Of a stretch of 64,000 nt of DNA, positions 1 to 64,000 are shown piece after piece (positions within the stretch are counted from its first letter, which is position 1; the number at the start of each line of letters is the position of its first letter). Under the pieces are notes generated by a model. That model worked only from the letters and a program-made list of their open reading frames with translations, did not search any database and was not told where the DNA came from. The translations under genes and the position numbers were made by a program. This DNA comes from Mytilus californianus (lineage: Eukaryota): positions 87,358,001 to 87,422,000 of the forward strand of contig NW_026262723.1 in the NCBI RefSeq assembly GCF_021869535.1, given 5' to 3'.

Positions 1-780
1 AGATGGTATTGGTATTGCTGTTTCCAAGAGTGGAGGTTTGACCGACCCTAATAACTATCGACCCATCGTTTTAGTGAGTGTGTTATCCAAACTGTTCACA
101 TCTATCCTGACGACTCGATTGCTTGTATTGTCCGAAGACGAAGATAAACTAATCGACAATCAATTTGGTTTTCGTCACGGACTTTCAACTATTGATGCTA
201 TTTTTTCCTACATGGTATAATTGTACATATTCTTTACCAAAAGATGAAACTATACAGCACTTTCCTTGATTTTCGAAAAGCGTTCGATAAATTAAACAGG
301 AGAATTTTGATTAAATGGAGTCAGAAGTAAATTGTGGCCATTATCAAATCTATTCATGCTTCTGTGCGTCTCCACGTAAGAAATGGTGGACTTCTATCTG
401 ATGCTTTTTGACAACCTGTTAGGACTAAAACCAGGCGAACGTTTATTTCCTTTTTCATTATTATTCCTGTTTTTGAATAATGATGTTATTGAAGATATAA
501 ATGATACAAATAATGAACATATGGTGAACCTGAATGTATTTTAATCTATTTGATACTTTTTGTAGACTGTACTGTATTCTATGCCATGTCTCCAGAGCTT
601 CTTCAATTTACCTTAAAATCTATCCAAATATTGTAGAAAATGGAACATAGAAATAAACACTAATAAGACTAAAGCTGTTGTGTTTAGAAATGGATTGCAA
701 CTTGTTAATAATCGTTTATACATCATAACCACGAACTTCAAATTGTTAATTCTTACGTTTACCTTGCCATACGTTTACGG
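1..780 (+). mobile_element. Degenerate non-LTR retrotransposon (CR1/L2-like LINE) reverse transcriptase remnant
   Basis: ORF 38-220 reads YRPIVLVSVLSKLFTSILTTRL...QFGFRHGLSTIDAIF, typical of LINE RT domains 1-2. An FLDFRKAFDK-like segment follows near 260-290. Stops and frameshifts throughout. Confidence 0.85.
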
Positions 781-1791
781 GAAATTCTTACACACACATC
801 ATATGGCAAAATTTGGGATAATTTGCTAATTTGCATAGCGGCCATTTTGCATTATCATGACGGCAGCCATTACAATAGGATTATATAAGCCCCTTCAATA
901 AAAATGCCAATATGCCAATACCTATGTTGAATGAACAATTTGTTCGCATATAGGTGAATTGTACATGTTTTTAGGCTTCTGTCCGTGTACAAATGGACAT
1001 TGTCTACTCTGAAATCTTTCGGCCTTTTTAGTTTAAAAATCGGAAGCGTAACCATAGTATAATTGCTCTATAAGATCTTATTAACTGAAGGAAAATCGTA
1101 AAATAGCAAGATTCAAAACAGAAATACATATGCAAGAAGATATTGTTCATGATTTGTTCGCATATAGTAAAACACCTTGTAGGTTGAACTTTAAAGTTGA
1201 ATAACTTTTAACTTACCTGCTTTCTTAAGTTTTCGGCCAAATTCTTTTAAAAACATGATGATTTCAACCTTCCCATTTCGTAAAACGTCAAATTTTAAGC
1301 ATTTTCCCTTAGAATTACACAGCATTTTTTTAAATATCTGCCAAAGGAAGTTTTTAAAGATACATTAGTTTTAGATACATGACGGAAAAGGACTGGATTA
1401 TCCGCCAATCTAAAATAAATTATATTTTCAATCTTAAGCTAAGGGAAGTAATTTGATCAAAAGGGACAAAGTCACGTGGTGCAAATCATTTGAATAAAGT
1501 ACCTTTGATTTTGCCATATGTACACACCAAATTGACTGTCTCAACAAGGGTCAAGAGCTCAATCATCACTCTTAAACTGTTTGAATAATTATCTACATTA
1601 CTACACATCAACAGTGTCTTCTTTGGGATAGTATGGTTTGATAGGTACTGACCTATTCTTCAGAAATTTGGTGTTTTCATCGCCCCAACGACATAGAAAT
1701 TATTCATAACCGTTTTTGTAGGTTAGTTTTAAAAAGTAGGTAAACGTGCTCCTATTAATTTTCTTTGTGGCGAGCTTTGTCATTTATCTAT

Positions 1792-2414
1792 AAAGAAATA
1801 AGAAGATGTGGTATAATTGCCAACTCTCCACCAGAGACCAAATGACATAGGAGTTAACAACTATAGGTCACCGTACGGCATTCAAGAATGATTAAAACCA
1901 ATACCGCGTAGTCGGCTATAAAACGCCCCGAAATGACAAATGTAAAACAATTCAAACGAGAATATTAACGGTCTGATTTATAAAAAAAAACAATGAACGA
2001 AATACAGATATGATATACAAGCAACAAATGACATCCACTGAATTATAGGCACCTGACTTGGGATAGGCATATACAGAATGTGGCGGGTTTTAACATGTTT
2101 AGTGGGCACCCAACCCTCCCACTAATCTGGGACAGTGGTGTTACAGTACAACATATGAACAAACTATAAAAATCAGTTGAAAAGGGCTTAACTCATCAGA
2201 TCGATACAAAGCAGAAACAAAAGAAACAAAAACAAAGACCGGATGTGGTAGGGTATTTATACATCCCTACAACAAAATAGACACTAAGTACTGATCTGAG
2301 AGTACTCGCAGTTACTGACGGCTAGTTCAAAGCCAATAACAACTAATAAAAAAAATCATGAATCTAAGACTAAAATATCAATCAGTACACATCTAACATG
2401 CAATGGATTATGTT
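1792..2414 (+). repeat. Dispersed repeat family A (aagaagatgtggtat... head), long copy
   Basis: Head and body recur at 10615, 30774, 43547, 59602 (+) and 49262/51190 (-). The long tail (ctataaaaatcagttgaaaagggcttaact...gctagttcaaagccaataacaac) is shared with 43547-44100. Confidence 0.85.
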
Positions 2415-2419
2415 TTAAA

Positions 2420-3055
2420 TATAAAATAAATCTTGAAATATTGGCTACGTAGAGTTAGATATAAACCAGCTATTGTATATGATGTACATGAAAATTTATA
2501 TGACGATGCAAATCAAGGTAAAATAAATTGGCCATCTTATATGCGTGATTTGTTATTTAGTCTTGGAATGAACTATATTTGGATTGACCAGAATGATATT
2601 GATATATTGTTTAATGTTATTTGATGTTACATACATTAAAGACCAATATCTGCAGAAATTTTCAGCAGATATATATGATTGTGAGAAATTAAGTGTATAT
2701 AGAAATGTGTGGTACATTGAAACTAAATGTTGCAGTTGGTCGTCTCTGTGATATAACCAAGAGAACTACGTTTATGTGTATGTTGTAACATGCAACAGAA
2801 CAATCAGAAATTCATTTTGCCACGTTATTATTTTTATTATTGTTCTTGGCCAAATACTTTTAAACTATTTAATTTGTTGAAACCTACTTCTAGATCGCTT
2901 ACAATTAAGTTCTGTATCTATTTGAAGAATGCATGGATATTGTTTCTTAGTTATGTTATTATTGTATTGTTCTCTGCTATCAGTCTTTTGTCACATTGTG
3001 CATATATTCTGTATTGCCGAAGCATGTCGTGAATGCTCTTGCAAATAAATATTGA
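2420..3055 (+). mobile_element. 3' portion of a LINE (post-RT C-terminal region and 3' tail), probably the same family as 1-780
   Basis: ORF 2433-2624 reads NWPSYMRDLLFSLGMNYIWIDQ, resembling invertebrate L2/CR1 C-termini as I recall them. The segment ends in ...gcaaataaatattg. Confidence 0.6.
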
Positions 3056-4746
3056 TAGATTTTCTCTTAATTATTTATTGATCTGATATCCTTCAAAATG
3101 ACACAACTGCTATATTTCTTGACTGACTATTTTTACCAATTATGTGGTTTTATTTATTTTTTTTCTTATTTTTTTTTTTTCAATGGAAAAGATCTTTACC
3201 CCTGTAACTACAGAACGAATTTTAATAAACTAATAATGTTTGATCCCTATTGTGTTGTCAAAAAGACTATAAATTATAGTATAGTGTATCTTCCATCATG
3301 GCCGCAATGACTAGAGACAGAAGGTAAGGGTTAAATGCCTTATAACTGACCACAAGTTGTATTCTGACTTGGATAAAATGCACAGAAGGAAAAGATTGAA
3401 CATAAGAGTTGTCAAATGATCATTTCTTTTTTTGCGTTGTTGTCCATTAATTTAAACGTTTTCGGATATTGACTTAAAAACAATTATGAATAGAGAGTTA
3501 CCGCAAAACACTCTTAAACAAGTAAATTCTTTAATCGTGTGATGATAGCTTAGTTCAACTTTTTTTATTCGAGCGTCAATGATCAGAATTTTGAAGACGA
3601 AACGCGCGTCTGGCGTGCACAATCTTAAGCTTGGTATTAATGGTGAGCTTATTTAGTAGAGGATTCGAAACATTTTGTTTTGTTTTTTTATCTTTTCTAG
3701 AATTTTTTCATGACATAAAGGATGGTATGGATGGGGGTCTATCATTTCTGTATTCTTTAATTTTTTCGAACATTATTCTTTATCTTTAGAAGTAATGACT
3801 ATTCTGTAATTAATTGGTAACTGTATTTGGACATTGTTCTTCTCTGTAATCAGTATATTTTTACCCAATTCTTTAATTTTTGCAGTTATTTTTTTATATT
3901 CTAGCACCCCATCATTCACTATTCTTTATTTTTTAACCCATTTTTCTCTATTCTTTATTTTTTTGCCCATTTTTCTCTATTCTGTAAACCCCATCCACAC
4001 CCTCATAAAGAGTGAAAATAAATATCAAAATTATATTTTTACCAGGTGGCCGACTTGAGACTATGAAGTCTATAGTTGTTATATCCTTTAAGTGGAATCG
4101 TTACCTAAACAAATTCCTATATTGAAGCAGTTTATGATACTAATATTAATATCTCTATTGCAGATGTTTTCGATAAACAATATTACGTTCATAGAAATCT
4201 AAGACATCACTGCGAACACGTTCACATCGAATCAATAGGGAAATGAAGAAGCAAACGGTACATCGCCATCAAGTTAAGAAGAATTGAAATGACGCTTCAG
4301 TATAGTTAACGTACGTAGACATTCGCAAGGTTTTGAACCTTAAAAAATTATTGCATAAACTAAATACTAATTGATGAAATCAACTCAGTGATTACTATTG
4401 TAAAGTTAAAATGTGGAGTTGTAGTTAGTTAACAAACGTCTTGTTATTCATTGGATATATTCTATTTCTTATGATTACTGTAATCATTTCAGAACAACTG
4501 CCCTATTGTTATATTACCTTCTTTAGTGGTTTTTTTTTTTGTGTGTCTCTTGGCTGTCTTTCTCGAACACCGTAGGATGCATCTCTATACACACTATTGA
4601 TTGAGATTCAGTCTGTTTTATAGGATGACAATATTTTCAGATACACTTTACATTCATCTCAATATAATTTCTTGACAACAGAAATCTTCCATTTTTATAG
4701 CGCGGATACACAATGTAAATTGTTGCCTAAACCTGAAGGCCATTCA

Positions 4747-5998
4747 ACCAGACTCAATCTAGCGAACAATAAGCCAGCGAACAATAAGGTGTATCAAGCT
4801 AGCAAACAATAAGAAATACGCGCCTTAAAACCGAAGACTTATATTAACCTGAAACGTCCTTTGAAATCTGATGACAATCATTTTCAGTAGAAACACATTT
4901 TCACAAAGACAAATTGATTTTTTGTTTATATATATGTTTATAACAACATATTTTTTTTCTACCTAGGTGTTTGGTTCCAGGCAACCTTAGGCCATTGCCT
5001 ATCATTTGCATCTAGTGTAGACAAAAGCTTTACCGTATGGACTTTTTATGGATTAAAAAAGGGAGGGGATTAGGTCACAATACCCCAACTTTGGACCTCA
5101 GTTGTTGAAGTTCCGTATCTTTACCCACCTATTTGTTTGGTTCCAGACAACCTTAGGCCATTGCCTATCATTTGTACCTAGTGTGGACAAAAGCTTTGCC
5201 GTAGGGACTTTTTTATGAATTAAAGAAGGGAGGGGGTTGGGTCACCATACCCCAACTTTGGAACTCAGTTATAAAAGTTCCGTAACTTTACCCACCTGGT
5301 TCTTTGGGTCCAGGTAACCTTAGTATTATCATTTGTGATTTGGATCCAAAAAAATAGTCGTTTAGATTAACCAAAATCTTTATTTCAATTCGTTTCTCGT
5401 TCTATTTGTGTGTCACTCTGACACTAATCACTCTTCCTATTGAAATATAATAAATAAATTACCAGTGTAACGACATACTTTTGAATCATAAGAACAATGT
5501 ACTCGTTCTTTGACAAAAGAAGAAACTACGTATAATAGTTATCAGCTTTTATTTCAACAGAAAATCTAACATAAAAATCAGTCCGTTTTTTTTTCTTTTC
5601 TTTTCAAACGCATATATAAGCTAGAAGATTTAATTGTATCGTTACACTAGTTTAGAATAAACTATTGTTATAACTTGGTTCATTATTATACAGACAATAA
5701 ACCCATCTCTAATCAGAGAACACTAAAAAGAGAATGGATTAGCTTAAAGTAATTTTAGATGCCCGGCTTAAAAAAAAGTTGTATCAAATAAACGTGTCTG
5801 TGAAAATGAATTGCATATCGTCTTCCTACTGGAAATGATTCTCATCAGATTTCAAAGCACGTTTCATGTTATTGCAAGTCTTCGGTTTTTGGGCATGATC
5901 AGGTTGGCGCGTTTTTCTTATTGTTCGCTGGCTCATTGTTCGCTAGCTTGATGCATCTTATTGTTCGCTGGCTTATTGTTCGATAGCTTGAGTCTGGT
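4747..5998. mobile_element. Foldback/MITE-like element with long inverted arms carrying gcgaacaataag repeats and an internal ~175 bp tandem duplication
   Basis: 4747-4900 matches the reverse complement of 5790-5998 (ccagactcaa..agcgaacaataagccagcgaacaataag..aaaaccgaagactt..tttgaaatctgatga). The internal unit near 4960-5130 repeats at 5130-5320. Confidence 0.75.
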
Positions 5999-6035
5999 GG
6001 CCATTCATTAGAATTTTACTGCAAATCGTGAAATT

Positions 6036-7520
6036 TCATTCTTTATAGAAATGATAAAACATTATAAAGCATTCAAAATGATAGAAAATTACAAACGGAA
6101 CCCAGAAATGCTTAAATTTCAGCCAAGTGGTACTGTCAAACAGCGGTTGATTAATAAAACCCTCGTACGGAACATACATAAATGTATACGAAAACCAAGT
6201 GCTGAAATTTACAAAACACATCACAAGAAAGATGTTTCGGATTGATAATACAGAATTGGAACTGCTAAACTTTCGGTATTGCTTCATCTGTAGAATAAAA
6301 GTTGTCTGTAAAATCGTGACGGTAACTCTAACAACTGTATTAAGATGGATTCTGATGTCATTACGAAATATCCCGAGACTTTCAAGAATGTAGTAACCAC
6401 AAGTAGCAAGAGATGTTGAAAGGATAATAAAATGTTGAATGTTGATTATTTTCCGTGGCCTTTCCTTTGGTTGTAGTTCTCCAGCTAATGCATGATAACA
6501 TTTGATTGTGAGTGGTATTCGCAAAATGTTTCCGAAAAGATAGTATGCACTGGGTGCACCAGCTTGGTTAAACTTTGTTATGTACATTAAAATGCACTGG
6601 ATCATAATGAAGGATAAAAAAAACAATATAACAAGTCCGACTATACACTTTGATTTCCTATTCATTGGTGTATGCCTGTTAAGAACTGCTATATTTCTCG
6701 ATAAAAGCGGATAATTTTCTCCATTGTCTTGAGAAAGGGAAGTAGAATCAAATAAATGCATGTTGTCAAGTGACACGTACTGCTTTGGCCACATTTGAGA
6801 AATGAATATCAAACTTAACAGACAATATTCAAGCAACACCGGATCCAGAAATGGTTTTAGTATCCTTCCTGCTTTATACAGAGTTGTGGCGTTATTGCAT
6901 AGGTGTCCAGAGTTATTCAAAATGTCTTTTATGTCTTCAAAGTACAAGTCTAAATTGTTACGTGTCCACAAAGAAATGTTTGCAACAAACAAAAACATCA
7001 GTATATAATAAAAACACCTAATATTTGCAAATCTGAATCGTGAAAAATAAACAATGAATATGGTTTGTCCGAGATCGAAAAGCCAAGTAATTATATAGTA
7101 AATTGATTTCTGTGATAATGACTCACGTACATTGCATTGGATATGAAGAGCTAATTTCATCGCCTGTGATACTATATTTCCGAAGCAAAAGAGCCACAGA
7201 AACGCTAATTTCAGTCTGTCAGTAACTTTTCGTCTATGAAAAACCTTCCAATCGCTTTTTATGTGAACTAGAAAGCTACAAGTGATTAAGATACATATGG
7301 CAAAAGCTAGTAATCCAACCATCACCCATCTAGAATCTTTGGTTGGAAATATCAACATCACTTCAAGAACCGCTATAACTAGAGTCGTCAATAGCACTAG
7401 ACCGGATATACTTGCATCATGAACCGAAAATCTGCCATTTTCACGCTTTGTCACTAGTCCTGCTGTAAAAGGCATTACCAATGCAGCATGTATAATCCTT
7501 CGTAGCATATCTAGCATCAT
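6036..7520 (-). CDS. Otopetrin-family (OtopLc-like) 12-TM channel, copy 1; single coding exon, 494 aa
   Basis: Twelve hydrophobic segments with a two-fold internal repeat: QTIFI (TM4)/QTTFI (TM10), ANISLW (TM5)/VNFSTW (TM11), PVLLEYCLL..QMWP (TM6)/PFVIFYHFE (TM12). Uninterrupted ORF. Acceptor ttcttacag lies 7 nt before the ATG. Confidence 0.9.
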   Translation of the reverse strand: MMLDMLRRIIHAALVMPFTAGLVTKRENGRFSVHDASISGLVLLTTLVIAVLEVMLIFPTKDSRWVMVGLLAFAICILITCSFLVHIKSDWKVFHRRKVTDRLKLAFLWLFCFGNIVSQAMKLALHIQCNVRESLSQKSIYYIITWLFDLGQTIFIVYFSRFRFANIRCFYYILMFLFVANISLWTRNNLDLYFEDIKDILNNSGHLCNNATTLYKAGRILKPFLDPVLLEYCLLSLIFISQMWPKQYVSLDNMHLFDSTSLSQDNGENYPLLSRNIAVLNRHTPMNRKSKCIVGLVILFFLSFIMIQCILMYITKFNQAGAPSAYYLFGNILRIPLTIKCYHALAGELQPKERPRKIINIQHFIILSTSLATCGYYILESLGIFRNDIRIHLNTVVRVTVTILQTTFILQMKQYRKFSSSNSVLSIRNIFLVMCFVNFSTWFSYTFMYVPYEGFINQPLFDSTTWLKFKHFWVPFVIFYHFECFIMFYHFYKE

Positions 7521-10500
7521 TGTGTGTCTGTAAGAAATTAATCATTCAATTTACTATTCGCATGTTCACTTAAGTTGCTGTACAAATTTACAATGCATGA
7601 GAATCCGCAGTAGACTGAAATTTCCTCCGCTGGATTTTTAACATATGAAAGCTTTCATTCGGTGAAATGTGATTCTGCTAATCGAAACCGAGAATATTAA
7701 AGGTCTACAGATGAAGGTACACATGCATGTCGCTATGCATATTCTTCCTTTTTTCGGAAAATATAGAATTTAAACAACAACAAAAAGAAGTAAATTATGA
7801 TAGAAAGTATTTGTTTTCTGTAATCATTTCCTTATTTTTCAACACCATATTGTTTTTTTTTTTTTCTCATTTTCTGTTATAACGAAACTGTATTGTTAGT
7901 ATTAAGTGCTGTAGTTTAATTTCGAACTGATAATAGACAACAAATTTCAAAGGAATTATTTCCTCGTCACGTTTCTCATACAGTATACTTAAACTGTGGA
8001 TGTTGTGAGTTGTCCGTTTGTAAACAGCCTCCAAAGTCTTCCAAAGAATCTGGCAGAATATTTTAAACTCAAATGAGCCTTTATTATATCATGTTTATAA
8101 TGTTACCCAGCAATTACGTGGAGGTTTTGTTCCAAAAATCAAAATTTTATTCTCCAAAGTGACATTTTAGAAAACAAAGTACTTTTTTCTAAAGAAAACG
8201 ATTACTTTCTGTTTCAACAAAGAAGCTAAATGAAAGTTAAAATACATTTTGGAAAAATTGTCTTTTTAATGATGAGAATTTGATTAATGGAAATAAGTTA
8301 AGAACTTACAGAAAATTTAAAGTGAAGTACGAACTTGAAAATCATCTTTTAATGAATTTAGATTAAAAATGATATAAAAAAATATCCCAAAATATCCCAA
8401 AATAAGAAGAAACAGCAAGCTATCTATTTAACGTGGTAGATACATTAAAACAGCTTTAGAAAATAGATTGCGTCCCCTATGGAATATAGAGGTGGAAGAG
8501 AAATGCAATTTTTGACATTGTTCCTAGTTTAATTTCAATGACTAATTGAAAAAAAAAAATTTTGTGAGGAATATGATTATTATAATGCCATAAGTAAAAT
8601 GTATAATTACAGAAATAATATTAACATATATTCATGAACTGTGTATTTTACATGTATGGATTTATATGACTATATTTTTCTCTTTCGAATAACCTAATAT
8701 ATAAATGAACATATGATAAAGGTAAGCAGGATTTTTCTTCATTTTTCATAACAGTTCTTAATGTAATAATTGTTATGCTAATTTGAGGAGAGGCATGTTG
8801 TGTAGCAATTAAGAAAAAAAACAAACAAACAAACAAACTTAGATTTTTTTGTCAATGTTTCATATTTGTATTGTTTATTTGTATTTTGTGCTACATGTGT
8901 ATTTTGTAACAATCTCATTGTTTGGATTTAATACTAATAAATTTTTTATATCTTATATACAGTAGATACATCATTTTCATATTGTAAGTGTTCCGATCGA
9001 TTGTTCGAATTCAAATATTTTTGTTGCCTGATTTCGGAAGACGATGAAAATCAATACATATATGTTTTCTAAATTTCTGTGTACTTAATGTGATTGAAAA
9101 TTACATAACACTTTTCTTTGCATTTAAATGCAATTTAAAAAAATAAAAACACTAGGCAAAGTTTTGTCACAAATTAATGTTCAAATTTGAAATATAATAA
9201 ACTTTTATTTCTTTAAATTTAGTATTTACTAATGAGTCTTATGTAGCCCCTTATTGAAGATAACTTAAAACGCGCGCCTGGCGTAACAAATATTAGCCTT
9301 GTACCTTTGATGATTTTTTTTCTAAAATAAAAATAAAAATAAAAAGAAATGTATTACAAAATTTCGTATTGGTTATCATAAAACCTTATTGTACATTTAC
9401 TAGATGCTGTATATTTATATCAAAATCAAACATTCGACCTGAACATGCATGATATATTTGCCACTGGACGTTCAACAACCAACAACCAACAATCAACAAT
9501 CAATAAAACCAAACATTCTGAGGATATTGCATGTGCAACATGATGTCTCCTTTTAGCTATAACGTTAATATTGGATGAGTATACACTTATATGGGACAAG
9601 CATTTAAAAGTTTTTACTACTGTAGTTGGGACTTTTAATATCATGGTAAAATTGACCTCCGATGAATCCGGCTATATTTTATGCCCTTATTCTTCTTCGA
9701 GTGTTTTAGTCTTACACATCCTTGGCTTTTAAATGGTTTGGTTTGAGCGTTCCCGATGAAGGAAGATCCATAAAAGCGCTTCTGACGCACGAAAGTTAAA
9801 GTGTTTTTGGGTCAGACTGTTTTGGGTCAGACTGTTTATCAAAAAATACGGATACTATTTACAACTGCAGACCCAACGGAACCATTAGATCTTAAGGTTT
9901 TATTTCTCTAAAAGCTTACATTCTAAAGCAATTTTCTATATCCAATGACCACAATTCCTGCAAAAATTGCTCAAATCTATCTGTATCTCCTTTAGCTTAC
10001 TATACATCAAATGTTATATCCATTGATTCAGGCATTACAGAAAAAAGTGCGGAGAACTGATATTTTTCAAGGCATTTTTATATGTCAAAGTAAGAAAACT
10101 CTAGCAAATAATCCCTCAACCGGAACGAAACTCAAACTAACTTGATCTGAAACGTACTATGATAGTACATATACTGTACACCATATAGTAAACCATTTGG
10201 TTTAAGAATTGCAGCAAAAGTGAGCGGAAATTGATATTTTCAGGCAATTTTCTATATTTTAGGACCAAAACGTTCAAACAAACGCTAAAATCCTGAAGCT
10301 TAATAATAGTTATGGAAAGCAACCTACAAATGATTTGTAATAGTGAGGCCAACATAACATTATGGTATGAATTGCAAGAGTAATCTCAAAAAAAAATTAA
10401 ATTAAGGAATGCATCTCCCTCTTGAATGGCTTTTATTCCTTGTCCGTGTTCAGCTTTACATGGTCCTTTTTGGTTTTTCAAGTATTTTGGCTTTAGGCAT

Positions 10501-10614
10501 CACCGAAGAGACATTAGTTGTTGAAATGCGTATCTAGTCCAGTAAATTTGGTACCTTTTATGTTATTTCGATTTTAAGATTTTCTTCAATGTAATTTTCC
10601 AATTTGTATTAAGT

Positions 10615-10888
10615 ATAAATAAGAAGATGTGGTATGAGTGCCAACGAGAAAACTCTCCATCCAAGTCACAATGTATAAAAAGTTAACAATTATAGGTCAA
10701 AGTACGGCCTTCCGAACAGCAAGCTATAAAGGACCCTAAAATGACTAGTGTAAAACAATTCAAACAGAAAAACCAACGGTATAATCTTTATAAAAAACGA
10801 GAAACGAGAAACACTTATGAACCACACCAATAAACGACAACCACTGAACAACAGGCTCTTGACTTAGGACAAGTGCATAAAAATGCAA
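10615..10888 (+). repeat. Dispersed repeat family A, subtype B copy
   Basis: aagaagatgtggtatgagtgccaa..ctctccatccaagtcaca..tataggtcaaagtacggccttc matches 30774-31060 and the reverse complement of 49400-49727. Confidence 0.85.
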
Positions 10889-12819
10889 AAAGGACTACAT
10901 TTTGATCGATATGTTTCCATTGTTAAATACTAACACCCTCCTCATAACCTATCACAAAAAACTTACCGATATTTCGATATGCTGATAGTAACCAGTGCTT
11001 TCCTCTCTTTCGCACGATTAAATCAAAGCAGTTCAGACAAAGAAATAAAACAAGAAAATATTTTCCCTATTTTCTAATTAATTTTCTTAATTTTCAATTT
11101 AACAATGAACATGCTTCCTCGTTATAGCATCAATTACTATACCATAATAAAACAGTGGAAATATATTTGTTCTCTTGTTCTTATACGAGGAAATTAAGAG
11201 AGTATTACTTTCTTTTAAGTCTTTAATTTTCCTTATATAAATGATTAACAATTTTATTGTGAGTTTCAGGTCATCACATTCCTCTCTAGTCATCTTACTT
11301 TTATGTGCTCCGAATATTTTGAATGACACCAGTTTTATTTTATGAAGATAACATATTTAGTTAATTATATTCGACGCTTTTCTTTTGCTTAATAAACAAG
11401 TTCATGATCTAAATCCAATAAAACATTGAGTACACATGTTGGTTGTCACACTTGAATCTACAACGGCAATTATATTTTGATCGACGCTTGCAGATCAAAG
11501 TGTACATTTCTGTGGGTGTTACTCCTCATAAATTCAATTAAAAAAATTGAAAACGTAAGTCTATTCTTATTTAAAGAATATTTTACTGGTAAAGTGTTGT
11601 TTTTCCATAACATTTTTGCTCATTAAATCAAGACGGATACTGCAACTAGTTTAAATTCCTGTTTCCGGTTAGTTGAGCAAGAAAAGTACATTTTTCTTCT
11701 AGTTTTAATCAAAATCGTTAACAGGCGATTTTTGTACTTATTTGGCGTTTTTACTATATTTTTTTCATATGTAAACATGATCGTTATATGATTTATTGAT
11801 CAAAAGTTTCCCCTGGAACAAAAAATCGTTGCTCGCCTTGCTTCTTAAAACGCCATAGAACTTACCTGATATTTCTATCAATAATGGTCTATGTGATTCT
11901 TGATTTAATATAAATAACATTAAATTTGGGATATACGTATATAAGACAGAAAACTTTGTCGGAAAAAGAATAGTTTCTATTTCGAACTTCCGTATTCAGT
12001 CATGAAAGGTAATCAAATTTAAGTATACGAATGCTTTATACATTTGGAAGGTTTTGTGGCAAAAAAAAGAGTCGACCTCTACTAATAAGCTGTGATGGAT
12101 TAACTTATCACAGGATATCTTTCAGTAATGGATTTTATTAGGAATAACACGTGTGGTACTATTTGAGAAGGCACTACAAAGCCTTCCAGAGGACAGAGGT
12201 TCACCCCTAGTTTTTTGTTATTTTGGTTCGTGTTGAACAATCATCAGTGTTCTCTTTAGTGTTTTGTTGATTGGTGTTTGTTTGTTCGTCCTTTTTTTAT
12301 GGCCATAGCATTATCTCTCTTTTTTTTTACTATTGTTTTCTTTTAAATTATCTTTTGGAATATTGTTTTACTTTGCAAGGATATTAAGATATGGTTCGCC
12401 TTGAAGTAAATTAATATTCTTTTAACAAATTCACAAAATAGGGAATAGTTTTATTGTAAGTATGCTATCATGTATCGATTGACTGACTTTGAAAAAAACA
12501 ATCCTAAAAATAACTACTGTTTGGAAAAAATCTAGCTATTCTAACGGAATTGAAAGTGGCAAATGCTTCTACAAAATAACTTTAGAGGTCAGCACAAGAT
12601 ATTCAACAAAAGACAAGTGTTTGTACAATGTGCCAAGCACTTAACGAATCGAGTATAAAACTTTTTTTTTTATCTTATATTCTTATAAGAGTATCGTTAA
12701 TTTAAGATCACTTGTATTACACATATTACACTTATAGTAGGATATAAAACAAAGAAATTGCTTTTTAAAATAACAAAACATGTTGCAATTCACCAACAAT
12801 GCTCCTTTTTATTGATAGG

Positions 12820-13135
12820 AGCAATCGTCTAACCACAATCTCGTCTTCCTTTTCCCCAAATGTGACCTACCGAATTAGACTTATCTCCGGATTTGTACTT
12901 ACACGAGCAACTCGACGGGTGCCACATTTGTAGGATCTGTTTACCCTTCCGGAGCACTTGAAATCACCCCCGGTTTTGGTGGGGTTCGTGTTGCTCAGTC
13001 TTTTGTTTTCTATGTTGTGTTTTGTATATTGTTGTTTTGTCTTTTGGTCTTTTTCTCTTTTTTTGCCATGGCGTTGTCAGTTTATCTTCGACTTATGAGT
13101 TTGAATGCCCCTTTGGTAATTTTCGCCTCTCTTTT
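12820..13135. repeat. Dispersed repeat family C (ccttccggagcac...gttcgtgttgctcagtcttt...cgcctctctttt)
   Basis: A partial copy lies at 17590-17829 and a degenerate copy at about 12140-12360. Confidence 0.75.
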
Positions 13136-13495
13136 ACATTAAATCGCATTGGCTTGTGGTCCAGGTGAGCGAATCAGTTTTAACATTTCAATTATCCTTC
13201 CCGTAGTTTTGATTTTAGTAATATTTCCTTCCTTGTTTAGTTCCGCATATAAACAGGTGAGGTAAAGAACTTTGATTGGATAAATTAGCTACCGATTGTA
13301 TTATTATTTTCACTTCATTGACAGTGCGTCTTTTATATTTTTTTCAGTTGTTAGATCATAATTTAAAAAATATTTAAAGTTAACAAATGAATGTGTTTAG
13401 AAAGTTTATTTTTCGCTGTATCAGATTATTTTGGCAACAAAACAACAATAAAATGTGTTAGACTTCTTTAAAGTTCTATCCTCAGAAGGAAAAGA

Positions 13496-15127
13496 ATGAC
13501 ATTCTTTAAAGGAGTAATTCGAGCTGCATTTGTTCTACCGTTTTCGGCAGGTAATGTAGACGAGGGGAATGGTTCACATGATGGCAGCTTGTCTGGACTT
13601 TTACTGATGACCACTTCAATAGCTATCCTTTCTGAGATACTGATGATTGGATTTTCAACTAACGAGACTATTTCAACTAAATTCAGCGTTGGGTTAGCAG
13701 TCTTATCATTTCTATCTGCTCTAGCGATTGCACTTTGCGTGTGTATCAGTTTATACGTGTCATCTAGAGGGAACAGTGTGTTTCATGTTTTACCTTGGAA
13801 TAAATGTAATACAATAAGACTCAGGTTTTTGTGGATTTTTTGTTTCAGCTGTATTATTTCAAGAACATTGGACATGACCTTTTATATCGATTGTCTAACA
13901 AACTCAATGACCCTGAAATTTACAGTAGACACAATAGTGTATGATCTTGTCTGTATAGTATTTTACGTGGTGCAAACTGCATTCATTACATTTTTTTCGC
14001 ATTCGCGATTTACCAGCCACCTTGGTATTTATTATGGATTACTTATTATATTCCTGACAAATATTTCTGTAATATGTCATGCCTTGGCTTCTACTTTTAA
14101 ACCCATGGATAATGAAATTTTAAATTCGTCGACAATAAGCCACCATACTTCGAGTAATACTTCTTGCTTCAAGTCAAGTATGTACGAGGTATTGATGAAG
14201 ATTAATCCTTTCTTGTTACCGGCATTTTGTGAATATTCGCTTGTTTCGATTACATTTATTATGAATATGTGGCCTACATTTGGATTGAAAAGGGAAACGT
14301 TCGTGCTTGATGATATTTCGCTTGACGGAAACAAAGAAACGTCAGAGTCGACGAGCAATTTGAGAGGGTCGACAAATGAGAGGTCAGAATCGACAAATAG
14401 CAGGCGGAATAATGAGCGCATTCCTTTATTAGACAATACTGGAAACACAAGTAACAACCGACAACATCGTATAAGAAGATTTATAAGCATAACTGTTCCT
14501 ATTCTTCTAAATATGCCATCAGTAATATTATATTGTTTACAAATTTCGAAAGTACCATCTGTGCAGTTGGGCAAAACAATATCAATAGCTGTAGTAGCTA
14601 CTATTGAGTTGCTTTTGTATGTGAAATGCTTTTACTCTCTTCAGACTCAATGTAAACCTTTGAAACAAAGGGAATGTACCTCGCTTGATTCTAGTGATTA
14701 CATTTTAATTGCAAGTGTGGTTGCAGCAATTTCATATTCCACGGTAAAACTTATGTCAGATATTTACAATGTCAACTCTGAAACCACATATGCTATAGGT
14801 TTTTATAAACTGGTTATTGATATATTCGCTGCTTATTTCCAAACAGTTTTCATCCTACAAATGAAACAATATTCGAAGGCCTTTAATATATCCTCGTGGA
14901 CGTCTGTGGAATACACTTGTTTATTAATGTCTTTTGTGAATTTATGCTCATGGGCGGCTGATACTTTAATAGTTTCACAATATGTTTACAAAAATGACGC
15001 ACCATATCATTTCTTTGGGTCATCTGATTGGACAGAAATCTTTGGATTTTTATACCCATTTGTGATCTTTTACAGATTCAATGCTTTTGTATCCTTTTAT
15101 GGTTTGTATGACCGATTGAAAAATTAA
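13496..15127 (+). CDS. Otopetrin-family 12-TM channel, copy 2 (most divergent paralog); single coding exon, 543 aa
   Basis: QTAFI/QTVFI, TNIS/VNLCSW, PAFCEYSLVSITFIMNMWP (TM6) and YPFVIFYRFN (TM12, close to the otopetrin FYRFH motif). Acceptor ctatcctcag lies 10 nt before the ATG. Confidence 0.92.
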   Translation: MTFFKGVIRAAFVLPFSAGNVDEGNGSHDGSLSGLLLMTTSIAILSEILMIGFSTNETISTKFSVGLAVLSFLSALAIALCVCISLYVSSRGNSVFHVLPWNKCNTIRLRFLWIFCFSCIISRTLDMTFYIDCLTNSMTLKFTVDTIVYDLVCIVFYVVQTAFITFFSHSRFTSHLGIYYGLLIIFLTNISVICHALASTFKPMDNEILNSSTISHHTSSNTSCFKSSMYEVLMKINPFLLPAFCEYSLVSITFIMNMWPTFGLKRETFVLDDISLDGNKETSESTSNLRGSTNERSESTNSRRNNERIPLLDNTGNTSNNRQHRIRRFISITVPILLNMPSVILYCLQISKVPSVQLGKTISIAVVATIELLLYVKCFYSLQTQCKPLKQRECTSLDSSDYILIASVVAAISYSTVKLMSDIYNVNSETTYAIGFYKLVIDIFAAYFQTVFILQMKQYSKAFNISSWTSVEYTCLLMSFVNLCSWAADTLIVSQYVYKNDAPYHFFGSSDWTEIFGFLYPFVIFYRFNAFVSFYGLYDRLKN

Positions 15128-17589
15128 CTCGACTTCAATGGAAGGCGGTGCTATTTGATGACATAAATGCTTGGTTTTATCAAAGTTTGATAAAAATATA
15201 AATTTGAAAGTTATATATTAAAAGGATATATACCAGGAATGACCAAAAATATTGGACAGACTTTTATCGCATTCATTTATGACTTTGGACTAAATCTTAA
15301 CACAAATGTTCTTATATTTTATTCTCACGTTCTGTCTTTGCAGGGAACAGCTAACACTTAAGCGCTGCCAATAGGTACGAACTAAAAAATCTAATAATAA
15401 CTGTTTTATTATACATTGTACCTCACCAAAAGAATGAAGCTTCATTTACATATTTTTACTTTAATTATAGCTATGACTATGATACATTAAAATTCCAACA
15501 AACTCTTATAACCATCATTTATATTTATTGTTGATGGAGGTATACATGCTTGGATGTCAATCGGGAGCACAGTAATTTTTATATGTGTAATATATAAATA
15601 TTATGTATAACCATGTCAAGATTTAGATATACCATGTTTATGGTCTTTGTCATTCACAAGATATTTAATAAATACTATCTCCCTTCTTTTCATTCTTCTG
15701 TGTTGTATTTTTTTTTAAATAGCACATTAATAGTTACAAGAAGGATATTGGCTAAACTTTAAAGATATTGGTATAGAATTACCTATTTACAGACGATACT
15801 CAAATGTATATTCCAGGGGGACATACTGTTTTCTATTTTCAACTATTGTGTCGATCATGTCTCTGTGCGTAGTTTCGAGTGTACACCAAAATGTCTACGT
15901 ACGATGTTTGGCACATTGATTACATTTGTATCCTTTCATAAGTATTTTTATTTAAACTATGAGTTTTTGTCCAAAGTGGAGGTGTGCGTTAACATGTTTT
16001 CTGTTCTGGACACTGTATCTATCTAATTGAACAATTTTATCAGATAAAAAGTCTGGAAAATTTGACTGATTACTGAATTGCTCATGAGTATATATGTTGG
16101 ACTCAAATCGACGGCCGGTCTCAAATCGACGTCTGTTACTGAAATCAGGGTCCAATCTGATGTCATAGTAAATTAGAATTCCAAATTGACGTCCAATTCT
16201 TTGCTACTCTAATCGACATAATTTTGCTGGACTTGCAGCATGACATTTCAGTCGTATAGTTGTTGCTCCAGATGTTGACAATACATAATTCCTATCAGTT
16301 ATCAATTCTTATATTTCTGAAATTTGTCTTACACAGCTTCTTGAGGCTTCAAACTTCTAGCCTTTAGTGCAAAACTACAAAAACTGTCAAAAAAGCCATA
16401 CTTTAAGATCTTGTAATTTGTATTTAGATATGAGCGAAGGCCGTAACCAAAAAGATAGTCTGCTGTATAATGTATCTCACAAATAAATTAATGTGAGTAA
16501 AATATTTTTTCGGGTAAGGACTTGGCTGATATCTTATTTTGCTGAAAAATAGGGGAAAAAATGCCATTTTGATTCAAATATGTCAATTTTTACATGTCAT
16601 AAAGTACATTTTTGCACTAAAGGTTCCATATTTATATCGTCATAATTATTTATGTATCACATAGACATATTTTTGAAAGACTTGAAGAATTTTACTATTT
16701 TTGCGATATAAGGGCCTTATCATGCCTCCTTTGTTCACGAGTCAAGACTCAAAGCGATTAAGAGTATTGTTTAGCAATTTATGTACTGATGACAAACTCA
16801 ATTTGGCCTCTGTGTTTCCATTTTGTTCTTAGGATGTGTTTTTTTACTATAGCTTCAAATCTCCTTTATTCATATCCCTGAATGTCTTTTTGTTTTTTGT
16901 GGTTTGGTTTAGTTAAAATATATTTAATTTGCAAAAACAAAGCAAAAAAGACGAGACAAAAGCTACTCAAACTTGGAGTGTCTTCTCCTTATATACATCA
17001 TATTACAATAGATTTTTTCAAGAATGCAAATATTAACTTAAAATTGTAAAATCTATAATATTAGACATAACAATTTTAAAAAACAAGAAAAGAGAAGAAA
17101 AAATCTATAATAAGAAGTGACGTGTATGTGTGCGTGCGCTTTAATCATTTCATCTTTCTCGTATACACCCAAAATCGCATTATATTAGAAACTTTTGATT
17201 TTTTTTTAATCTAATCAAAAACATTTCTGAATATTTCATGCTCATATATTCAATATATATTGCTACGTGTCCCGAGACTAGGCAGCCAGGCAACCAAATA
17301 AAATTGTTTATTAAGATAGCCCTTCAATCTGAGTAAAGGGAATTTGAAAACTTATATATTTGAATCCTCGTGTGGAGCTCCATAGCGAGATGGGGCAGAA
17401 ACACTATTAATCTTAAATCTGTTGTTGGTTTGCTTCTGCATTGATGCATTTCCCGCTTCTTTTCTTTTCTTTTTTTTATATCATTTATGGTAAAGATGAG
17501 ATTCGTTCCTTGTTCATTTAGTCTTCTGTTTAATTGAGAAGAGATAGATCATCAAATTGTTAACTTATTCTCACAAATAACTCACCTCC

Positions 17590-17829
17590 GGTGCAAACCT
17601 TCGGATGCCAAATGTCGAGCAGGATATGCTTACGGGAGTATCTGATATCCCCTCCCCCCCCCCCGGATTTTTGTTGAGGTTCGTATTGCTCAGTCTTTAG
17701 TTTTTTATGTTGAATTTTGTAGATTGTTGTTTGTCTTTTCGTCGTTTTTCGTTTTTTTGCCATGGCATTGTCAGTTTGAATTCGACTTATGAGTTTGATG
17801 ATCCCATTTGTATCTCTCGCCTCTCTTTT
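17590..17829. repeat. Dispersed repeat family C, partial copy
   Basis: gttcgtattgctcagtcttt...ttgccatggcattgtcagttt...cgacttatgagtttga...cgcctctctttt matches 12985-13135. Confidence 0.75.
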
Positions 17830-18586
17830 TCCCCGAGCTCGAAACTCTATGAGGTTAGCACTTTTAGAATTACTTTTTATAAAGATAACATGTTAAATTA
17901 TTGAGTTGAACCTATTTTTTCATTTGCATTATCGCAAATTCAATAATACAGACATTTTCTCTTAATATTTTATTGTTTAAATGTTGTGATTTGTGTACGA
18001 TTCAGTTTTTGCTAAAACTTGTAACTATCTAGTCTGATTTCCACGTATATCTCAATGCACTTGTTTGGAGAATGACATTCTCTATACATGAAATAGATTC
18101 TAAGCAATAACTCTTCCTAGGGAGTCATTTGTGACATATAGCAAAGCAGATATTCCACTAAAACTCATTTTTGCATCGTTGTAAATTTTTGAAAATGCTA
18201 TTTAAGTGAATGTAAAATTTTTCAATCAGAAGCGGTTTCGGGATTTTAGTATATACGATGTGTGCGACTTTCAATATGTGTAGCAAAACTAAGCAAAGGG
18301 CAACAATTGACATTTTTTTTTTAATGAAATGATTTCTTTTATTTCTGAATGTGGTATTGCATTTTAAAGAGCACATTTGAAAGTAAATATAATAGATATT
18401 CGAATCAAAGGCAGCAAGTTTGGTACGTTTTACTTTGAATCGTCAGTAATTAGGATGAACAATCATTATTAAGAACCGAAGTGAACTATACTGTAACTTA
18501 CAATAACTTTAATTTTCAAAAATTTTGGTTTTAATGCTCGTCAACTTCGTATTTGATTTAGTCTGTTCTGTTAACTCTTTTGGTTC

Positions 18587-18633
18587 GAGCGCCACTGATG
18601 AGTCTTTATGTAGAAGAAACGCGCGTCTGGAGT
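18587..18633 (+). ncRNA. Minimal type I hammerhead-ribozyme-like motif in a dispersed Penelope-type repeat; most intact copy in the window
   Basis: Stem I GCGCCA, core CTGATGA, stem II GTCT/AGAA, GAAA, palindromic AC-GCGC-GT stem III, GTC cleavage triplet, stem I' TGGAGT. There is one mismatch at the first stem II pair and one in stem I. Confidence 0.6.
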
Positions 18634-18719
18634 AGCACGTTATTAGCCCGGTATCTTTGATGCTCGAGTTTTTCATCCAATTTTTGGTACACTTCTACAC
18701 ATAATTTCAAATATTCACT

Positions 18720-19130
18720 ATATGTAAATAAAACTTAATATCACATTGATGAGTTATATACACAGATCTTACCAATCATCCGGGTTTTCCAAAAAGTTAA
18801 AGTACTATTGCCACAATCTTTAAAAATAAGGACTTAAGCTATAAATATATATCTTTTAGAATGTATCGAAAAAGGTAAACCATCAGTTTACCGAATGCAT
18901 CTGATTGTTATCAATACGTCGAAATAGTGTAATTCATAACATTTCAAAGCTATATTTGTATTTAAACTCGTGTTCAAAGGTCATGGTAAAAATTTTTATT
19001 TAATCAATTACAAATACAAGGAAGTATTTCAAATAAACCCATAAACTTAACTCCACTATACGCAATAAAAAGGTAAGAAAGTTTAACACATAGAGAAGTG
19101 CTTACTTTTCAAATGGTCAATATTGTTTCG
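18720..19130 (+). promoter_or_regulatory. Conserved non-coding block upstream of copy 3 (paralogous to 32690-33150)
   Basis: Colinear similarity includes ataaatatatatc, aatacgtcgaaata and aatcaattacaaatacRaggaagta. A candidate donor AG|GTAAGA lies at 19071-19078. Confidence 0.5.
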
Positions 19131-20522
19131 TCATATAAAGGATTTTCAAGGTCGCATATGATATCAGGATTCATTTAAAATTTCATAGTACAAGAAATCT
19201 TTTTAAAATGCAAAGAAACATATAAAGGATATTAGGATTTCCAGCATAAATTTCAAAGGACCAATTACAATAAAAAATAAGATTAGTTTTGCCTGAAGGA
19301 GTTGCAACCTTAGTTTGAGCACTATTACATATAGTTTATTAATTGAAAATTTGAAAATAAATGTGTCATTTAAATCATGCCAATACCGAAGCACCAGCTA
19401 CTAGGCAAATGGTAAGGTAGGGGATTGATATTCCACAAGCAGCGGTTAGTATAAAACGATAAAATGTATAAAAAAAAATAACATGATTTTTTTGGTGCGC
19501 ACAACATATTCACTATGGAATACCTTTCATCAGCCACGTTCGTGTCCACAAGATTGGAGAGACAAAATATTATCATTTTAGGGCATTGTAACCGAAAGGT
19601 CAACTTTAAACAAATAAAGTCGTCTAAGGTATATTTTGCCTCAGAGAGTTGTAACCCAAGTTTAAGCACAATTGTTAATATAAATTGCTTTTTTTCTTGT
19701 GATGGTTTAATGAAATAATTTGCTTTAAAACTGTGTTGAGGGTAAACCATGGTCTACTATCTGCAATTTTATGTTGTACCATACTTTGATAACGAAACAT
19801 GAAACTCAACTAGAATCTAGAGGAAAGTTGGGGGATCTTAACTATAGTAAACCATGTTCATTTTGATGTTTTTCCATGGCTGAAGCTTCACCCCATTTTC
19901 TGAATGCCTGTACCAAGTCAGAAATATGGCAGTTGTTTTTCACTTGTTCACTATGTCACTTGATTGATAGCGTTTGATTTTGTCGGTTTTTTATGGACAT
20001 CCCCTTTTTGAATTTTCCTTGGAGTTCTGTGTTTTTGTTATCCCTTTTTTTCTGAAATATATCCTGCTCTCAACTATTTAGGAAACTGAACAAAGATTAA
20101 CCGAGAGAAAAATCCATTTGTAATATTTTTGTTGTCTTTAATAATTAAGAGTTTGGTAATAATCCTATAAATTGTGTTTTGTCGCCTCTTAAGAATTTAT
20201 ATAAATATGATTTCAAATGAGAACCATTAACCAACCATACAAAAAATAAGGAAAACATATCGTATAGTGGTTTTTAAATGATACATAAATGTAGTTAATA
20301 TTTTCGTTTTCAAATCTATTTTATGCTCATTTAAAAGCCTGTGGATGTAAATTAATAAATCAAACCAAATAACTAAGCCGTTTGTACGAAAAGATAAAAG
20401 GTACAATTCACACACTTTTTCAAATAAAATAAGACTGAAAAATATAAATATTTGTACGATATCTTGAAAATTTACAATAAAACAAAACGTATCGTCATTA
20501 CAATAATGTTGAATATCCTTGT

Positions 20523-20665
20523 CAGAGGCGAATTTAGGGTGGAAGGTGGCCCAAGCCCCCTTTTATGGAGCTGCATATATGGATAATCATATTATTACAT
20601 GTTCCACTCCTAATCTTGTCTAATGTGCCCCCCCCCCCCCCTTTCACACTCTTGGATCCGCATCT
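20523..20665. mobile_element. Short MITE with cagRggcggatcca-type terminal inverted repeats
   Basis: Left end cagaggcgaattta; right end tggatccgcatctg; internal poly-C. Confidence 0.5.
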
Positions 20666-21288
20666 GCTTGTTTCAACTCTTCATATTTGCCAGACCACCA
20701 TTGTAAGTCAAATAAGAGACATACTATAATACTATTCCTAGGCCAAACGCATTCGTTTTTTTTTTATATATGTTAACTCGTAAGAACCATGGTATATACT
20801 TATCCATAATTTTTTGAATTAGAAAATTACAACTTCTTAGGACAGGCACATGAAAATATGCATTAAATAAGTCGTACTGATATGATAAAAAAAAGTTAAT
20901 CTTTTTGCTTTTGTTAAATACAACCGAGAAACAAATCTTGATAGAAACGCAAGATCCACAAAACAATAATTTTCTTACTGTATTTAATTGCAGTAGTTGT
21001 CATATGTCATATTTTAATACTTTTCGTTTTTTGGAGAATTTGATTTCATGCATATTCAGGAAGAAAAACAAATAAAAACAAATAGGAGTCACTTACTATA
21101 GTTCTCGGCTAATTAGTACCTGATTTCCCATTGTTTAGGCTGAATGTATATATAACACAATTGCTAGCTTGGTGTTTGATAAATTGTTATTGTAAAGAAT
21201 TAATGCATCTCAGGGAAGAAAATCAAATTAACAAAAAATAAATGGGTAGCAATACTTCAAGTCATTTTATCTTAATTGCAGCAGAATA

Positions 21289-22794
21289 ATGACGAATCTA
21301 CTATGTAATATTTTGCGTGCTACTTTCATCGTTCCTTTTTCTGCTGGTCTCATTAAGGAGCGAAGAAATGGAGGATTTTCAATACATGACGGCAGTATTG
21401 CTGGAGTAGTTCTTTTGACAACAGCCATGATTATTATCTTTGAAATAATAGTTGTACTGCCAGTGAATCAGTCTCGCTTGTTGATGGTAGGACTTTCAGG
21501 TCTAGCGTTAATCTGTCTAGTGTTGTGTAGCATTGTAGTTCGATGCCGTTCTACCTGGGTCGAAGTTAAGACTGTGAAACCAAGCGATCAAATGAAACTA
21601 AAATTTCTCTGGTTATTTTGTATCGGGAATATCACGTATCAAGCCTTACAACTAGCAACGCATCTTCTATGTAAGATCTACAACCTCCAAGTCACACTGT
21701 TTTGGACGTTCACCTGGACATTTCAGATTTGTCAAACTGCTTTCATTCACTATTTTTCTAGATTTAAATTTGCAAATGTGTTGTGTTTGTATTACGGTTT
21801 ACTGGTTCTCTGTGTGACAAATATTTCAATGTGGACACAGCAAACTTTCTATACGAACAGAATTAGGCTCGAGATAAATATTAGCGACCTCATTAATAAT
21901 ACTATCTCAAACTGTTTATACGGCGATGGACTTGCAACAGCGGTTGGATTTTTGAATCCGTATCTGCAGCCTGTACTACTAGAATATTCTCTTCTAAGTT
22001 TAATCTTCCTTTCCGAAATGTGGCCAAAAAAGAATGCTGAATTTGAGACACTCAACAATTCTCTTTCAAGAAGCAGAGACGATGAAAACCAGACATTACT
22101 GGTAGAAAACGATGACCAAGATGGTGAACATCATCCATTATTGCCACGCTGTAGTGTCTGGCATAAAAATTCAGTATGTGTCCTGGTGATTGGATTTCTT
22201 TATAACTTCTCATTTATGCTAATTCAATGTATTTACATTTATGGACCGAGGGAAAAAATGACAGATTACAGGAAATTTTCCTTCGATGTCTTCTTTTGTG
22301 CTAATATAGTACGAACGCCGCTTATAATCAAATGCTTTTATGCCTTAAATGGACAACTAAGATCAAAACAAGAATCTCATACTGGAATGAGCTTAGATCA
22401 GTTTGTTATAATCACTAGTTCCTTTGCAACTTGTGGATTATATATTGCAGATTGTTTCAGATTGAGTGATTCACCAGCAAGTACCAATCTAGGAGAAATT
22501 CTGTTTAAAATCAATGTCGTCCTCCGAGTTGTTGCTACACTTTTTCAAACATTATTCATTTTGCAAATGAAACACTACAAAAAGATAGGAGACCAAAAGC
22601 CTTTTTGTTCAGTACAAAATACTTTTTTGTTTGTATCCTTGGTAAATCTTGGAATATGGATGTCTTACACTTTTGTTACTCCCAGATATCGTCTGACAAA
22701 ATCTAGCTTTTTATTGGAAAGTTTTTGGTTTCCATTTGTTTTATTTTATCATTTCGAATGTTTTGTCGCATTTTACAAGTTTTTTCGGGCATAA
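21289..22794 (+). CDS. Otopetrin-family 12-TM channel, copy 3; single coding exon, 501 aa
   Basis: QTAFI/QTLFI, TNISMW/VNLGIW, PVLLEYSLLSLIFLSEMWP and PFVLFYHFE. Acceptor ttaattgcag(cag) lies 7 (or 4) nt before the ATG. Confidence 0.92.
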   Translation: MTNLLCNILRATFIVPFSAGLIKERRNGGFSIHDGSIAGVVLLTTAMIIIFEIIVVLPVNQSRLLMVGLSGLALICLVLCSIVVRCRSTWVEVKTVKPSDQMKLKFLWLFCIGNITYQALQLATHLLCKIYNLQVTLFWTFTWTFQICQTAFIHYFSRFKFANVLCLYYGLLVLCVTNISMWTQQTFYTNRIRLEINISDLINNTISNCLYGDGLATAVGFLNPYLQPVLLEYSLLSLIFLSEMWPKKNAEFETLNNSLSRSRDDENQTLLVENDDQDGEHHPLLPRCSVWHKNSVCVLVIGFLYNFSFMLIQCIYIYGPREKMTDYRKFSFDVFFCANIVRTPLIIKCFYALNGQLRSKQESHTGMSLDQFVIITSSFATCGLYIADCFRLSDSPASTNLGEILFKINVVLRVVATLFQTLFILQMKHYKKIGDQKPFCSVQNTFLFVSLVNLGIWMSYTFVTPRYRLTKSSFLLESFWFPFVLFYHFECFVAFYKFFRA

Positions 22795-22810
22795 TTTTAT
22801 TATATATGTA

Positions 22811-25800
22811 ACTCTCAGAAACTTGTCCATCCCCTCAAACGTGTCCAATTCCCCAAAAAGTGTTCATATGACGTCACTGAACTGCAAAAACATATCTAGT
22901 TGCTAAAGGGCGCCAAACGTGTCCTTTTAATGAACGCCCAATCGTGACCTTTTTATATAAAAAAAAGTGTTCAATCCCCTCAAACGTCTCTTTTATGTGA
23001 ACGCTCAATTGTGTCCATATTAAAAAAACGCCCAAACGTGTCCTTCTTATTGAATTGATTGTAAATTTGATGTCGTTCTAAACATGCATGAAATACTTGC
23101 CATTTGACGTTAAGCATCCCAGCATCAATCAATCCTTTGCCGTAGATATGCATGAAATATTCTTTTTAAATTCTAAGCAAGCAGCAATCAGTTAATCCAT
23201 TTTTTTGTAATACATGTTTTGCTAACGATTATAAATTATTAGGCTGGTATCAGGGGTGCTTATAATACATGCAAAGTTATTTCTCTTGTTTTGTCTCTTA
23301 AGGTCAAATTACAGTAAATGGGCTATGTCACAGAGTTTCCTAAAATTTTGCATACAACTTTAGCTCGTTGAACTTTATCTGAAAATCGAAAAAATCAATG
23401 CCATTATCTTTTATTTTCTGAAATATTACTGATTGAATTCTTTCAAAATATGTGAACATTTGTATAGGAAGCACATAAAATCGGCGAAAAACGCTCATAA
23501 ATTTGTCTTAAAATCATAAAATCTCTAATTTCAAATACATAGATTTTTCCATAAAAAAACGATATGTTGTTGGTACAAAAATTTCCGGTTTAAAGATGTA
23601 AGCTATTGATAGGGTCACCGACTTCGTTTTAACGGTATACATCATTCAAAGTGGTGTGCTAGGTGAAAAAATGCCACAAAACGTCGAAAAAATGTAATGT
23701 CATCTCGTTGTAGGACTACCTTACAATGTTAACGTTTTGACGTTTTTCGCCACCAACAGGTTAAAGACCAAACAGCCTATTGTTGATGCACATCAACTAA
23801 CGCAACTTGGTAGTGACATAAAAGCTCTATGACGTTGTTTCTAGCCATGGAAAAAACGTCAAATTATAACGTCCTATTTCGCGTTTATCACGGATTCCAA
23901 CATTGTGAAACTACATCTTCCAAGAAAAGTGGTATTAATCGTCGCACTGATACCTAGTGGAAATTAAACACAAATGGACACAAAAGATACTACACTATCT
24001 GTAACCTCCGTTCTAATAAAAATAATGATAAAAATATGAATTTTGAACTCGACTTTTTGCATTTGCGCCGATCTGCATTTCACTTTTTTTCTTTCACTTG
24101 CGCCGATTTTGTCTTTCATTTGCGCCGATAGTGTACAGGTAAATATAGGTAAAAGTTATTTTTTATCTATCATATAAACCTCTTCCGTTAGCCAGTTGTA
24201 CATCTGTTATGAATTGTCAGTTATAACATGAATATAACTGTTGTCCCCTACTCACAAAGGGAGGTGGGAGTAGAATTTCGAACAGGATAAGTCAAATTAA
24301 AAGATATTTGTGCACTCTGTTTTCATCCACTAAAATCACGGAGTAAAATTCTATTTACAGCATTTCAAAGCACCACAATTAAATCTATAAAAATGTAATA
24401 CTAGTACAATGATTTATTATCTTGCCAAGAATTTATATGCCACACATCTGATATATTCCTTTCTTGTCATTTTATCTTTTCTATACTTGTTGTACTTGCC
24501 AATAACGAAGTCCATCTTTTCTTTCTCGTGTCAAAACGAAGTTCTCGAACAATATGACCAAAATTATCTTAAACATAAGGGAACACTATTTATATCCATA
24601 TATTACCATGCAATATACATTCTAGGTTTACTACATGTACATGTATTTACTCGTATAGCAAATAAAGTATCGGGGCTAGTGATAAAAAAAATAAAATAGG
24701 CGCTAATGAAAGAATCAAATCGGCGCAAATTAAAGATCGAAATTTTTTTTAAATCGGCGCAAATCTCGTACGCCCGTGTAACTTTACACTGGTAAATTTA
24801 TATGACTTACGCTTAGAATTTTAACTTAATATGTGTTTTTCAAAACTGAGTTTTCAGAAGGTTAGGCCGATAACAATACTTTCTAGAAGTTTCGATATAC
24901 TGGCAACGTATGCATGTTGAGATTAACTTATTTCTTTAAGATTCTCGTAAAATAATGGTGATCTTGCAATGAAGTTAAATTTTATCTATACTGTTTAATT
25001 GACAAAATCTTAATGTAAAAATAAAAATGATAAAGGTTCATTGTCTTTTGTCGTTTGTTTCATTTCAAATTGTCTCAAGGAGAAATGATAAAGATTTCGC
25101 CTGATTTCACAGAAGCTTAAGGCAAAAAATATAAGAAATTGATATACTCAGTGAATGTGAATTAAAATAAAAAAATTACGGTTTTTAAAACTAAACTTGT
25201 TGTAAATTTAACTTATAACAAAAACAATAGTTATCAAAGGTACCAGGAATTGCTTCAAGAATAAGATCCAACATAAAATTTCTCACTTTCAAAAACCTAC
25301 AATGACCGGAAAGATTGAAAACAAATTTCGATTTTCAATGCCGGCAATCTATACATACAACCTTGTCTTTGTTTTAATTTCCAAATGAGCTATTTAGATT
25401 CCTAATATTTCATCCTGTTCTGAGAAATACTTTATAGTTTTCAACGGAAAATTATTTCTTAGATTCTAAATCAATTTTTGAATTTAAAACTTATTTGTAT
25501 TTTATATTTACTGTCTCGTTTATTCAAAACACGTGAGGTAGTAATAACGGGGATCGTATTTTATGATAGGTTAAATGGATGTAAAACGTTTTAGAATCAA
25601 AAACTTTAATTCATATATTATACCAATACACCTATAATTTTAATTTTAATTTTCTTATATTCTAAATATTCAGAAATAATGAATCCACAAACTAGATGGA
25701 ATAATTTGTATACGCTCGTCTTAGTCGGGACACATAATGGTATAAAGAAGTCCGTCCGTGATAATGGATTTCCGTCTGTCAACTGTAGCGAAAGAGTGCG

Positions 25801-27017
25801 CTAGGGCGAAGTTCTGAAATTGACGCGACAAAAAAAAAACCCACACATCTAGTTTAATATAGTCAAATAGTCTGTAAGTTAACCAGTGTCATCTTTCATT
25901 TCTCTTTTTATTTTCAATGATTTTGCTAATGAGAGGGAGAGGACAAAAACAGACTTTCCTTTCTAAAGCGTCGTGAAAGGTTATTTCGAACAATTTTTCA
26001 TTCTGAAGGTTAACTTTGTGTGGCAACAACATCATGAGATCTGATACTGATACATACATGTGATCTCTTGTATTACCGGATAATAAAGTAGGTGAATATA
26101 GTTGTTATTTTTGATTCTTGAAAATTTAGATGTGGGTTTCAAACGTCCAATTTGCAACTTTTTTCAAACAGTACGCCAGCAAGGAAAACTTGTACTATGA
26201 CGTCAGATTCAATGTTCTGAAGAAAGACAACTCTTTTCTTCAAAACGAACGAGAAAAAAACATGAAAATTAATAATAACTTTTTTGAAAGGTCGGTGACA
26301 TATACATTTTTTTGCTTTATTTTGAAGAGTACACATGGCACTTTCCTTCTTGAAATTTTTATGAAAAAATCACTGGTAGATATTTTTTAATACTTGTAAA
26401 AGTTTTTCATTCTTGCGTTTTATTTTTGGCGGGAATGAAATAAATCATATTTTTTAAGATCAAAACAATAAGAGTCTTAAACTCTTGAACCTGTATTTGA
26501 TAGACACAAATCTACTGTTTAACATGAAACAAGAACTATGCTTGTAGGTTTGATATAATGGGATTTTTTGAGAGTTTAAATAACAAGCAAATATCATGTT
26601 AATATTCGGGAAAACACGAAACTGAGGTTGCTATAGTGACAAAACTAAGTCGGTGACCCCCAATTTTTTTTATCATATTTTGTTCCTCAAATCATGAAAT
26701 ACCTTCACACAAAATTTTAAGGAAAAATCACTGGTAGAACTGAATAGGCTGTTTGGTCTTTAATAAATTGGTTAATACACCAAAAACGAAGTCGGTGACC
26801 ATACAAATATTTTATATCATATAAACGGAAATTGATGTATTAACATCATATAGTTTTTAAAGAAAAATCGTTGTGGCGAATAACAATTATCGGACACGTT
26901 TGGGTGATGTGAAATCGGACACGTTTGGGCGATTTGGGATTTTAAGGACACGTTTGGTCGAAATAGACACGTTTGGCGGAATCGGACGCGTTTAAGGGAA
27001 TGGACACGTTTGAGAGT
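22811..27017. mobile_element. Composite ~4.2 kb region bounded by inverted arrays of caaacgtgtcc / ggacacgtttg, with nested inverted segments
   Basis: 22811-23045 is inverted relative to 26890-27017. ggtcaccgacttcgtttt (23613) is inverted at 26785, and taaagaccaaacagcctatt (23762) is inverted at 26744. ttgcgccgat repeats (24060-24130) are inverted at 24720-24765. Confidence 0.65.
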
Positions 27018-27033
27018 CCCAGGAATGATTATT

Positions 27034-28370
27034 TGTAGGACTCAAATCTATGGTGGATTCCAGATCTATGGCAAACTCCTAATCTATGGCAAATATGACG
27101 TCACAAACGCCAAACAAATCATAAATCTATGGCAGTTTTTTGTTTTCTCCAAATCTATGGAAGATTTTGAAACAACGTAATGTTCCGTCACAATTTAATA
27201 ACGTCATGTAACGTCCAAGCCGCCGTTAACGATGACGGTTTTGTTATATAGAAGGAAAAGAAAAGGCCATTTCAAGGACTCTAATCCATCAATTAAATTA
27301 TATTTCAGAATTCGAGTTTACTTTAACAGAAATCCCTGTAAATGAGAAGATGTAATCATCTGATTCGGACGAAATAAGAATTCTAGCGAACAAACCCAAT
27401 CATTCGTAGCAGCAAAATTGCTGGTGCAGGCAATTTCACACTAATAAATATGTTTTTAGTGTTTTTGCTGTTTATGTTTCGTGTTTGGGTCCGCACCTTG
27501 TTTTCTTGTTCTCGTGTTTCTGGTGTTGCCCTCACCCCTAATTGCATGAGTTTTTACTGTTTATTTTGGTTTGCTTTTTGCTTTCTTTCATAATTTTTCG
27601 TCGTGATATGCTGTTTTATTGTTATTTTTAATGGTCTCTTTAAAAAAAATTTACATGTAAAATAACCAATAGCATTTTGTCAGCTATATAACAGTGACTA
27701 CCTGTACTATTGTAGCAAATAATCTTTCCTGAGATTTTCCACTATATTTATGTCGAATAACGGTACTGTTGGAAAAATAAGCATTTTCATAAGAAAGCCA
27801 CGTGTTTGAGGCAAGTCATTGTTCGTTACAGGACTTTGACTTAAATCATGATCAGTTAAAAAGATTTATTAAGGCTCAAAAAAAATTTTAGGTAAAAAGT
27901 GAAATGCGTTTTGGGTTGTTAAGGGACTTTGTTAAATGAAGCGCCACACAGGTACCATGTACAGAGTAGGAAATGCTTATTATTCCGGACACATCATTTC
28001 ACCCCTAAAGTCTGTGTCCATTTCACAAATGGTTATGGATATGCTTCTTAGTCGTACTTCTTATCCGTTTTTCTTATACTGGCGTTAACTTAAAAGCAGC
28101 CTTTTCGCTACCTTTGAAAATTTCGACTTGTTTAAGGCAACTTTGAAATCATTGGTCCGCCATTTGTAGAAAATATGTCATTGATTTGAAAACTAGAAAT
28201 CCGCGATAGCTTAGGAAACTAAAAAATTGCCATAGATTAGGAAACTAAAAAATTGCCATAGATTAGGATTCTAAATAATCTGCCATAGATTGGGATGGCA
28301 TAACGTCATATTTACCATAAATTAGGAATTTGCCATAGATATAGAACCCACCAAAGATTTGAACCCTACA
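27034..28370. mobile_element. Non-autonomous TIR element with subterminal atctatggca repeat arrays
   Basis: The left end tgtaggactcaaatctatggtgg..atctatggcaaa matches the reverse complement of the right end ...tttgccatagat..ccaccaaagatttgaaccctaca. Confidence 0.75.
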
Positions 28371-29599
28371 TATATATTCTAAAAATACCTGTATGGATAA
28401 TTTCGTTAGCGTCATTTTGTTATCGAATTTTATGTAGATTATATTTGCATTCTTTTGTTATTTATTTTCCATTATATTAAAAGGACACATGTGAGGTTTT
28501 TGATTGTAAATCGTAATATATTACAGTTACTTAAGACTTTCAATTTATATCCATTTAGAAGTTGCTATGATGTAAAATTAAACTCAATTTGTAAAGAATA
28601 AATTACTTTAAATTTTTCGTAGTTATGACGTCACATTTAAAAGGCACTGTCTGTCTTTGAACAACATATCAACTAGGTTTGATTGGTCCAATAGCACACG
28701 TATATCAAACTGTTAGTCATTTTGTAAAGATACAACTGAATTCATGCTATATGTCGACCTTTAAACTTCTATAAATACTGTTAATATCTTATAGACAATG
28801 CATTTTAAAATTAGCACATACCTCGCAATTATTTTCTGCAACTTTTAGCACAAAGACTAATGGTACACCTCCTTTTTATGGAATAAAACTTTTAAAGTTC
28901 ATGTATAAATGGTTTTGTTTTGCAAAATACGGAATCCGATTATCTAATTTTCACAATCTTTTAGTTATGAATTATCATTCGGAGAACCCCTTTCTGCATT
29001 TATTTTGGTATCCGTGAACTTAAACTTGGAATCATGTTTACCCCCCAAAAAAAATCTTATTAAGATCTCTCTCGTGTTACATGTGACTATATATCCTAGT
29101 TTGTTTCTAATCCAAAGTAAATTCCCCGAGTATCACCCATTAATCCTTTTCTACACTGATTTGGTTTTATTTATTTTAGCTTCTGTGACCTTTAACTTGG
29201 ATGCGTTGACCTTACACTAAGAAATGTCATCCTCATTATATTTATATATTACATTGCTTCTCTTTTCCATCAAGATTCACGTTAGTGACTGATAATATGT
29301 TAAAATGGGAAGCCGTGGAAACAATAAATTAATAAAAGTGTTAAATAAGCATTACATTTTGTCTCCAGTACATGTATCGAAATATTTAAAACAGAAAAGC
29401 CATCTGTTTTGATGAGAAAAGACAAACAAACACTTTTTCGTCATTGAAAAGGGGATTATAACATGTATCGTAAATTCTTATTTGGACAAGCACTGGTTTG
29501 CGAAAAAGCTTGTTTGATTTTAGTATCTATTAAATGTAAACAGAAGTGTGTTCCTAGACTATAGTGCAAGTTCTGGTATAGGTTTAGGACTTCAGTTAA

Positions 29600-30368
29600 T
29601 GCGGCGTTCACACATTGCCGATTATGGCTCCCGTTTGAGATCAGACAGCGCTAAGACACGAAAAGTGAAAAAGTCGGATTACTATCCTCAATGATCTGGA
29701 ATGTCCTATCATTATCTGAACGCAGTCGTATACGTTCATAACAGATTCCTACGGATCGGAAATGGTCCGGAGAGGTCGGCCAAGCACCCCCGACAGTTAG
29801 GTGCATCCCGTAACATTCGGGGAAACTCAGCCGATTTTGTCTAGTCGTTTTACAATCGTGACTATGTCGTGAAAGATTCTGTATCGGATCAAAATCGTAA
29901 CAATGTTCTGTGTTTTCTGGACGGTGTCCTGTGGAACGGGCATGATCTGGAGAAATTTGTCACTGCTGTTTTTTTGCCGATTGAGTCCAGATTGCATCCA
30001 GATCTTGCCGAATACGAACCGTCTTTGTTCCGGAACAGTCCCGTTATTAATACGAAATTCGGCATTAATACTCGGAGTCCCGACAATTACAGAACACGAT
30101 ACGACGGAGTCCCGACGAAGCCGTTTGCAATGCGGTACATCAGACTGTGCTAGGATTGCATTCCGGTAGTACCTGATCATCCCGGATATGGCGATTTCTT
30201 TTTATAGGACGAGACTATCACATGAAACGGTTTTCTAACGGATATCTTCCGTTAGCGTCGGTTTACTGTCTGTTCATTGTCTGATCTCTGTCGGATCGCA
30301 TTCGGCAGAATCGGGACGCTGTCGGGACGTATTCGGTTGAAGGCATTTGGCCCTGTAAATGACCAGGC
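29600..30368. mobile_element. GC-richer non-autonomous DNA element, PIF/Harbinger-like ends, TTAA on both flanks
   Basis: Flanks ttaa at 29596-29599 and 30369-30372. Left end tgcggcgttcacac, right end gtaaatgaccaggc. GC is sharply higher than the flanks and atcgg/ccgat words are dense. The superfamily call is from recall. Confidence 0.5.
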
Positions 30369-30539
30369 TTAATAATATAATCTTAACACTTTATTGCAGA
30401 AAGGTCCCTTTGACGTCATGTCCAATTTAAGTATTTGACATCAAATGCACATGCGCTTGTGGAATTGATCCCCCTTTTCTGCATATATATTGTTTTGGTG
30501 TTTAATTTTTTTTAGTAAATTTGCATTGATATTCTTACT

Positions 30540-32150
30540 TATTGTCATTGATGTCTGAGCAAAAAATAATAATGAGCCAGGGTCTTGTCAAAGAACGTCT
30601 CGTCCTTTCTCAAAAAGTTCACCGGATGGTACCAAGACCTAATAGAAAAATATTCAAGATCAACTTCACAAAAAATACAGAATGATCTTGAGTAATATTT
30701 ATATTCTGCTTGCTGACGTTGTGTATCATTTTATTTCTTTTCCAATTTTCCCTTTATTTTTTTTGTATTATAATAGATATAGGAAGATGTGGTATGAGTG
30801 CCAATGAGACAACTCTCTATCCAAGTTACAATTAATAAAGTAAACCATTATAGGTCAAGGTACGGCCTTCAACACGGAGCATTGGCTCAAACCGAACAGC
30901 AAGCTATAAAGGGCCACAAAAAATTACTAGTGTAAAACCATTCAAACGGAAAAACCAACGGTCTAATCTATATAAAAACGATAAACGAGAAACACGTATG
31001 AACTACATAAACAGACGACAACTACTGTAATCAGATTCCTGACTTAGGACAGGTGCAAACGTTTGCAGCGGGATTAAACGTTTTAATGGTACCAAACCTT
31101 CTCCCTTTTCTGAAACAATAGTATAACATCACAACATAGAAAAACACACTATAAAATATCAATTGGAAGACTTAACTCAATCAAAAAACGTAAATTAACA
31201 CACAATGAACGAATAAATTTGACCTGTGACACCTGAATGCAAATACACAGTTAATAAAAAATTACAAGGGATAAATAATTAAAGTCAAAAGTAAATAAAC
31301 AGGTTTAAACAAAGTTAAAGTATGATATCACTGTGAAATTTCAACCAATTTATAGAAAATCATCACTTTTGAAAAAACCTGCGTCATATTATACACAGGT
31401 AAATGAAAATAATTTTGTTGTTAAGTATACTTCTTCTTCTGTGTGTATAAAATCTTCCGTTTAGGAATACCAAGAAATTTCTTTAATATCAATAAAACTG
31501 ATCTAACACTTGGTACATATGGGGTGAATATCAACAATAAAAATATACAATTAGTGCTAGATAAAACTTCCTGTACAGGTCCAAGAACAGCATCTAAGGA
31601 AAAATGAAATGATTTTGATGTTCATAGTACGAAGAAGTGAAAATTTGTAGTAATTAAATACCAAATAATCAAAGCTGGTATATAGACAAGATCCATGTTA
31701 ACATTAAATAACAAAAAAGCGTTACAAATAGTATCAACAGGTCAAATTAAAAAGAAAGTACGATTTGAGAATGTTCCTTTTGGTCGTATGACTCGATTCG
31801 TCATTCGGTATTCGGTTTTGGGGCGTTCCTGATGCGGTTGGGTCCAGGGGGGCGCTTCGGACACATACGATTTCATAGTGTTTTTTTTTCATTTTGTTTT
31901 CCCTCGTATTTGTATTTTCCTAAATTTGTACTTTATTGGGAAAGTGTGTATACATATGTTCTTATGTTTTACTATACTGTACTAGATCATATTTATTATC
32001 ACCTACAGAAACTGTTTTGTTGACGCCTTGTTTCGATTTAATTGTATGTTTGTTTGAATAATTCAATTTGTTATGATGTATATCTAGGATGTTTGTTTAT
32101 ACAATTTTAGTTCCTGGATCCCTATTATTGCCACATTTGAAATTATGTCT
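30540..32150 (+). mobile_element. Penelope-like element remnant, split by a family A insertion
   Basis: agccagggtcttgtcaaagaacgtctcgtcc (QGLVKERLVL) matches 48160-48190. Similarity to 48350-48650 resumes at 31790 after the insertion. Confidence 0.6.
30774..31260 (+). repeat. Dispersed repeat family A, subtype B, long copy
   Basis: Matches 10615-10888 and the reverse complement of 49262-49727. Confidence 0.85.
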
Positions 32151-32689
32151 GCTAGGATTGCTCACACAATTTTCACTCACACTATTACGGAGATTTATAC
32201 AACTGTCATACAAATCAGAGGTTAAGGACACGATGCAGAAAAAAAAATAAACCCATCATAGATACCAGGATTAAAATTTTGTACGATAGACGCGCGTTTC
32301 GTCTACAAAAATGAGGATATTTTGTCAGTTTTTGCTGTTTTGCAGAAAATATAAGAAGTTTGAAACTCTAGTGCGAATATGTAAGACAAAATTCAAAAAT
32401 ATAAATACTGATGTCCAGCAGACTTGTGTCTTTTAAAAAAATAAAAGGATGTTATTTGGTAGATTTTTAATTATACCTTTTAATTTTCGATGGACCAATA
32501 AAGTGGCATCATCTTCCTTTGGATGTTCTACTTTGAATTGTCTCCAAGGTCGATAAACAACCAGTGTTAATTAAACAACCGAAGTTAGTTGTTATAATGA
32601 CACTTTAACTTTGCAGCAATTTGAAATTTGAAAAAAATATATACTACAGTAGACAAGTTCGATAAAGGAAACTGATAACCACTATGATG

Positions 32690-33150
32690 AGTCATAGATA
32701 AAACTAGTTTTCTCCGAGCTTTAAGTGATGTCACCACAATCTATTAATATAAGGAATATATCTATAAATATATATCCATAGAACTTATCTATACAAAGGT
32801 CAACTATCATTATTACGATGTGTCGTATCGTTCTGAATACGTCGAAATAATTTTCAACACTACCAACAGTAAGTAAACCTAGTAAATAAATTAATAGGAC
32901 ATTAAAGCATTAAATTGTAAGCAAACTAAGTTTATAAAGAATATGTAGTAATGAAAATTTTGAGAACTTTTTAAATATACATTGGTGTTTAATACTCGTG
33001 GACAAAATGTCATGATCAAATTAAAAATAAATCAATTACAAATACGAGGAAGTAATTCTCATTAAGCTATATAGTTAACTCCTTTATATACGCAAATTTA
33101 ACACAAAGCTAAGTATCTACTTTTCAATTGTAATCTATTTTAAGTCAATA
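32690..33150 (+). promoter_or_regulatory. Conserved non-coding block upstream of copy 4 (paralogous to 18720-19130)
   Basis: Same colinear motifs as 18720-19130. A candidate donor GTAAGT lies at 32869-32874. Confidence 0.5.
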
Positions 33151-34402
33151 TTATTTACTCATCTAAATACCGAGGTTTTGCCCACCCGGTGAATAATACT
33201 GTCAGTACTGCTGGGAGGGCGTTTCGTTTCGGAGGCTACCACCAGCCCAGATCAGCGCTTATTTGCGTGCATGAAACATAATTGATAGGTCATTTTCTGA
33301 AATTTACTATCTATACAATGTTAAAATTAATTGAAACACTTAGGATTTTCTTCCTCCAGCGAGAGGTTTTTGGTTTTCAATGCTCATCAACGTTATTATT
33401 GATTTGTCCCTCCAACTGTTTTATTCGAGCGCAAATGCTGATTCTCAATTAGTCGCATGCTCGTCTAGCGTACTGAATTATAAGGTTAGTATTTTTCATG
33501 AGTTTTTACTTGCAATAGCAGCAATGACAGCAATTACGTATTATCAAAGAGGCAGGGCAAAACTCTTCTGCATTTATTGCTCTCCTCGCAGTGTCAAATT
33601 AAAAAAAGATGTCAAATACATTTGTATTACTGGCAGTCGAATATCAAAGGGTATATATAATATACTTAAAACATTTGGCAACGACTTTTATTTATTTCAT
33701 CTAGTAAGACAAAATGTTTTGCGGTGATCGATGTATCTGTTGTTGCCATTTTGATACATTTTTTTCCAAATTTAACATGTGTTTTTTTTAAATATTTTGC
33801 ATCGAATGACGTCGCTAACCAAAATTATTTTAATTTGTATCCAGAAAACCATATATAGCATAAGTCTAACATATTTTGGTTTTGATTAAAAATATACTTA
33901 TACAAAGTTTGGATAAATAATCAAAAACTGTTAAAAAAATGTGACTTTCGGCTAATCTGCAGACGCCTATAATTTCGTTACCTGTTGTTAGAGCCTCAAA
34001 GAGCAAACAGCTGCGAATCTTTCAAATTAAGTAAAGGGTTGAAAGACTTTTTAAAAATGTCCTTTAAACATATTAAAGTTTGCTGCATATTGTTTAAATA
34101 ACCTAAAATAAATAGCATATCGAATCTGAAGATCTATCTTTGTATATCAAAAATCCTTAAATTATCTATTTTCTAATTGTATTTAATCGCAAAAAGAATT
34201 ACTTCTCTGTTGTCCCCGGCTTACACGTTACAACAATGATTGGGCTGCATACACATATAACGGTTGATTCTTGGTTGTTTAACTAATTTCCTATGTCAGA
34301 TATTTCATCCATATTTTGAAAGAGAAAAAAAAAAAACAAATTACAATTGATTCAATAGGTAGTTGTACTTTAAGCCACATATTTTATTTTACAGCAAATA
34401 TA

Positions 34403-35899
34403 ATGAATCAACTGTGCAAAATTTTGCGTGCTACATTCATCGTTCCGTTTTCTGCTGGTCTGATAAAGGAGCGACGAAATGTAGGATTTTCAGTACATGA
34501 CGGCAGTATTGCTGGAGTAGTTCTATTGACCACAGCCATGATCATCATATTTGAAACAATAGTTGTACTACCAGTGAATCAGTCTCGATTGCTGATGATA
34601 GGACTTGCAGGTCTGGCGTTAATCGGTCTAGTGATGTGCAGTGTTGCAGCTCGATGCCGTTCTAACTGGGTAGAAATAAAAATTGTAAAACCTAGCGATC
34701 AATTGAAACTAAAATTTCTGTGGTTGTTTTGTATCGGGAATATTATATATCAAGCATTGCAACTAGCGATGCACCTCGTCTGCAAGGTTTACAACTTCCA
34801 AGTCACACTATTTTGGGCGTTCACCTGGACATTTCAGATATGTCAAACTGTTTTCATTCACTATTTTTCTAGATTTGAATTTGCAAATGTTTTGTGTTTG
34901 TATTACGGTTTATTGGTTTTATTTGTGACAAATATTTCAATGTGGTCACAGCAAACTTTCTATACATACAGAATTAATCATGATATAAATATCAGCTATC
35001 TCATTAATAGCACAGTCTCAAACTGTTTATACGTTGATGGACTCTCTAAGGCAGTAGGATTTTTAAATCCGTATCTGCAACCGGTATTACTAGAATACTC
35101 TCTTCTAAGTTTGATATTTCTTTCCGAAATGTGGCCAAAAAAGAAGGTTGAATTTGAGACACTCAACATTTCCCTTTCAACAGACATAGACGATGAAAAT
35201 CAAACATTACTGGTACAAAATGATGACCTGGATAGTGAACAACACCCACTACTGCCGCGCTGTAGTGTCTGGCATAAAAATTCAGTACGTGTCCTAGTAA
35301 TTGGTTTACTATACAATTTCTCATTTATGCTAATTCAGTGTATTTACATATATGGACCGAGGGAAAAAATGACAGATTACAGATCATTTTCCAACATTGT
35401 CTTCTTTTGTGCTAATTTAGTACGAACGCCGCTAATAATCAAGTGTTTCTATGCATTGAACGGACAACTAAGACCAAAACAGGAAACTAATAGTGGGATG
35501 AGCTTAGATCAGTTTGTTATTATAACAAGTTCTTTCGCAACTTGTGGATATTATATTTTAGATTGTTTCGGTGATGCATATCCAAATTCAAAACCATTAG
35601 AAGTTCTGTTTCGAATTAATGCTGTCCTCCGTGTTTTTGCTACACTTTTTCAAACATTATTTATTTTGCAAATGAAACACTACAAAAAGATAGGAGACCA
35701 AAAGCCTTTTTGTTCAGTACAAAATACTTTTTTGTTTGTATCCTTGGTAAATCTTGGAATATGGATGTCTTACACTTTTGTTAATCCCAGATATCGTGTG
35801 AGACAATCTAATTTTTTATTGGAAAGTTTTTGGTTTCCATTTGTAATATTCTATCATTTCGAATGTTTTGTCGCATTTTACAAGTTCTTTCGAGCATAA
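34403..35899 (+). CDS. Otopetrin-family 12-TM channel, copy 4 (close paralog of copy 3); single coding exon, 498 aa
   Basis: Same motifs as copy 3. Start placed at ATG 34403 (MNQLCK), which aligns with the copy 3 start and follows acceptor attttacag by 8 nt. AATAAA at 35904. Confidence 0.92.
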   Translation: MNQLCKILRATFIVPFSAGLIKERRNVGFSVHDGSIAGVVLLTTAMIIIFETIVVLPVNQSRLLMIGLAGLALIGLVMCSVAARCRSNWVEIKIVKPSDQLKLKFLWLFCIGNIIYQALQLAMHLVCKVYNFQVTLFWAFTWTFQICQTVFIHYFSRFEFANVLCLYYGLLVLFVTNISMWSQQTFYTYRINHDINISYLINSTVSNCLYVDGLSKAVGFLNPYLQPVLLEYSLLSLIFLSEMWPKKKVEFETLNISLSTDIDDENQTLLVQNDDLDSEQHPLLPRCSVWHKNSVRVLVIGLLYNFSFMLIQCIYIYGPREKMTDYRSFSNIVFFCANLVRTPLIIKCFYALNGQLRPKQETNSGMSLDQFVIITSSFATCGYYILDCFGDAYPNSKPLEVLFRINAVLRVFATLFQTLFILQMKHYKKIGDQKPFCSVQNTFLFVSLVNLGIWMSYTFVNPRYRVRQSNFLLESFWFPFVIFYHFECFVAFYKFFRA

Positions 35900-36101
35900 T
35901 GAAAATAAACTTCGTATGAACTTGTAATGACAACACACGTACTTGCATTGACCGTTTTGTTATCGTTATAAAATTACCGAATTCTATGTTAATTGTATGC
36001 ATTAATTTTGTAGTTTGTTTTTAATAAGTTAAAAGGACAAAGTGCGATTATGGACGTTTGTTAGTCGTAATTTTTCACTGAGACATTACAGTATATATTA
36101 A

Positions 36102-36868
36102 GGATGTACACCTCTGAGGAGCCAAAAATTTCTAGAATTAAACTTTTTTTCTTAACCTGATTTTTGGGTTTAAATGACTGTAAAAAAATAATTGGTGAAG
36201 AATAAATCATATGGTGGTGCACTTCTATTTTTGCTACGGCCCGTTGAAAGTACCAAATTTTGATGATTTTCCCATTTTTTCATCAATTTTTACCCATTTT
36301 GGGGCTATTATCGTGAAAAAAATCACAGTTCCACAATTAGACATTTGTTCATACTTTCAATAAAGATGAAGTGGACCAATCTGAATAAATTTTACTTAAA
36401 AAAACTATAGGTAGTGTTAATATAAGAAAGTTTTATCATATTTTGATGCTTTTTCGTGTCAAATTTACCATGCTGTCAATTTTGTAAATTTGTGATTTTT
36501 CTCTGTTTTAAGAACAAAATGCATATTATTTCAACTTCTTTGTTATAAATGATTGAAAAATACATATCTAAGAAATTTGAAAAGAAAAAGGGATATGGCA
36601 TGTACATGTTTCTGATAAAATCCTTTCTTGTACCCCTCACTCATTTTCTCAAAATATTGGCTAAAAAGACTGACTTGATTGGTAATAAAATTTGAAAAAT
36701 TTATTAGTACTCAAAAACTACTTATTGTAAATACACAATTCTTTCACAGAGTTAAGTTTGATTATAACATTTTCTAAATTCATTGATATTTTCCACTTGT
36801 ATCACATGTTTTGGAAATAATTCCAGAACGAGATTTCAACGAGACTGAAACGTCAGAAGAATACATCC
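36102..36868. mobile_element. Kolobok-like non-autonomous DNA transposon
   Basis: TTAA at 36098-36101 and 36869-36872. TIRs GGATGTAcacctctgagg / GGATGTAttcttctgacg. GG...CC ends with a TTAA target fit Kolobok rather than piggyBac. Confidence 0.75.
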
Positions 36869-37667
36869 TTAATATAAAACAAAGTTCAGTACAATTAGTA
36901 AAGACATCATACCAAATGTAATTATGACGTCATAGAACAGATACTTCCTGGCATTTTGTATTTATATTTTCTATAGCAACATATTTACTTAGTTTCATTG
37001 GTGCATGTCTATATTTCCACTCGAAAACGCATGTCCCAATTTTTACCGTCTTTCGACCTTAAAATTCGAAAATTATTGAAGCAGTTTAATTGAAATTACA
37101 TTTTTAATTTTGCACATATCGGTCATTAATTTTTTTGCATTTTTATAGAATTTTGGCTCAAATAGGAATCTCTGAAAAATCACCTCTTTATGATTTTTTT
37201 TAAAACTTAAAACTCCTTATATTTTCTTCAATTTCGTGTATATACTTTTATCTCTGGGTAAATACCTTTTTTTTCTCCTTTTTTCGTTTTCGTTCTTGTT
37301 GTTTTTGTTTGTTTGTTTAATTGCTTGTCTTAATTTTTCTGACTTGATACAGTTTACTTTGCTATCCCAAATATCAGTTATGTTTAAGGCTTTTAGAATT
37401 TTTCAATTTTTGTCATAAATTGTAAACACATTTGTACGTTACACAAACCAGTTCTCATCATACATAATTATAGTTTTATCATAGTTATATTATTTTATTG
37501 TTGTTGTTTATTATCCCTTTAAGTAGTGTAACTATATTTCATCCCTTTATTCTTTGTATAAAATGTAGTCTATGAGACGACTACATTTGATTTACATAGA
37601 AGTTATAAATAATTATTTAATCTTTTCTCTTGTTCTTTAAAAAAAACCTATTAATTTGATAAAACAG

Positions 37668-39346
37668 GAATAGTGTCATTCGTTTCAAATTTTCCAGATG
37701 CAGTAACACTTTCAGACGGTGTTTCATAGTTATGGATTTTGAATGAAATATGTATTGCGTCTATTTTTGTCATCAAATTGATACCTTATCACTGGTTTTT
37801 TTTGACAATATGAATCCATGTACTGTCTTATCCTTTTCTGGTTTGGTTGCAAAAACCTGATTTTTTTTTCACATTTGAATGCTTAGTTACTTCGTCATTT
37901 TTTAAAGGGTCTGATTGCAAGATAAAAGTAGAGAAAGGTTGTTTTACCTTGCTTGGTGATACTGAAGTAACGAAATCTTTTCAGTAACTGAACTGAAAAA
38001 ACATTAAATGCTGCAAGAGGTATACTAGTGATTAAATTAGATGTAATATTTACTTTCAATTCGACATTTGAAAATATCATTAAAAGAAGGAGAATTGTTA
38101 AGATTTCCAATAAGACAACTATTCACCCAAGTCGAAAGGCAAAAAATTTGGAACAACTACATGCTACCGTTCGACCTTCAACAATGAGTTAACTCTTACC
38201 ATAAACTAATCTGTGAAAGGCCCCGGGATGACAAAGTGACAAATTAAAAAGAAAACGAACTGCCAGATTTAAACTTAAACTATAAAATATAAATGATAAA
38301 GAGCGCAACAAATGACATTCACCAGATAAGAGATTCCTTGGACAGGTACATAAAATATGTGGCGGCATTAAGCATGTTTGTGAGTAGTCATCATGGCTTG
38401 AGGTAATCGAGAAACACGGAGAAATTATGAATAGTGTCATTCATTTCAAATTTTCCAGATGCAGTAACACTTTCAGACGGTGTTTCATAGTTATGGATTT
38501 GGAATGAAATATGTATTGCGTCTATTTCTGTCATCAAATTGATACCTTATCACTGTTTTTATTTGACAATATGAATCCATGTACTGTCTTATCCTATTCT
38601 GGTTTAGTTGCCAAAACCTGATTTTTTTTCACATTTGAATGCTTAGTTACTACGTCATTTTTAAAGGGTCTGATTGCAAGATAAAAGTAGAGAAAGGTTG
38701 TTTTACCTTGCTTGGTGACACTGAAGTAACGAAATCTATTCAGTAACTGAACTGAAAAAAACATTAGAGGCTGCAAGAGGTATACTAGTGATTAAATAAG
38801 ATGTAATATTTAATTTCAATTCGACATTTGAAAATATCATTAATATAAGGAGATTTGTTTAGATTTCCAATAAGACAACTATCCACCTAAGTCGATAGGC
38901 CAAAAATTTGGAACAACTACTAGTACATGCTACCGTTCGACCTTCAACAATGAGTTAACTCTTACCATAAACTAATCTATGAAAGGTCCCGGGATGACAA
39001 AGTGACAAATTAGATAGAAAACGAACTGCCAGATTTAAACTTAAACTATAAAATATAAACGATAAAGAGCGCAACAAATGACATTCACCAGATAAGAGAT
39101 TCCTTGGACAGGTACATAAAATATGTGGCGGCATTAAGCATGTTTGTGAGTAGTCATCATAGCTTGAGGTAATGGAGAAACAGCACAAAATAAGAACGAA
39201 CTGTTAAAATCAGTTGAATAACACGACTCTATGACAGGTAAAATATTATCAAAAGTAAGTAAATCATCAAGGTAAAGGTAAGTATTGTGACGAATTGTTA
39301 GTTCCCTGCACTGGAACTTGTTTCCCCAAAAATTGTGTGTTGACAT
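37668..39346 (-). mobile_element. Degenerate Penelope-like RT remnant whose 3' part is tandemly duplicated (~760 bp unit: 37668-38428 and 38429-39182)
   Basis: Minus-strand YLDDLLTFDN (RT YxDD-like) near 39270, followed by decayed downstream segments. The direct repeat starts gaatagtgtcattc. The duplication is certain; the PLE call is tentative. Confidence 0.55.
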
Positions 39347-40041
39347 TGTTTTAATCGTACCGATAAATGACTTTTGTTATTATATATTTATTGTATAAGT
39401 ATGTTTAAACATTGTTAATTCTAAAACTTTTATTATCCTTGTCTCTGTTATTACACTCGGGACACCTCTGAATTGTTTATTTCAATTGACGTACAATGAC
39501 GTTTTACCTATTTTGGTAATTACCAGTTCCGGTTTAGGTAATTTAGGTATTTCCTAAATGGTAAATGGTAAACCAAATCGGTAAAGTGGATTACCTAAGT
39601 ATAAATACGGCGGAGGATTCAGATAAGTCTTCAGCACGATTTTACCCTATGCAAGTAACTATCGCTAATTTCAAGCGATTTTAATATAAATATAGATACC
39701 AGTTACCAGACCCAAGTAGTGATAAGGGAGACGACATATTACAATGTACGAGGAGACAAAGTCCGTATAAAGTGGGTTTGATAAATCCTTTACAATTCCA
39801 GTTACACTTACAAAATAACTTCGCAAGTTAAACTATTTAACGAATCTTTTGGTATCGAGTTTTACCATTTACTGAATACTAAATTACAATTAGTAAACTT
39901 TCTGAGTATATTTTTCCGCTATCCATTTACTTTATTTACAGAAGAAGGCTGATAAAATGTCTGTTTATTAGAATTGAACACTGTTAAGTTATTTAAAATA
40001 TATATGTATTGTTGATATTTAATGCGTATTAAAGTTAAGTA

Positions 40042-40228
40042 TTAGATACAATACAAAGGTAACAAAGAAACAGGCCGGTAACAAGCGTTGCCGGATAGTT
40101 TTTCTGCACGAGTAGTCAGGTGAAGGTCCGAGGCGATAGCCGAGGACCTTGACCTGACTACAAGTGCAGAAAAACTTTACGGCAGTTTGTTTCCGGCCTG
40201 TTTTTTGTTACCTTTGTATTGTATCTGA
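40042..40228. repeat. Near-perfect ~187 bp palindromic (foldback) element with a GC-GATA-GC apex
   Basis: The left arm agatacaatacaaaggtaacaaa...gtagtcaggtgaaggtcc pairs with the right arm. Centre: ggtcc-ga-ggc-gata-gcc-ga-ggacc. Confidence 0.9.
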
Positions 40229-42384
40229 CTTGTACGACGTTTCAAGAAAGAAGTAGTACATTTTGCATTTAGAAGAGGTAGCAAAATTAAACAGATTAGA
40301 AACTGAAATGACCATATACAAGTTAATGTAAGTTACAGTTTAAACAAACTTTTTTTAACTTTCCTTCAGCCGAGAGTTTTTTTTTCTAAAATTAAAAAAT
40401 CTAATAATTTTATAAAAAAGAACCATATCATATATTGTTGAAAAAATGCAGGATGTGCCATTCCATTCCCCATTCCCCCTTAAAAAAATAATAAAAATCG
40501 TCCGTTTGTTCCCAAATATATGAATTCAATATATATGATTTCAATAACAATATAAATGTATAAAAAGAAAGAATTTTTTATTTCATTAGTGAATGAAATG
40601 TTATGAAAAAATAGATTTTGGCTTGTTATTAGATATATATAGGCATATATTTTAGTTTTTTTTTAAATTTTCATGCTTGTAGGTCTCTTATAGTATTGAT
40701 CAGGATTAAACACGTGTCACAATATGATCCAATCGCAGCTTACCGTCCAAAATTGGTGACATAAGTTGAAAGATTTTCTTCAAGATTTGCTGCCTATTTG
40801 AATATGTATTACACGGACACTTTTTATTTATAGGATCAATCGTGCATTGGTGAGTTGATAGGGATTTTATCTTTTGATTAGATTTTTTTTTTTTTTTTAT
40901 ATATATTTCCTGTCTTTTATATTGATATATAAAAGTCGGTACCAGCATTTCTTGACTTTCAGCATTGTCCAGAATACTATTCATGTCCATATATTGAAAA
41001 AATACATTTACATATCGACCATTATCTTCAAAAGGGGGTATGTTTTTATTTACTTTTTCAACGCTATCACCAAATATTTTTTCGAAATTAGCACTATAAT
41101 ATACTGTATTTGGAAAATCAGGAATCAGAACATTATTTTGTCATCTGCTTGACCACACTATATTTTTTCTCATAAAATTGGGGATCAGAATATTTTTTTT
41201 GGGGAAAAAACCATAACCCCCCTTTTTGAAGTTAAATGGTCAATTCCGTAGTGTACTGATATGAATAGTAATATACTGGAATTATTTGAAAAAAATATAG
41301 TTATTTGATGCCAACGTAAATATTTTAATAAAAAAGACAGGAAATGTGTCGGTGAAACAAAAACTTCAAATCTTACTGAAATTTAAAGTGCCCATGAACT
41401 CACTGATCATGCACGAGTGATTCAATTCATAAAAAGTGTCCGTGTAACAACTAAAAAGTGTCCGTGTATCATCTATAGAGTGTCCGTGTAACACCCGTTA
41501 ATGTACTGTTTTTCTATAGCTCTGCTGGGGGCAAAGTCGTACAATATAAGTTGTTTTTATTTAACGAGTCTGTTATTCTTACAAACATCGATACGGAGAG
41601 TTACCATACAAAACCACGCTTTTACGGACCAAAAACCTATAATAAATGGAAGTTTTTAACGACCTTGACTGGCTATACAGCCCTTGCACGGTCGGAAATC
41701 CAAAAACCTAAACTCCAATCTACCCCTTTATATCCGAGTCATTACCTTACCAGAGAATCCAACCTTACCAGGGTGTATACAGAATACCAGAGTACCACGC
41801 TACCAAAGAAAGAGTTATTGGATGTACACTTATTCTCTATTTATGACAGTCACTGCTATTACAAAAACATATTCTTATAGCATTACACTAAGGCCCGGCC
41901 GCTCGGTTTTCGTTGCAGTATTATTAAACTTATCGATTAAATGGAATTAAGACGAAAATTTCCTAAATTTGGCCATAAACAATAAACAGCGATCCATAAC
42001 AATACAGGGACACAACGGGTGCCCATAGAAATACCTACAACCTGTGGGTAAACTTTTAGGCCGAATCATGCATATATGTTGTCAAGGAAAACTACTAAAA
42101 TTGCAATGCTTTACAGAATATTTAACATCTTCTAACATTATATCACTCTGCATAATCATAAAAAATGTTAGAACATACATCGGGGAAAATGAACTGAATG
42201 TCATTTCTAATATAAAAAAATATATATATATCATATGAAATAACTCGTTAAAACAAACATAAGGAATATGCACGTTTCGTAAATTCTAATAAAAGCTATA
42301 TCATATCAATCAACTTGAATGAACAAAAGATGCCTGACGTAGTGCATACGTCAATGAGACAGTAAGCAAAAGACTAGAAAAAAC

Positions 42385-42976
42385 ATAAACAACAACATCA
42401 ATATGGTTCTTTCTTCTATTACAATTTTAATAATTTTGACACCAGTCTTTAGTAAAGATTCTTATTCTACCATCAAAAAGTTGGGGTTTTTTTTTTGTGT
42501 GCTATATTTAGTATTTGTGATCTAAGATAAATTGACCTTAAAATCGATCTTATTATTCCTCTCATTGCATGTGATCATCTATTTTGTTTAGGTTCAAATC
42601 CAACGTAAGGTCCATTAGTAATCATTCGGAAACCCTCTTTCTGCACTTCTTTTCGTATCTGCAATTATCAACATAAGGTCGTCAACAACAACGAATTGTT
42701 TATAAACAATAACATCAATATGGTTCTTTCTTCAATTACAATTTTAATAATTTTGACACCAGTCTTTAGTTAAGATTCTTATTCTACCATCATTAAGTTG
42801 GGTTTTTTTTGTGTGCTATATTTAGTATTTGTGATCTAAGATATATTGACCTTAAAATCGATCTTATTATTCCTCTCATTGCATGTGACCATATATTTTG
42901 TTTTTGGTCCAAATCCAACGTAAGGTTCATTAGTTATCTTTCGGAAACCCTCTTTCTGCACTTCTTTTCGTATCTG
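42385..42976. repeat. Local direct duplication, ~275 bp unit (42385-42661 and 42702-42976)
   Basis: Both copies run from aacatcaatatggttctttcttc to cttcttttcgtatctg with few differences. Confidence 0.9.
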
Positions 42977-43546
42977 TAAACTTTACCTTTAATATATTTA
43001 CAACATACTCAATAAGGATATTTCTAGCATTTTATTTGATCATATATCCAAGTTTGGATCTAACTCCAAGTAAGGTAGCTAAGTCTCATCCGTTAACCCT
43101 TTTCTCAACTGATTTAGTTTTATTTTTAATATCTCTGATCTTTACCTTTACAATCGATAGAGACTTCCTCGCAATATGTATGTTTTACATTGCTTCTCTT
43201 ATATTTCAAAGGTCACGTCAGCGACCGGGGATATATTTGAGATGCCGTGTAATCAATCTGCATTTAGGTATTAAATAACCATTTGATCTTTTCTCTGGTA
43301 TTAAACTTTTTCTAACAGAAAAGCTATTTGTTTTGTTTTATAAAAAAATAAGAAGATAAGATAAGAATAGTGTCCGTATCAAAAATTCACATTATGTGAA
43401 GAAAAGCAGACGTTTTCTTTATCAAAAAGGAAGTATGTTTTGTAATGTCTACATGAAATGATTTTTAAAACGGACATATTTTCTAGCAAATTATGATTAT
43501 ATTTAAAGAATGTGTATTTATAATCTATCATTATTACTTTTCACTA

Positions 43547-44100
43547 CAACTATACGTCACCGTACGGCCTTCAAAAATTACCGAAACCCACACCGCATAG
43601 TCAGCTATAAAAGGCCCCGAAATAAAAAATGTAAAACAATTCAAACGAGAAAACTAATAACCTGATATATGTAAAAACAATGAACGAAATCAAATATGAT
43701 ATACAGCAAAAAACAACAACCATTGAATTACAGGCTCTTGACTTGGGACAGGCACATACAGAATGTGGCGAGGTTGAACATGTGAGCGGGCGCCCCCTAA
43801 CCTGGGACAGTGGCGTAACAGTAAAATATATGAAGAAACTATAAAATCAGTTGAAAAGGGCTTAACTTATCAGATCGATACAAAGCAGAAAAAACAAGTT
43901 ACAAAAACGCAGACCGGACGTGGCAGGGAGTTTATACATCCCTACAACAAGAAAGACAATACGTACAGATCTGAGAGAACTCGCAGCTACTGACAGCTAG
44001 TTCAAAGCCAATAACAACTAATAAAAAAATCATGTATCTAAGACTGAAGTATCAATCAGCACACATCCAACATCCAATTCATTTAGTGTAAAGACGTCAT
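43547..44100 (+). repeat. Dispersed repeat family A, long copy (5'-truncated)
   Basis: Colinear with 1858-2414. Confidence 0.85.
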
Positions 44101-46118
44101 TACAAAATGTCACATCCGGTGTCACCTGATAGGTAACTTCACACTTATTCTAAAGATTATATGGTTTCTTTTATATGAAATTAGTACAAAATTGAATTCT
44201 TCTGAGAAACACCAGGGCACTTCCGGTTATATTATGTCGTCCTATATTGCAAAAGACTTCATGGCTTATAGTGTACCAGTATGACGTTATAGCAAATATC
44301 AAAATCAAATGGCCTTTGATCTTGACTTCAATGTGAAGGACAAATGTTAAGGAACTCTAATCAAAAGCCTCCAAGTCTTATAAGTATGATTAAGAAGATA
44401 TCCTATACTAAACAGCTTAATTTGAATATTTAAGGGGAGAAAAATCATATAAAAAGTCACTAGAGCACTTCGACCCAAATCTATTGGTGTAACGTCAAGA
44501 CGAATGAACTGTTCAATATCATACACCAAATATGTAATCGACATGTTGCGAATCAAAAGCAACATTTTAGAAGCAAAAGTTGCGGAAGAAAAAAAATAAT
44601 AATCAGAACAAATTCAACAGGTCTTTGCACGGAAAAGTAAAAATAAAATAAACAATTCTACTCAATTCAATCATGGGTTTATACATCTATGATTCAATAA
44701 ACGACAGTTTTGTACATTGCACGTATTTTTTGAAAAGTCGTCGTGAGTTAAAATATTAAAAACTTCCTGTTTCGATTAATTTACAAGGAAACAATACAGA
44801 TAATGATGACTGAAGATCAAACTAAAAACGAAAATTCCCGTGAATCACAATAAAACAGGCAAAGAATACTAATCGCGCAGTGTATATCTCTACAGGTCTA
44901 ATAATAAAGAGTATACAGAACTAGGTTGAATTGAATCGACACGAAAGGTAGGAACTTAATGTATCATATTATCTGGATGAGTTACATAGTACGAGGAATA
45001 AATTAGAATTGTATTTCCTGTTTATTGTGATGATAAATGTTTAATGTATGGTATATCGTCTAAGAGTCTAGACATGGAAAGTATAATTAGAATAGGAAGA
45101 GGAGATTAATTTTCGGGTTCAATCCACTAACACGTAGTAACAGTTACCACAGTGTTATTTTACGATGACATAGTTTTGCTCATCACAAAAATTCTTTTAT
45201 TGTCAATTGAGTTTATCTGAAGTAACAATTTCAAAAATGTTTAGTTCTCAGAAATCTTTATGTCAATTCCCCGTTTCAAAATCTATTGCTTTCCGGTATA
45301 TATTTAAAAGCATACACCAAAACATTGTGTTGGTTATCAACATTCTTAAATAATGTAAAAAGTTAAAATTGCGTCACGTTATTTTATTTGCATTTTTGGT
45401 ATACAAACAAAACAACTCACCAAAGATACCAGGCTTATAATGTTGTACGCCTGATGCGTGTTTCGTCGACAATAGACTAATCAGTGACGCTCGAATGAAA
45501 AAAACTTGAAAGCAAAATAAAGTACGAAGTTGAAGAGCATTCAGAACCAAAATTTCGGAAAGGTTTTACCAAATACAGCTCTGTTAGTACTTGCAAACAT
45601 ACTCTGTTCCTGGAGTAGAAAATCCTTAGTATTAGTATTTCGATCAATGTTTTGTAATCTGTGAATAAACTCCTATAAATTTTGAAATTGTGAATTTGGA
45701 CAACACATCTGTTGTCACATTTCTGTTTCCAAATTCAAATTCTATCAAACTATTTCGGCAACCTGTCACTTCCATATACAAAAATATAGGCGTAAAACAC
45801 ATATTTTTATAATTTTTCTGCATTCGATGCATGTTTATGAATGAAAGAAACGAGAAGAATAACTAATATCATTTGAAGCGTTTCTTGTATGATTATTACA
45901 TTTTGCTTACTAAGACCAGTTTAGTATTATGAACAAATACAAGATGATTGATATCAGATCATTAAAACATTTAGTATTGCTGTCCTATAAATTAAGTACT
46001 GTGACTATCTATTTCAGGAAAGGAAAAATGGTTGAAATATTGACACCGTTTAATGGTCACCTCAATAACTAAATATCCGTTTTACATGATCAACTTCCAT
46101 CTTACAGCGAGATTTAAA

Positions 46119-47600
46119 ATGAGACAAAAATTGAAGAAAATCCTGCATGCTGCATTTGTTATGCCATGGACAACTGGTTTGATTAAAGAATATCGTAACG
46201 GTGACTTTTCCATTCATGACGGCAGCATTGCTGGAGTAGTTATTTTGACAACAATTATTATCATGATATTTGAACTCATGTGTTTCTTTCCTAAAACTAC
46301 TTCCCGGATAGTAATGACTGTTTTGTTGATCATTGCAGTTTTCACCTTGATTTCCCTAAGCCTTTCAGCTTGCAGGAATAAACACTGGACAGTGCCAAGA
46401 AGTTCAAAAGGCAGTCACAGTTTGAAATTGAAATTCCTTTGGCTATTTTGTGTAGCAAATATTACTTTCGAAATAGTGAAATTTGCAATTTATAGCAAAT
46501 GTGACCAACTTCCAGATGTTCTACTTTATTACATTTCAACTTGGATATTTCAAATTTTGCAAACATTCTTCCTTCATTACTTTTCCAAATTCATATTTAA
46601 TAATATATTGTGTCTTTATTATGGATTTCTTGTTCTTGTTGTCACAAACTTTTCACTGTGGACACATCGAACTATATTTACATATTATGAAGCCAAATCA
46701 TTTTTAAACATCAGTGACATAAGTGGAAATGTATGTAATGATACAAAATCGTTTGTTCCGATGAAACAATTTAAACCATTTTTAGATCCAGTGTCTTTAG
46801 AATACTGTCTGTTATGTGTGATACTCCTATCCGAGATGTGGCCGAGAGCAAAATATCCCGAACTTCAAAGTCGACAACTACAAGAGTCCTCTTCGAGGCA
46901 AGACACAGAAGAACATCAGTGGTTATTACGTTGCAATAGCAATGTTCCGACTAGAACAGTTTGGAATAGAAAATCCATTATAGTTTTAATTATTGGTATC
47001 TTGTATATGATTGTATTTATTGTTATTCAGACATTGTTTCTTAACATTGATCAACTGAGAAATAATTACTTGCACGTAGCTTTCGTATTTTATGTTTGTG
47101 GAAATTTCATTCGGATACCACTTACAATAAAGTGTTTTTACGCATTTTCTGCACAACTCCGTCCTAAATCAAATGCTCAAACGGTCACAGACATGAAACA
47201 TGTAATTATTTTAGTTAGTTCAATGGCTACCTGTGGATATATAATAGCAGAATGTGTAGAGAATCTTCGCTACGGTGAAGTAAAAATCATACTTAATGCC
47301 ATTTTCCGTGTGCTAAGCACTGTTATGCAAACTTCATTTATTTTACAAATGAAACAGTACAAACGAGTAGACAGGACAAACACTATTATGTCTGTACAGA
47401 ATACATTTTTATTCATGTGTTGCATAAACTTCAGTTTTTGGTTTTCATATACCTTTATATCACCACAGTATACTGTCAGATTGCAAAGACACTTTTTTGA
47501 AATTGCCAGCTGGCTAAAAATTAAACATTTCTGGTTCCCTTTTATTATATTTTACCACTTCGAGTGTTTTATCTCATTTTATGACTTCTTTAGAAAATAA
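46119..47600 (+). CDS. Otopetrin-family 12-TM channel, copy 5; single coding exon, 493 aa
   Basis: QTFFL/QTSFI, TNFSLW/INFSFW, PVSLEYCLL..SEMWP and PFIIFYHFE. Start placed at ATG 46119 (MRQKLKK) by paralog alignment, 11 nt after acceptor catcttacag. AATAAA at 47666. Confidence 0.92.
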   Translation: MRQKLKKILHAAFVMPWTTGLIKEYRNGDFSIHDGSIAGVVILTTIIIMIFELMCFFPKTTSRIVMTVLLIIAVFTLISLSLSACRNKHWTVPRSSKGSHSLKLKFLWLFCVANITFEIVKFAIYSKCDQLPDVLLYYISTWIFQILQTFFLHYFSKFIFNNILCLYYGFLVLVVTNFSLWTHRTIFTYYEAKSFLNISDISGNVCNDTKSFVPMKQFKPFLDPVSLEYCLLCVILLSEMWPRAKYPELQSRQLQESSSRQDTEEHQWLLRCNSNVPTRTVWNRKSIIVLIIGILYMIVFIVIQTLFLNIDQLRNNYLHVAFVFYVCGNFIRIPLTIKCFYAFSAQLRPKSNAQTVTDMKHVIILVSSMATCGYIIAECVENLRYGEVKIILNAIFRVLSTVMQTSFILQMKQYKRVDRTNTIMSVQNTFLFMCCINFSFWFSYTFISPQYTVRLQRHFFEIASWLKIKHFWFPFIIFYHFECFISFYDFFRK

Positions 47601-47839
47601 CATTGTTGTTTTTGAATTCTGACTATTAATAATACGTTGCATTATATTGTTCTTCTCTCATATACAATAAAAGTTGATATTTGATGTCTTCCTATCTTAT
47701 TCTATTTTTCATTCTCAAATTCTGTTATATCGACCCGTAACACACTTTTCCTGTTAGAAATATTGTGTATTAAAATGTTTTAACATTTACAGTTTGATCG
47801 GATCAAATTAAACTAGCCCTACACTACCGTTGTCAGCCA

Positions 47840-48041
47840 TACAAACAAGTAGACAGGACTATATTATAACGTCTATACATGTACGTGTTGCATAAACTTC
47901 CGATTTTATTTTTCGTACACATTTATATCACCACAGTATACTGTTAGATTGCATCGACACTTTTTTGGAATTGCCAGCTGGCTAAAGATTAAACATATCT
48001 GGTTCCCCCTTTATCATATTTTACAACTTTGAGTCTTTTAT
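47840..48041 (+). pseudogene. Decayed duplicate of the 3' end (TM11-TM12) of otopetrin-like copy 5
   Basis: tacaaacaagtagacaggac...atcaccacagtatactgttagattgca...gaattgccagctggctaaagattaaacat..ctggttcccc matches 47358-47572 with indels that break the frame. Confidence 0.9.
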
Positions 48042-48650
48042 TCCAACTTTTTCCGCGTATGGAGTACACATTTCTCAAGTCATACAATATTATAAAGTTT
48101 GCAACTGCCACTCAGACTGTGTAACACGTCATCGGTGTCTGGGCAAAAAATTAATTAGCCAGGGTTTTGTCAAAGAACGTCTCGTCCTTTTTCTCAAACA
48201 TTTCATCGGCAAATACCAAGAATTATTAGATATATAATCAGGGTCTACTTCACAAATAATACAAGATTGTCTTGGGAATAAGATTCAAGGTGCTGACGTT
48301 ATGTATCATTTTACTTATTTTAGAGTTTTCCTTATATTTGTCTTTGTACTATTATGTTCCTTTTTGGTCTTATGAATCAGACTCGGTGTTTGTTCATCCA
48401 GCTATCAGGTTTTTGGCTTTGGGCCTTCCTGGTGCGGGTAGGTCTAGAGGTATGATTAGGACGCATGAGGTTTTAATCGTGTTGTATTTTTTTCTTTACC
48501 ATTGTATTTATATTTTACTTAATTTGTTCTTTATCGGGAAAGTGTTGGCGTCTTTGCAGATTTATTTGCATGTTTGTTTTTGTTTTTTTGTGCTGCTAGA
48601 TCCCAATGATTGTCAAGTTTACCAATTATCCCTTTATGGGATTCTTTCCC
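48040..48650 (+). mobile_element. Penelope-like RT C-terminal remnant plus 3' tail
   Basis: The frame from 48040 reads IPTFSAYGVHISQVIQYYKVCNCHSDCVTRHRCLGKKLISQGFVKERLVLF, matching the PLE IP..AYGVYISQLIRY...KLL.QG pattern. A related copy lies at 30540. Confidence 0.75.
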
Positions 48651-49094
48651 AATTTTGTCAGATTAAGCCACCATTTTCTTTTAAAAATGCCAGTTCCAAG
48701 TCAGGAATATGGCAGTTGTTTTCCATTCGTTCCATTGGCTGATATAGTCGAGCGTTTGATTTTGTCAGGTTTAATGGACCTCTTCCTTTTGTAGAATTAA
48801 CCTTGTTGTTCGGTATTTTTTGTAAATACGATTTTATGTTGTTTTATGACTTTTTTTTAGAAAATAAAGTTGTTAATTTTAAATGCTTACTATTGATAAT
48901 TCCTTTTCATCATGTGATGATACGAATATATTGGCACTATCATATGAGAGATGATTTTTCTCTCAATTACAATTAAAGGTAAACTTTGATGTCTTCAGTT
49001 TTCTTCATTCACAACTTCTATTACAACGGCCTGTTTTACACTTTTCCCGTTTGAAATAAAGTGATTTAAAACATTTTAACATTTTCAGCTTGAT

Positions 49095-52000
49095 CGGATC
49101 AAATTAAATAAACTTTTACCTATACAGTTTTATTGGATCAAACGCAAGCCCTACACTACCGTTGTCAGTCATCTTTTACCGGTCATTATGAGTTTTTCAT
49201 TAAGAATGAGTGTAAAATCGGAAGGCGGTGGTACTTTAGAAATTGTTGGGCTCAGTCTTCTATTTTCCAAAAGCTTGTTTTATAAAATTTGTTTACGGTC
49301 TTGATCGAGTAAAGCCATTTCAATTGATATTTTATAGTGCGTCGTTTTATATTGTAATGTTACACTACTGTCTCAGGTTAGGGTGAAGGTTGGCGCCTGT
49401 TAAAACGTTTAAACCAGCTGCATTTTTATGCACCTGTCCTAAGTCAGGAGCCTGTTGTTCAGTGGTTGTCGTTTGTTGATGTGGTTCATAGATGTTTATC
49501 GTTTTACGTTTTTACTAGTATATAGATTAGACCGTTGGTTTTCCTGTTTGAATTGTTTTACAATAGTCATTTTGGGGCCCTTTATAGCTTGCTGTTCGGT
49601 GTGAGTCAATGCTCCGTGTTGAAAGCCGTACTTTGACCTATAATTGTTAACTTTTTATACATTGTGACTTGGATGATAAGTTGTCTTGTCTCATTGGCAC
49701 TCATACCACATTTTCTTATTTATATTTAAAGGTTGCAATTTTATGTCAATTATGTATGCTGCTATTTTGAAAATCTAAAAGGTTTACAAATAAGCCCAGA
49801 AGAAGCTTCAAATATCAAGCTATTACTTGTCCTGAATTAAGATAAGTGCGAAAATTCACATTTAATCCTTCAAGTGAAGGATTGAGTTGGCATTTCGTTC
49901 CGGTTAACCTACATTTGGACGAATAACGTCTCTTGGACTTTGAACATTTACAAAAATAATATTGATCAATCATGTGGTACGATGAGTCAATGCATCAAGG
50001 ATACCACGACAAACTGCAAAAATAAAACTATATTAGTAGGTATCCTGGATACACTGACTCATCATACTACTTGATTGATCAATATCATAAAAAAAATATT
50101 CTTTATAAACGCATTAAATCATTTACTACGTCATTAATATTACAATGATTGTATTGTCCGAAAAATGTTATTTAGTTTTATTACATGTCGGTGCATTTGA
50201 CCTTTTGAAGCACGTATATGATTTATCTCCACTATGACTCGGTTTACGGATAAATACATGTTTTGATTATTGTTAGTTTACTTTGTTTTTCGTAGTTCCT
50301 TCTATTTGTATTAGCTTATTAACGTTGACACCAAGATTTCTATGTTTACTTGCAATGTGCTGTTAACTATCCGTATCCGTATACTAAAAAATCCTAAAAG
50401 GTTTTAAGTCACCATTTTGAATTTCAAACACTCCTTTCAATAAAAGATTATAAAAAATATTTCTATGTGACCATATATAAAACCTTACAAAGACTAGCTA
50501 TTCCTTCCTAAATGATTCTTCTAACAGAAGCAAGCATAGGTTTTACAATCACTCATTAATCATTTCATGCAGGTAAAACAAAATCAATTTCGGCGAAAGC
50601 AACGTGACTGGCAAACGTTTCTTTGATTTTCAAAAACCTAGACGATATGGGAGATAAACTGTCATTCGGGTTTTGCTGGGTTTTTTTTCTTAATTTTTAG
50701 GTATCTATTTTGCCAATCAACTAGATGTCTAGTAAAAATGAATATCAGATGTACACAACGACCAATTAGGGCTAGTCATTCTCTTTATTCTGAATACCAT
50801 ATAGTAAAGCTTGTAATCTTCCTTAAATGGCTGTGGACATACTACTGTTTCTTAATAAACAAAACAAAAAAACAGGCAAATGAACCATCTTTTATCATGT
50901 CTGTATACCATGGCAAATACTTAAAAATACAAATGATGTTTTAAGAATACACTTAATTTAGCTTTCATTCATGGTATTTTACATGTATTTACGTCTAAGT
51001 GTGCTATTGTTATATTTAACTCCGGATCAAATTAAATAAACTTTTACCTATACAGTTTTATTGGATCAAACGCAAGCCCTACACTACCGTTGTCAGTCAT
51101 CTTTTACCGGTCATTATGAGTTTTTCATTAAGAATGAGTGTAAAATCGGAAGGCGGTGGTACTTTAGAAATTGTTGGGCTCAGTCTTCTATTTTCCAAAA
51201 GCTTGTTTTATAAAATTTGTTTACGGTCTTGATCGAGTAAAGCCATTTCAATTGATATTTTATAGTGCGTCGTTTTATATTGTAATGTTACACTACTGTC
51301 TCAGGTTAGGGTGAAGGTTGGCGCCTGTTAAAACGTTTAAACCAGCTGCATTTTTATGCACCTGTCCTAAGTCAGGAGCCTGTTGTTCAGTGGTTGTCGT
51401 TTGTTGATGTGGTTCATAGATGTTTATCGTTTTACGTTTTTACTAGTATATAGATTAGACCGTTGGTTTTCCTGTTTGAATTGTTTTACAATAGTCATTT
51501 TGGGGCCCTTTATAGCTTGCTGTTCGGTGTGAGTCAATGCTCCGTGTTGAAAGCCGTACTTTGACCTATAATTGTTAACTTTTTATACATTGTGACTTGG
51601 ATGATAAGTTGTCTTGTCTCATTGGCACTCATACCACATTTTCTTATTTATATTTAAAGGTTGCAATTTTATGTCAATTATGTATGCTGCTATTTTGAAA
51701 ATCTAAAAGGTTTACAAATAAGCCCAGAAGAAGCTTCAAATATCAAGCTATTACTTGTCCTGAATTAAGATAAGTGCGAAAATTCACATTTAATCCTTCA
51801 AGTGAAGGATTGAGTTGGCATTTCGTTCCGGTTAACCTACATTTGGACGAATAACGTCTCTTGGACTTTGAACATTTACAAAAATAATATTGATCAATCA
51901 TGTGGTACGATGAGTCAATGCATCAAGGATACCACGACAAACTGCAAAAATAAAACTATATTAGTAGGTATCCTGGATACACTGACTCATCATACTACTT

Positions 52001-52950
52001 GATTGATCAATATCATAAAAAAAATATTCTTTATAAACGCATTAAATCATTTACTACGTCATTAATATTACAATGATTGTATTGTCCGAAAAAAGTTATT
52101 TAGTTTTATTACATGTCGGTGCATTTGACCTTTTGAAGCACGTATATGATTTATCTCCACTATGACTCGGTTTACGGATAAATACATGTTTTGATTATTG
52201 TTAGTTTACTTTGTTTTTCGTAGTTCCTTCTATTTGTATTAGCTTATTAACGTTGACACCAAGATTTCTATGTTTACTTGCAATGTGCTGTTAACTATCT
52301 GTATCCGTATACTAAAAAATCCTAAAAGGTTTTAAGTCACCATTTTGAATTTCAAACACTCCTTTCAATAAAAGATTATAAAAAATATTTCTATGTGACC
52401 ATATATAAAACCTTACAAAGACTAGCTATTCCTTCCTAAATGATTCTTCTAACAGAAGCATGCATAGGTTTTACAATCACTCATTAATCATTTCATTCAG
52501 GTAAAACAAAATCAATTTCGGCGAAAGCAACGTGACTGGCAAACGTTTCTTTGATTTTCAAAAACCTTGACGATATGGGAGATAAACTGTCATTCGGGAT
52601 TTGCTGGGTTTTTTTTTCTTAATTTTTAGGTATCTATTTTGCCAATCAACTAGATGTCTAGTAAAAATGAATATCAGATGTACACAACGACCAATTAGGG
52701 CTAGTCATTCTCTTTATTCTGAATACCATATAGTAAAGCTTGTAATCTTCCTTAAATGGCTGTGGACATACTACTGTTTCTTAATAAACAAAACAAAAAA
52801 ACAGGCAAATGAACCATCTTTTATCATGTCTGTATACCATGGCAAATACTTAAAAATACAAATGATGTTTTAAGAATACACTTAATTTAGCTTTCATTCA
52901 TGGTATTTTACATGTATTTACGTCTAAGTGTGCTATTGTTATATTTAACT
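49095..52950. repeat. Near-identical head-to-tail tandem duplication, ~1.93 kb unit (49095-51021 and 51023-52950)
   Basis: Both copies start cggatcaaattaaataaac and end gttatatttaact. Only a handful of differences are visible. Each copy carries a minus-strand family A repeat. Confidence 0.95.
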
Positions 52951-54296
52951 TCTATTTTGAGTGTGCGTTCCTGACAAGAATGGTGTTATTGCTATATAAA
53001 CTTTTTAGCAGTTTGTATATTTCAATTGGATGTATTTTTATCACTTTTGTACAATTTCTTTATCCAAGCTGATGGAAGTTTCGTCCTTCGGGGTATCACA
53101 AGCACGGTAATCAACGCTTCTCTGCTGGTATGAAATATCTATATATGAATATATGATATCGGTTTTATAGGATAAGGATATATATTTTATGATTCACTGT
53201 AACCTATATGATTTAATTTTTCGAAAAACTTAGGTTTTTTTTATTCCCGGACAAAGATGGCATTATTTACATAACTTTTTGTAACTTTTTGGTTTTCATT
53301 GGTCTTCAGTTTCGGGATTTATTTAATCTCCCAACTGATCTGAGCATAGCTGAAAAGTTTTAGTTCTAATAACATATTGTATTTGAAATATCGCAAAAAG
53401 GATTAGACACAAGTTATTCCAACTTAGATCGTCTTCTCCTAAGATACAATATTAATCAACAGAATTTCATAGCATACAACAAATCATATGTAGAAAAACT
53501 CCGAATTCAGATAAGAAGTGAATACAGTCAATGACAACATTATAAATAACTCTAAATTCCCATGAGGGAATATAACATTAATATAACATAAGACAACCTG
53601 GTCTGACAATGTTCCTGTTTTGGGTACAGTCTAAATGACATGTGTCGAGGTAAAGCTAATTTTTAATTCGATAAGTGAAAAAAACAGGTGTAAAAAAAGA
53701 ACTACTTAACTGACGAGGTAAGAAAAATCTCGTTTATCACTAATGAATTTTGAGAGAATTTTAAAAATCCTTGGTGCAGTTAAGTACACCGACAGTATGT
53801 ATTGGATTTAAAATAAGAAAAAAAAATGAAACAACTATTGTGGAGATACTGACAAACTAAAAATTACTATTCTTACTACTATCGTTTTAATTGTGTAATT
53901 GCTATAGGTGAATACAGATCAATGATATTTGGTGATAAAAGTAATTGTTCGTTGCATAACTACCAAATGCAAAATAAAAAAAGAGTAAGTGAGTAAATTT
54001 TATTTTTATTTATAGTTGAAAAACGTAATAATACTTATAGCGAAAGCATTCGGCTCGGCTTCAAAATGCAGACAATATATCGTATTATTATACTTCATGT
54101 CAAAATTCGGCATTCTGATTGGTTAATACGAGGGAGACAATTTACTCTATCCCATAGCAAATACTCTATTACCTTTCACGGAGACGCTTGATCATTTATG
54201 CGCTTTACCAAATAGGGATGACTGTTATGTACAAGACGTCATAGTTTATTACTTTAAATTTGAAATTTAACAGACAATAATAACAGACCATTCAGT

Positions 54297-54447
54297 ATAA
54301 TAAAGTAAATAACACATAACTGAAAGGGTGATAGAGCAGATTGTTACCTCGAAAAAGCATTGTCAACCTTGGCTTCGCCGCGGTTAACAATGTTTTCTCG
54401 GGGTAACAATCTGCTCTATCACCCTCCCAGCTATGTTTTATTTTTAT
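54297..54447. repeat. Palindromic foldback element with a GCGAAGC apex (minus strand)
   Basis: agggtgatagagcagattgttacc..cattgtcaacc-tt-ggcttcgcc-gc-ggttaacaatg..ggtaacaatctgctctatcaccct. Confidence 0.9.
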
Positions 54448-55956
54448 AGAGTTGTTGGTCGCAAGTAACACAAATGTCACTGTATAACAAAAGCTTCGTC
54501 GTCATCATTTATGATAAAATTGAGAATGGAAATGGGGAATGTGTCAAAGAGACACCAACCCGACCAAAGAGCAGAAAACAGCCCAAGGTTTTAAGCTGAC
54601 GAGGAACAGCATCACTCGACCAACGAGAACTATATTTTGCATTCTAGTTAGCCAAGTGGTTCTAAAACACAGGACAGATTGCAGGTAGTGTTGATGTTGA
54701 TGTCACAACAGTTGCATCTGAACCCCACTTGAAAAATTATATAAATTTGAAAGTGCAAAATACAGTTTTAGCATTCACTCGGATAGTTGGACTGAGTTTA
54801 AAGACGAAAAACGTTGCGCAACAACAAATCATTGTTTAAAAAACATAATCCATAATTTCAAATTTACGGCATTATGCAGTGTTTGGAAAATAATTAACCA
54901 TTTGTATGAGCTTGGGTTAAATTCATTCTGACATGATTTCAGCACAGAAGTGTACATAAGGCTAAGTTGGTGGATAGAAAAAAGACTCAACATGATTATC
55001 CCTCATCACTGGATTTTACCTTTAATTTTTAGTTGAATATTTTTTTAAACCAAAATATGTTATCGTATTTAATATCATATGAAACGAGTTTCTTGTAGTA
55101 ATTTTAATGTTATTGAAATTATTGAACCAATGCATGCATATATATTAAACTAAGTCCTATATGCACGTTTTTTTATATTTATTACGAATCTATAACGCAT
55201 TATTGACAAATAATATTTTTATCAGTGATTGTTGATCACAAGCTAATTACTTTCGAGTTTACCGGATCGTGACATTGACATTTTTAATAATCAACACAGA
55301 GCGCGTGGAGCATGTGACAAATAAGTGAACTGATAAAGCCTTGAAATTGTTTTTTTTTATATTCTCCATGCGTTCCTATTTGTTAATTAAACTTTTCCTT
55401 ACCAGTTGTTAAATGATTTGTTGTATTTGATCTTTAAGAATCTGTTATTATTTATTTTATTTACCTTCCAGTGCACGTTTGTTTATATTCTTTAATCACG
55501 GTTTTCCCCTCGCACTTGCGCCGTGCGGTACCGAGTTCTAACGAGAGATCTCGTAGTTAAGGTCACTGCATATTGGAAAATATCGGTGAATTAGTGTACG
55601 GGAAGACAATAATTCAATAGTACATTTATGAAAAGTTTGATAATATAAAGGATTTTCTTTTACAAAAAAGTTCGCGTACACTTGTTTTATGCATGTAGTT
55701 AAACGTAGCCATTTTAGTAATAAAACATATTCAACGGTTTTTTTTTATTTGAAGTTTTATATGACTTTAAACAGAAAACGGGGTTAACGATTTTTCATTT
55801 ATCTATGTTGTAGGTCATTATCACAGTAAAAAGGTCAATGTAACATCTTAATATAACTGATTACACAAACATAATAAAAGTAGATTGGCAATCTGATAAA
55901 ATTATCAAAATTTGATATACATTTCACGTGCTTCTGTACCGAATTATACGACTATC

Positions 55957-56128
55957 ATGTTCTTTATATTTGTGCTTGGTATTCTTATTCATGGAGCATT
56001 CCCAGCAGCTCTTGACGACTATGTTTATCGAAATGACCCGTATTACAAGTTTGAGGAGATTGGGAAAGAGTCAGGACCTGGATATACCATGTATATGATA
56101 AATATGACATCACAAAAATGGAAATCGG
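55957..56128 (+). CDS. AprA/PqaA-like exon 1 (signal peptide to SQKWKS)
   Basis: ATG 55957; ends phase 1 at donor GTAAAT. Confidence 0.85.
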
Positions 56129-59100
56129 GTAAATATATCTTCATAAGAAAATAAGTGTACAATTCTAAGTATTTAAAAGCTTTCACCGTTGGTATAAACA
56201 ATTAAAATTTCGTGATGATTATTACAAATGCACAACAAAACATTTGACTGTAGTTGTTTCACATTTTATTAATAAAATTTGCACCATTATTGTTATTATT
56301 GTTATTTTACCAATTTCTTTAGATGAAAACTATACTGGTAATTTAGAAAATTTAACAATGTCATTTTCTCTGCTTTTGATAGAGGACAGACTAGATCATC
56401 CGATATGGTGGCATTACTTAGCCATAACAATACCAGACACAATTGTGTATAAAGATGCAGCTTTCATGCTGATTGATGGTGGCTCAAATGACGATGCGTG
56501 AGTATCAAAAAGTTTTTATATGAGAGAATAACTCACCGAAGCATATACTTGTCAAAACTGTGATCTGAGGCAAAACACGTTTGATGACTGTATTGATCGC
56601 ATATATTCTATTGAATTTTTAAAAATAATGCCACATTTTTCATACGCTTTGAAATTTTATTTTCATCTAAAAATTGACCGGGGTATGTTGGATAGGGTCG
56701 AAATTTTGCCTTGCAATTGGCTACGTACGGACCCCTCGTAGAGTTGTTGCATAGGTTCTTTAACGTGTTAAGAACGTGGCACTCTCGATACACGGAGCAT
56801 CGATTTAACGCCCTCATTACCACCGGACGTGGCTTGGTGTTTATACTTCCACACAGCACAGTTTTTAGCAAGGGTTACTGTTGGATTGGATGATAGTGAA
56901 GCTCAATTGATTACTAATCTTTATGACAATAGAGATGATATAAATTTTCCCATCTTGACTTTCCATTTCTATGTTTAAACACTCTTGGATATGGAATATA
57001 TATCTTTAAGTAGATATAACGTTCCATGGCGTGCGCATCATATCATGATTTTATATAGAGTGTTTCTGCTCACATTTGTTTATCAATAAAATCTTCATGG
57101 GAGAGTTTAATTCACCCAAAAGATTATTTAGAGTGGCCGTACCGAAAGAGGCGTCCCTTTTGGCTGTGCGGTATATATAAATACCCAGCTACATTCTGTA
57201 GCAAAAGGAGCGTGATTCGTTACCAATAGCAAGAATAGATCTCTGATTATTTTCAACAGGTACTTTTCTAATGATATTTCAAAAATCTAAAAGTTCACAC
57301 CCTTCAGCATGTTCATAACTGATTTATTGATTGATTTATTCTCATATGAATATGCGTAAAATTTGGATGTGGATGCTAAGCGACAACAATCTGCAAATAT
57401 TCATTTGTTAGAGAAAATCTAACCAGGTGGCCTCTTTTGATATAATTTTTTTTTTAATTCATCAGATATGTGCAGCAAATAATTATTAAGAAATGGATGA
57501 TCTGAGATTTTGTAGTCATTACATTACTGATGTCTGCCTAAAAAAACTCATCTTTTACAATTGACAGTAAGGAGTAATTTGTGTACTCAAATTTACACTT
57601 GATAATACCAAATGACTGTCTTGTTTTGCACTCTTCATTCAATGTTGCTTTAAAAAATCAATTTGGAAGTACAGCGGCTTACATGGAGTGTAAGAACCCA
57701 TAACACCTATTTTAGCAGATTGAGGAATGCAGTTTGCTCTCTATGGCTCTAAGGTTCCAACTCCTTCAGGCAAAGTTGACCTAAGATGAATTGACAATTC
57801 TGTTTAGTCCCTTCTTGATCATATAGCTGCGAACATTTCGGCGTATTTACGCATTCCTGGCTTTCAGATGTTTATGTTTGAGAGTTCCTGATTAAGGCAA
57901 ACCCAGAAAAGCGTTGTGGACGCACGAAATTTATATATTGTTTATTTCATTTGCTCTCGGTATTTACCAGCAATCTTTGATACGATATTATTTACTATTG
58001 TTTTCATCGGTGTTTTGTCGTTTTATAAATTTAACACAGAGGTTGTAGATTGAGGTAACGCATTTGAACTTACTTTAATTTATGTTGTAGAGAAAGGTAA
58101 CGCATCGGAACTTACTTTATTTTAACGTTCTTGTCTGTTTATTGTACTAACAACCTGTAAAGACTCAGTGTGATGTATAACTTGACAAATCACAAATTCA
58201 ACATATCTGACCATTTTTCGTTAAACTCTAATCAAACATTGTCAAATACTTATATGAAATCTCAGCGAGTTTTTACTTTAACCATGCATTAACGTTCCTT
58301 TTTTGTAAATAGAAAGTCAGACAACTGATTCCAGAACATATTCCTAAACTGAAGCTCAACATATACATTTAATGTTTCCTGTAACAGTCCACAATATGCC
58401 CGATCTCCATATATAAATTGTTAGTTATAATATCAAAAATTAAGATATTGCATTATACAATTAAAATTAAAAGACACTTTTTATAAATATTCTATCATTT
58501 TGAATTTATCTTTTTTCCACTAGACCACCTACTGTTAGTGATAACTTTGTGGCTCTGACCGTAGCCTTTGCTGTATCGACAGGTTGTATTGGTGCTGACT
58601 TAAAAATGATTCCTAACCAACCAATCGTATTCAAGGTAATCAAATTAATTTCAAATTGATTTTCGGTTTGATTAGACTGACGAAAAGATGTACCGATGAT
58701 CGATAAATAGCAACAAGACTTAGTGTTCATTTTTCAAGTACAAAAAAAAGTCTTATATTTATACCCCTTGAAAGTTTGGACGTTTAAATGGACAAGTCTG
58801 TATGTATGTCTGAACTAAATTTTGGGTCTATTTTCCAATTTAAACTTTGCGGAATTGTGCACCTCTTAACTTCGAAAATTTGATATCATTTAGTATGCAC
58901 TTTGATTTTGGAACTCCTCTCACATGCTTTATTAGAACTTTCATAAGACTTGAGCATGAAGATTGCCTATAGGTTTTTTTTTTTAAACAGTGAGATATAA
59001 ATACGTTGTTTATGTGTGTGTTCTTCGTAATGTCTTCTAAAATATCAGTAAATAAATCTAAAAAAAAAACATTAATGTCAAAAACAATAGTTTCTACCAA

Positions 59101-62100
59101 AATTGCAACGAACGAATGGTGGAAATATCACAATAACACGCAGATTTTCACCTTAAAAACTACATGTGTATACACGGTAACGAACATAAGATCATAAATA
59201 GATAGTTTCGCTACTGGAGTTATTCAGCTATTTCATCTAAACCTATTTAGGTAGTGTATTTGGTGTATTAAATTTCCGCATGTTTTGTAAACTTAGTTTC
59301 ACTTTTCCGCATAACTTTAAAAAGTACATGCTACTTTTCCGCAATTTACCTGGTCAGTTTTCAATATTTTTTTAAAGGGTGTATATCTGATCCTTTTAAA
59401 ATATACGACATTATATAAATAAGCAGATGGTGTGTAAATGCAAATGAGAAAACTATTCACCTAAAACCAAAGGGCAAATGTATAAACAACATCAGGTCAT
59501 CGTTATGTTTGTATTTTATCTAAATTCACTTTCAAACTGTGTGTGTATGACAAAATCCGCTGAAAATTGTGGAAAATAAAACGTTTTTTTTTTGTTTAAA
59601 TATAAAAAAAAAGATGTGGTATGATTGTCAGTGAGAAAACTCTCCACAAGAGACAAAAAGACACAGAAATTAACAACTATAGATCATCGTATGGCCTTCA
59701 ACAATGAGCAAAGACCATCCCGCATAGTCAGTTAAAAGGCCCCCAAATGACAAATGTCAAACAATTCAAACGAGAAAACTAACGGCCTAATTTATGTACA
59801 AAATAATGAACGAAAAACAAATATGTTACACAGCAACAAACGACAACCACTGAATTACAGGCTCCTGACTTTGGACAGGCACATATAAAATATTTATCAG
59901 AATGATTCCCAAGATTATTTAATCATTTTTTTCTAATGAATCTCATCAATACCATATCTGCATCAATAATTAAACATCTAATATTTCAATAGAAAAGTGC
60001 TTATTATTCTTCAATATACATTGTAAATCTTTATTGAAAATAATTGCAGAACAGTGGGCCATATATTTGAGGAAATATTTTTAAAAAAAATGCGGAAACG
60101 TAATGTCACTTATACAGTCACAAACTTGGCGATTTATACCTTTTAATTATTTGCAAATGATTCAAATTCTATTTTAGAAATAAATAAACTTTACAGCACA
60201 AGGTTAATGATTTCAATATTCTAATATCTTTAAAAAAAAAACCTTCATGTTTTCCCATTATTTTGGATGCATTTGTAAATGAATATTTTTACCTCCTGAA
60301 TGCCGTATTGACTTGTAACAGGATGATCCAGAACAGAAGAAGAGGAAAGAGGATGCCGTAATTGCATGGACATGGAAAACGTTTGTTGAAAAAAATTCAT
60401 CGGACCCAGAATTTTTATTACGCTTTCCTATGACCAAGGTAAATTATATCTATATTATTAGAACTTGTATGCAACATTTATTAAATTGTTCTACATATAA
60501 TATGATTAGTTTTATTTCAAATGAAATAATCATCTACCACACCAACCATACAAATTGACGTCTCCAAACAGAGAAACCTACATTCTATTCTAAGCTGTGA
60601 ATATGCATGTAATATTTTCCACTGGAAGTTTAGCTAGCAAAAACAACCGCACATTTCGATAGGAATACATTTGCTGTCTTTTAGAATAGTTATACCTTTG
60701 GATCATGTTTCATTTGCAACGATATACTAGAATTTCTCTTAAAAAAACAATGAGGGGAAATCCCTGTATGAATAGATTTGAAGACAGAAAAGGGTAGAAA
60801 AACAGGAGATTGTTCGCAACATGTTGAGGCCATAACGTTCTTCTTTTTTCGACATTATGTTAATTGTTTTAAACATTTACATCATTCTTTTCAGGCTAGT
60901 GTAAGGGGAATGGATACCATAGCATCCATTTCAAAAGAAAAAACCGGAAATGTCATCAATAAATTTTTCATTGCTGGAGCATCCAAGGTATTATCAATAA
61001 GAATTTAGCGAATTCAGATTTAGTCAAACAATAATGTACCTTTAAAGTCTTAATTTTTATAGTTCAATTCATAGATTTACATAACAGAAAAATGCCTAAT
61101 GACAAGTTCCATATCCGTGTTTATTTCTAACTAGGTTTATAAGTGCATGTATTACCTTGGTTAAACCATTAATATCTGATTAGGGACATTACTCCACGCA
61201 TTTATAGAAAAAGGGTCACGCTTCAAAAAGAACCAACGAAATATCATTGTTCATATTTATAAGTGCCAGGTTGCTGTTGCCGAGTCAAATTTCTAACTCG
61301 AATCAAATATCTACATATCTGTACCTTCCTATACATTGCGGACCCTTGAATTGATATATTATATTGTTCTATTTTTGTCGTTCTATCCCACGGGGGAAAC
61401 CTGAATGGTTCCAAAAAACAGGAACTGGCTTCCCCGACAGATGGGTTCGAATACTACCTCTTGTGAGGGGCGTCTGTGGTTATGCGGGGTGAATCAAACA
61501 CACAAACGTCATACGGCAATGACGTAAATGCCTCGCCGGAAATTCATCACGCTAATAGAACAAAAAGATCCATTTCAGAATTATCAATTCAGAGTTGGCT
61601 AATTTTGGATCGCTGTTATCCCATAAATAAATCAATTCTATAGTATGGCGTCCAGCGTCATGGGATGAGGGATAAATTTGAATTAAACTAATAAAATAAA
61701 ATGGTGTAATGATGACATAGCAATTTATAGTTTTAACTATGAATAATATTGTAAAATACCAGCTTTTATCAGAATGTTGGTTCTAATAAAACTCATGTCT
61801 ATTCTAAATATGGATTTATCTCTTTAATCCCATAAAATATGCATTATTCGAAATATCATTTATTTAGTTGAAAAGAGGGCGGTCTTTTTTATTCGTCAAG
61901 AAATAATGCCACTAAATAGTGTATGGATAAATAATTCGTTAAAAGGTGATATATTGAGATTAACATATAATTTACCATTTTTTAATACTAGAGAGGGTGG
62001 ACAACATGGACTACAGCTGCAGTCGACAAGAGGGTTGTTGCTATGGCACCACTTGTAATGGATCTTCTAAATATGCAAAAGGTAAGAATATTAGCTGCAC

Positions 62101-63654
62101 AGTACTAAATGCATATATAACAGGTATTTTACTGTATAAAAAAGCATTCACGTAAAAGTACAAAGCATTCTTATACAAATACAGCAGAAATTCTTATAGC
62201 CAAAACAATTTACCAATTTTAGAATAAAACATAGAAAAAGATAACATGAATTGCCAAAAAAAACAAGCACAGTATAACAGACCACGCTAATCACTAACAA
62301 CAGTCCTCCGGAAAAAACATACATAAAAAAAAATTAGAACAACGGACAACACATGGTTCAGATAGCCTAACTTGGTACAGGCACACAATGTGCTGGGGTC
62401 AAACCATGCAGTTTTACGTGCGCACAAATCTTCTCTTTTGTCTAACAATAACTTTTGTCATAAAACGAAAACACAATAAAAATCCTGCACAGTGCAGATA
62501 CCAACAGGATGACCTCTAACTTAAACAAGAAAATGAAAGAAAAAAAAACAGGAATTGATGACATTGTTTTTTTTCTATTCTTAGAGTCTTCATCACCACT
62601 ACAGATCTTTAGGTGGCTGGACATTTGCCTTCGATGACTACTATCATTTAAATTTCACTCAAGATCTGGATAACCCTAACACTACTAAAATGGCCACATA
62701 CATTGATCCAATTTGTAGGTATTCCATTATCAAAATACATAATTACATTCTTTATTCCCAAACGTAGACAAAATAAAATCTGAAGTTGCCCAACCCAACT
62801 GGTATTATTATTTTCCAGAGTCTCAATATTAAGAGTGTATCAAGCAATAACATCAACGATACAAAATGTACTACACCTGATGCGCATTGCGACAATAGTC
62901 AATGATGCTCGAGTTCAAAATATTTGGAAATCCAATACTTATTAAAAAATTGAGGAGCCGATATTACCAAAATAGACAAAAAGTAAAGCCAAAGCCGAGC
63001 AAGGAATTAGAGCTTTGCATGAGGTTGATATATTCCTTATTCCTCAAGGAATATAATATAGAATTATTATCTTAGCACCAACTTTTAACTTTGGGTGGTA
63101 ATTGGCTTTTATCAAGTATCTGTTTCAACCTAAATCATGTTAGCTTGATATTGGGGATAGAGATGTTACATGACAGACGCCTCCCTAACTACGATAACGA
63201 CACCAGTGTTGTCAAATCCAGAGACACAATACCAAACTTTTATTAGCATTAGAAAACTGTTGACTGATATATTTTCCTTTACATAGTAAATATATGGGTG
63301 ATTTGGCCCTCTATTTGTGTGTTGCTTTTTTATTTGCGTTGTCAGTCTTTTGTCGGCTTATAGTTTTTCATTTCCCCTTGGATACTTCTCCTCCTTTTCG
63401 ACATCATATTTTATTTTAAAGAATATTAATAATATGACCGCTTTTTGTTTCAAACATACCATTTATTTATGGGGTTTCAATCTTTAATTTAAGAGTACAT
63501 TTATATTAAAATATGATTTTTTTTTGTTTCAAGCATATAATAGCAGGTATACATCAATACCCAAAATGATAGTAACAACTGGTGGAGATGAGTTCTTTAT
63601 ACCTGACGATTCTCACTACTACTTTGGTGAGCTGGATGGTCCTAAACTCCTAAG
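55957..63654 (+). CDS. Secreted AprA-like / PqaA-like (PhoPQ-activated pathogenicity-related) alpha/beta-hydrolase-fold protein; exons 1-8, 3' end outside the window
   Basis: Eight GT-AG exons join in frame. They give a signal peptide, LDDYV, MTSQKW, WWHYL.ITIP, IDGGSN, PNQP, EDAVIAWTW, RFPMTKASVRGMD, GASKRGWTTW, HHHYRSLGGWTFAF and GGDEFFIPD, all family-typical motifs. Confidence 0.9.
56383..56497 (+). CDS. AprA/PqaA-like exon 2
   Basis: EDRLDHPIWWHYLAITIPD...IDGGSNDDA; acceptor gatag, donor GTGAGT; phase 1 to phase 2. Confidence 0.9.
56892..57125 (+). mobile_element. Penelope-like RT remnant in intron 2
   Basis: DSEAQLITNLYDNRDDINFPI resembles the PLE LYDKRDDFNFPI motif; stops follow. Confidence 0.7.
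58524..58635 (+). CDS. AprA/PqaA-like exon 3
   Basis: PPTVSDNF...LKMIPNQPIVFK; acceptor cactag, donor GTAATC; phase 2 to phase 0. Confidence 0.9.
59602..59885 (+). repeat. Dispersed repeat family A copy in intron 3
   Basis: Colinear with 1797-2070. Confidence 0.85.
60322..60438 (+). CDS. AprA/PqaA-like exon 4
   Basis: DDPEQKKRKEDAVIAWTW...RFPMTK; 117 nt, AG/GT bounded. Confidence 0.92.
60895..60987 (+). CDS. AprA/PqaA-like exon 5
   Basis: ASVRGMDT...FFIAGASK; 93 nt, AG/GT bounded. Confidence 0.92.
61992..62081 (+). CDS. AprA/PqaA-like exon 6
   Basis: RGWTTWTTAAVDKRVVAMAPLVMDLLNMQK; 90 nt, donor GTAAGA. Confidence 0.92.
62585..62714 (+). CDS. AprA/PqaA-like exon 7
   Basis: SLHHHYRSLGGWTFAFDDYY...IDPI; 130 nt, ends phase 1. 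Confidence 0.92.
63534..63654 (+). CDS. AprA/PqaA-like exon 8
   Basis: YNSRYTSIPKMIVTTGGDEFFIPDDSHYYFGELDGPKLL; 121 nt, phase 1 to phase 2. Confidence 0.9.
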
Positions 63655-64000
63655 GTATACATCAGAAGGTTTTGTATAGTGAAGTCAGTACAGAGTGTAT
63701 GAGTTAAGTACGTTGTCTTTGAAGTTTATGGCTTATTTGTGAAAGTTGACATGGGTTGAAACTTCAACTCCAAATCTCTTGAAAATAAGATATATAATAA
63801 ATACAAAAATAAAATAAAATATATAATGAATTAGAAAAAAAAAATTATATAATAAAGTATAAAAAAAGATATGTAATAAATTAGAAAAAAATAATAATAA
63901 TTTTAAAAGTTAAATGTTCAACGCATATTACAAACAAAATGTTTGTCAGATGATATGACCATGAGTTTAAGCAGAAAATCGCATGTCATTGTAAAGTCCT

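Follow-up and report, generated by a model that had tools for sequence, protein, structure and literature searches.

Which parts of the otopetrin proton relay are indispensable, and what becomes of a protein in which one of them has been replaced? In the conduction model the TM6 Glu gives its proton to a TM12 His that was termed "absolutely conserved", yet dozens of otopetrin-fold genes in the mussel Mytilus californianus, expressed or maintained by selection, keep the Glu, the triads and the hinge residues without the His, and the replaced His is apparently charge-balanced by residues of TM8, TM9 and TM10. Since this family has lost the relay His and altered the charges nearby, its members are natural test cases for the working of otopetrin channels. 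The question is followed here from a stretch of 64,000 nucleotides (the window).

Gene content of the window and fold of its proteins

The window carries five functional, intronless otopetrin-like genes (c1 to c5), all with open frames of ~494-543 aa in the ORF scan, and a sixth gene adjoins it on the upstream side. The CDS limits given for c1-c5 are the likely ones, c4 being read from the first ATG and the start of c5 being set as in its 493-aa orthologue P0001. The window is free of N runs.

6036-7520, minus strand: c1, 494 aa, intronless otopetrin-like gene of HxE type (ORF, alignment, tree); TM6 E231, TM8 R334, TM10 R398, TM12 H481/E483
13336-15673, plus strand: c2 transcript, approximate, ORF with ~0.5 kb of 3′ UTR
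13496-15127, plus strand: c2, 543 aa, intronless otopetrin-like gene of RxN type (Pfam, AF2, orthologue); TM6 E246, TM8 E371/K377, TM9 D401/K418, TM10 K438/D442/Q449, TM11 N482/D489, TM12 Y526/R527/N529
21289-22794, plus strand: c3, 501 aa, HxE type (ORF, alignment); R342, R413, H488/E490, TM9 starting with D-Q
34403-35899, plus strand: c4, 498 aa, HxE type; R341, R410, H485/E487
46119-47600, plus strand: c5, 493 aa, HxE type; E228, R332, K338, K360/H361, E378, R397, S400, Q404, N437, Y444, Y479, H480, E482
47832-48053, plus strand: degenerate otopetrin-like relic of a TM11-TM12 coding end, closely 3′ of c5

In eight recent paralog pairs, including c3/c4 (0.20) and c1 with its upstream neighbour, dN/dS amounts to 0.20-0.44, while c1 shares 41-45% identity with c3, c4 and c5. 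Orthologues are present in several Mytilus species; that of c2 in M. coruscus is 97% identical and keeps the E, D, R and N together with the other c2 residues listed above. The relic corresponds to a genome match at C143:87405832-87406053 (E 2.2e-7) and contains one TGA and one TAG. The same arrangement of a relic downstream of the c5 orthologue is seen in a Logan contig of another sample. The Logan contig with the c5 orthologue is colinear with the genome, relic included, but since its RNA or DNA origin is indistinguishable, it is no proof of c1-type expression.

The transcript of c2 is of sense orientation and unspliced through its ORF. Read mapping took in 5,001 nt. Raw RNA-seq reads of run X21 fill the bins of 13336-15673, the flanks being empty save for a high-copy repeat at 12835-13168, and over c2 all first mates map to the minus strand, an orientation that in most stranded libraries denotes plus-strand RNA. 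A 2092-nt contig of run X1 covers 13556-15647 with three differences, and no splice joint was found within the ORF.

Membership of the otopetrin family was examined with profiles and predicted structures. Pfam PF03189 (cut-off 27.8 bits) was matched by c2 (79 bits, E 4.4e-22), c5 (66.5 bits, E 2.8e-18) and c4 (52.5 bits, E 5e-14), whereas c1 and c3 alone gave no Pfam match at E<=0.01 but share 41-45% identity with c4 and c5. A family profile matched OTOP2, OTOP3 and OTOP1 in PDB at E 6e-22 to 9e-12; with c2 as a single sequence no otopetrin was found there, so that profiles were needed. The AF2 models of c5 (pLDDT 81.4, pTM 0.81) and c2 (pLDDT 82.5, pTM 0.83) each contain 12 TM helices. The best 12 Foldseek matches of the c5 model in PDB are otopetrins only (E 1e-8 to 8e-5), and in VIA-align the c2 model reaches Z 25.9-32.7 with 12/12 otopetrin entries (29-33 with the solved OTOPs), the best unrelated chain scoring 11.5, and an rmsd of 2.5-3.5 Å across 350-410 residues of the vertebrate OTOPs. 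As modelled, the proteins have the two-barrel, 12-TM otopetrin fold.

The elements flanking the proposed proton path are retained, as had been noticed in the preliminary description: the Q-N-Y triads of both barrels and the TM6 E-Y are invariant in 5/5 copies (in c1 Q152, N181, E231, Y232 and Q405, N438, Y480). The whole TM6 P-x3-E-Y is found in all five, its Glu being E231 in c1, E246 in c2, E232 in c3, E231 in c4 and E228 in c5, and the window copies also retain the TM12 Pro and Phe. The C-barrel triad maps to zfOTOP1 Q433/N528/Y571 in PDB alignments, with N437 of c5 as the TM11 Asn. Residues were mapped by HMMER alignments to PDB chains 6NF4, 8UG6, 6NF6, 6O84 and 8UG4, and this mapping agrees with the published numbers (Y571/R572/H574 and N528 of zfOTOP1; D439 of CeOTOP8).

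The TM12 His and the charges of TM8, TM9 and TM10

The residues on which the preliminary description was built are confirmed by translation (TM12) and by alignment and codons (TM8 and TM10). TM8 carries Arg in c1, c3, c4 and c5 and Glu in c2 six residues before K-C, and TM10 carries Arg and Asp, respectively, seven residues before the conserved Gln (position -7). The FYHFE of c1 can be read on the minus strand only, because c1 is a minus-strand gene.

6072-6086, minus strand: FYHFE of c1
22744-22758, 35849-35863 and 47550-47564, plus strand: FYHFE of c3, c4 and c5
15068-15082: FYRFN of c2
6519-6521, 22312-22314, 35423-35425 and 47112-47114: TM8 Arg codons of c1, c3, c4 and c5
14606-14608: TM8 Glu codon of c2
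6327-6329, 22525-22527, 35630-35632 and 47307-47309: TM10 Arg codons of c1, c3, c4 and c5
14819-14821: TM10 Asp codon of c2

The motif FYR[FM]H, rightly given as canonical, is present in all solved OTOPs (PDB alignments). In a profile search of PDB FYHFE was aligned with FYRMH of zebrafish OTOP1 and mouse OTOP2; thus in c1, c3, c4 and c5 the canonical Arg is replaced by His and the canonical His by Glu, while c2 keeps the Arg and has Asn for His. FYHFE occurs in none of the characterised channels compared here. The functions ascribed to these residues agree with the literature: in zfOTOP1 R572 pairs with TM10 E429, and H574 acts with TM6 E267 (10.1101/542308; PMC6483595; PMC11343839). The His (CeOTOP8 H567, zfOTOP1 H574, XtOTOP3 H669) is considered the absolutely conserved proton acceptor and is paired with a TM9 Asp, i.e., XtOTOP3 D509, CeOTOP8 D439 and mOTOP2 D369 (PMC11343839).

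The loss of the His is real, but it does not separate two paralog types, as was initially thought. A genome search gave 63 matches, ~40 of them full-length open frames, and the His is found in 0/~40 intronless paralogs, with Glu in the clade of c1, c3, c4 and c5, Asn in c2, Lys or Glu elsewhere, and E, K, N or Q over the whole set. This expansion is Mytilus/bivalve-specific and intronless, with at least 40 copies in the genome; a literature search on bivalve otopetrin expansions found no description in the library covered. The His is kept by at least three canonical genes with introns that lie elsewhere in the genome (L047 FFRFH, L052 FFRFH, L051 FYFFH), and other bivalve otopetrin-like proteins also lack it. 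The two types do form two clades, yet deep ones at ~30% identity and not recent sisters, so that their differences represent few, old events. Within the c1-type clade (n=23, ~40-45% pairwise identity) TM8 has R19/K3/T1 and TM10 -7 has R22/K1, and TM12 His and Glu occur together in 23/23, which argues that the TM8, TM10 and TM12 residues are not chance variation. Family comparisons were made on the best 150 of 1,555 family representatives.

Further charges are reversed between c1-type and c2 in TM9, TM10 and TM11. The c1-type has gained the TM8 Arg and a TM9 acid (E/D378), and it no longer has the TM11 Asp that is otherwise family-wide (Y444); the mirror set of c2 consists of TM8 Glu, TM10 Asp, TM9 Lys and TM10 Lys, with the TM11 Asp and the TM12 Arg kept. 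At TM10 -4, the canonical site of the Arg partner (zfOTOP1 E429), 5/5 copies carry A, V or S, Ala in c2, and the charge is one turn higher at -7. In 0/5 copies is an FYR Arg combined with a TM10 partner that is polar or acidic, the Arg itself being His in c1, c3, c4 and c5. At the start of TM9 the candidates for the canonical Asp are D-Q in c3 and c4, S-D in c2, Q-H in c1 and K-H in c5, with a register uncertain by one residue: HMMER places the Asp on K360 of c5, whereas MAFFT with His-bearing bivalve proteins puts the usual acid at H361. A His one residue off the canonical position is present in 17/23 members of the c1-type clade.

Whether all these residues line one pathway had been raised as a question; by the literature they do not, and belong to two separate sites. 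Geometry was derived from helix depth in the AF2 models and from periodicity. In the c5 helix, TM10 positions 393, 397, 400 and 404 deviate by 6-46 degrees from a common polar face, so that -7 shares its face with the triad Gln and the Arg partner site. TM8 has a polar stripe of 322/325/329/332, with 332 at its end, its facing resting on helical periodicity and depth only. The Arg position of TM12 lies ~50 degrees and the former-His position ~150 degrees off the polar face of that helix, 200 degrees apart from each other. The literature places the TM12 Arg position and TM10 in the C-barrel vestibule, probably with TM8, and has the TM12 His position face the inter-barrel cavity with TM9.

Do the charges covary, as was proposed? 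Across 29 paralogs the sign at 482, the former-His site, is correlated with the TM8/TM10 charge sum at r = -0.60 (permutation p = 0.0003, kinship ignored), and the net charge over 332, 397, 400 and 482 has a variance of 0.78 against 1.53 in shuffled columns (p = 0.003, kinship likewise ignored). Three close paralogs carry a single Lys at 332, 400 or 482 by turns; L019 and L020 have basic residues only at the coupled sites, against charge balance. Phylogeny-aware pairs gave four independent E/K contrasts in all, two concordant, none discordant and two uninformative. The correlation across the family therefore stands, but with only four contrasts significance is out of reach and a charge co-evolution of the former-His site with TM8 and TM10 is unproven. 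A 378 × 397 contingency over 151 sequences (24 of opposite versus 3 of same sign) was set aside, as it represents only ~4 versus 3 lineages.

Readings of the rearrangement

The reading that we prefer, with moderate confidence, is a charge-compensated rearrangement of two polar sites in intronless otopetrin-like genes during paralog diversification. The first site would be the C-barrel vestibule, built of TM8, TM9, TM10 and the TM12 Arg position; the second would be the inter-barrel cytoplasmic cavity, built of the TM12 His position and the TM9 start. The rearrangements may have arisen as the large paralog family diversified, probably for pH or ion handling or for chemosensing. In the c1-type the TM12 Glu may still receive protons from the Glu of TM6, while the Asn site of c2 would be without a titratable acceptor; of the two, c2 is more likely to have lost or rerouted conduction. 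The altered gating, altered selectivity or non-conducting sensor initially put forward may each apply.

Two alternatives of equal standing, each rather unlikely, have to be weighed. According to one, TM9-378/TM10-397 and TM8-332 only brace the C barrel as salt bridges, whose polarity would have been reversed by neutral drift in two clades of old date; the types would then behave alike, and the pattern would be uninformative on gating and selectivity. Positions 378 and 397 are indeed of opposite sign in both types (E/R versus K/D), the net charge at the sites remains near 0 to +1, and the mouse OTOP1 double mutant E433R/R586E partly rescued the current, from which its authors concluded that precise placement is dispensable (10.1101/542308). 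Both polarities at TM10 -7 also occur among His-bearing otopetrins and CeOTOP8: the column has acidic residues in His-bearing bivalve otopetrins and Arg in CeOTOP8, so that the residue alone predicts nothing. However, the swaps of the c1-type accompany the loss of the relay His, the FYR Arg and the family-wide TM11 Asp, which is more than one bridge flip, and the residues are strictly conserved inside each clade.

According to the other, these are non-conducting proteins of otopetrin fold, in which the relay is broken without the TM12 His and whose role would be the sensing of pH or of ligands, a regulatory or heteromeric partnership with canonical otopetrins, or something apart from ion flux. 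Such a reading draws on the published account of the acceptor as absolutely conserved (PMC11343839), on its absence from the whole intronless set and on the coexistence of His-bearing canonical genes in the same genome. In XtOTOP3, H669A and H669Q abolished the current (PMC6483595), hence Glu, Lys or Asn may simply abolish conduction as well. Yet strong constraint acts on the two triads, on the Glu of TM6 and on the hinge prolines of TM6 and TM12, which is hard to explain if all permeation-related chemistry was lost, and a site occupied by Glu or Lys could still pass protons on.

Somewhat more doubtful is the proposal, drawn from the residues, that the HxE proteins do work as channels, with the TM9-Asp/TM12-His pair turned round to TM9-His/TM12-Glu and a cationic C-barrel vestibule (two Arg and a His). 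Their pH dependence, rectification or selectivity would then differ from known otopetrins, e.g., favouring alkali or anions, with c2 as the acidic-vestibule counterpart. If so, the expansion would amount to a collection of electrostatic variants supplied by nature, and the "absolutely conserved" His would not be required. Finally, that the window ORFs are decaying retrocopies or annotation noise, intronless and without function, is very improbable and was rejected: the genes do lack introns, the likeness of c3 and c4 stops near the CDS borders, and the genome has relic fragments and copies with stops, but ~500 codons are open in 5/5 frames, the dN/dS values are low (0.20-0.44), c2 is transcribed, orthologues extend across several Mytilus species and the predicted folds are confident.

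The family matters in either outcome. If any member conducts, the relay model needs revision, and swap variants are already at hand among the paralogs; should no member conduct, otopetrins have a second, non-channel role. Either way, the expansion bears on the sensing or handling of pH by intertidal calcifiers.

Comparison with known otopetrins

With vertebrate OTOP1/2/3 (6NF4, 8UG6, 6NF6, 6O84) the window proteins share the 12-TM two-barrel fold, TM6 P-x3-E-Y, both Q-N-Y triads and TM12 P-x3-F-Y, at only 13-18% identity. They differ in having FYHFE or FYRFN for FYRMH, in the charge at TM10 -7 with no acid at -4, in the mid-TM8 charged residue with the TM8 K-C motif, and in belonging to an intronless family of at least 40 copies. 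CeOTOP8 (8UG4/8UG5), which conducts constitutively, resembles the c1-type by its Arg at TM10 -7 (R483) and has the TM6 Glu and TM12 Pro-x3-Phe as well; however, it keeps FYRFH (H567) and TM9 D439, in contrast to the window proteins, whose His site is occupied by Glu or Asn, and to the c1-type with its His, or D-Q, at the TM9 start.

Nearer relatives are the canonical mussel genes L047, L051 and L052 and the oyster "proton channel OtopLc-like" XP_078335171.1, which belong to the same family and retain the Gln of the triad and the Glu of TM6, but which have the TM12 His, no K-C motif and a hydrophobic residue at TM8-332. Among bivalve proteins that are also devoid of the His, annotated as "uncharacterised", are those of Ylistrum balloti (XP_060067877.1, RxS), Argopecten irradians (XP_069134978.1, RxT) and Ostrea edulis (XP_048746279.1, RxI); the FYR Arg and the triad Gln persist in them, as does mostly the Glu of TM6. 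In these proteins the residue at the His site is neutral and the TM9 acid is usually kept, whereas in the Mytilus family the site is charged, with E or K, and the HxE clade has parted with the Arg as well.

A maintained family of intronless otopetrins

The window, which is free of N runs, carries exactly five long open frames (494-543 aa), all of them intronless otopetrin-like genes:

6036-7520 (-): copy c1
13496-15127 (+): copy c2
21289-22794 (+): copy c3
34403-35899 (+): copy c4
46119-47600 (+): copy c5

PF03189 (Otopetrin, Pfam) was found above threshold in c2, c4 and c5; c1 and c3, each searched alone, are too divergent to match PF03189, yet they are 41-45% identical to c4/c5. The AF2 models of c5 (pLDDT 81.4, pTM 0.81) and c2 (pLDDT 82.5, pTM 0.83) both contain 12 TM helices. 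All 12 best PDB matches of c5 are otopetrin structures (Foldseek), and c2 aligned with every otopetrin entry at Z 25.9-32.7 and rmsd 2.5-4.8 A, the best unrelated chain reaching 11.5 (VIA-align). The profile of the five copies gave 63 matches in the whole assembly, about 40 of which are full-length, stop-free, intronless frames, clustered on several chromosomes; the homologues that bear a name come from Mytilus in every case.

In run X21, RNA-seq coverage of c2 extends from about 13336 to 15673; first mates fall exclusively on the - strand, which in most stranded libraries denotes + strand RNA, and the ORF contains no splice joint. The flanks of c2 have no X21 coverage except at a high-copy repeat (12835-13168). 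A contig of run X1 (2,092 nt, apparently transcript-derived) spans 13556-15647. The reading of these copies as pseudogenes is excluded by the open frames, by dN/dS of 0.20-0.44 in eight recent paralog pairs, by the M. coruscus orthologue of c2 (97% identity, every TM segment unchanged) and by c2 transcription. The genes constitute a large bivalve-specific otopetrin branch, maintained by selection and expressed at least in part (transcription seen for c2). Fold, TM6 Glu, triads and hinge residues are all retained in this branch; the relay His (zfOTOP1 H574) is missing, and polar residues in the C barrel and the inter-barrel cavity are rearranged, largely with charge balance. Neither this expansion nor His-less otopetrins were found described in the literature searched.

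Several neighbouring loci were also recorded. The tandem array runs beyond the window, since a sixth member (L005, G000:C143:87347872-87349356, -) lies 8.6 kb upstream of its start; it is 89% identical to c1 (dN/dS 0.26), with identical R/R/H/E residues. Directly downstream of c5, a relic of a TM11-TM12 coding end with stops (47832-48053, +) is old, as it also follows the c5 orthologue in Logan contig L046 from another sample. The repeat at 12835-13168, of very high copy number, precedes the start codon of c2 by about 0.35 kb. Its summed contig depth is about 6-7.5e5 in a DNA run vs ~40 in its flanks, its RNA reads come from both strands, it has many internal joints, and it is probably a short transposable element. 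The c3 and c4 loci, compared with 3 kb flanks, show 86% nucleotide similarity that begins ~70 nt ahead of the ATG and ends at the stop; either the flanks, at dS 0.41, have diverged past recognition, or copying was confined to the transcribed core. At 55912-56501 (+), two adjoining ORF pieces match profile positions 1-41 and 43-76 of PF10142 (PhoPQ-activated pathogenicity-related protein, AprA-like), with scores just below cut-off; they likely represent the first exons of a neighbouring, spliced gene.

Loss of the relay histidine

The preliminary description had reported, for copies c1, c3, c4 and c5 against c2, different TM12 motifs and opposite charges in TM8 and TM10, with E-Y in TM6 and the two Q-N-Y triads retained, and translation together with the five-copy alignment confirmed each residue. 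FYHFE is read on the + strand at 22744-22758, 35849-35863 and 47550-47564, and at 6072-6086 on the - strand only, because c1 is a minus-strand gene; c2 has FYRFN at 15068-15082. At the TM8 position that precedes K-C by six residues, c1/c3/c4/c5 have Arg where c2 has Glu; at the TM10 position that precedes the Gln by seven, the same four again have Arg, and c2 has Asp. The E-Y and the triads do not vary among the five copies.

The equivalences with known otopetrins were taken from HMMER alignments to PDB chains, which reproduced the published numbering.

Equivalent positions in c5 and zfOTOP1
Y479: Y571
H480: R572
E482: H574
N437: N528
Q404: Q433
S400: E429

R572 and E429 form a salt bridge in the C vestibule; charge reversal at either lowers the current and double reversal partly rescues it (bioRxiv 10.1101/542308). 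The TM6 Glu and TM12 His lie at the inter-barrel interface as a proposed proton relay; a TM9 Asp is the partner of the His, and current is lost when the His is replaced by Ala or Gln (PMC6483595, PMC11343839). From these published roles it follows that FYHFE alters two separate sites, the vestibule Arg (to His) and the relay His (to Glu). The two TM12 residues are 200 degrees apart, the Arg position ~50 and the former-His position ~150 degrees from the polar face of TM12, and the TM12 Glu/Asn is part of the inter-barrel cavity. The TM10 charge has shifted from -4 to -7, one turn outward on the same helix face. In helical wheels of 151 sequences, c5 N393, R397, S400 and Q404 are 6-46 degrees from the polar face, and TM8-332 (c5 numbering) ends the polar stripe 322/325/329/332; by the model helix limits, R332 and R397 are each ~15 residues above the cytoplasmic helix end, and K338 (TM8), Q404 and Y479 are at triad depth. 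Wheel and depth support, without proving, a common location of the TM12 Arg position and the residues in TM8 and TM10 in the C-barrel vestibule.

TM12 classes are named by the residues at the Arg and relay-His sites. The intronless paralogs comprise HxE, RxE, RxK, HxK, RxN, KxE, RxQ and YxK, and none of them in this genome carries His at the relay site. Canonical-type genes persist in the genome, with last exons reading FFRFH (two loci) and FYFFH (one locus). One FFRFH locus is a tandem array of canonical-type last exons (L047-L050, G000:C165:96605869-96686721), of which one is intact and three, 78-86% identical, have 3-6 in-frame stops, so that canonical otopetrins here are also duplicating and decaying. 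The FYFFH exon (L051, G000:C35:17858212-17859030) keeps the relay His and has Phe for the FYR Arg, the reverse of what c2 shows. When 1.84 billion cluster representatives were searched exhaustively with a profile, 1,555 relatives were found; the aligned set of 151 full-length sequences holds most of the best 150, the first-search matches and the Mytilus paralogs.

TM12 classes among the 151 aligned sequences
RxH (canonical): about 30
HxE: about 25
RxK: 22
RxE: 13
RxQ: 12
HxK: 8
RxT, RxS, RxN, RxF, RxL, others: fewer

HxE members with a name are from Mytilus only; outside Mytilus, the members without the His include proteins of scallop and flat oyster whose annotation is "uncharacterised".

Two old clades and their charges

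In a maximum-likelihood tree of 39 paralogs, a fully supported HxE clade unites c1, its upstream neighbour, c3, c4, c5, L007 and L008, and c2 falls in a separate clade with L014/L015/L017 and L019/L020 (TM12 RxK), being only 26-30% identical to the other copies. The two paralog types proposed earlier are therefore real as clades but represent deep lineages, each state having arisen once or a few times. The loss of His is common to the whole intronless family.

Further differences between the HxE clade (23 sequences), c2 and the relatives of c2
TM9-378: E13/D6/Q4; K; mostly R, V in the L019/L020 group
TM10-393: N21; K; T, S, L, others
TM11-444: Y 23/23; D; mostly D, N in the L019/L020 group
TM9 start 360/361: x-H 17, D-Q 6 (c3/c4 type); S-D; x-D or x-Q

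The TM11 residue that follows the triad Asn by seven (c5 Y444, c2 D489) is Asp in the majority of sampled otopetrin-like representatives, His-bearing ones included; with Tyr in its place, the HxE clade has lost one more conserved acid.

A set of 29 paralogs, filtered so that identity stayed <80%, was used to assess co-variation. Summed over TM8-332, TM10-397, TM10-400 and TM12-482, net charge had a variance of 0.78 vs 1.53 in column shuffles (p = 0.003, kinship ignored), and the sign at 482 opposed the charge sum of the other three sites (r = -0.60, permutation p = 0.0003, kinship ignored): Glu at 482 occurs with +1 or +2 in 9/12 sequences, Lys with 0 or negative in 13/14. In the close paralogs L022, L026 and L024 (G000:C165:69.23-69.36 Mb), one Lys and two Glu occupy 332, 400 and 482 with Lys at each in turn (K,E,E; E,K,E; E,E,K), as if one positive charge had shifted between three coupled sites. 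The tree contains no more than 5 E/K changes and 4 independent contrasts (2 as expected, 0 opposite, 2 uninformative), which puts significance out of reach, and L019/L020 are an exception, with basic residues only at the charge sites. As the shuffle tests are blind to ancestry, the coupling is suggestive, not established. The earlier interpretation, that co-varying charge swaps may have changed gating, pH polarity or ion selectivity, or produced a non-conducting sensor, is partly supported.

The family would have diversified the electrostatics of two sites, the C barrel and the inter-barrel cavity. In HxE-type proteins the TM6 Glu may still hand protons on to the Glu of TM12, near which a TM9 His lies; in c2, which has Asn at the TM12 site, proton movement appears less likely. 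Rival explanations of the same substitutions are that structural bridges were swapped neutrally, or that the proteins are non-conducting sensors or partners. Diversified electrostatics is the preferred reading. The His-less family would be a natural test case for the Glu/His relay model.

Comparison with known otopetrins

The canonical TM9 Asp (CeOTOP8 D439, XtOTOP3 D509) aligns by HMMER with the first of 360/361, and the acid of bivalve His-bearing proteins falls on the second in the MAFFT alignment, the TM9 register being uncertain by one residue. The HxE clade has a His beside the site of the relay His's usual partner and a carboxylate in place of the relay His itself, so the alignment points to a possible inversion of the TM9/TM12 pair. 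A charged mid-TM8 residue is rarer than a charge at TM10 -7: R/K occurs in the HxE clade and L022, E in c2, L024 and L026, and a hydrophobic residue in most others, His-bearing ones included. The TM10 swap, Arg vs Asp, is real but less special than it first appeared. CeOTOP8, a solved conducting channel, has R483 at -7 and Q486 at -4, its triad Gln being Q490 (mapping bridged through a canonical Mytilus exon), and several His-bearing bivalve proteins have acids in the -7 column; charge of either sign at this position is thus ordinary otopetrin variation.

Follow-up and report, generated by a model that had tools for sequence, protein, structure and literature searches.

Otopetrin-like genes with single coding exons in Mytilus californianus: a likely local cluster of a large, fast-evolving subfamily

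A 64-kb stretch of the Mytilus californianus genome (the window) encodes five intact otopetrin-like proteins, which are best explained, with a probability of roughly three in four, as part of a local cluster belonging to a large and rapidly evolving subfamily of otopetrins in this mussel. Otopetrins were recognised as proton channels in 2018, and work in this young field has so far dealt with three genes of vertebrates, a handful from fly and worm, and a single sea-urchin gene.

Organization of the gene cluster

In the ORF listing for the window, five ORFs reach at least 250 aa (493-543 aa; four on the plus strand, one on the minus strand). The remaining ORFs of the 64 kb are all 165 aa or shorter, and the small ORFs between the genes (109-165 aa) belong to no Pfam family. 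Because the open frames extend over ~500 codons at 32% GC, a chance origin was dismissed. The initial annotation had proposed five intact, full-length ORFs, and all were located exactly where it had placed them, with uninterrupted frames. These ORFs, together with a fragment beside ORF5, are as follows.

ORF1, 6036..7520 (-): 494 aa, otopetrin-like; FYHFE in TM12; His in the TM9 region of Asp509
ORF2, 13496..15127 (+): 543 aa, otopetrin-like, member of a second subfamily; FYRFN in TM12
ORF3, 21289..22794 (+): 501 aa, otopetrin-like; FYHFE in TM12; database protein P0014
ORF4, 34403..35899 (+): 498 aa from the ATG at 34403; young paralogue of ORF3
ORF5, 46119..47600 (+): 493 aa from the ATG at 46119; open frame from 46053
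Partial duplicate of the ORF5 3' end, 47868..48008 (+): 47-aa pseudogene fragment that matches ORF5 residues 428-474 at 79% identity

ORF1, which is database protein P0007, aligned over its full length with the other four ORFs, and in end-to-end alignments ORF2 to ORF5 were 31-46% identical to it. ORF3 and ORF4 share ~85% amino acid identity, their nucleotide similarity being restricted to 21216-22795 versus 34329-35900. The open frame of ORF4 begins at 34316 with TTG, and its aligned ATG is at 34403; counted from the ATG, the lengths of ORF4 (498 aa) and ORF5 (493 aa) agree with database proteins P0015 and P0001. The proposed clustering and paralogy of the five ORFs were thus borne out by alignment and coordinates. 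Since ORF1 lies on the minus strand, the array is not head-to-tail throughout.

The local cluster consists of six genes, five of them within the window. The sixth copy (L005) is located at C143:87347872-87349356 (-), 8.6 kb ahead of the window start, and is 90% identical to ORF1 (dN/dS 0.26). The profile match around the ORF5 duplicate (47835-48053) carries stop codons. A Logan contig (L054), collinear with 46039-48436 at 86% nucleotide identity, also contains this duplicate; the contig does not discriminate DNA from unspliced RNA.

Otopetrin identity and predicted fold

Judged by profile HMM and predicted fold, the window genes are otopetrins. The Pfam Otopetrin model (PF03189, cut-off 27.8 bits) was passed by ORF2 (79 bits), ORF4 (52.5 bits) and ORF5 (66.5 bits), while ORF1 and ORF3, searched alone, gave no match to it. 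A family profile built from 36 paralogues matched PDB chains of OTOP2, OTOP3 and OTOP1 with E-values from 1e-20 to 5e-11, the similarity spanning the N-terminal half (TM1-6) and a stretch over TM11-12. In a protein atlas, a mollusc Otopetrin cluster was assigned at 0.95.

The AlphaFold model of ORF3 (pLDDT 80, pTM 0.80) contains 12 long helices as well as a helix at the N-terminus and a small hairpin, in keeping with the 12-TM topology that had been claimed. When this model was compared with the PDB by Foldseek, the best 12 matches were otopetrins without exception, with a probability of 1.00 and target-based TM-scores of 0.59-0.76; beyond the otopetrins the matches drop to E 0.1 and a TM-score of ~0.2. 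The otopetrin-like identity proposed in the initial annotation was therefore upheld both by the Pfam scores of three ORFs and by the exclusive match of the ORF3 model to otopetrins. A two-copy complex prediction for ORF3 (500 residues each) returned 'no answer' with a score of 0.00, which counts neither for nor against binding.

Vertebrate OTOP1, OTOP2 and OTOP3 (PDB 6nf4, 8ug6, 6nf6, 6o84) have the same 12-helix fold, arranged as two six-helix barrels, although identity to the mussel copies in structural alignments is only 11-16%. Against Pfam, the Hydra (166 bits) and oyster (~92 bits) members score much higher than the window copies (0-79 bits).

Most of the sequence features listed originally were recovered. 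The N-terminal motif, P-[FW]-x-[AT]-G followed by HD-[GA]-S-[IL]-x-G, was confirmed in the ORFs, as was a tail that stops at TM12, and both invariant Cys residues were seen, one past TM3 and one in the TM5-6 loop. The Glu in TM1 is invariant in the five ORFs, but its conservation is confined to the window's own subclade. With respect to the N-glycosylation sequons, an invariant N-x-S occurs in the TM5-6 loop, whereas the 'NIS' at N181 of ORF1 is doubtful; this residue aligns with the constriction Asn of the N-pore within a helix, and glycosylation there is thus unlikely.

Family size and phylogeny

A genome-wide search of M. californianus with the family profile gave 63 matches, including at least 38 intact ORFs (minimum length 460 aa) on seven chromosome-scale contigs and at least 10 broken copies. 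A family of at least 38 intact members in this species overturned the reading of the five genes as a novelty in themselves. Most members are labelled 'uncharacterized protein' in public annotation.

The single-ORF copies score 35-86 bits, whereas the canonical OTOPs score 236-260 bits (C-terminal half). The latter are multi-exon genes, located at C165:96.60-96.69 Mb, C165:31.8 Mb and C35:17.85 Mb, which match exon by exon. Their exons group with fish OTOP2 (support 98*), separate from all 165 other rows of a tree to which a search with a canonical OTOP alignment contributed mainly fish OTOP2, and whose sampling stops short of arthropod OtopLa-c, nematode OTOPL and sea-urchin Otop2l. The window copies fall across the branch from the canonical mussel OTOPs and fish OTOP2. 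The subfamily is thus separate from the canonical multi-exon OTOPs of the same genome, a distinction that had been anticipated and was confirmed by location and tree. Orthology to the canonical OTOP1-3 type was contradicted by the placement in this tree and by the single-exon coding regions.

The bivalve members form a clade (support 100*) with mussel, scallop and oyster/pearl-oyster subclades, and the family has expanded independently in mussels, oysters and scallops. Outside the bivalves, the closest relatives occur in cnidarians, a hemichordate and a nemertean, as 'OtopLc-like' proteins encoded by intron-poor genes. Under the automatic NCBI names 'Proton channel OtopLc-like' or uncharacterized protein, the intron-poor or intronless sequences of oysters, scallops, Hydra, Saccoglossus and Tubulanus belong to the same clade, in which the mussel copies constitute an expanded subclade of their own; Drosophila OtopLc lies outside the sampling of this tree. 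An N-terminal motif, P-x-x-x-G ... D-G-x-x-S, is common to the bivalves and partially present in Tubulanus and Hydra.

Within the mussel subclade, the identity between subfamilies is 17-46%. The initial annotation had treated the five copies as one divergent clade; instead, two subfamilies are represented in the window. ORF2 stands apart with L012, L015, L017 and L019, copies at 56.7 and 100.2 Mb (support 100/99), while ORF1, ORF3, ORF4 and ORF5 group with copies at 62.1 Mb, and the six local copies were monophyletic in 0% of bootstrap trees. The cluster at C143:56.7 Mb (L012, L015 and L017), a different locus of the same genome, is the sister group of ORF2 and likewise has uninterrupted coding regions, but differs in subfamily from ORF1, ORF3, ORF4 and ORF5. 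Its TM12 reads FYRFK, with Lys at the position of the Glu or Asn of the window copies. Local tandem duplication, as suggested by the pairs ORF3/ORF4 and ORF1/L005, would account for part of the array, and ORF2, an older member of a different subfamily, would have been brought alongside the tandem copies.

Gene structure and origin

Each of the window genes has an uninterrupted coding region, as had been claimed, and forms a single coding exon, unlike the multi-exon vertebrate OTOP1-3. The genes may possess introns in the 5' UTR or a tiny upstream coding exon. In one M. edulis gene model, an exon situated 4.5 kb upstream supplies 6 aa.

The exon structure of homologues bears directly on the proposal that a retroposed ancestor had been amplified in tandem. 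Coding regions are also single-exon in Crassostrea virginica, Ostrea edulis and Mizuhopecten yessoensis, the scallop members being arranged in tandem, and no more than one coding intron is present in the relatives from Hydra, Saccoglossus and Tubulanus. The intron-poor state is consequently older than the three sampled pteriomorph lineages, and any retroposition would have been ancient rather than specific to mussels. A recent processed retrogene was rejected on the same grounds. The tandem duplication invoked in that proposal is real; the intronless state, however, does not stem from a mussel event, and dispersal between loci has contributed as well.

Selection and transcription

The window genes are held by purifying selection. 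Values of dN/dS range from 0.19 to 0.26, both among paralogues and in comparisons of M. californianus genes with their M. edulis orthologues, with 0.19 for ORF3/ORF4 and 0.21 for ORF2 against its M. edulis orthologue, which is 89% identical and occupies the same head-to-head position. One-to-one orthologues are present in M. edulis, M. trossulus, M. galloprovincialis and M. coruscus.

Low-level transcription is seen for ORF5 at least. Contigs from RNA or presumed-RNA runs span 46021-47656 with no internal joints and leave the unique flanks uncovered, and a few raw RNA reads map to ORF5, their first mates aligned to the minus strand; the contigs are of low depth, and two of the runs are RNA by presumption. 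The complete lack of expression that had been named as a refutation is contradicted by the weakly transcribed ORF5, the one gene covered by this thin RNA evidence.

These data also bear on whether the ORFs are decaying retrocopies, i.e., unexpressed or neutral processed pseudogenes whose frames happen still to be open. The intronless coding regions and the many broken copies and fragments, both genome-wide and beside ORF5, would suit such an origin. It is nevertheless highly improbable, in view of the dN/dS values of paralogues and M. edulis orthologues, the one-to-one orthologues in four other Mytilus species, the intact frames of all five ORFs in AT-rich DNA and the RNA contigs over ORF5. 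On the basis of dN/dS, orthology and intact frames, the five ORFs were not considered to be pseudogenes.

Pore and gating residues

In Xenopus OTOP3 (XtOTOP3), the pore constrictions are formed by the triads Q232/D262/Y322 (N-pore) and Q585/N623/Y666 (C-pore), which, together with an interface Glu, are required for current (PMC6483595). All six triad positions (Gln-Asn-Tyr, twice) are kept in each of the five ORFs and are conserved in 71-98% of the mussel-clade rows. The buried interface Glu (XtOTOP3 Glu321) appears in an L-E-Y motif in all five ORFs, and Glu occupies this position in 80 of the 87 mussel rows. The triads, the buried Glu beside the TM6 Tyr and two extracellular-loop Cys residues are thus features that the mussel copies share with vertebrate OTOP1-3. 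Since both triads and the interface Glu are retained, the window ORFs most likely still form dimeric proton-conducting channels, as far as can be predicted from their residues.

The region of TM12 presents a different picture. The FYR box (TM12 and tail) was described for every member of the family (Hughes 2008, PMC2268672); it reads FYR in ORF2 and FYH in ORF1, ORF3, ORF4 and ORF5, and among the 87 mussel rows the Arg position is occupied by Arg in 45 and by His in 37. At the position of XtOTOP3 His669, at which replacement by Ala or Gln eliminates the current (PMC6483595), Glu is found in ORF1, ORF3, ORF4 and ORF5 and Asn in ORF2. His is present at this position in 1 of 87 mussel, 0 of 17 scallop, 26 of 43 oyster and 10 of 18 basal rows; unlike the mussel copies, the oyster and basal members mostly retain both the FYR box and the TM12 His. 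The acidic residue of TM9 (Asp509) is retained in ORF2, ORF3 and ORF4, whereas ORF1 and ORF5 have His instead. A swapped pair (TM9 His with TM12 Glu in place of TM9 Asp with TM12 His) was considered and set aside, as a cross-table of 36 paralogues showed no consistent co-occurrence.

Compared with OTOP1-3, the mussel copies would therefore appear to have a rebuilt intracellular gating interface, through the change of FYR to FYH in four copies, of the TM12 His to Glu or Asn, and of the TM9 Asp to His in two. Relative to OTOP1-3, differences are probable in pH dependence, in gating or even in the permeant species. With Glu, Lys or Asn at the His669 position in mussels, the known mode of proton conduction may be absent. 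We suggest, tentatively, that mussels and, independently, scallops possess a large set of channels with the otopetrin fold that function despite a missing TM12 His and an altered FYR box.

A further step would be neofunctionalisation, in which the fold is kept in what is now another channel, a transporter, a receptor or a regulatory subunit rather than a proton channel. The near loss of His at the His669 position in mussels and scallops, the lack of current in the XtOTOP3 His669Ala and His669Gln mutants, and the subfamily's own N-terminal motif (P-F-x-A-G ... D-G-S-I-S), an addition in the mussel copies that is missing in fish OTOP2, are all consistent with this. We consider it unlikely, however, as the retention of the triads and Glu321 in 71-98% of the mussel rows is hard to square with the absence of a conserved pore function, and a Glu or Lys that replaces His is still titratable or charged.

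Possible roles and significance

The initial annotation put forward calcification, chemosensation and organelle pH control as putative roles. The size and divergence of the family would be less in keeping with one housekeeping role than with an environment-facing one, in the sensing of acid and base or in the handling of protons by epithelia. Sensing could take the form of a chemoreceptor-like repertoire, in which single cells of a sensory epithelium (candidates being the mantle edge, gill, labial palps and osphradium) express one or a few detectors of acid, alkali or ammonium and the expansion reflects a diversification of tuning. A large, clustered, lineage-specific family with divergent subfamilies (17-46% identity) and purifying selection inside each is what such a repertoire would look like, and genes active in few cells would give weak bulk expression, although genes that are weakly used would equally give low depth. 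A precedent is available in OTOP1 and Drosophila OtopLA, described as acid-taste receptors (PMC8713817, PMC8211824). The sequences themselves bear no mark of a sensory role, and this explanation is a possible but doubtful one.

Alternatively, the proteins may belong to the machinery of calcification or acid-base balance, exporting or importing protons where shell is formed, in the mantle or in the shell field of the larva. A sea-urchin otopetrin reportedly handles protons in skeleton-forming cells, the expansion occurred in three heavily calcifying bivalve lineages, and the pore triads are conserved. A transport role, however, has no obvious need for at least 38 divergent paralogues, and the canonical OTOPs of the same genome are equally good candidates; we therefore hold this role to be rather improbable.

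Searches of the open literature for otopetrin combined with intronless, bivalve, Crassostrea or invertebrate phylogeny returned no account of a bivalve expansion. The local cluster described here belongs to a set of at least 38 maintained mussel paralogues which, with the parallel oyster and scallop expansions, constitutes a natural mutagenesis series across residues that are under debate, i.e., the FYR box and the pair formed by the TM9 Asp and the TM12 His. If these channels conduct protons, the TM12 His would not be part of a universal mechanism of conduction or gating; if they do not, the otopetrin fold would have come to serve a different permeant species, or a role as receptor, in a bivalve gene family resembling those of chemoreceptors. 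The family also offers a candidate gene set for acid-base sensing or proton handling in calcifying animals under ocean acidification.

Gene content of the window

The window contains exactly five ORFs longer than 250 residues, at the places assigned to them in the initial annotation; none of the other ORFs listed from its 64 kb exceeds 165 residues, and the small ORFs match no Pfam family. The sequence is free of Ns and, since its GC content is 28-35% throughout, open frames of 500 codons are not due to chance. A genome profile search added a sixth cluster member, L005, located on the same contig of the 1.65-Gb assembly as the window (C143, where the window occupies 87358001-87422000).

Otopetrin-like sequences of the local cluster
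C143:87347872-87349356, minus strand: L005, 8.6 kb before the window
6036-7520, minus strand: ORF1, the sole minus-strand copy of the five
13496-15127, plus strand: ORF2
21289-22794, plus strand: ORF3, 100% identical to M. californianus database protein P0014
34316-35899, plus strand: ORF4, listed from a TTG upstream of the aligned start (ATG at 34403, 498 residues)
46053-47600, plus strand: ORF5, whose first ATG lies upstream of the aligned start (ATG at 46119, 493 residues)
47868-48008: fragment of 47 residues, 79% identical to ORF5 residues 428-474

The lengths of 498 and 493 residues agree with database entries P0015 and P0001, respectively. ORF2 to ORF5 are 31-46% identical to ORF1 over their whole length, and the motifs said to be shared were seen in an alignment of all five proteins. 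The ORF3 and ORF4 loci (21216-22795 and 34329-35900) are 86% similar in nucleotide sequence, from 73 nt before the ATG to the stop codon; in the flanks megablast found no similarity, despite a dS of only 0.41. Two other tandem pairs occur in the window. The copies at 49095-51021 and 51023-52950 (unit of 1.93 kb, 99.6% identical) either arose by very recent duplication or represent a satellite-like element; those at 37668-39182 have a unit length of about 750 bp and are 94.8% identical.

Otopetrin identity

The Pfam Otopetrin model (cut-off 27.8 bits) recognized ORF2 (79 bits), ORF4 (52.5 bits) and ORF5 (66.5 bits), in each case within model positions 144-434, and gave no match to ORF1 or ORF3. 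A profile of 36 single-ORF paralogues matched the solved chains of OTOP2, OTOP3 and OTOP1 (E 1e-20 to 5e-11) along TM1-6 and TM11-12. The AlphaFold model of ORF3 (mean pLDDT 80, pTM 0.80) has 12 long helices besides an N-terminal helix and a small hairpin, and its TM6-7 loop is disordered. The first twelve PDB entries retrieved with it by Foldseek were all otopetrins (probability 1.00, TM-score by target 0.59-0.76), including mouse OTOP2, chicken and Xenopus OTOP3, zebrafish OTOP1 and C. elegans OTOP8, after which the list fell abruptly to E 0.1 and a TM-score of about 0.2. The protein-atlas assignment was to a mollusc Otopetrin cluster at 0.95. The identity of the window proteins as otopetrins is secure.

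The family in the genome

Whole-genome search with the Pfam model revealed two kinds of otopetrin gene. Canonical OTOP1-3-type genes were matched exon by exon, with 236-260 bits for the C-terminal half alone, whereas single-ORF genes, with open frames of 470-600 residues, scored only 35-86 bits. One canonical gene (C165:96599423-96606696) was matched in at least four pieces; further members of its tandem set extend up to 96.69 Mb on this contig, and other canonical loci lie at C165:31.80 Mb and C35:17.85 Mb. The tandem set (C165:96599423-96686653) holds four multi-exon genes, the last three C-terminal exons of which carry one or two in-frame stops within the Pfam match; pseudogenes may be among them, or else the match may extend through an intron.

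The window-family profile gave 63 matches in the genome. Among the fetched loci, 38 copies were intact (at least 460 residues from the first ATG), and at least 10 were broken by stop codons or reduced to fragments. The copies, mostly clustered, occur on C143, C1, C165, C24, C88, C35 and C110, with fragments on C120. Two 543-residue genes, L019 (C143:100187114-100188733) and L020 (C143:100192453-100194072), lie 5.3 kb apart with nearly equal scores; members of the ORF2 subfamily, they seem to have been duplicated in tandem very recently.

Phylogeny

The array had been described as one divergent clade. In an IQ-TREE analysis of the 36 paralogues and four outgroups, ORF1, ORF3, ORF4, ORF5 and L005 grouped at 100/100 support with L007 and L008, both located at 62.1 Mb, while ORF2 joined genes at 56.7 and 100.2 Mb (100/99); the six local genes formed a single clade in 0% of bootstrap trees. 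The cluster thus consists of two adjacent subfamilies, with the sixth copy and the fragment.

When 1.84 billion cluster representatives were searched exhaustively with the profile, 1542 proteins reached E ≤0.001, of which 180 reached E ≤1e-30. The 36 paralogues, 129 full-length top matches, three fish OTOP2 sequences and three C-terminal exons of canonical mussel genes were combined in a 171-row tree computed with FastTree, which does not place gastropods, cephalopods, heterodont bivalves, arthropods or nematodes. The canonical exons and fish OTOP2 grouped together (support 98), apart from all other rows. Among the latter, a 151-row clade (support 100) had three parts: all 36 M. californianus copies together with every named protein from Mytilus; the named scallop proteins (Mizuhopecten, Ylistrum); and the named oyster and pearl-oyster proteins (Crassostrea virginica, Ostrea edulis, Saccostrea, Pinctada). 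The Hydra protein named 'proton channel OtopLc' fell outside these bivalve parts, as did sequences from the jellyfish Rhopilema, the nemertean Tubulanus and the hemichordate Saccoglossus. Pfam scores fall from Hydra (166 bits) and Saccoglossus (122) to oysters (about 92 or none), scallop (46) and the window copies (0-79); the mussel genes stand at the fast-evolving end of a widespread lineage.

Gene structure

The absence of coding introns had been ascribed to a retroposed ancestor. For two oyster proteins (P0176, P0160) and one from scallop (P0081), however, the coding range is exactly (length + 1) codons and translates to the protein, and next to P0081 stand two more genes with a single exon each (530 and 533 residues). 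The Hydra and Saccoglossus relatives have two coding exons each (introns near residues 283 and 472, respectively), and in Tubulanus one exon codes for everything except the first residue. The intron-poor state therefore belongs to the whole subfamily and does not reflect a mussel retroposition; a retroposition may have occurred at the subfamily's base. In the M. edulis model P0004, six residues come from an exon 4.5 kb upstream, and the window genes may likewise have a small 5' exon.

The scallop genes lie in tandem on one strand of the Mizuhopecten yessoensis locus L053 (405-11725; 530, 533 and 574 residues), otopetrin likeness being established for the third (P0081) only. This suggests that the clustered arrangement recurs in scallops.

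Functional residues

Residue roles were taken from mutagenesis of Xenopus OTOP3 (PMC6483595), the numbering of which is used here.

Functional positions in the five window proteins
N-pore triad Gln232, Asn (Asp262), Tyr322: retained in 5/5
C-pore triad Gln585, Asn623, Tyr666: retained in 5/5
Glu321, buried interface Glu: retained in 5/5
Arg667, R of the FYR box: Arg in ORF2; His in ORF1, 3, 4 and 5
His669: Glu in ORF1, 3, 4 and 5; Asn in ORF2
Asp509, TM9 acidic residue: retained in ORF2, 3 and 4; His in ORF1 and ORF5

In XtOTOP3, the Ala and Gln mutants of His669 carry no current (PMC6483595). His occupies this position in 1 of 87 rows of the mussel clade (Glu in 43, Lys in 34), none of 17 scallop rows, 26 of 43 oyster/pearl-oyster rows and 10 of 18 basal rows; its loss is typical of mussels and scallops, not of bivalves as a whole. 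No consistent pairing of TM9 His with TM12 Glu was found among the paralogues.

Otopetrins at large share the two conserved Cys. Mussels, scallops and oysters have in common the N-terminal P-F-x-A-G ... D-G-S-I-S motif, which is partial in Tubulanus and Hydra and missing from fish OTOP2. As to the proposed N-glycosylation sequons, the helix 'NIS' is the N-pore Asn and hence an unlikely glycosylation site.

Selection and transcription

Values of dN/dS were 0.26 for ORF1/L005, 0.19 for ORF3/ORF4, 0.19-0.23 for ORF1 or L005 against the M. edulis orthologue and 0.21 for ORF2 against its own. In M. edulis an ORF1-like and an ORF2-like gene stand head to head, as they do in the window, and the 171-row tree shows for every gene of the window a separate close counterpart in other Mytilus species.

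Transcription was checked with reads and contigs mapped on 43000-48999. Two runs, guessed to be RNA, gave contigs (1-2 mismatches) confined to 46021-47656; the contigs of one declared RNA-seq run, probably from another Mytilus since identity is about 95%, are confined to 46215-47624. No contig was found on the unique flanks of ORF5, nor any joint within it. A raw RNA run of the same organism gave a few reads at ORF5, with the first mate on the minus strand. Together these results modestly support transcription of ORF5 with its coding region unspliced.

Deep piles at 43400-44199, 45400-45599 and 48600-48799 are high-copy repeats, where contig depth is thousands-fold and many RNA reads fit in part (90-95% identity, both strands); they are probably transcribed transposable-element families that flank ORF5.

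Implications for otopetrin function

Public names for the family are 'uncharacterized' or, recently, 'proton channel OtopLc-like', and a search of the open literature found no description of a bivalve otopetrin expansion or of its intronless state. The window proteins have an otopetrin fold, conserved pore residues and selection acting on them, and weak transcription is seen for ORF5. They would be dimeric two-barrel channels, most likely still proton-passing; the chance that they conduct protons as such is put at about one half. The intracellular interface appears to have been rebuilt, from which altered gating or pH dependence would follow. The size and divergence of the family lean toward a sensory or epithelial role facing the environment.

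What the first reader, a model, noticed from the sequence alone, without database searches (positions are those of the whole stretch)
6702..46928. Every paralog keeps an acidic dileucine [DE]xxxLL motif in the otherwise unalignable TM6-TM7 loop
Seen: ENYPLL (6702-6719, minus), ERIPLL (14414-14431), ENQTLL and EHHPLL (22084-22101, 22126-22143), ENQTLL and EQHPLL (35195-35212, 35237-35254), and EHQWLL (46911-46928). The loops differ in length and sequence, yet all five keep the motif. Known: [DE]xxxL[LI] binds AP-1/2/3 adaptors and directs endo-lysosomal or basolateral sorting, and this loop is cytosolic in otopetrin topology. The luminal loops also carry N-glycosylation sequons. Inference: an otopetrin subfamily acting in endosomes, lysosomes or mineralising vesicles rather than only at the cell surface.
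Basis: partly seen in the sequence, partly recalled or inferred. Interest (0 to 1): 0.78.

Follow-up and report, generated by a model that had tools for sequence, protein, structure and literature searches.

The report
Conserved sorting motif in mussel otopetrins
Five neighbouring mussel genes for otopetrin-type channel proteins all keep a short Glu-x-x-Pro-Leu-Leu signal in their flexible cytosolic middle loop. The same signal runs through a large bivalve-expanded branch of the family far more often than chance allows, which suggests these channels are sorted by clathrin adaptors, possibly to internal vesicles.

Summary
Observation confirmed and extended. The window (Mytilus californianus) holds five single-exon otopetrin-like genes. 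All seven stated hexapeptides are there and lie in the disordered TM6-TM7 linker of a 12-helix otopetrin fold.

- **Mytilus family:** 22 of 23 proteins keep [DE]xxxL[LI] at the same aligned place, while the rest of the loop is unalignable.
- **Distant representatives (50%-identity clusters):** 55 of 116 carry it in this loop against 6.0 expected from loop shuffles. The stricter E-x-x-P-L-[LI] occurs 30 times against 0.19 expected.
- **Specificity:** only the canonical spacing is enriched, and Glu is preferred over Asp 55 to 5.
- **Distribution:** named carriers are mussels, oysters, ark clams and scallops. OtopLc-type proteins and the solved OTOP1, OTOP2 and CeOTOP8 lack it.

The consensus equals the ExxPLL form that binds AP-1 and AP-3 in melanosomal cargo (PMC3418312).

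An adaptor-binding sorting signal is the best reading, but whether the destination is lysosome, calcifying vesicle or recycling plasma membrane cannot be decided here. No paper searched describes it.

Caveat: the TM12 proton-acceptor His is Glu or Asn in these genes. This scan has noted this array before, and His-less otopetrin-like genes elsewhere in the genome.

The parts
6036..7520 (-). Paralogue 1: single-exon otopetrin-like gene, 494 aa
   Evidence: ORF. 100% identical to P0007 on a 117.87 Mb contig that also carries genes named Mytilus californianus in NCBI. AF2 model with 12 helices, pTM 0.71. The top 12 Foldseek hits are all OTOP structures.
6660..6794 (-). Paralogue 1 TM6-TM7 cytosolic linker (residues 243-287)
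   Evidence: Disordered, pLDDT about 30. Lies between the conserved TM6 'EYCLLSLIFISQMWPK' and TM7.
6702..6719 (-). ENYPLL motif (E268-L273)
   Evidence: L273 is invariant and L272 is at least 90% conserved in the family alignment.
13496..15127 (+). Paralogue 2: most divergent copy, 543 aa
   Evidence: Pfam PF03189 Otopetrin, 79 bits, E 4.4e-22. Its orthologue P0021 is in M. coruscus.
14273..14473 (+). Paralogue 2 TM6-TM7 linker (67 aa)
   Evidence: Loop extraction from the alignment.
14414..14431 (+). ERIPLL motif
   Evidence: The orthologue has ELSPLL at the same place.
21289..22794 (+). Paralogue 3: 501 aa, transcribed without splicing
   Evidence: ORF, identical to P0014. Stranded RNA reads cover about 21170-23674 and none cover the upstream 20168-21169. 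A 2369-nt contig is colinear with 21439-23764, and no splice joints were found.
22024..22170 (+). Paralogue 3 TM6-TM7 linker (49 aa)
22084..22101 (+). ENQTLL motif (first of two)
22126..22143 (+). EHHPLL motif (second of two)
34403..35899 (+). Paralogue 4: 498 aa from the ATG at 34403 (the listed ORF starts at an upstream TTG, 34316)
   Evidence: Pfam PF03189, 52.5 bits. Identical to P0015, 498 aa.
35135..35281 (+). Paralogue 4 TM6-TM7 linker (49 aa)
35195..35212 (+). ENQTLL motif (first of two)
35237..35254 (+). EQHPLL motif (second of two)
46122..47600 (+). Paralogue 5: about 492 aa from the Met that matches homologue P0001 (the ORF opens at 46053)
   Evidence: Pfam PF03189, 66.5 bits. 93% identical to P0001, 493 aa.
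46842..46973 (+). Paralogue 5 TM6-TM7 linker (44 aa)
46911..46928 (+). EHQWLL motif
   Evidence: Identical in P0001.

Best explanation
The E-x-x-[P/T/W]-L-L strings are one conserved short linear motif: an acidic dileucine sorting signal of the [DE]xxxL[LI] class, in its restricted ExxPLL form. It is displayed on the flexible cytosolic linker that joins the N- and C-barrels (TM6-TM7) of a bivalve-expanded clade of otopetrin-like channels.

The likely mechanism is that the signal is read by the sigma/large-subunit hemicomplexes of the clathrin adaptors AP-1, AP-2 or AP-3. The channels would then be packed into coated vesicles at the plasma membrane, trans-Golgi network or endosomes, and a substantial pool would cycle through or reside in endo-lysosomal or lysosome-related vesicles rather than staying at the surface.

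Shown here: the motif, its position in the otopetrin fold, its disorder, its selective conservation and its residue preferences.

Inferred: cytosolic exposure (from homology with solved OTOPs, charge bias and outer-loop sequons), adaptor binding, and the destination compartment.
For: - **Presence:** all strings are at the stated places.
- **Fold and position:** the top 12 Foldseek PDB hits are all OTOP1/2/3/CeOtop8, with TM-score by target up to 0.78. The profile aligns TM6 'P-x-x-x-E-Y' and TM12 with mOTOP2 and OTOP1. The motif lies in a 45-residue linker with pLDDT about 30, between helices 6 and 7.
- **Orientation:** the tm6-7 linker is intracellular in OTOP1 (PMC10556057). Short inner loops have K+R 0.22 against 0.10 in outer loops, and 23 of 23 members have sequons flanking a Cys in the outer TM5-6 region.
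- **Conservation within the family:** 22 of 23 Mytilus members, across about 10 paralogue lineages at 37-53% identity, keep it at one aligned column. LL is the only invariant or near-invariant feature within the loop.
- **Conservation among distant relatives:** 55 of 116 representatives against 6.0 expected (z = 21). ExxPL[LI] occurs 30 times against 0.19 expected.
- **Controls:** motif density is 0.97 per 100 aa in the loop against 0.16 elsewhere. The reversed motif is found in 10 proteins and spacings 0-2 in 6-12 proteins, against 55 at spacing 3. Of the 85 L[LI] pairs in the loops, 55 have E at -4 and 5 have D, although E and D are similarly common in the loops (8.8% and 7.3%).
- **Independence:** the motif-bearing loops fall into about 58 groups whose flanks are under 40% identical. 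Carriers are spread over nearly all deep branches of the clade.
- **Flexible placement:** the distance to TM6 is 15-88 aa and to TM7 10-72 aa. This fits a linear motif and not a fixed structural element.
- **Match to the known signal:** in OCA2, tyrosinase and TYRP1 the restricted consensus is ExxPLL. E-to-D ablates AP-3 binding, and the -1 Pro is needed for AP-1 (PMC3418312). LIMP-II ERAPLI binds the AP-1 and AP-3 hemicomplexes (PMC2173715).
- **Precedent:** sea urchin Otop2l is found in the plasma membrane and in endocytic calcifying vesicles, and it governs their pH (PMC13000164).
- **Expression:** paralogue 3 is transcribed in the sense direction.
Against: - There is no experimental localisation, adaptor-binding or mutational data for any member.
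- About half of the distant representatives lack the strict motif. Many of these have near-misses such as EYTPLF, EDTPLV, EETPLM and DEMVPIL; 71 of 116 fit a relaxed pattern, which was not tested against shuffles.
- Residues at -2 and -3 also matter for adaptor binding: EKGPLL is inactive in OCA2 (PMC3418312). A consensus match therefore does not guarantee activity.
- T/S at -2 followed by Pro could mean the conserved unit is a proline-directed phospho-site with another reader.
- The shuffle test ignores relatedness, although the flanks are not alignable.
- Orientation is inferred and not measured.
- The model's mean pLDDT is only 67.7.
Confidence: 0.6

Rival explanations
1. The conserved unit is a different kind of linear motif. 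It could be a proline-directed phosphorylation or docking site (E-[T/S]-[T/S]-P-L-L), or a binding site for a regulatory partner that tunes channel gating through the intracellular linker. In that case it is not an adaptor-read sorting signal.
For: The -2 position is T or S in 38 of 55 distant motifs and is followed by Pro in 30, giving an [ST]-P site. The TM6-7 linker is known to affect gating in OTOP1, where R292 is needed for the NH4Cl response (PMC10556057).
Against: The invariant part is LL, with Glu exactly four residues upstream. Only that spacing is enriched, and the LL pair, the fixed -4 spacing and Glu over Asp are not required by an [ST]-P site. Three of the seven motifs in the window (ENYPLL, ERIPLL, EHQWLL) have neither Ser nor Thr among the three residues between Glu and LL, and none of the seven has S/T directly before Pro. 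Known functional ExxPLL sorting signals quoted in PMC3418312 show the same core.
Confidence: 0.2
2. The motif does bind adaptors, but it serves only rapid AP-2 endocytosis and recycling, or AP-1B basolateral delivery, of a channel whose working site is the plasma membrane. On this reading there is no organellar subfamily.
For: According to established cell-biology knowledge (not checked in a paper here), the [DE]xxxL[LI] class is used by many surface proteins for internalisation and polarised sorting. The tyrosinase EKQPLL motif bound the AP-2 hemicomplex as well as AP-1 and AP-3 (PMC3418312). For sea urchin Otop2l the authors propose passive incorporation from the plasma membrane during seawater endocytosis (PMC13000164).
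Against: The strong Glu-over-Asp and -1 Pro preferences match the requirements reported for AP-3 and AP-1, which serve lysosome-related organelle delivery (PMC3418312). This evidence is suggestive only.
Confidence: 0.15
3. The motif is a chance or compositional by-product of acidic, Leu-containing loops inherited from a recent common ancestor, without function.
For: The five window genes are paralogues, so sharing a string could be descent. Loops are rich in D/E (16%) and contain L/I (11%).
Against: - 55 observed against 6.0 expected in distant representatives, and 30 against 0.19 for ExxPL[LI].
- The reversed motif and other spacings are not enriched.
- The flanks have diverged beyond alignment while E and LL stay.
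- Carriers span tree paths of more than one substitution per site.
Confidence: 0.03

Closest known systems
Melanosomal and lysosomal acidic dileucine signals: OCA2 LL1, tyrosinase EKQPLL, TYRP1 ANQPLL, LIMP-II ERAPLI
   Same: Same core E-x-x-P-L-[LI]. Glu is preferred at -4 and Pro at -1, the signal sits in a cytosolic unstructured segment of a membrane protein, and acidic residues lie upstream (PMC3418312, PMC2173715, PMC2199968).
   Different: Those signals lie in N- or C-terminal tails, and their binding to AP-1, AP-2 or AP-3 has been shown experimentally. Here the motif is in an internal inter-domain loop of a 12-TM channel-like protein, and binding is untested.
Sea urchin Otop2l, an otopetrin proton channel of calcifying primary mesenchyme cells
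   Same: It is an otopetrin-family protein of a marine calcifier that is found in intracellular endocytic or calcifying vesicles as well as the plasma membrane, and it controls vesicular pH (PMC13000164).
   Different: Its vesicular pool is proposed to arise by bulk seawater endocytosis, and no sorting motif was reported. I could not obtain its sequence to check for the motif. The mussel genes belong to a separate bivalve expansion.
Vertebrate OTOP1/2/3, C. elegans OTOP8 and OtopLc-type proteins (canonical otopetrins)
   Same: 12-TM double-barrel fold. The TM6 Pro-x-x-x-Glu is kept, and the TM6-TM7 linker is intracellular (PMC11343839, PMC10556057).
   Different: The canonical linkers are short and basic, or carry an 'HHFSVDC'-type motif, and have no [DE]xxxL[LI]. 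They keep the TM12 proton-acceptor His, which is Glu or Asn in the window genes.

Membership tests
Otopetrin (Pfam PF03189) | Significant match to the family profile | tested here: met
   Paralogues 2, 4 and 5 score 79, 52.5 and 66.5 bits against a cut-off of 27.8. Paralogues 1 and 3 gave no single-sequence Pfam hit but belong to the same alignment. The family profile hits OTOP2 (E 1e-06) and OTOP1 (E 0.0032) in the PDB.
Otopetrin (Pfam PF03189) | 12 transmembrane helices in two homologous barrels (otopetrin fold) | tested here: met
   AF2 model with 12 long helices, pTM 0.71. The top 12 Foldseek hits are all OTOP1/2/3/CeOtop8, probability 1.00, TM-score by target 0.58-0.78.
Otopetrin (Pfam PF03189) | Conserved TM6 Pro and proton-carrying Glu (mOTOP2 P246/E250) | tested here: met
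   P227 and E231 are invariant in the family and align with mOTOP2 'YPFNIEY'. The role of these residues is described in PMC11343839.
Otopetrin (Pfam PF03189) | Conserved TM12 proton-acceptor His (mOTOP2 H551, CeOTOP8 H567) | tested here: not met
   The position aligned with H551 is Glu in paralogues 1, 3, 4 and 5 ('FYHFEC') and Asn in paralogue 2 ('FYRFNA'). They are therefore filed as otopetrin-like by fold and not as proven proton channels.
Otopetrin (Pfam PF03189) | Proton-selective conductance | not testable with these tools
   Needs electrophysiology.
Acidic dileucine [DE]xxxL[LI] sorting signal | Sequence consensus with an acidic residue at -4 and L-[LI] | tested here: met
   All five paralogues carry it, seven motifs in total. 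Four of the five contain at least one ExxPLL; paralogue 5 has Trp at -1.
Acidic dileucine [DE]xxxL[LI] sorting signal | Located in a cytosolic, accessible (unstructured) segment clear of the membrane | tested here: met
   The linker has pLDDT about 30. In the distant representatives the motif lies a median 27 aa from TM6 and 19 aa from TM7; in the five window genes about 21-48 aa after the TM6 Trp. The cytosolic side is inferred from OTOP topology (PMC10556057), charge bias and outer-loop sequons. It was not measured.
Acidic dileucine [DE]xxxL[LI] sorting signal | Conserved beyond chance in homologues | tested here: met
   55 of 116 against 6.0 expected, ExxPL[LI] 30 against 0.19 expected, and enrichment specific to the canonical spacing.
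Acidic dileucine [DE]xxxL[LI] sorting signal | Direct binding to AP-1, AP-2 or AP-3 hemicomplexes | not testable with these tools
   Needs yeast three-hybrid, pull-down or complex modelling.
Acidic dileucine [DE]xxxL[LI] sorting signal | LL>AA changes localisation or endocytosis | not testable with these tools
   Needs cell biology.

The most novel reading that the evidence does not exclude
A large bivalve-specific expansion of otopetrin-like proteins are dedicated organellar ion channels. They would be delivered by AP-3 or AP-1 through a conserved ExxPLL signal to lysosome-related or calcium-carbonate-forming vesicles of mantle, haemocyte or larval shell-field cells. There they would set vesicular pH for intracellular mineral precursor formation, some of them using a rewired conduction path without the canonical TM12 histidine.
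Probability: 0.2. Interest if true: 0.8.

Novelty: new variant of a known kind. Interest (0 to 1): 0.58.

Why it matters
Otopetrins are treated as plasma-membrane proton channels. Only in 2026 was one, sea urchin Otop2l, shown to act also on calcifying vesicles (PMC13000164), and no sorting mechanism was given.

A selectively conserved ExxPLL signal in a whole bivalve-expanded clade gives a concrete, mutable handle (LL>AA, E>D, P>A). With it one can ask whether otopetrin-type channels are actively sorted to internal compartments in shell-building animals. That question bears on how calcifiers control vesicular carbonate chemistry and on their sensitivity to ocean acidification.

An LL>AA mutant may also retain these uncharacterised channels at the cell surface, where they could be recorded by patch clamp. 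That matters because many of them lack the canonical proton-acceptor histidine.

Tried and rejected
- **Word-based protein searches.** A single-sequence search and a profile search returned only Mytilus family members. The exhaustive representative search was therefore used once, because the homologue test could not be done otherwise.
- **Pfam on single sequences.** It missed paralogues 1 and 3. Profile and fold evidence were used instead.
- **Hydropathy threshold.** A plain threshold gave ragged TM calls, so the AF2 helices were used.
- **AF2 helix 5.** It runs far into the outer region, so the first loop tally under-counted outer sequons. The tally was redone on the outer TM5-6 region.
- **Loop clustering.** Single linkage at 30% identity lumped nearly all loops, because low-complexity sequence aligns by chance. 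The 40% threshold was reported instead.
- **Coupling with loss of the TM12 His.** Rejected. His-keeping bivalve members also carry the motif.
- **Literature.** Searches for otopetrin with dileucine or di-leucine, with Mytilus, and with Crassostrea found nothing on this motif or on the bivalve expansion. A broader bivalve search returned no listed paper that mentions otopetrin.
- **Tissue of expression.** It could not be read, because run and sample names were coded.
- **Sea urchin Otop2l and vertebrate OTOP3.** Their full linkers could not be retrieved for a motif check.
- **Unused calls.** The third word-based search and the second structure job were not needed.
Full report
**What is in the window.** They lie in five uninterrupted ORFs of about 490-545 aa: 6036-7520 on the minus strand, and 13496-15127, 21289-22794, 34316/34403-35899 and 46053/46122-47600 on the plus strand. 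The sequence is AT-rich at about 32% G+C.

The five proteins align along their whole length at 31-46% identity to the first. Three are identical to proteins found on a 117.87 Mb contig that carries other genes named Mytilus californianus in NCBI. The window is therefore a stretch of a mussel chromosome with a tandem array of paralogues.

**What the proteins are.**
- Pfam's Otopetrin model (PF03189) matches paralogues 2, 4 and 5 above its cut-off.
- A profile of the family hits mouse OTOP2 and zebrafish OTOP1 among solved structures, aligning TM3-TM6 and TM11-TM12.
- An AlphaFold model of paralogue 1 (pTM 0.71, mean pLDDT 67.7) has twelve long helices.
- Its top 12 Foldseek matches in the PDB are all otopetrins (chicken Otop3, mouse OTOP2, zebrafish OTOP1, CeOtop8, Xenopus OTOP3), with TM-score by target up to 0.78. 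Nothing else comes close.
- The TM6 Pro-x-x-x-Glu that carries the proton in mOTOP2 (PMC11343839) is invariant in the family.
- The TM12 proton-acceptor His (mOTOP2 H551) is not kept. It aligns with Glu in paralogues 1, 3, 4 and 5 and with Asn in paralogue 2.

I therefore call them otopetrin-like by fold and leave their conductance open.

**Where the motif sits.** In the model the motif (E268-L273 of paralogue 1) lies in the 45-residue linker between helix 6 (213-242) and helix 7 (288-313). This is the longest disordered stretch of the model, with pLDDT about 30.

It is the TM6-TM7 linker that joins the two barrels, and that linker is intracellular in OTOP1 (PMC10556057). Two local features agree with this orientation:
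- The short loops predicted to be inside carry K+R at 0.22 per residue, against 0.10 for the outer loops.
- The outer TM5-TM6 region has one to three positionally conserved N-x-[ST] sequons around a conserved Cys in all 23 family members.

Orientation is thus well supported but inferred.

**Is it more than chance?** Within the Mytilus family I aligned 23 proteins covering about ten paralogue lineages at 37-53% identity. Of these, 22 keep [DE]xxxL[LI] at one aligned place, and the two leucines are the only invariant or near-invariant positions within the loop. Shuffling each loop gives the motif with probability 0.02-0.26.

The word-based searches reached no further than Mytilus, so I ran the exhaustive profile search once. 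It found 708 relatives at E <= 0.001 and returned the best 150 representatives of 50%-identity clusters. After aligning them to the family HMM, 116 distant representatives cover both TM6 and TM7.
- 55 of them carry [DE]xxxL[LI] in the linker, against 6.0 expected from loop shuffles (z = 21).
- 30 carry E-x-x-P-L-[LI], against 0.19 expected.

The controls all point the same way:
- Motif density is 0.97 per 100 aa in the linker against 0.16 in the rest of the proteins.
- The reversed pattern occurs in 10 proteins.
- Spacings 0-2 between the acid and L[LI] occur in 6-12 proteins and spacings 4-7 in 16-25, against 55 for the canonical spacing of three.
- Of the 85 L[LI] dipeptides in the linkers, 55 have Glu four residues upstream and only 5 have Asp. 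Glu and Asp are similarly frequent in the loops (8.8% and 7.3%).

The motif-bearing loops fall into about 58 groups whose flanks, with the motif masked, are under 40% identical. On a tree of the TM core the carriers are scattered over nearly every deep branch of the clade, with 24 state changes, which fits an old signal lost many times. Many 'non-carriers' have near-misses such as EYTPLF, EDTPLV, EETPLM and DEMVPIL. The distance of the motif from TM6 (15-88 aa) and from TM7 (10-72 aa) varies freely. This is what a linear motif in a flexible tether does, and what a fixed structural element does not.

**Who has it.** All motif-bearing representatives that carry a name are pteriomorphian bivalves: Mytilus spp., Ostrea edulis, Crassostrea virginica, Tegillarca granosa, Argopecten irradians and Ylistrum balloti. 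Many others are unnamed transcript assemblies.

The following lack it:
- The most distant hits, which carry an 'HHFSVDC'-type motif after TM6 and are OtopLc-type proteins of flies, a beetle and Aplysia.
- A nemertean and a hemichordate relative near the base of the clade, which lack the strict motif.
- The solved CeOTOP8, zebrafish OTOP1 and mouse OTOP2, which have short basic linkers without it.

**What it most likely does.** The derived consensus E-[T/R/E]-[T/S]-P-L-[L/I] is the restricted ExxPLL form of the acidic dileucine signal. In OCA2, tyrosinase and TYRP1 this form directs cargo to melanosomes. There, changing Glu to Asp abolishes AP-3 binding, and the -1 Pro (or perhaps a large hydrophobic residue) is needed for AP-1 binding (PMC3418312). 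LIMP-II's ERAPLI binds the AP-1 gamma-sigma1 and AP-3 delta-sigma3 hemicomplexes (PMC2173715).

The mussel clade's preference for Glu over Asp and for Pro at -1 mirrors those requirements. Paralogue 5 has Trp at -1. I therefore favour an adaptor-read sorting signal, with confidence about 0.6.

The compartment cannot be decided here. The same class of signal also serves AP-2 endocytosis and polarised delivery of surface proteins. Sea urchin Otop2l, which sits both in the plasma membrane and in endocytic calcifying vesicles and controls their pH (PMC13000164), shows that a vesicular role for an otopetrin in a calcifier is realistic. Its authors, however, propose passive uptake and not a signal.

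A rival reading is that the conserved unit is an [ST]-P phospho-site or another docking motif on a linker already known to affect gating (PMC10556057). That reading does not explain the invariant LL, the exact -4 Glu, or the three window motifs with no Ser or Thr between Glu and LL.

**Expression.** Stranded RNA reads of one run cover paralogue 3 in the sense direction from about 21170 to 23674, with none in the 1 kb upstream. A 2369-nt assembled contig is colinear with 21439-23764, and no splice joints were found. The gene is therefore transcribed as an unspliced mRNA with a 3' UTR of roughly 0.9 kb. Depth was low, 1-5 in about 6% of the run. Many homologues come from about 2 kb assembled contigs, a length compatible with transcripts. 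Tissue could not be read because sample names were coded.

**Novelty.** The full-text searches for otopetrin with dileucine or di-leucine, Mytilus, or Crassostrea found no description of the motif or of the bivalve expansion. A broader bivalve search listed no paper that mentions otopetrin.

Earlier notes of this scan describe the same five-gene array and, 30 Mb away, otopetrin-like genes with Lys at the TM12 His position. I checked that position here and found Glu or Asn. The loss of His is not coupled to the motif, because some motif-bearing bivalve members keep 'FYRFH'.

**Verdict.** The motif is a selectively maintained linear signal of a large bivalve-expanded otopetrin-like clade. I class it as a new variant of a known kind, with interest 0.58.

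Noticed in passing
window 6036-7520(-), 13496-15127, 21289-22794, 34403-35899, 46122-47600 (TM12, last ~20 codons of each): The TM12 proton-acceptor histidine of otopetrins (mOTOP2 H551 in 'FYRMH') aligns with Glu in paralogues 1, 3, 4 and 5 ('FYHFEC') and with Asn in paralogue 2 ('FYRFNA'). The TM6 Pro-x-x-x-Glu is kept. Across the homologues the position is E, H, K, Q, T, S or N. OtopLc-type proteins and some motif-bearing oyster and ark-clam members keep His.
   Followed up: partly
window 21170-23764: Paralogue 3 is transcribed on the sense strand as an unspliced mRNA covering the CDS plus about 0.9 kb of 3' UTR. No splice joints were seen. All five coding regions are single exons, which is unusual for animal otopetrin genes and may point to a retrogene origin followed by tandem duplication.
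   Followed up: partly
window 19834-20167: A short stretch has very high depth in all four RNA or contig runs (up to about 1000), with many loose read ends on both sides. It looks like part of an abundant multicopy element and not part of the gene.
   Followed up: no
window 22084-22143 and 35195-35254; P0068 (Argopecten irradians): Paralogues 3 and 4 carry two motifs 14 residues apart (ENQTLL and E[HQ]HPLL). A scallop homologue has an exact 17-residue tandem duplication that carries EWTPLL twice. The motif seems to be duplicated repeatedly within the linker.
   Followed up: no
P0019 (Mytilus coruscus gene model): This 'unnamed protein product' is a chimeric model. Its N-terminus contains a TM6-end and linker fragment with ENQTLL from one paralogue, fused to the start of the next, and its C-terminal third is unrelated sequence. 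It is probably a mis-annotation across tandem copies.
   Followed up: no
distant homologues P0025-P0166, TM6-TM7 linkers: The -2 position of the motif is Thr or Ser in 38 of 55 cases and is followed by Pro in 30. This gives an [ST]-P site inside the signal, so phosphorylation might regulate sorting.
   Followed up: no
window: outer TM5-TM6 region of each paralogue (about residues 186-222 of paralogue 1): One to three positionally conserved N-x-[ST] sequons (two in most members) flank a conserved Cys in all 23 Mytilus family members. This suggests a glycosylated, possibly disulphide-bonded outer loop.
   Followed up: partly
window 14077-14574 (-) and 48272-48742 (+): The first is a 165-aa ORF antisense within paralogue 2. 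The second is a 156-aa TTG-start ORF downstream of paralogue 5 with no Pfam match. Both are probably chance ORFs in AT-rich DNA.
   Followed up: partly
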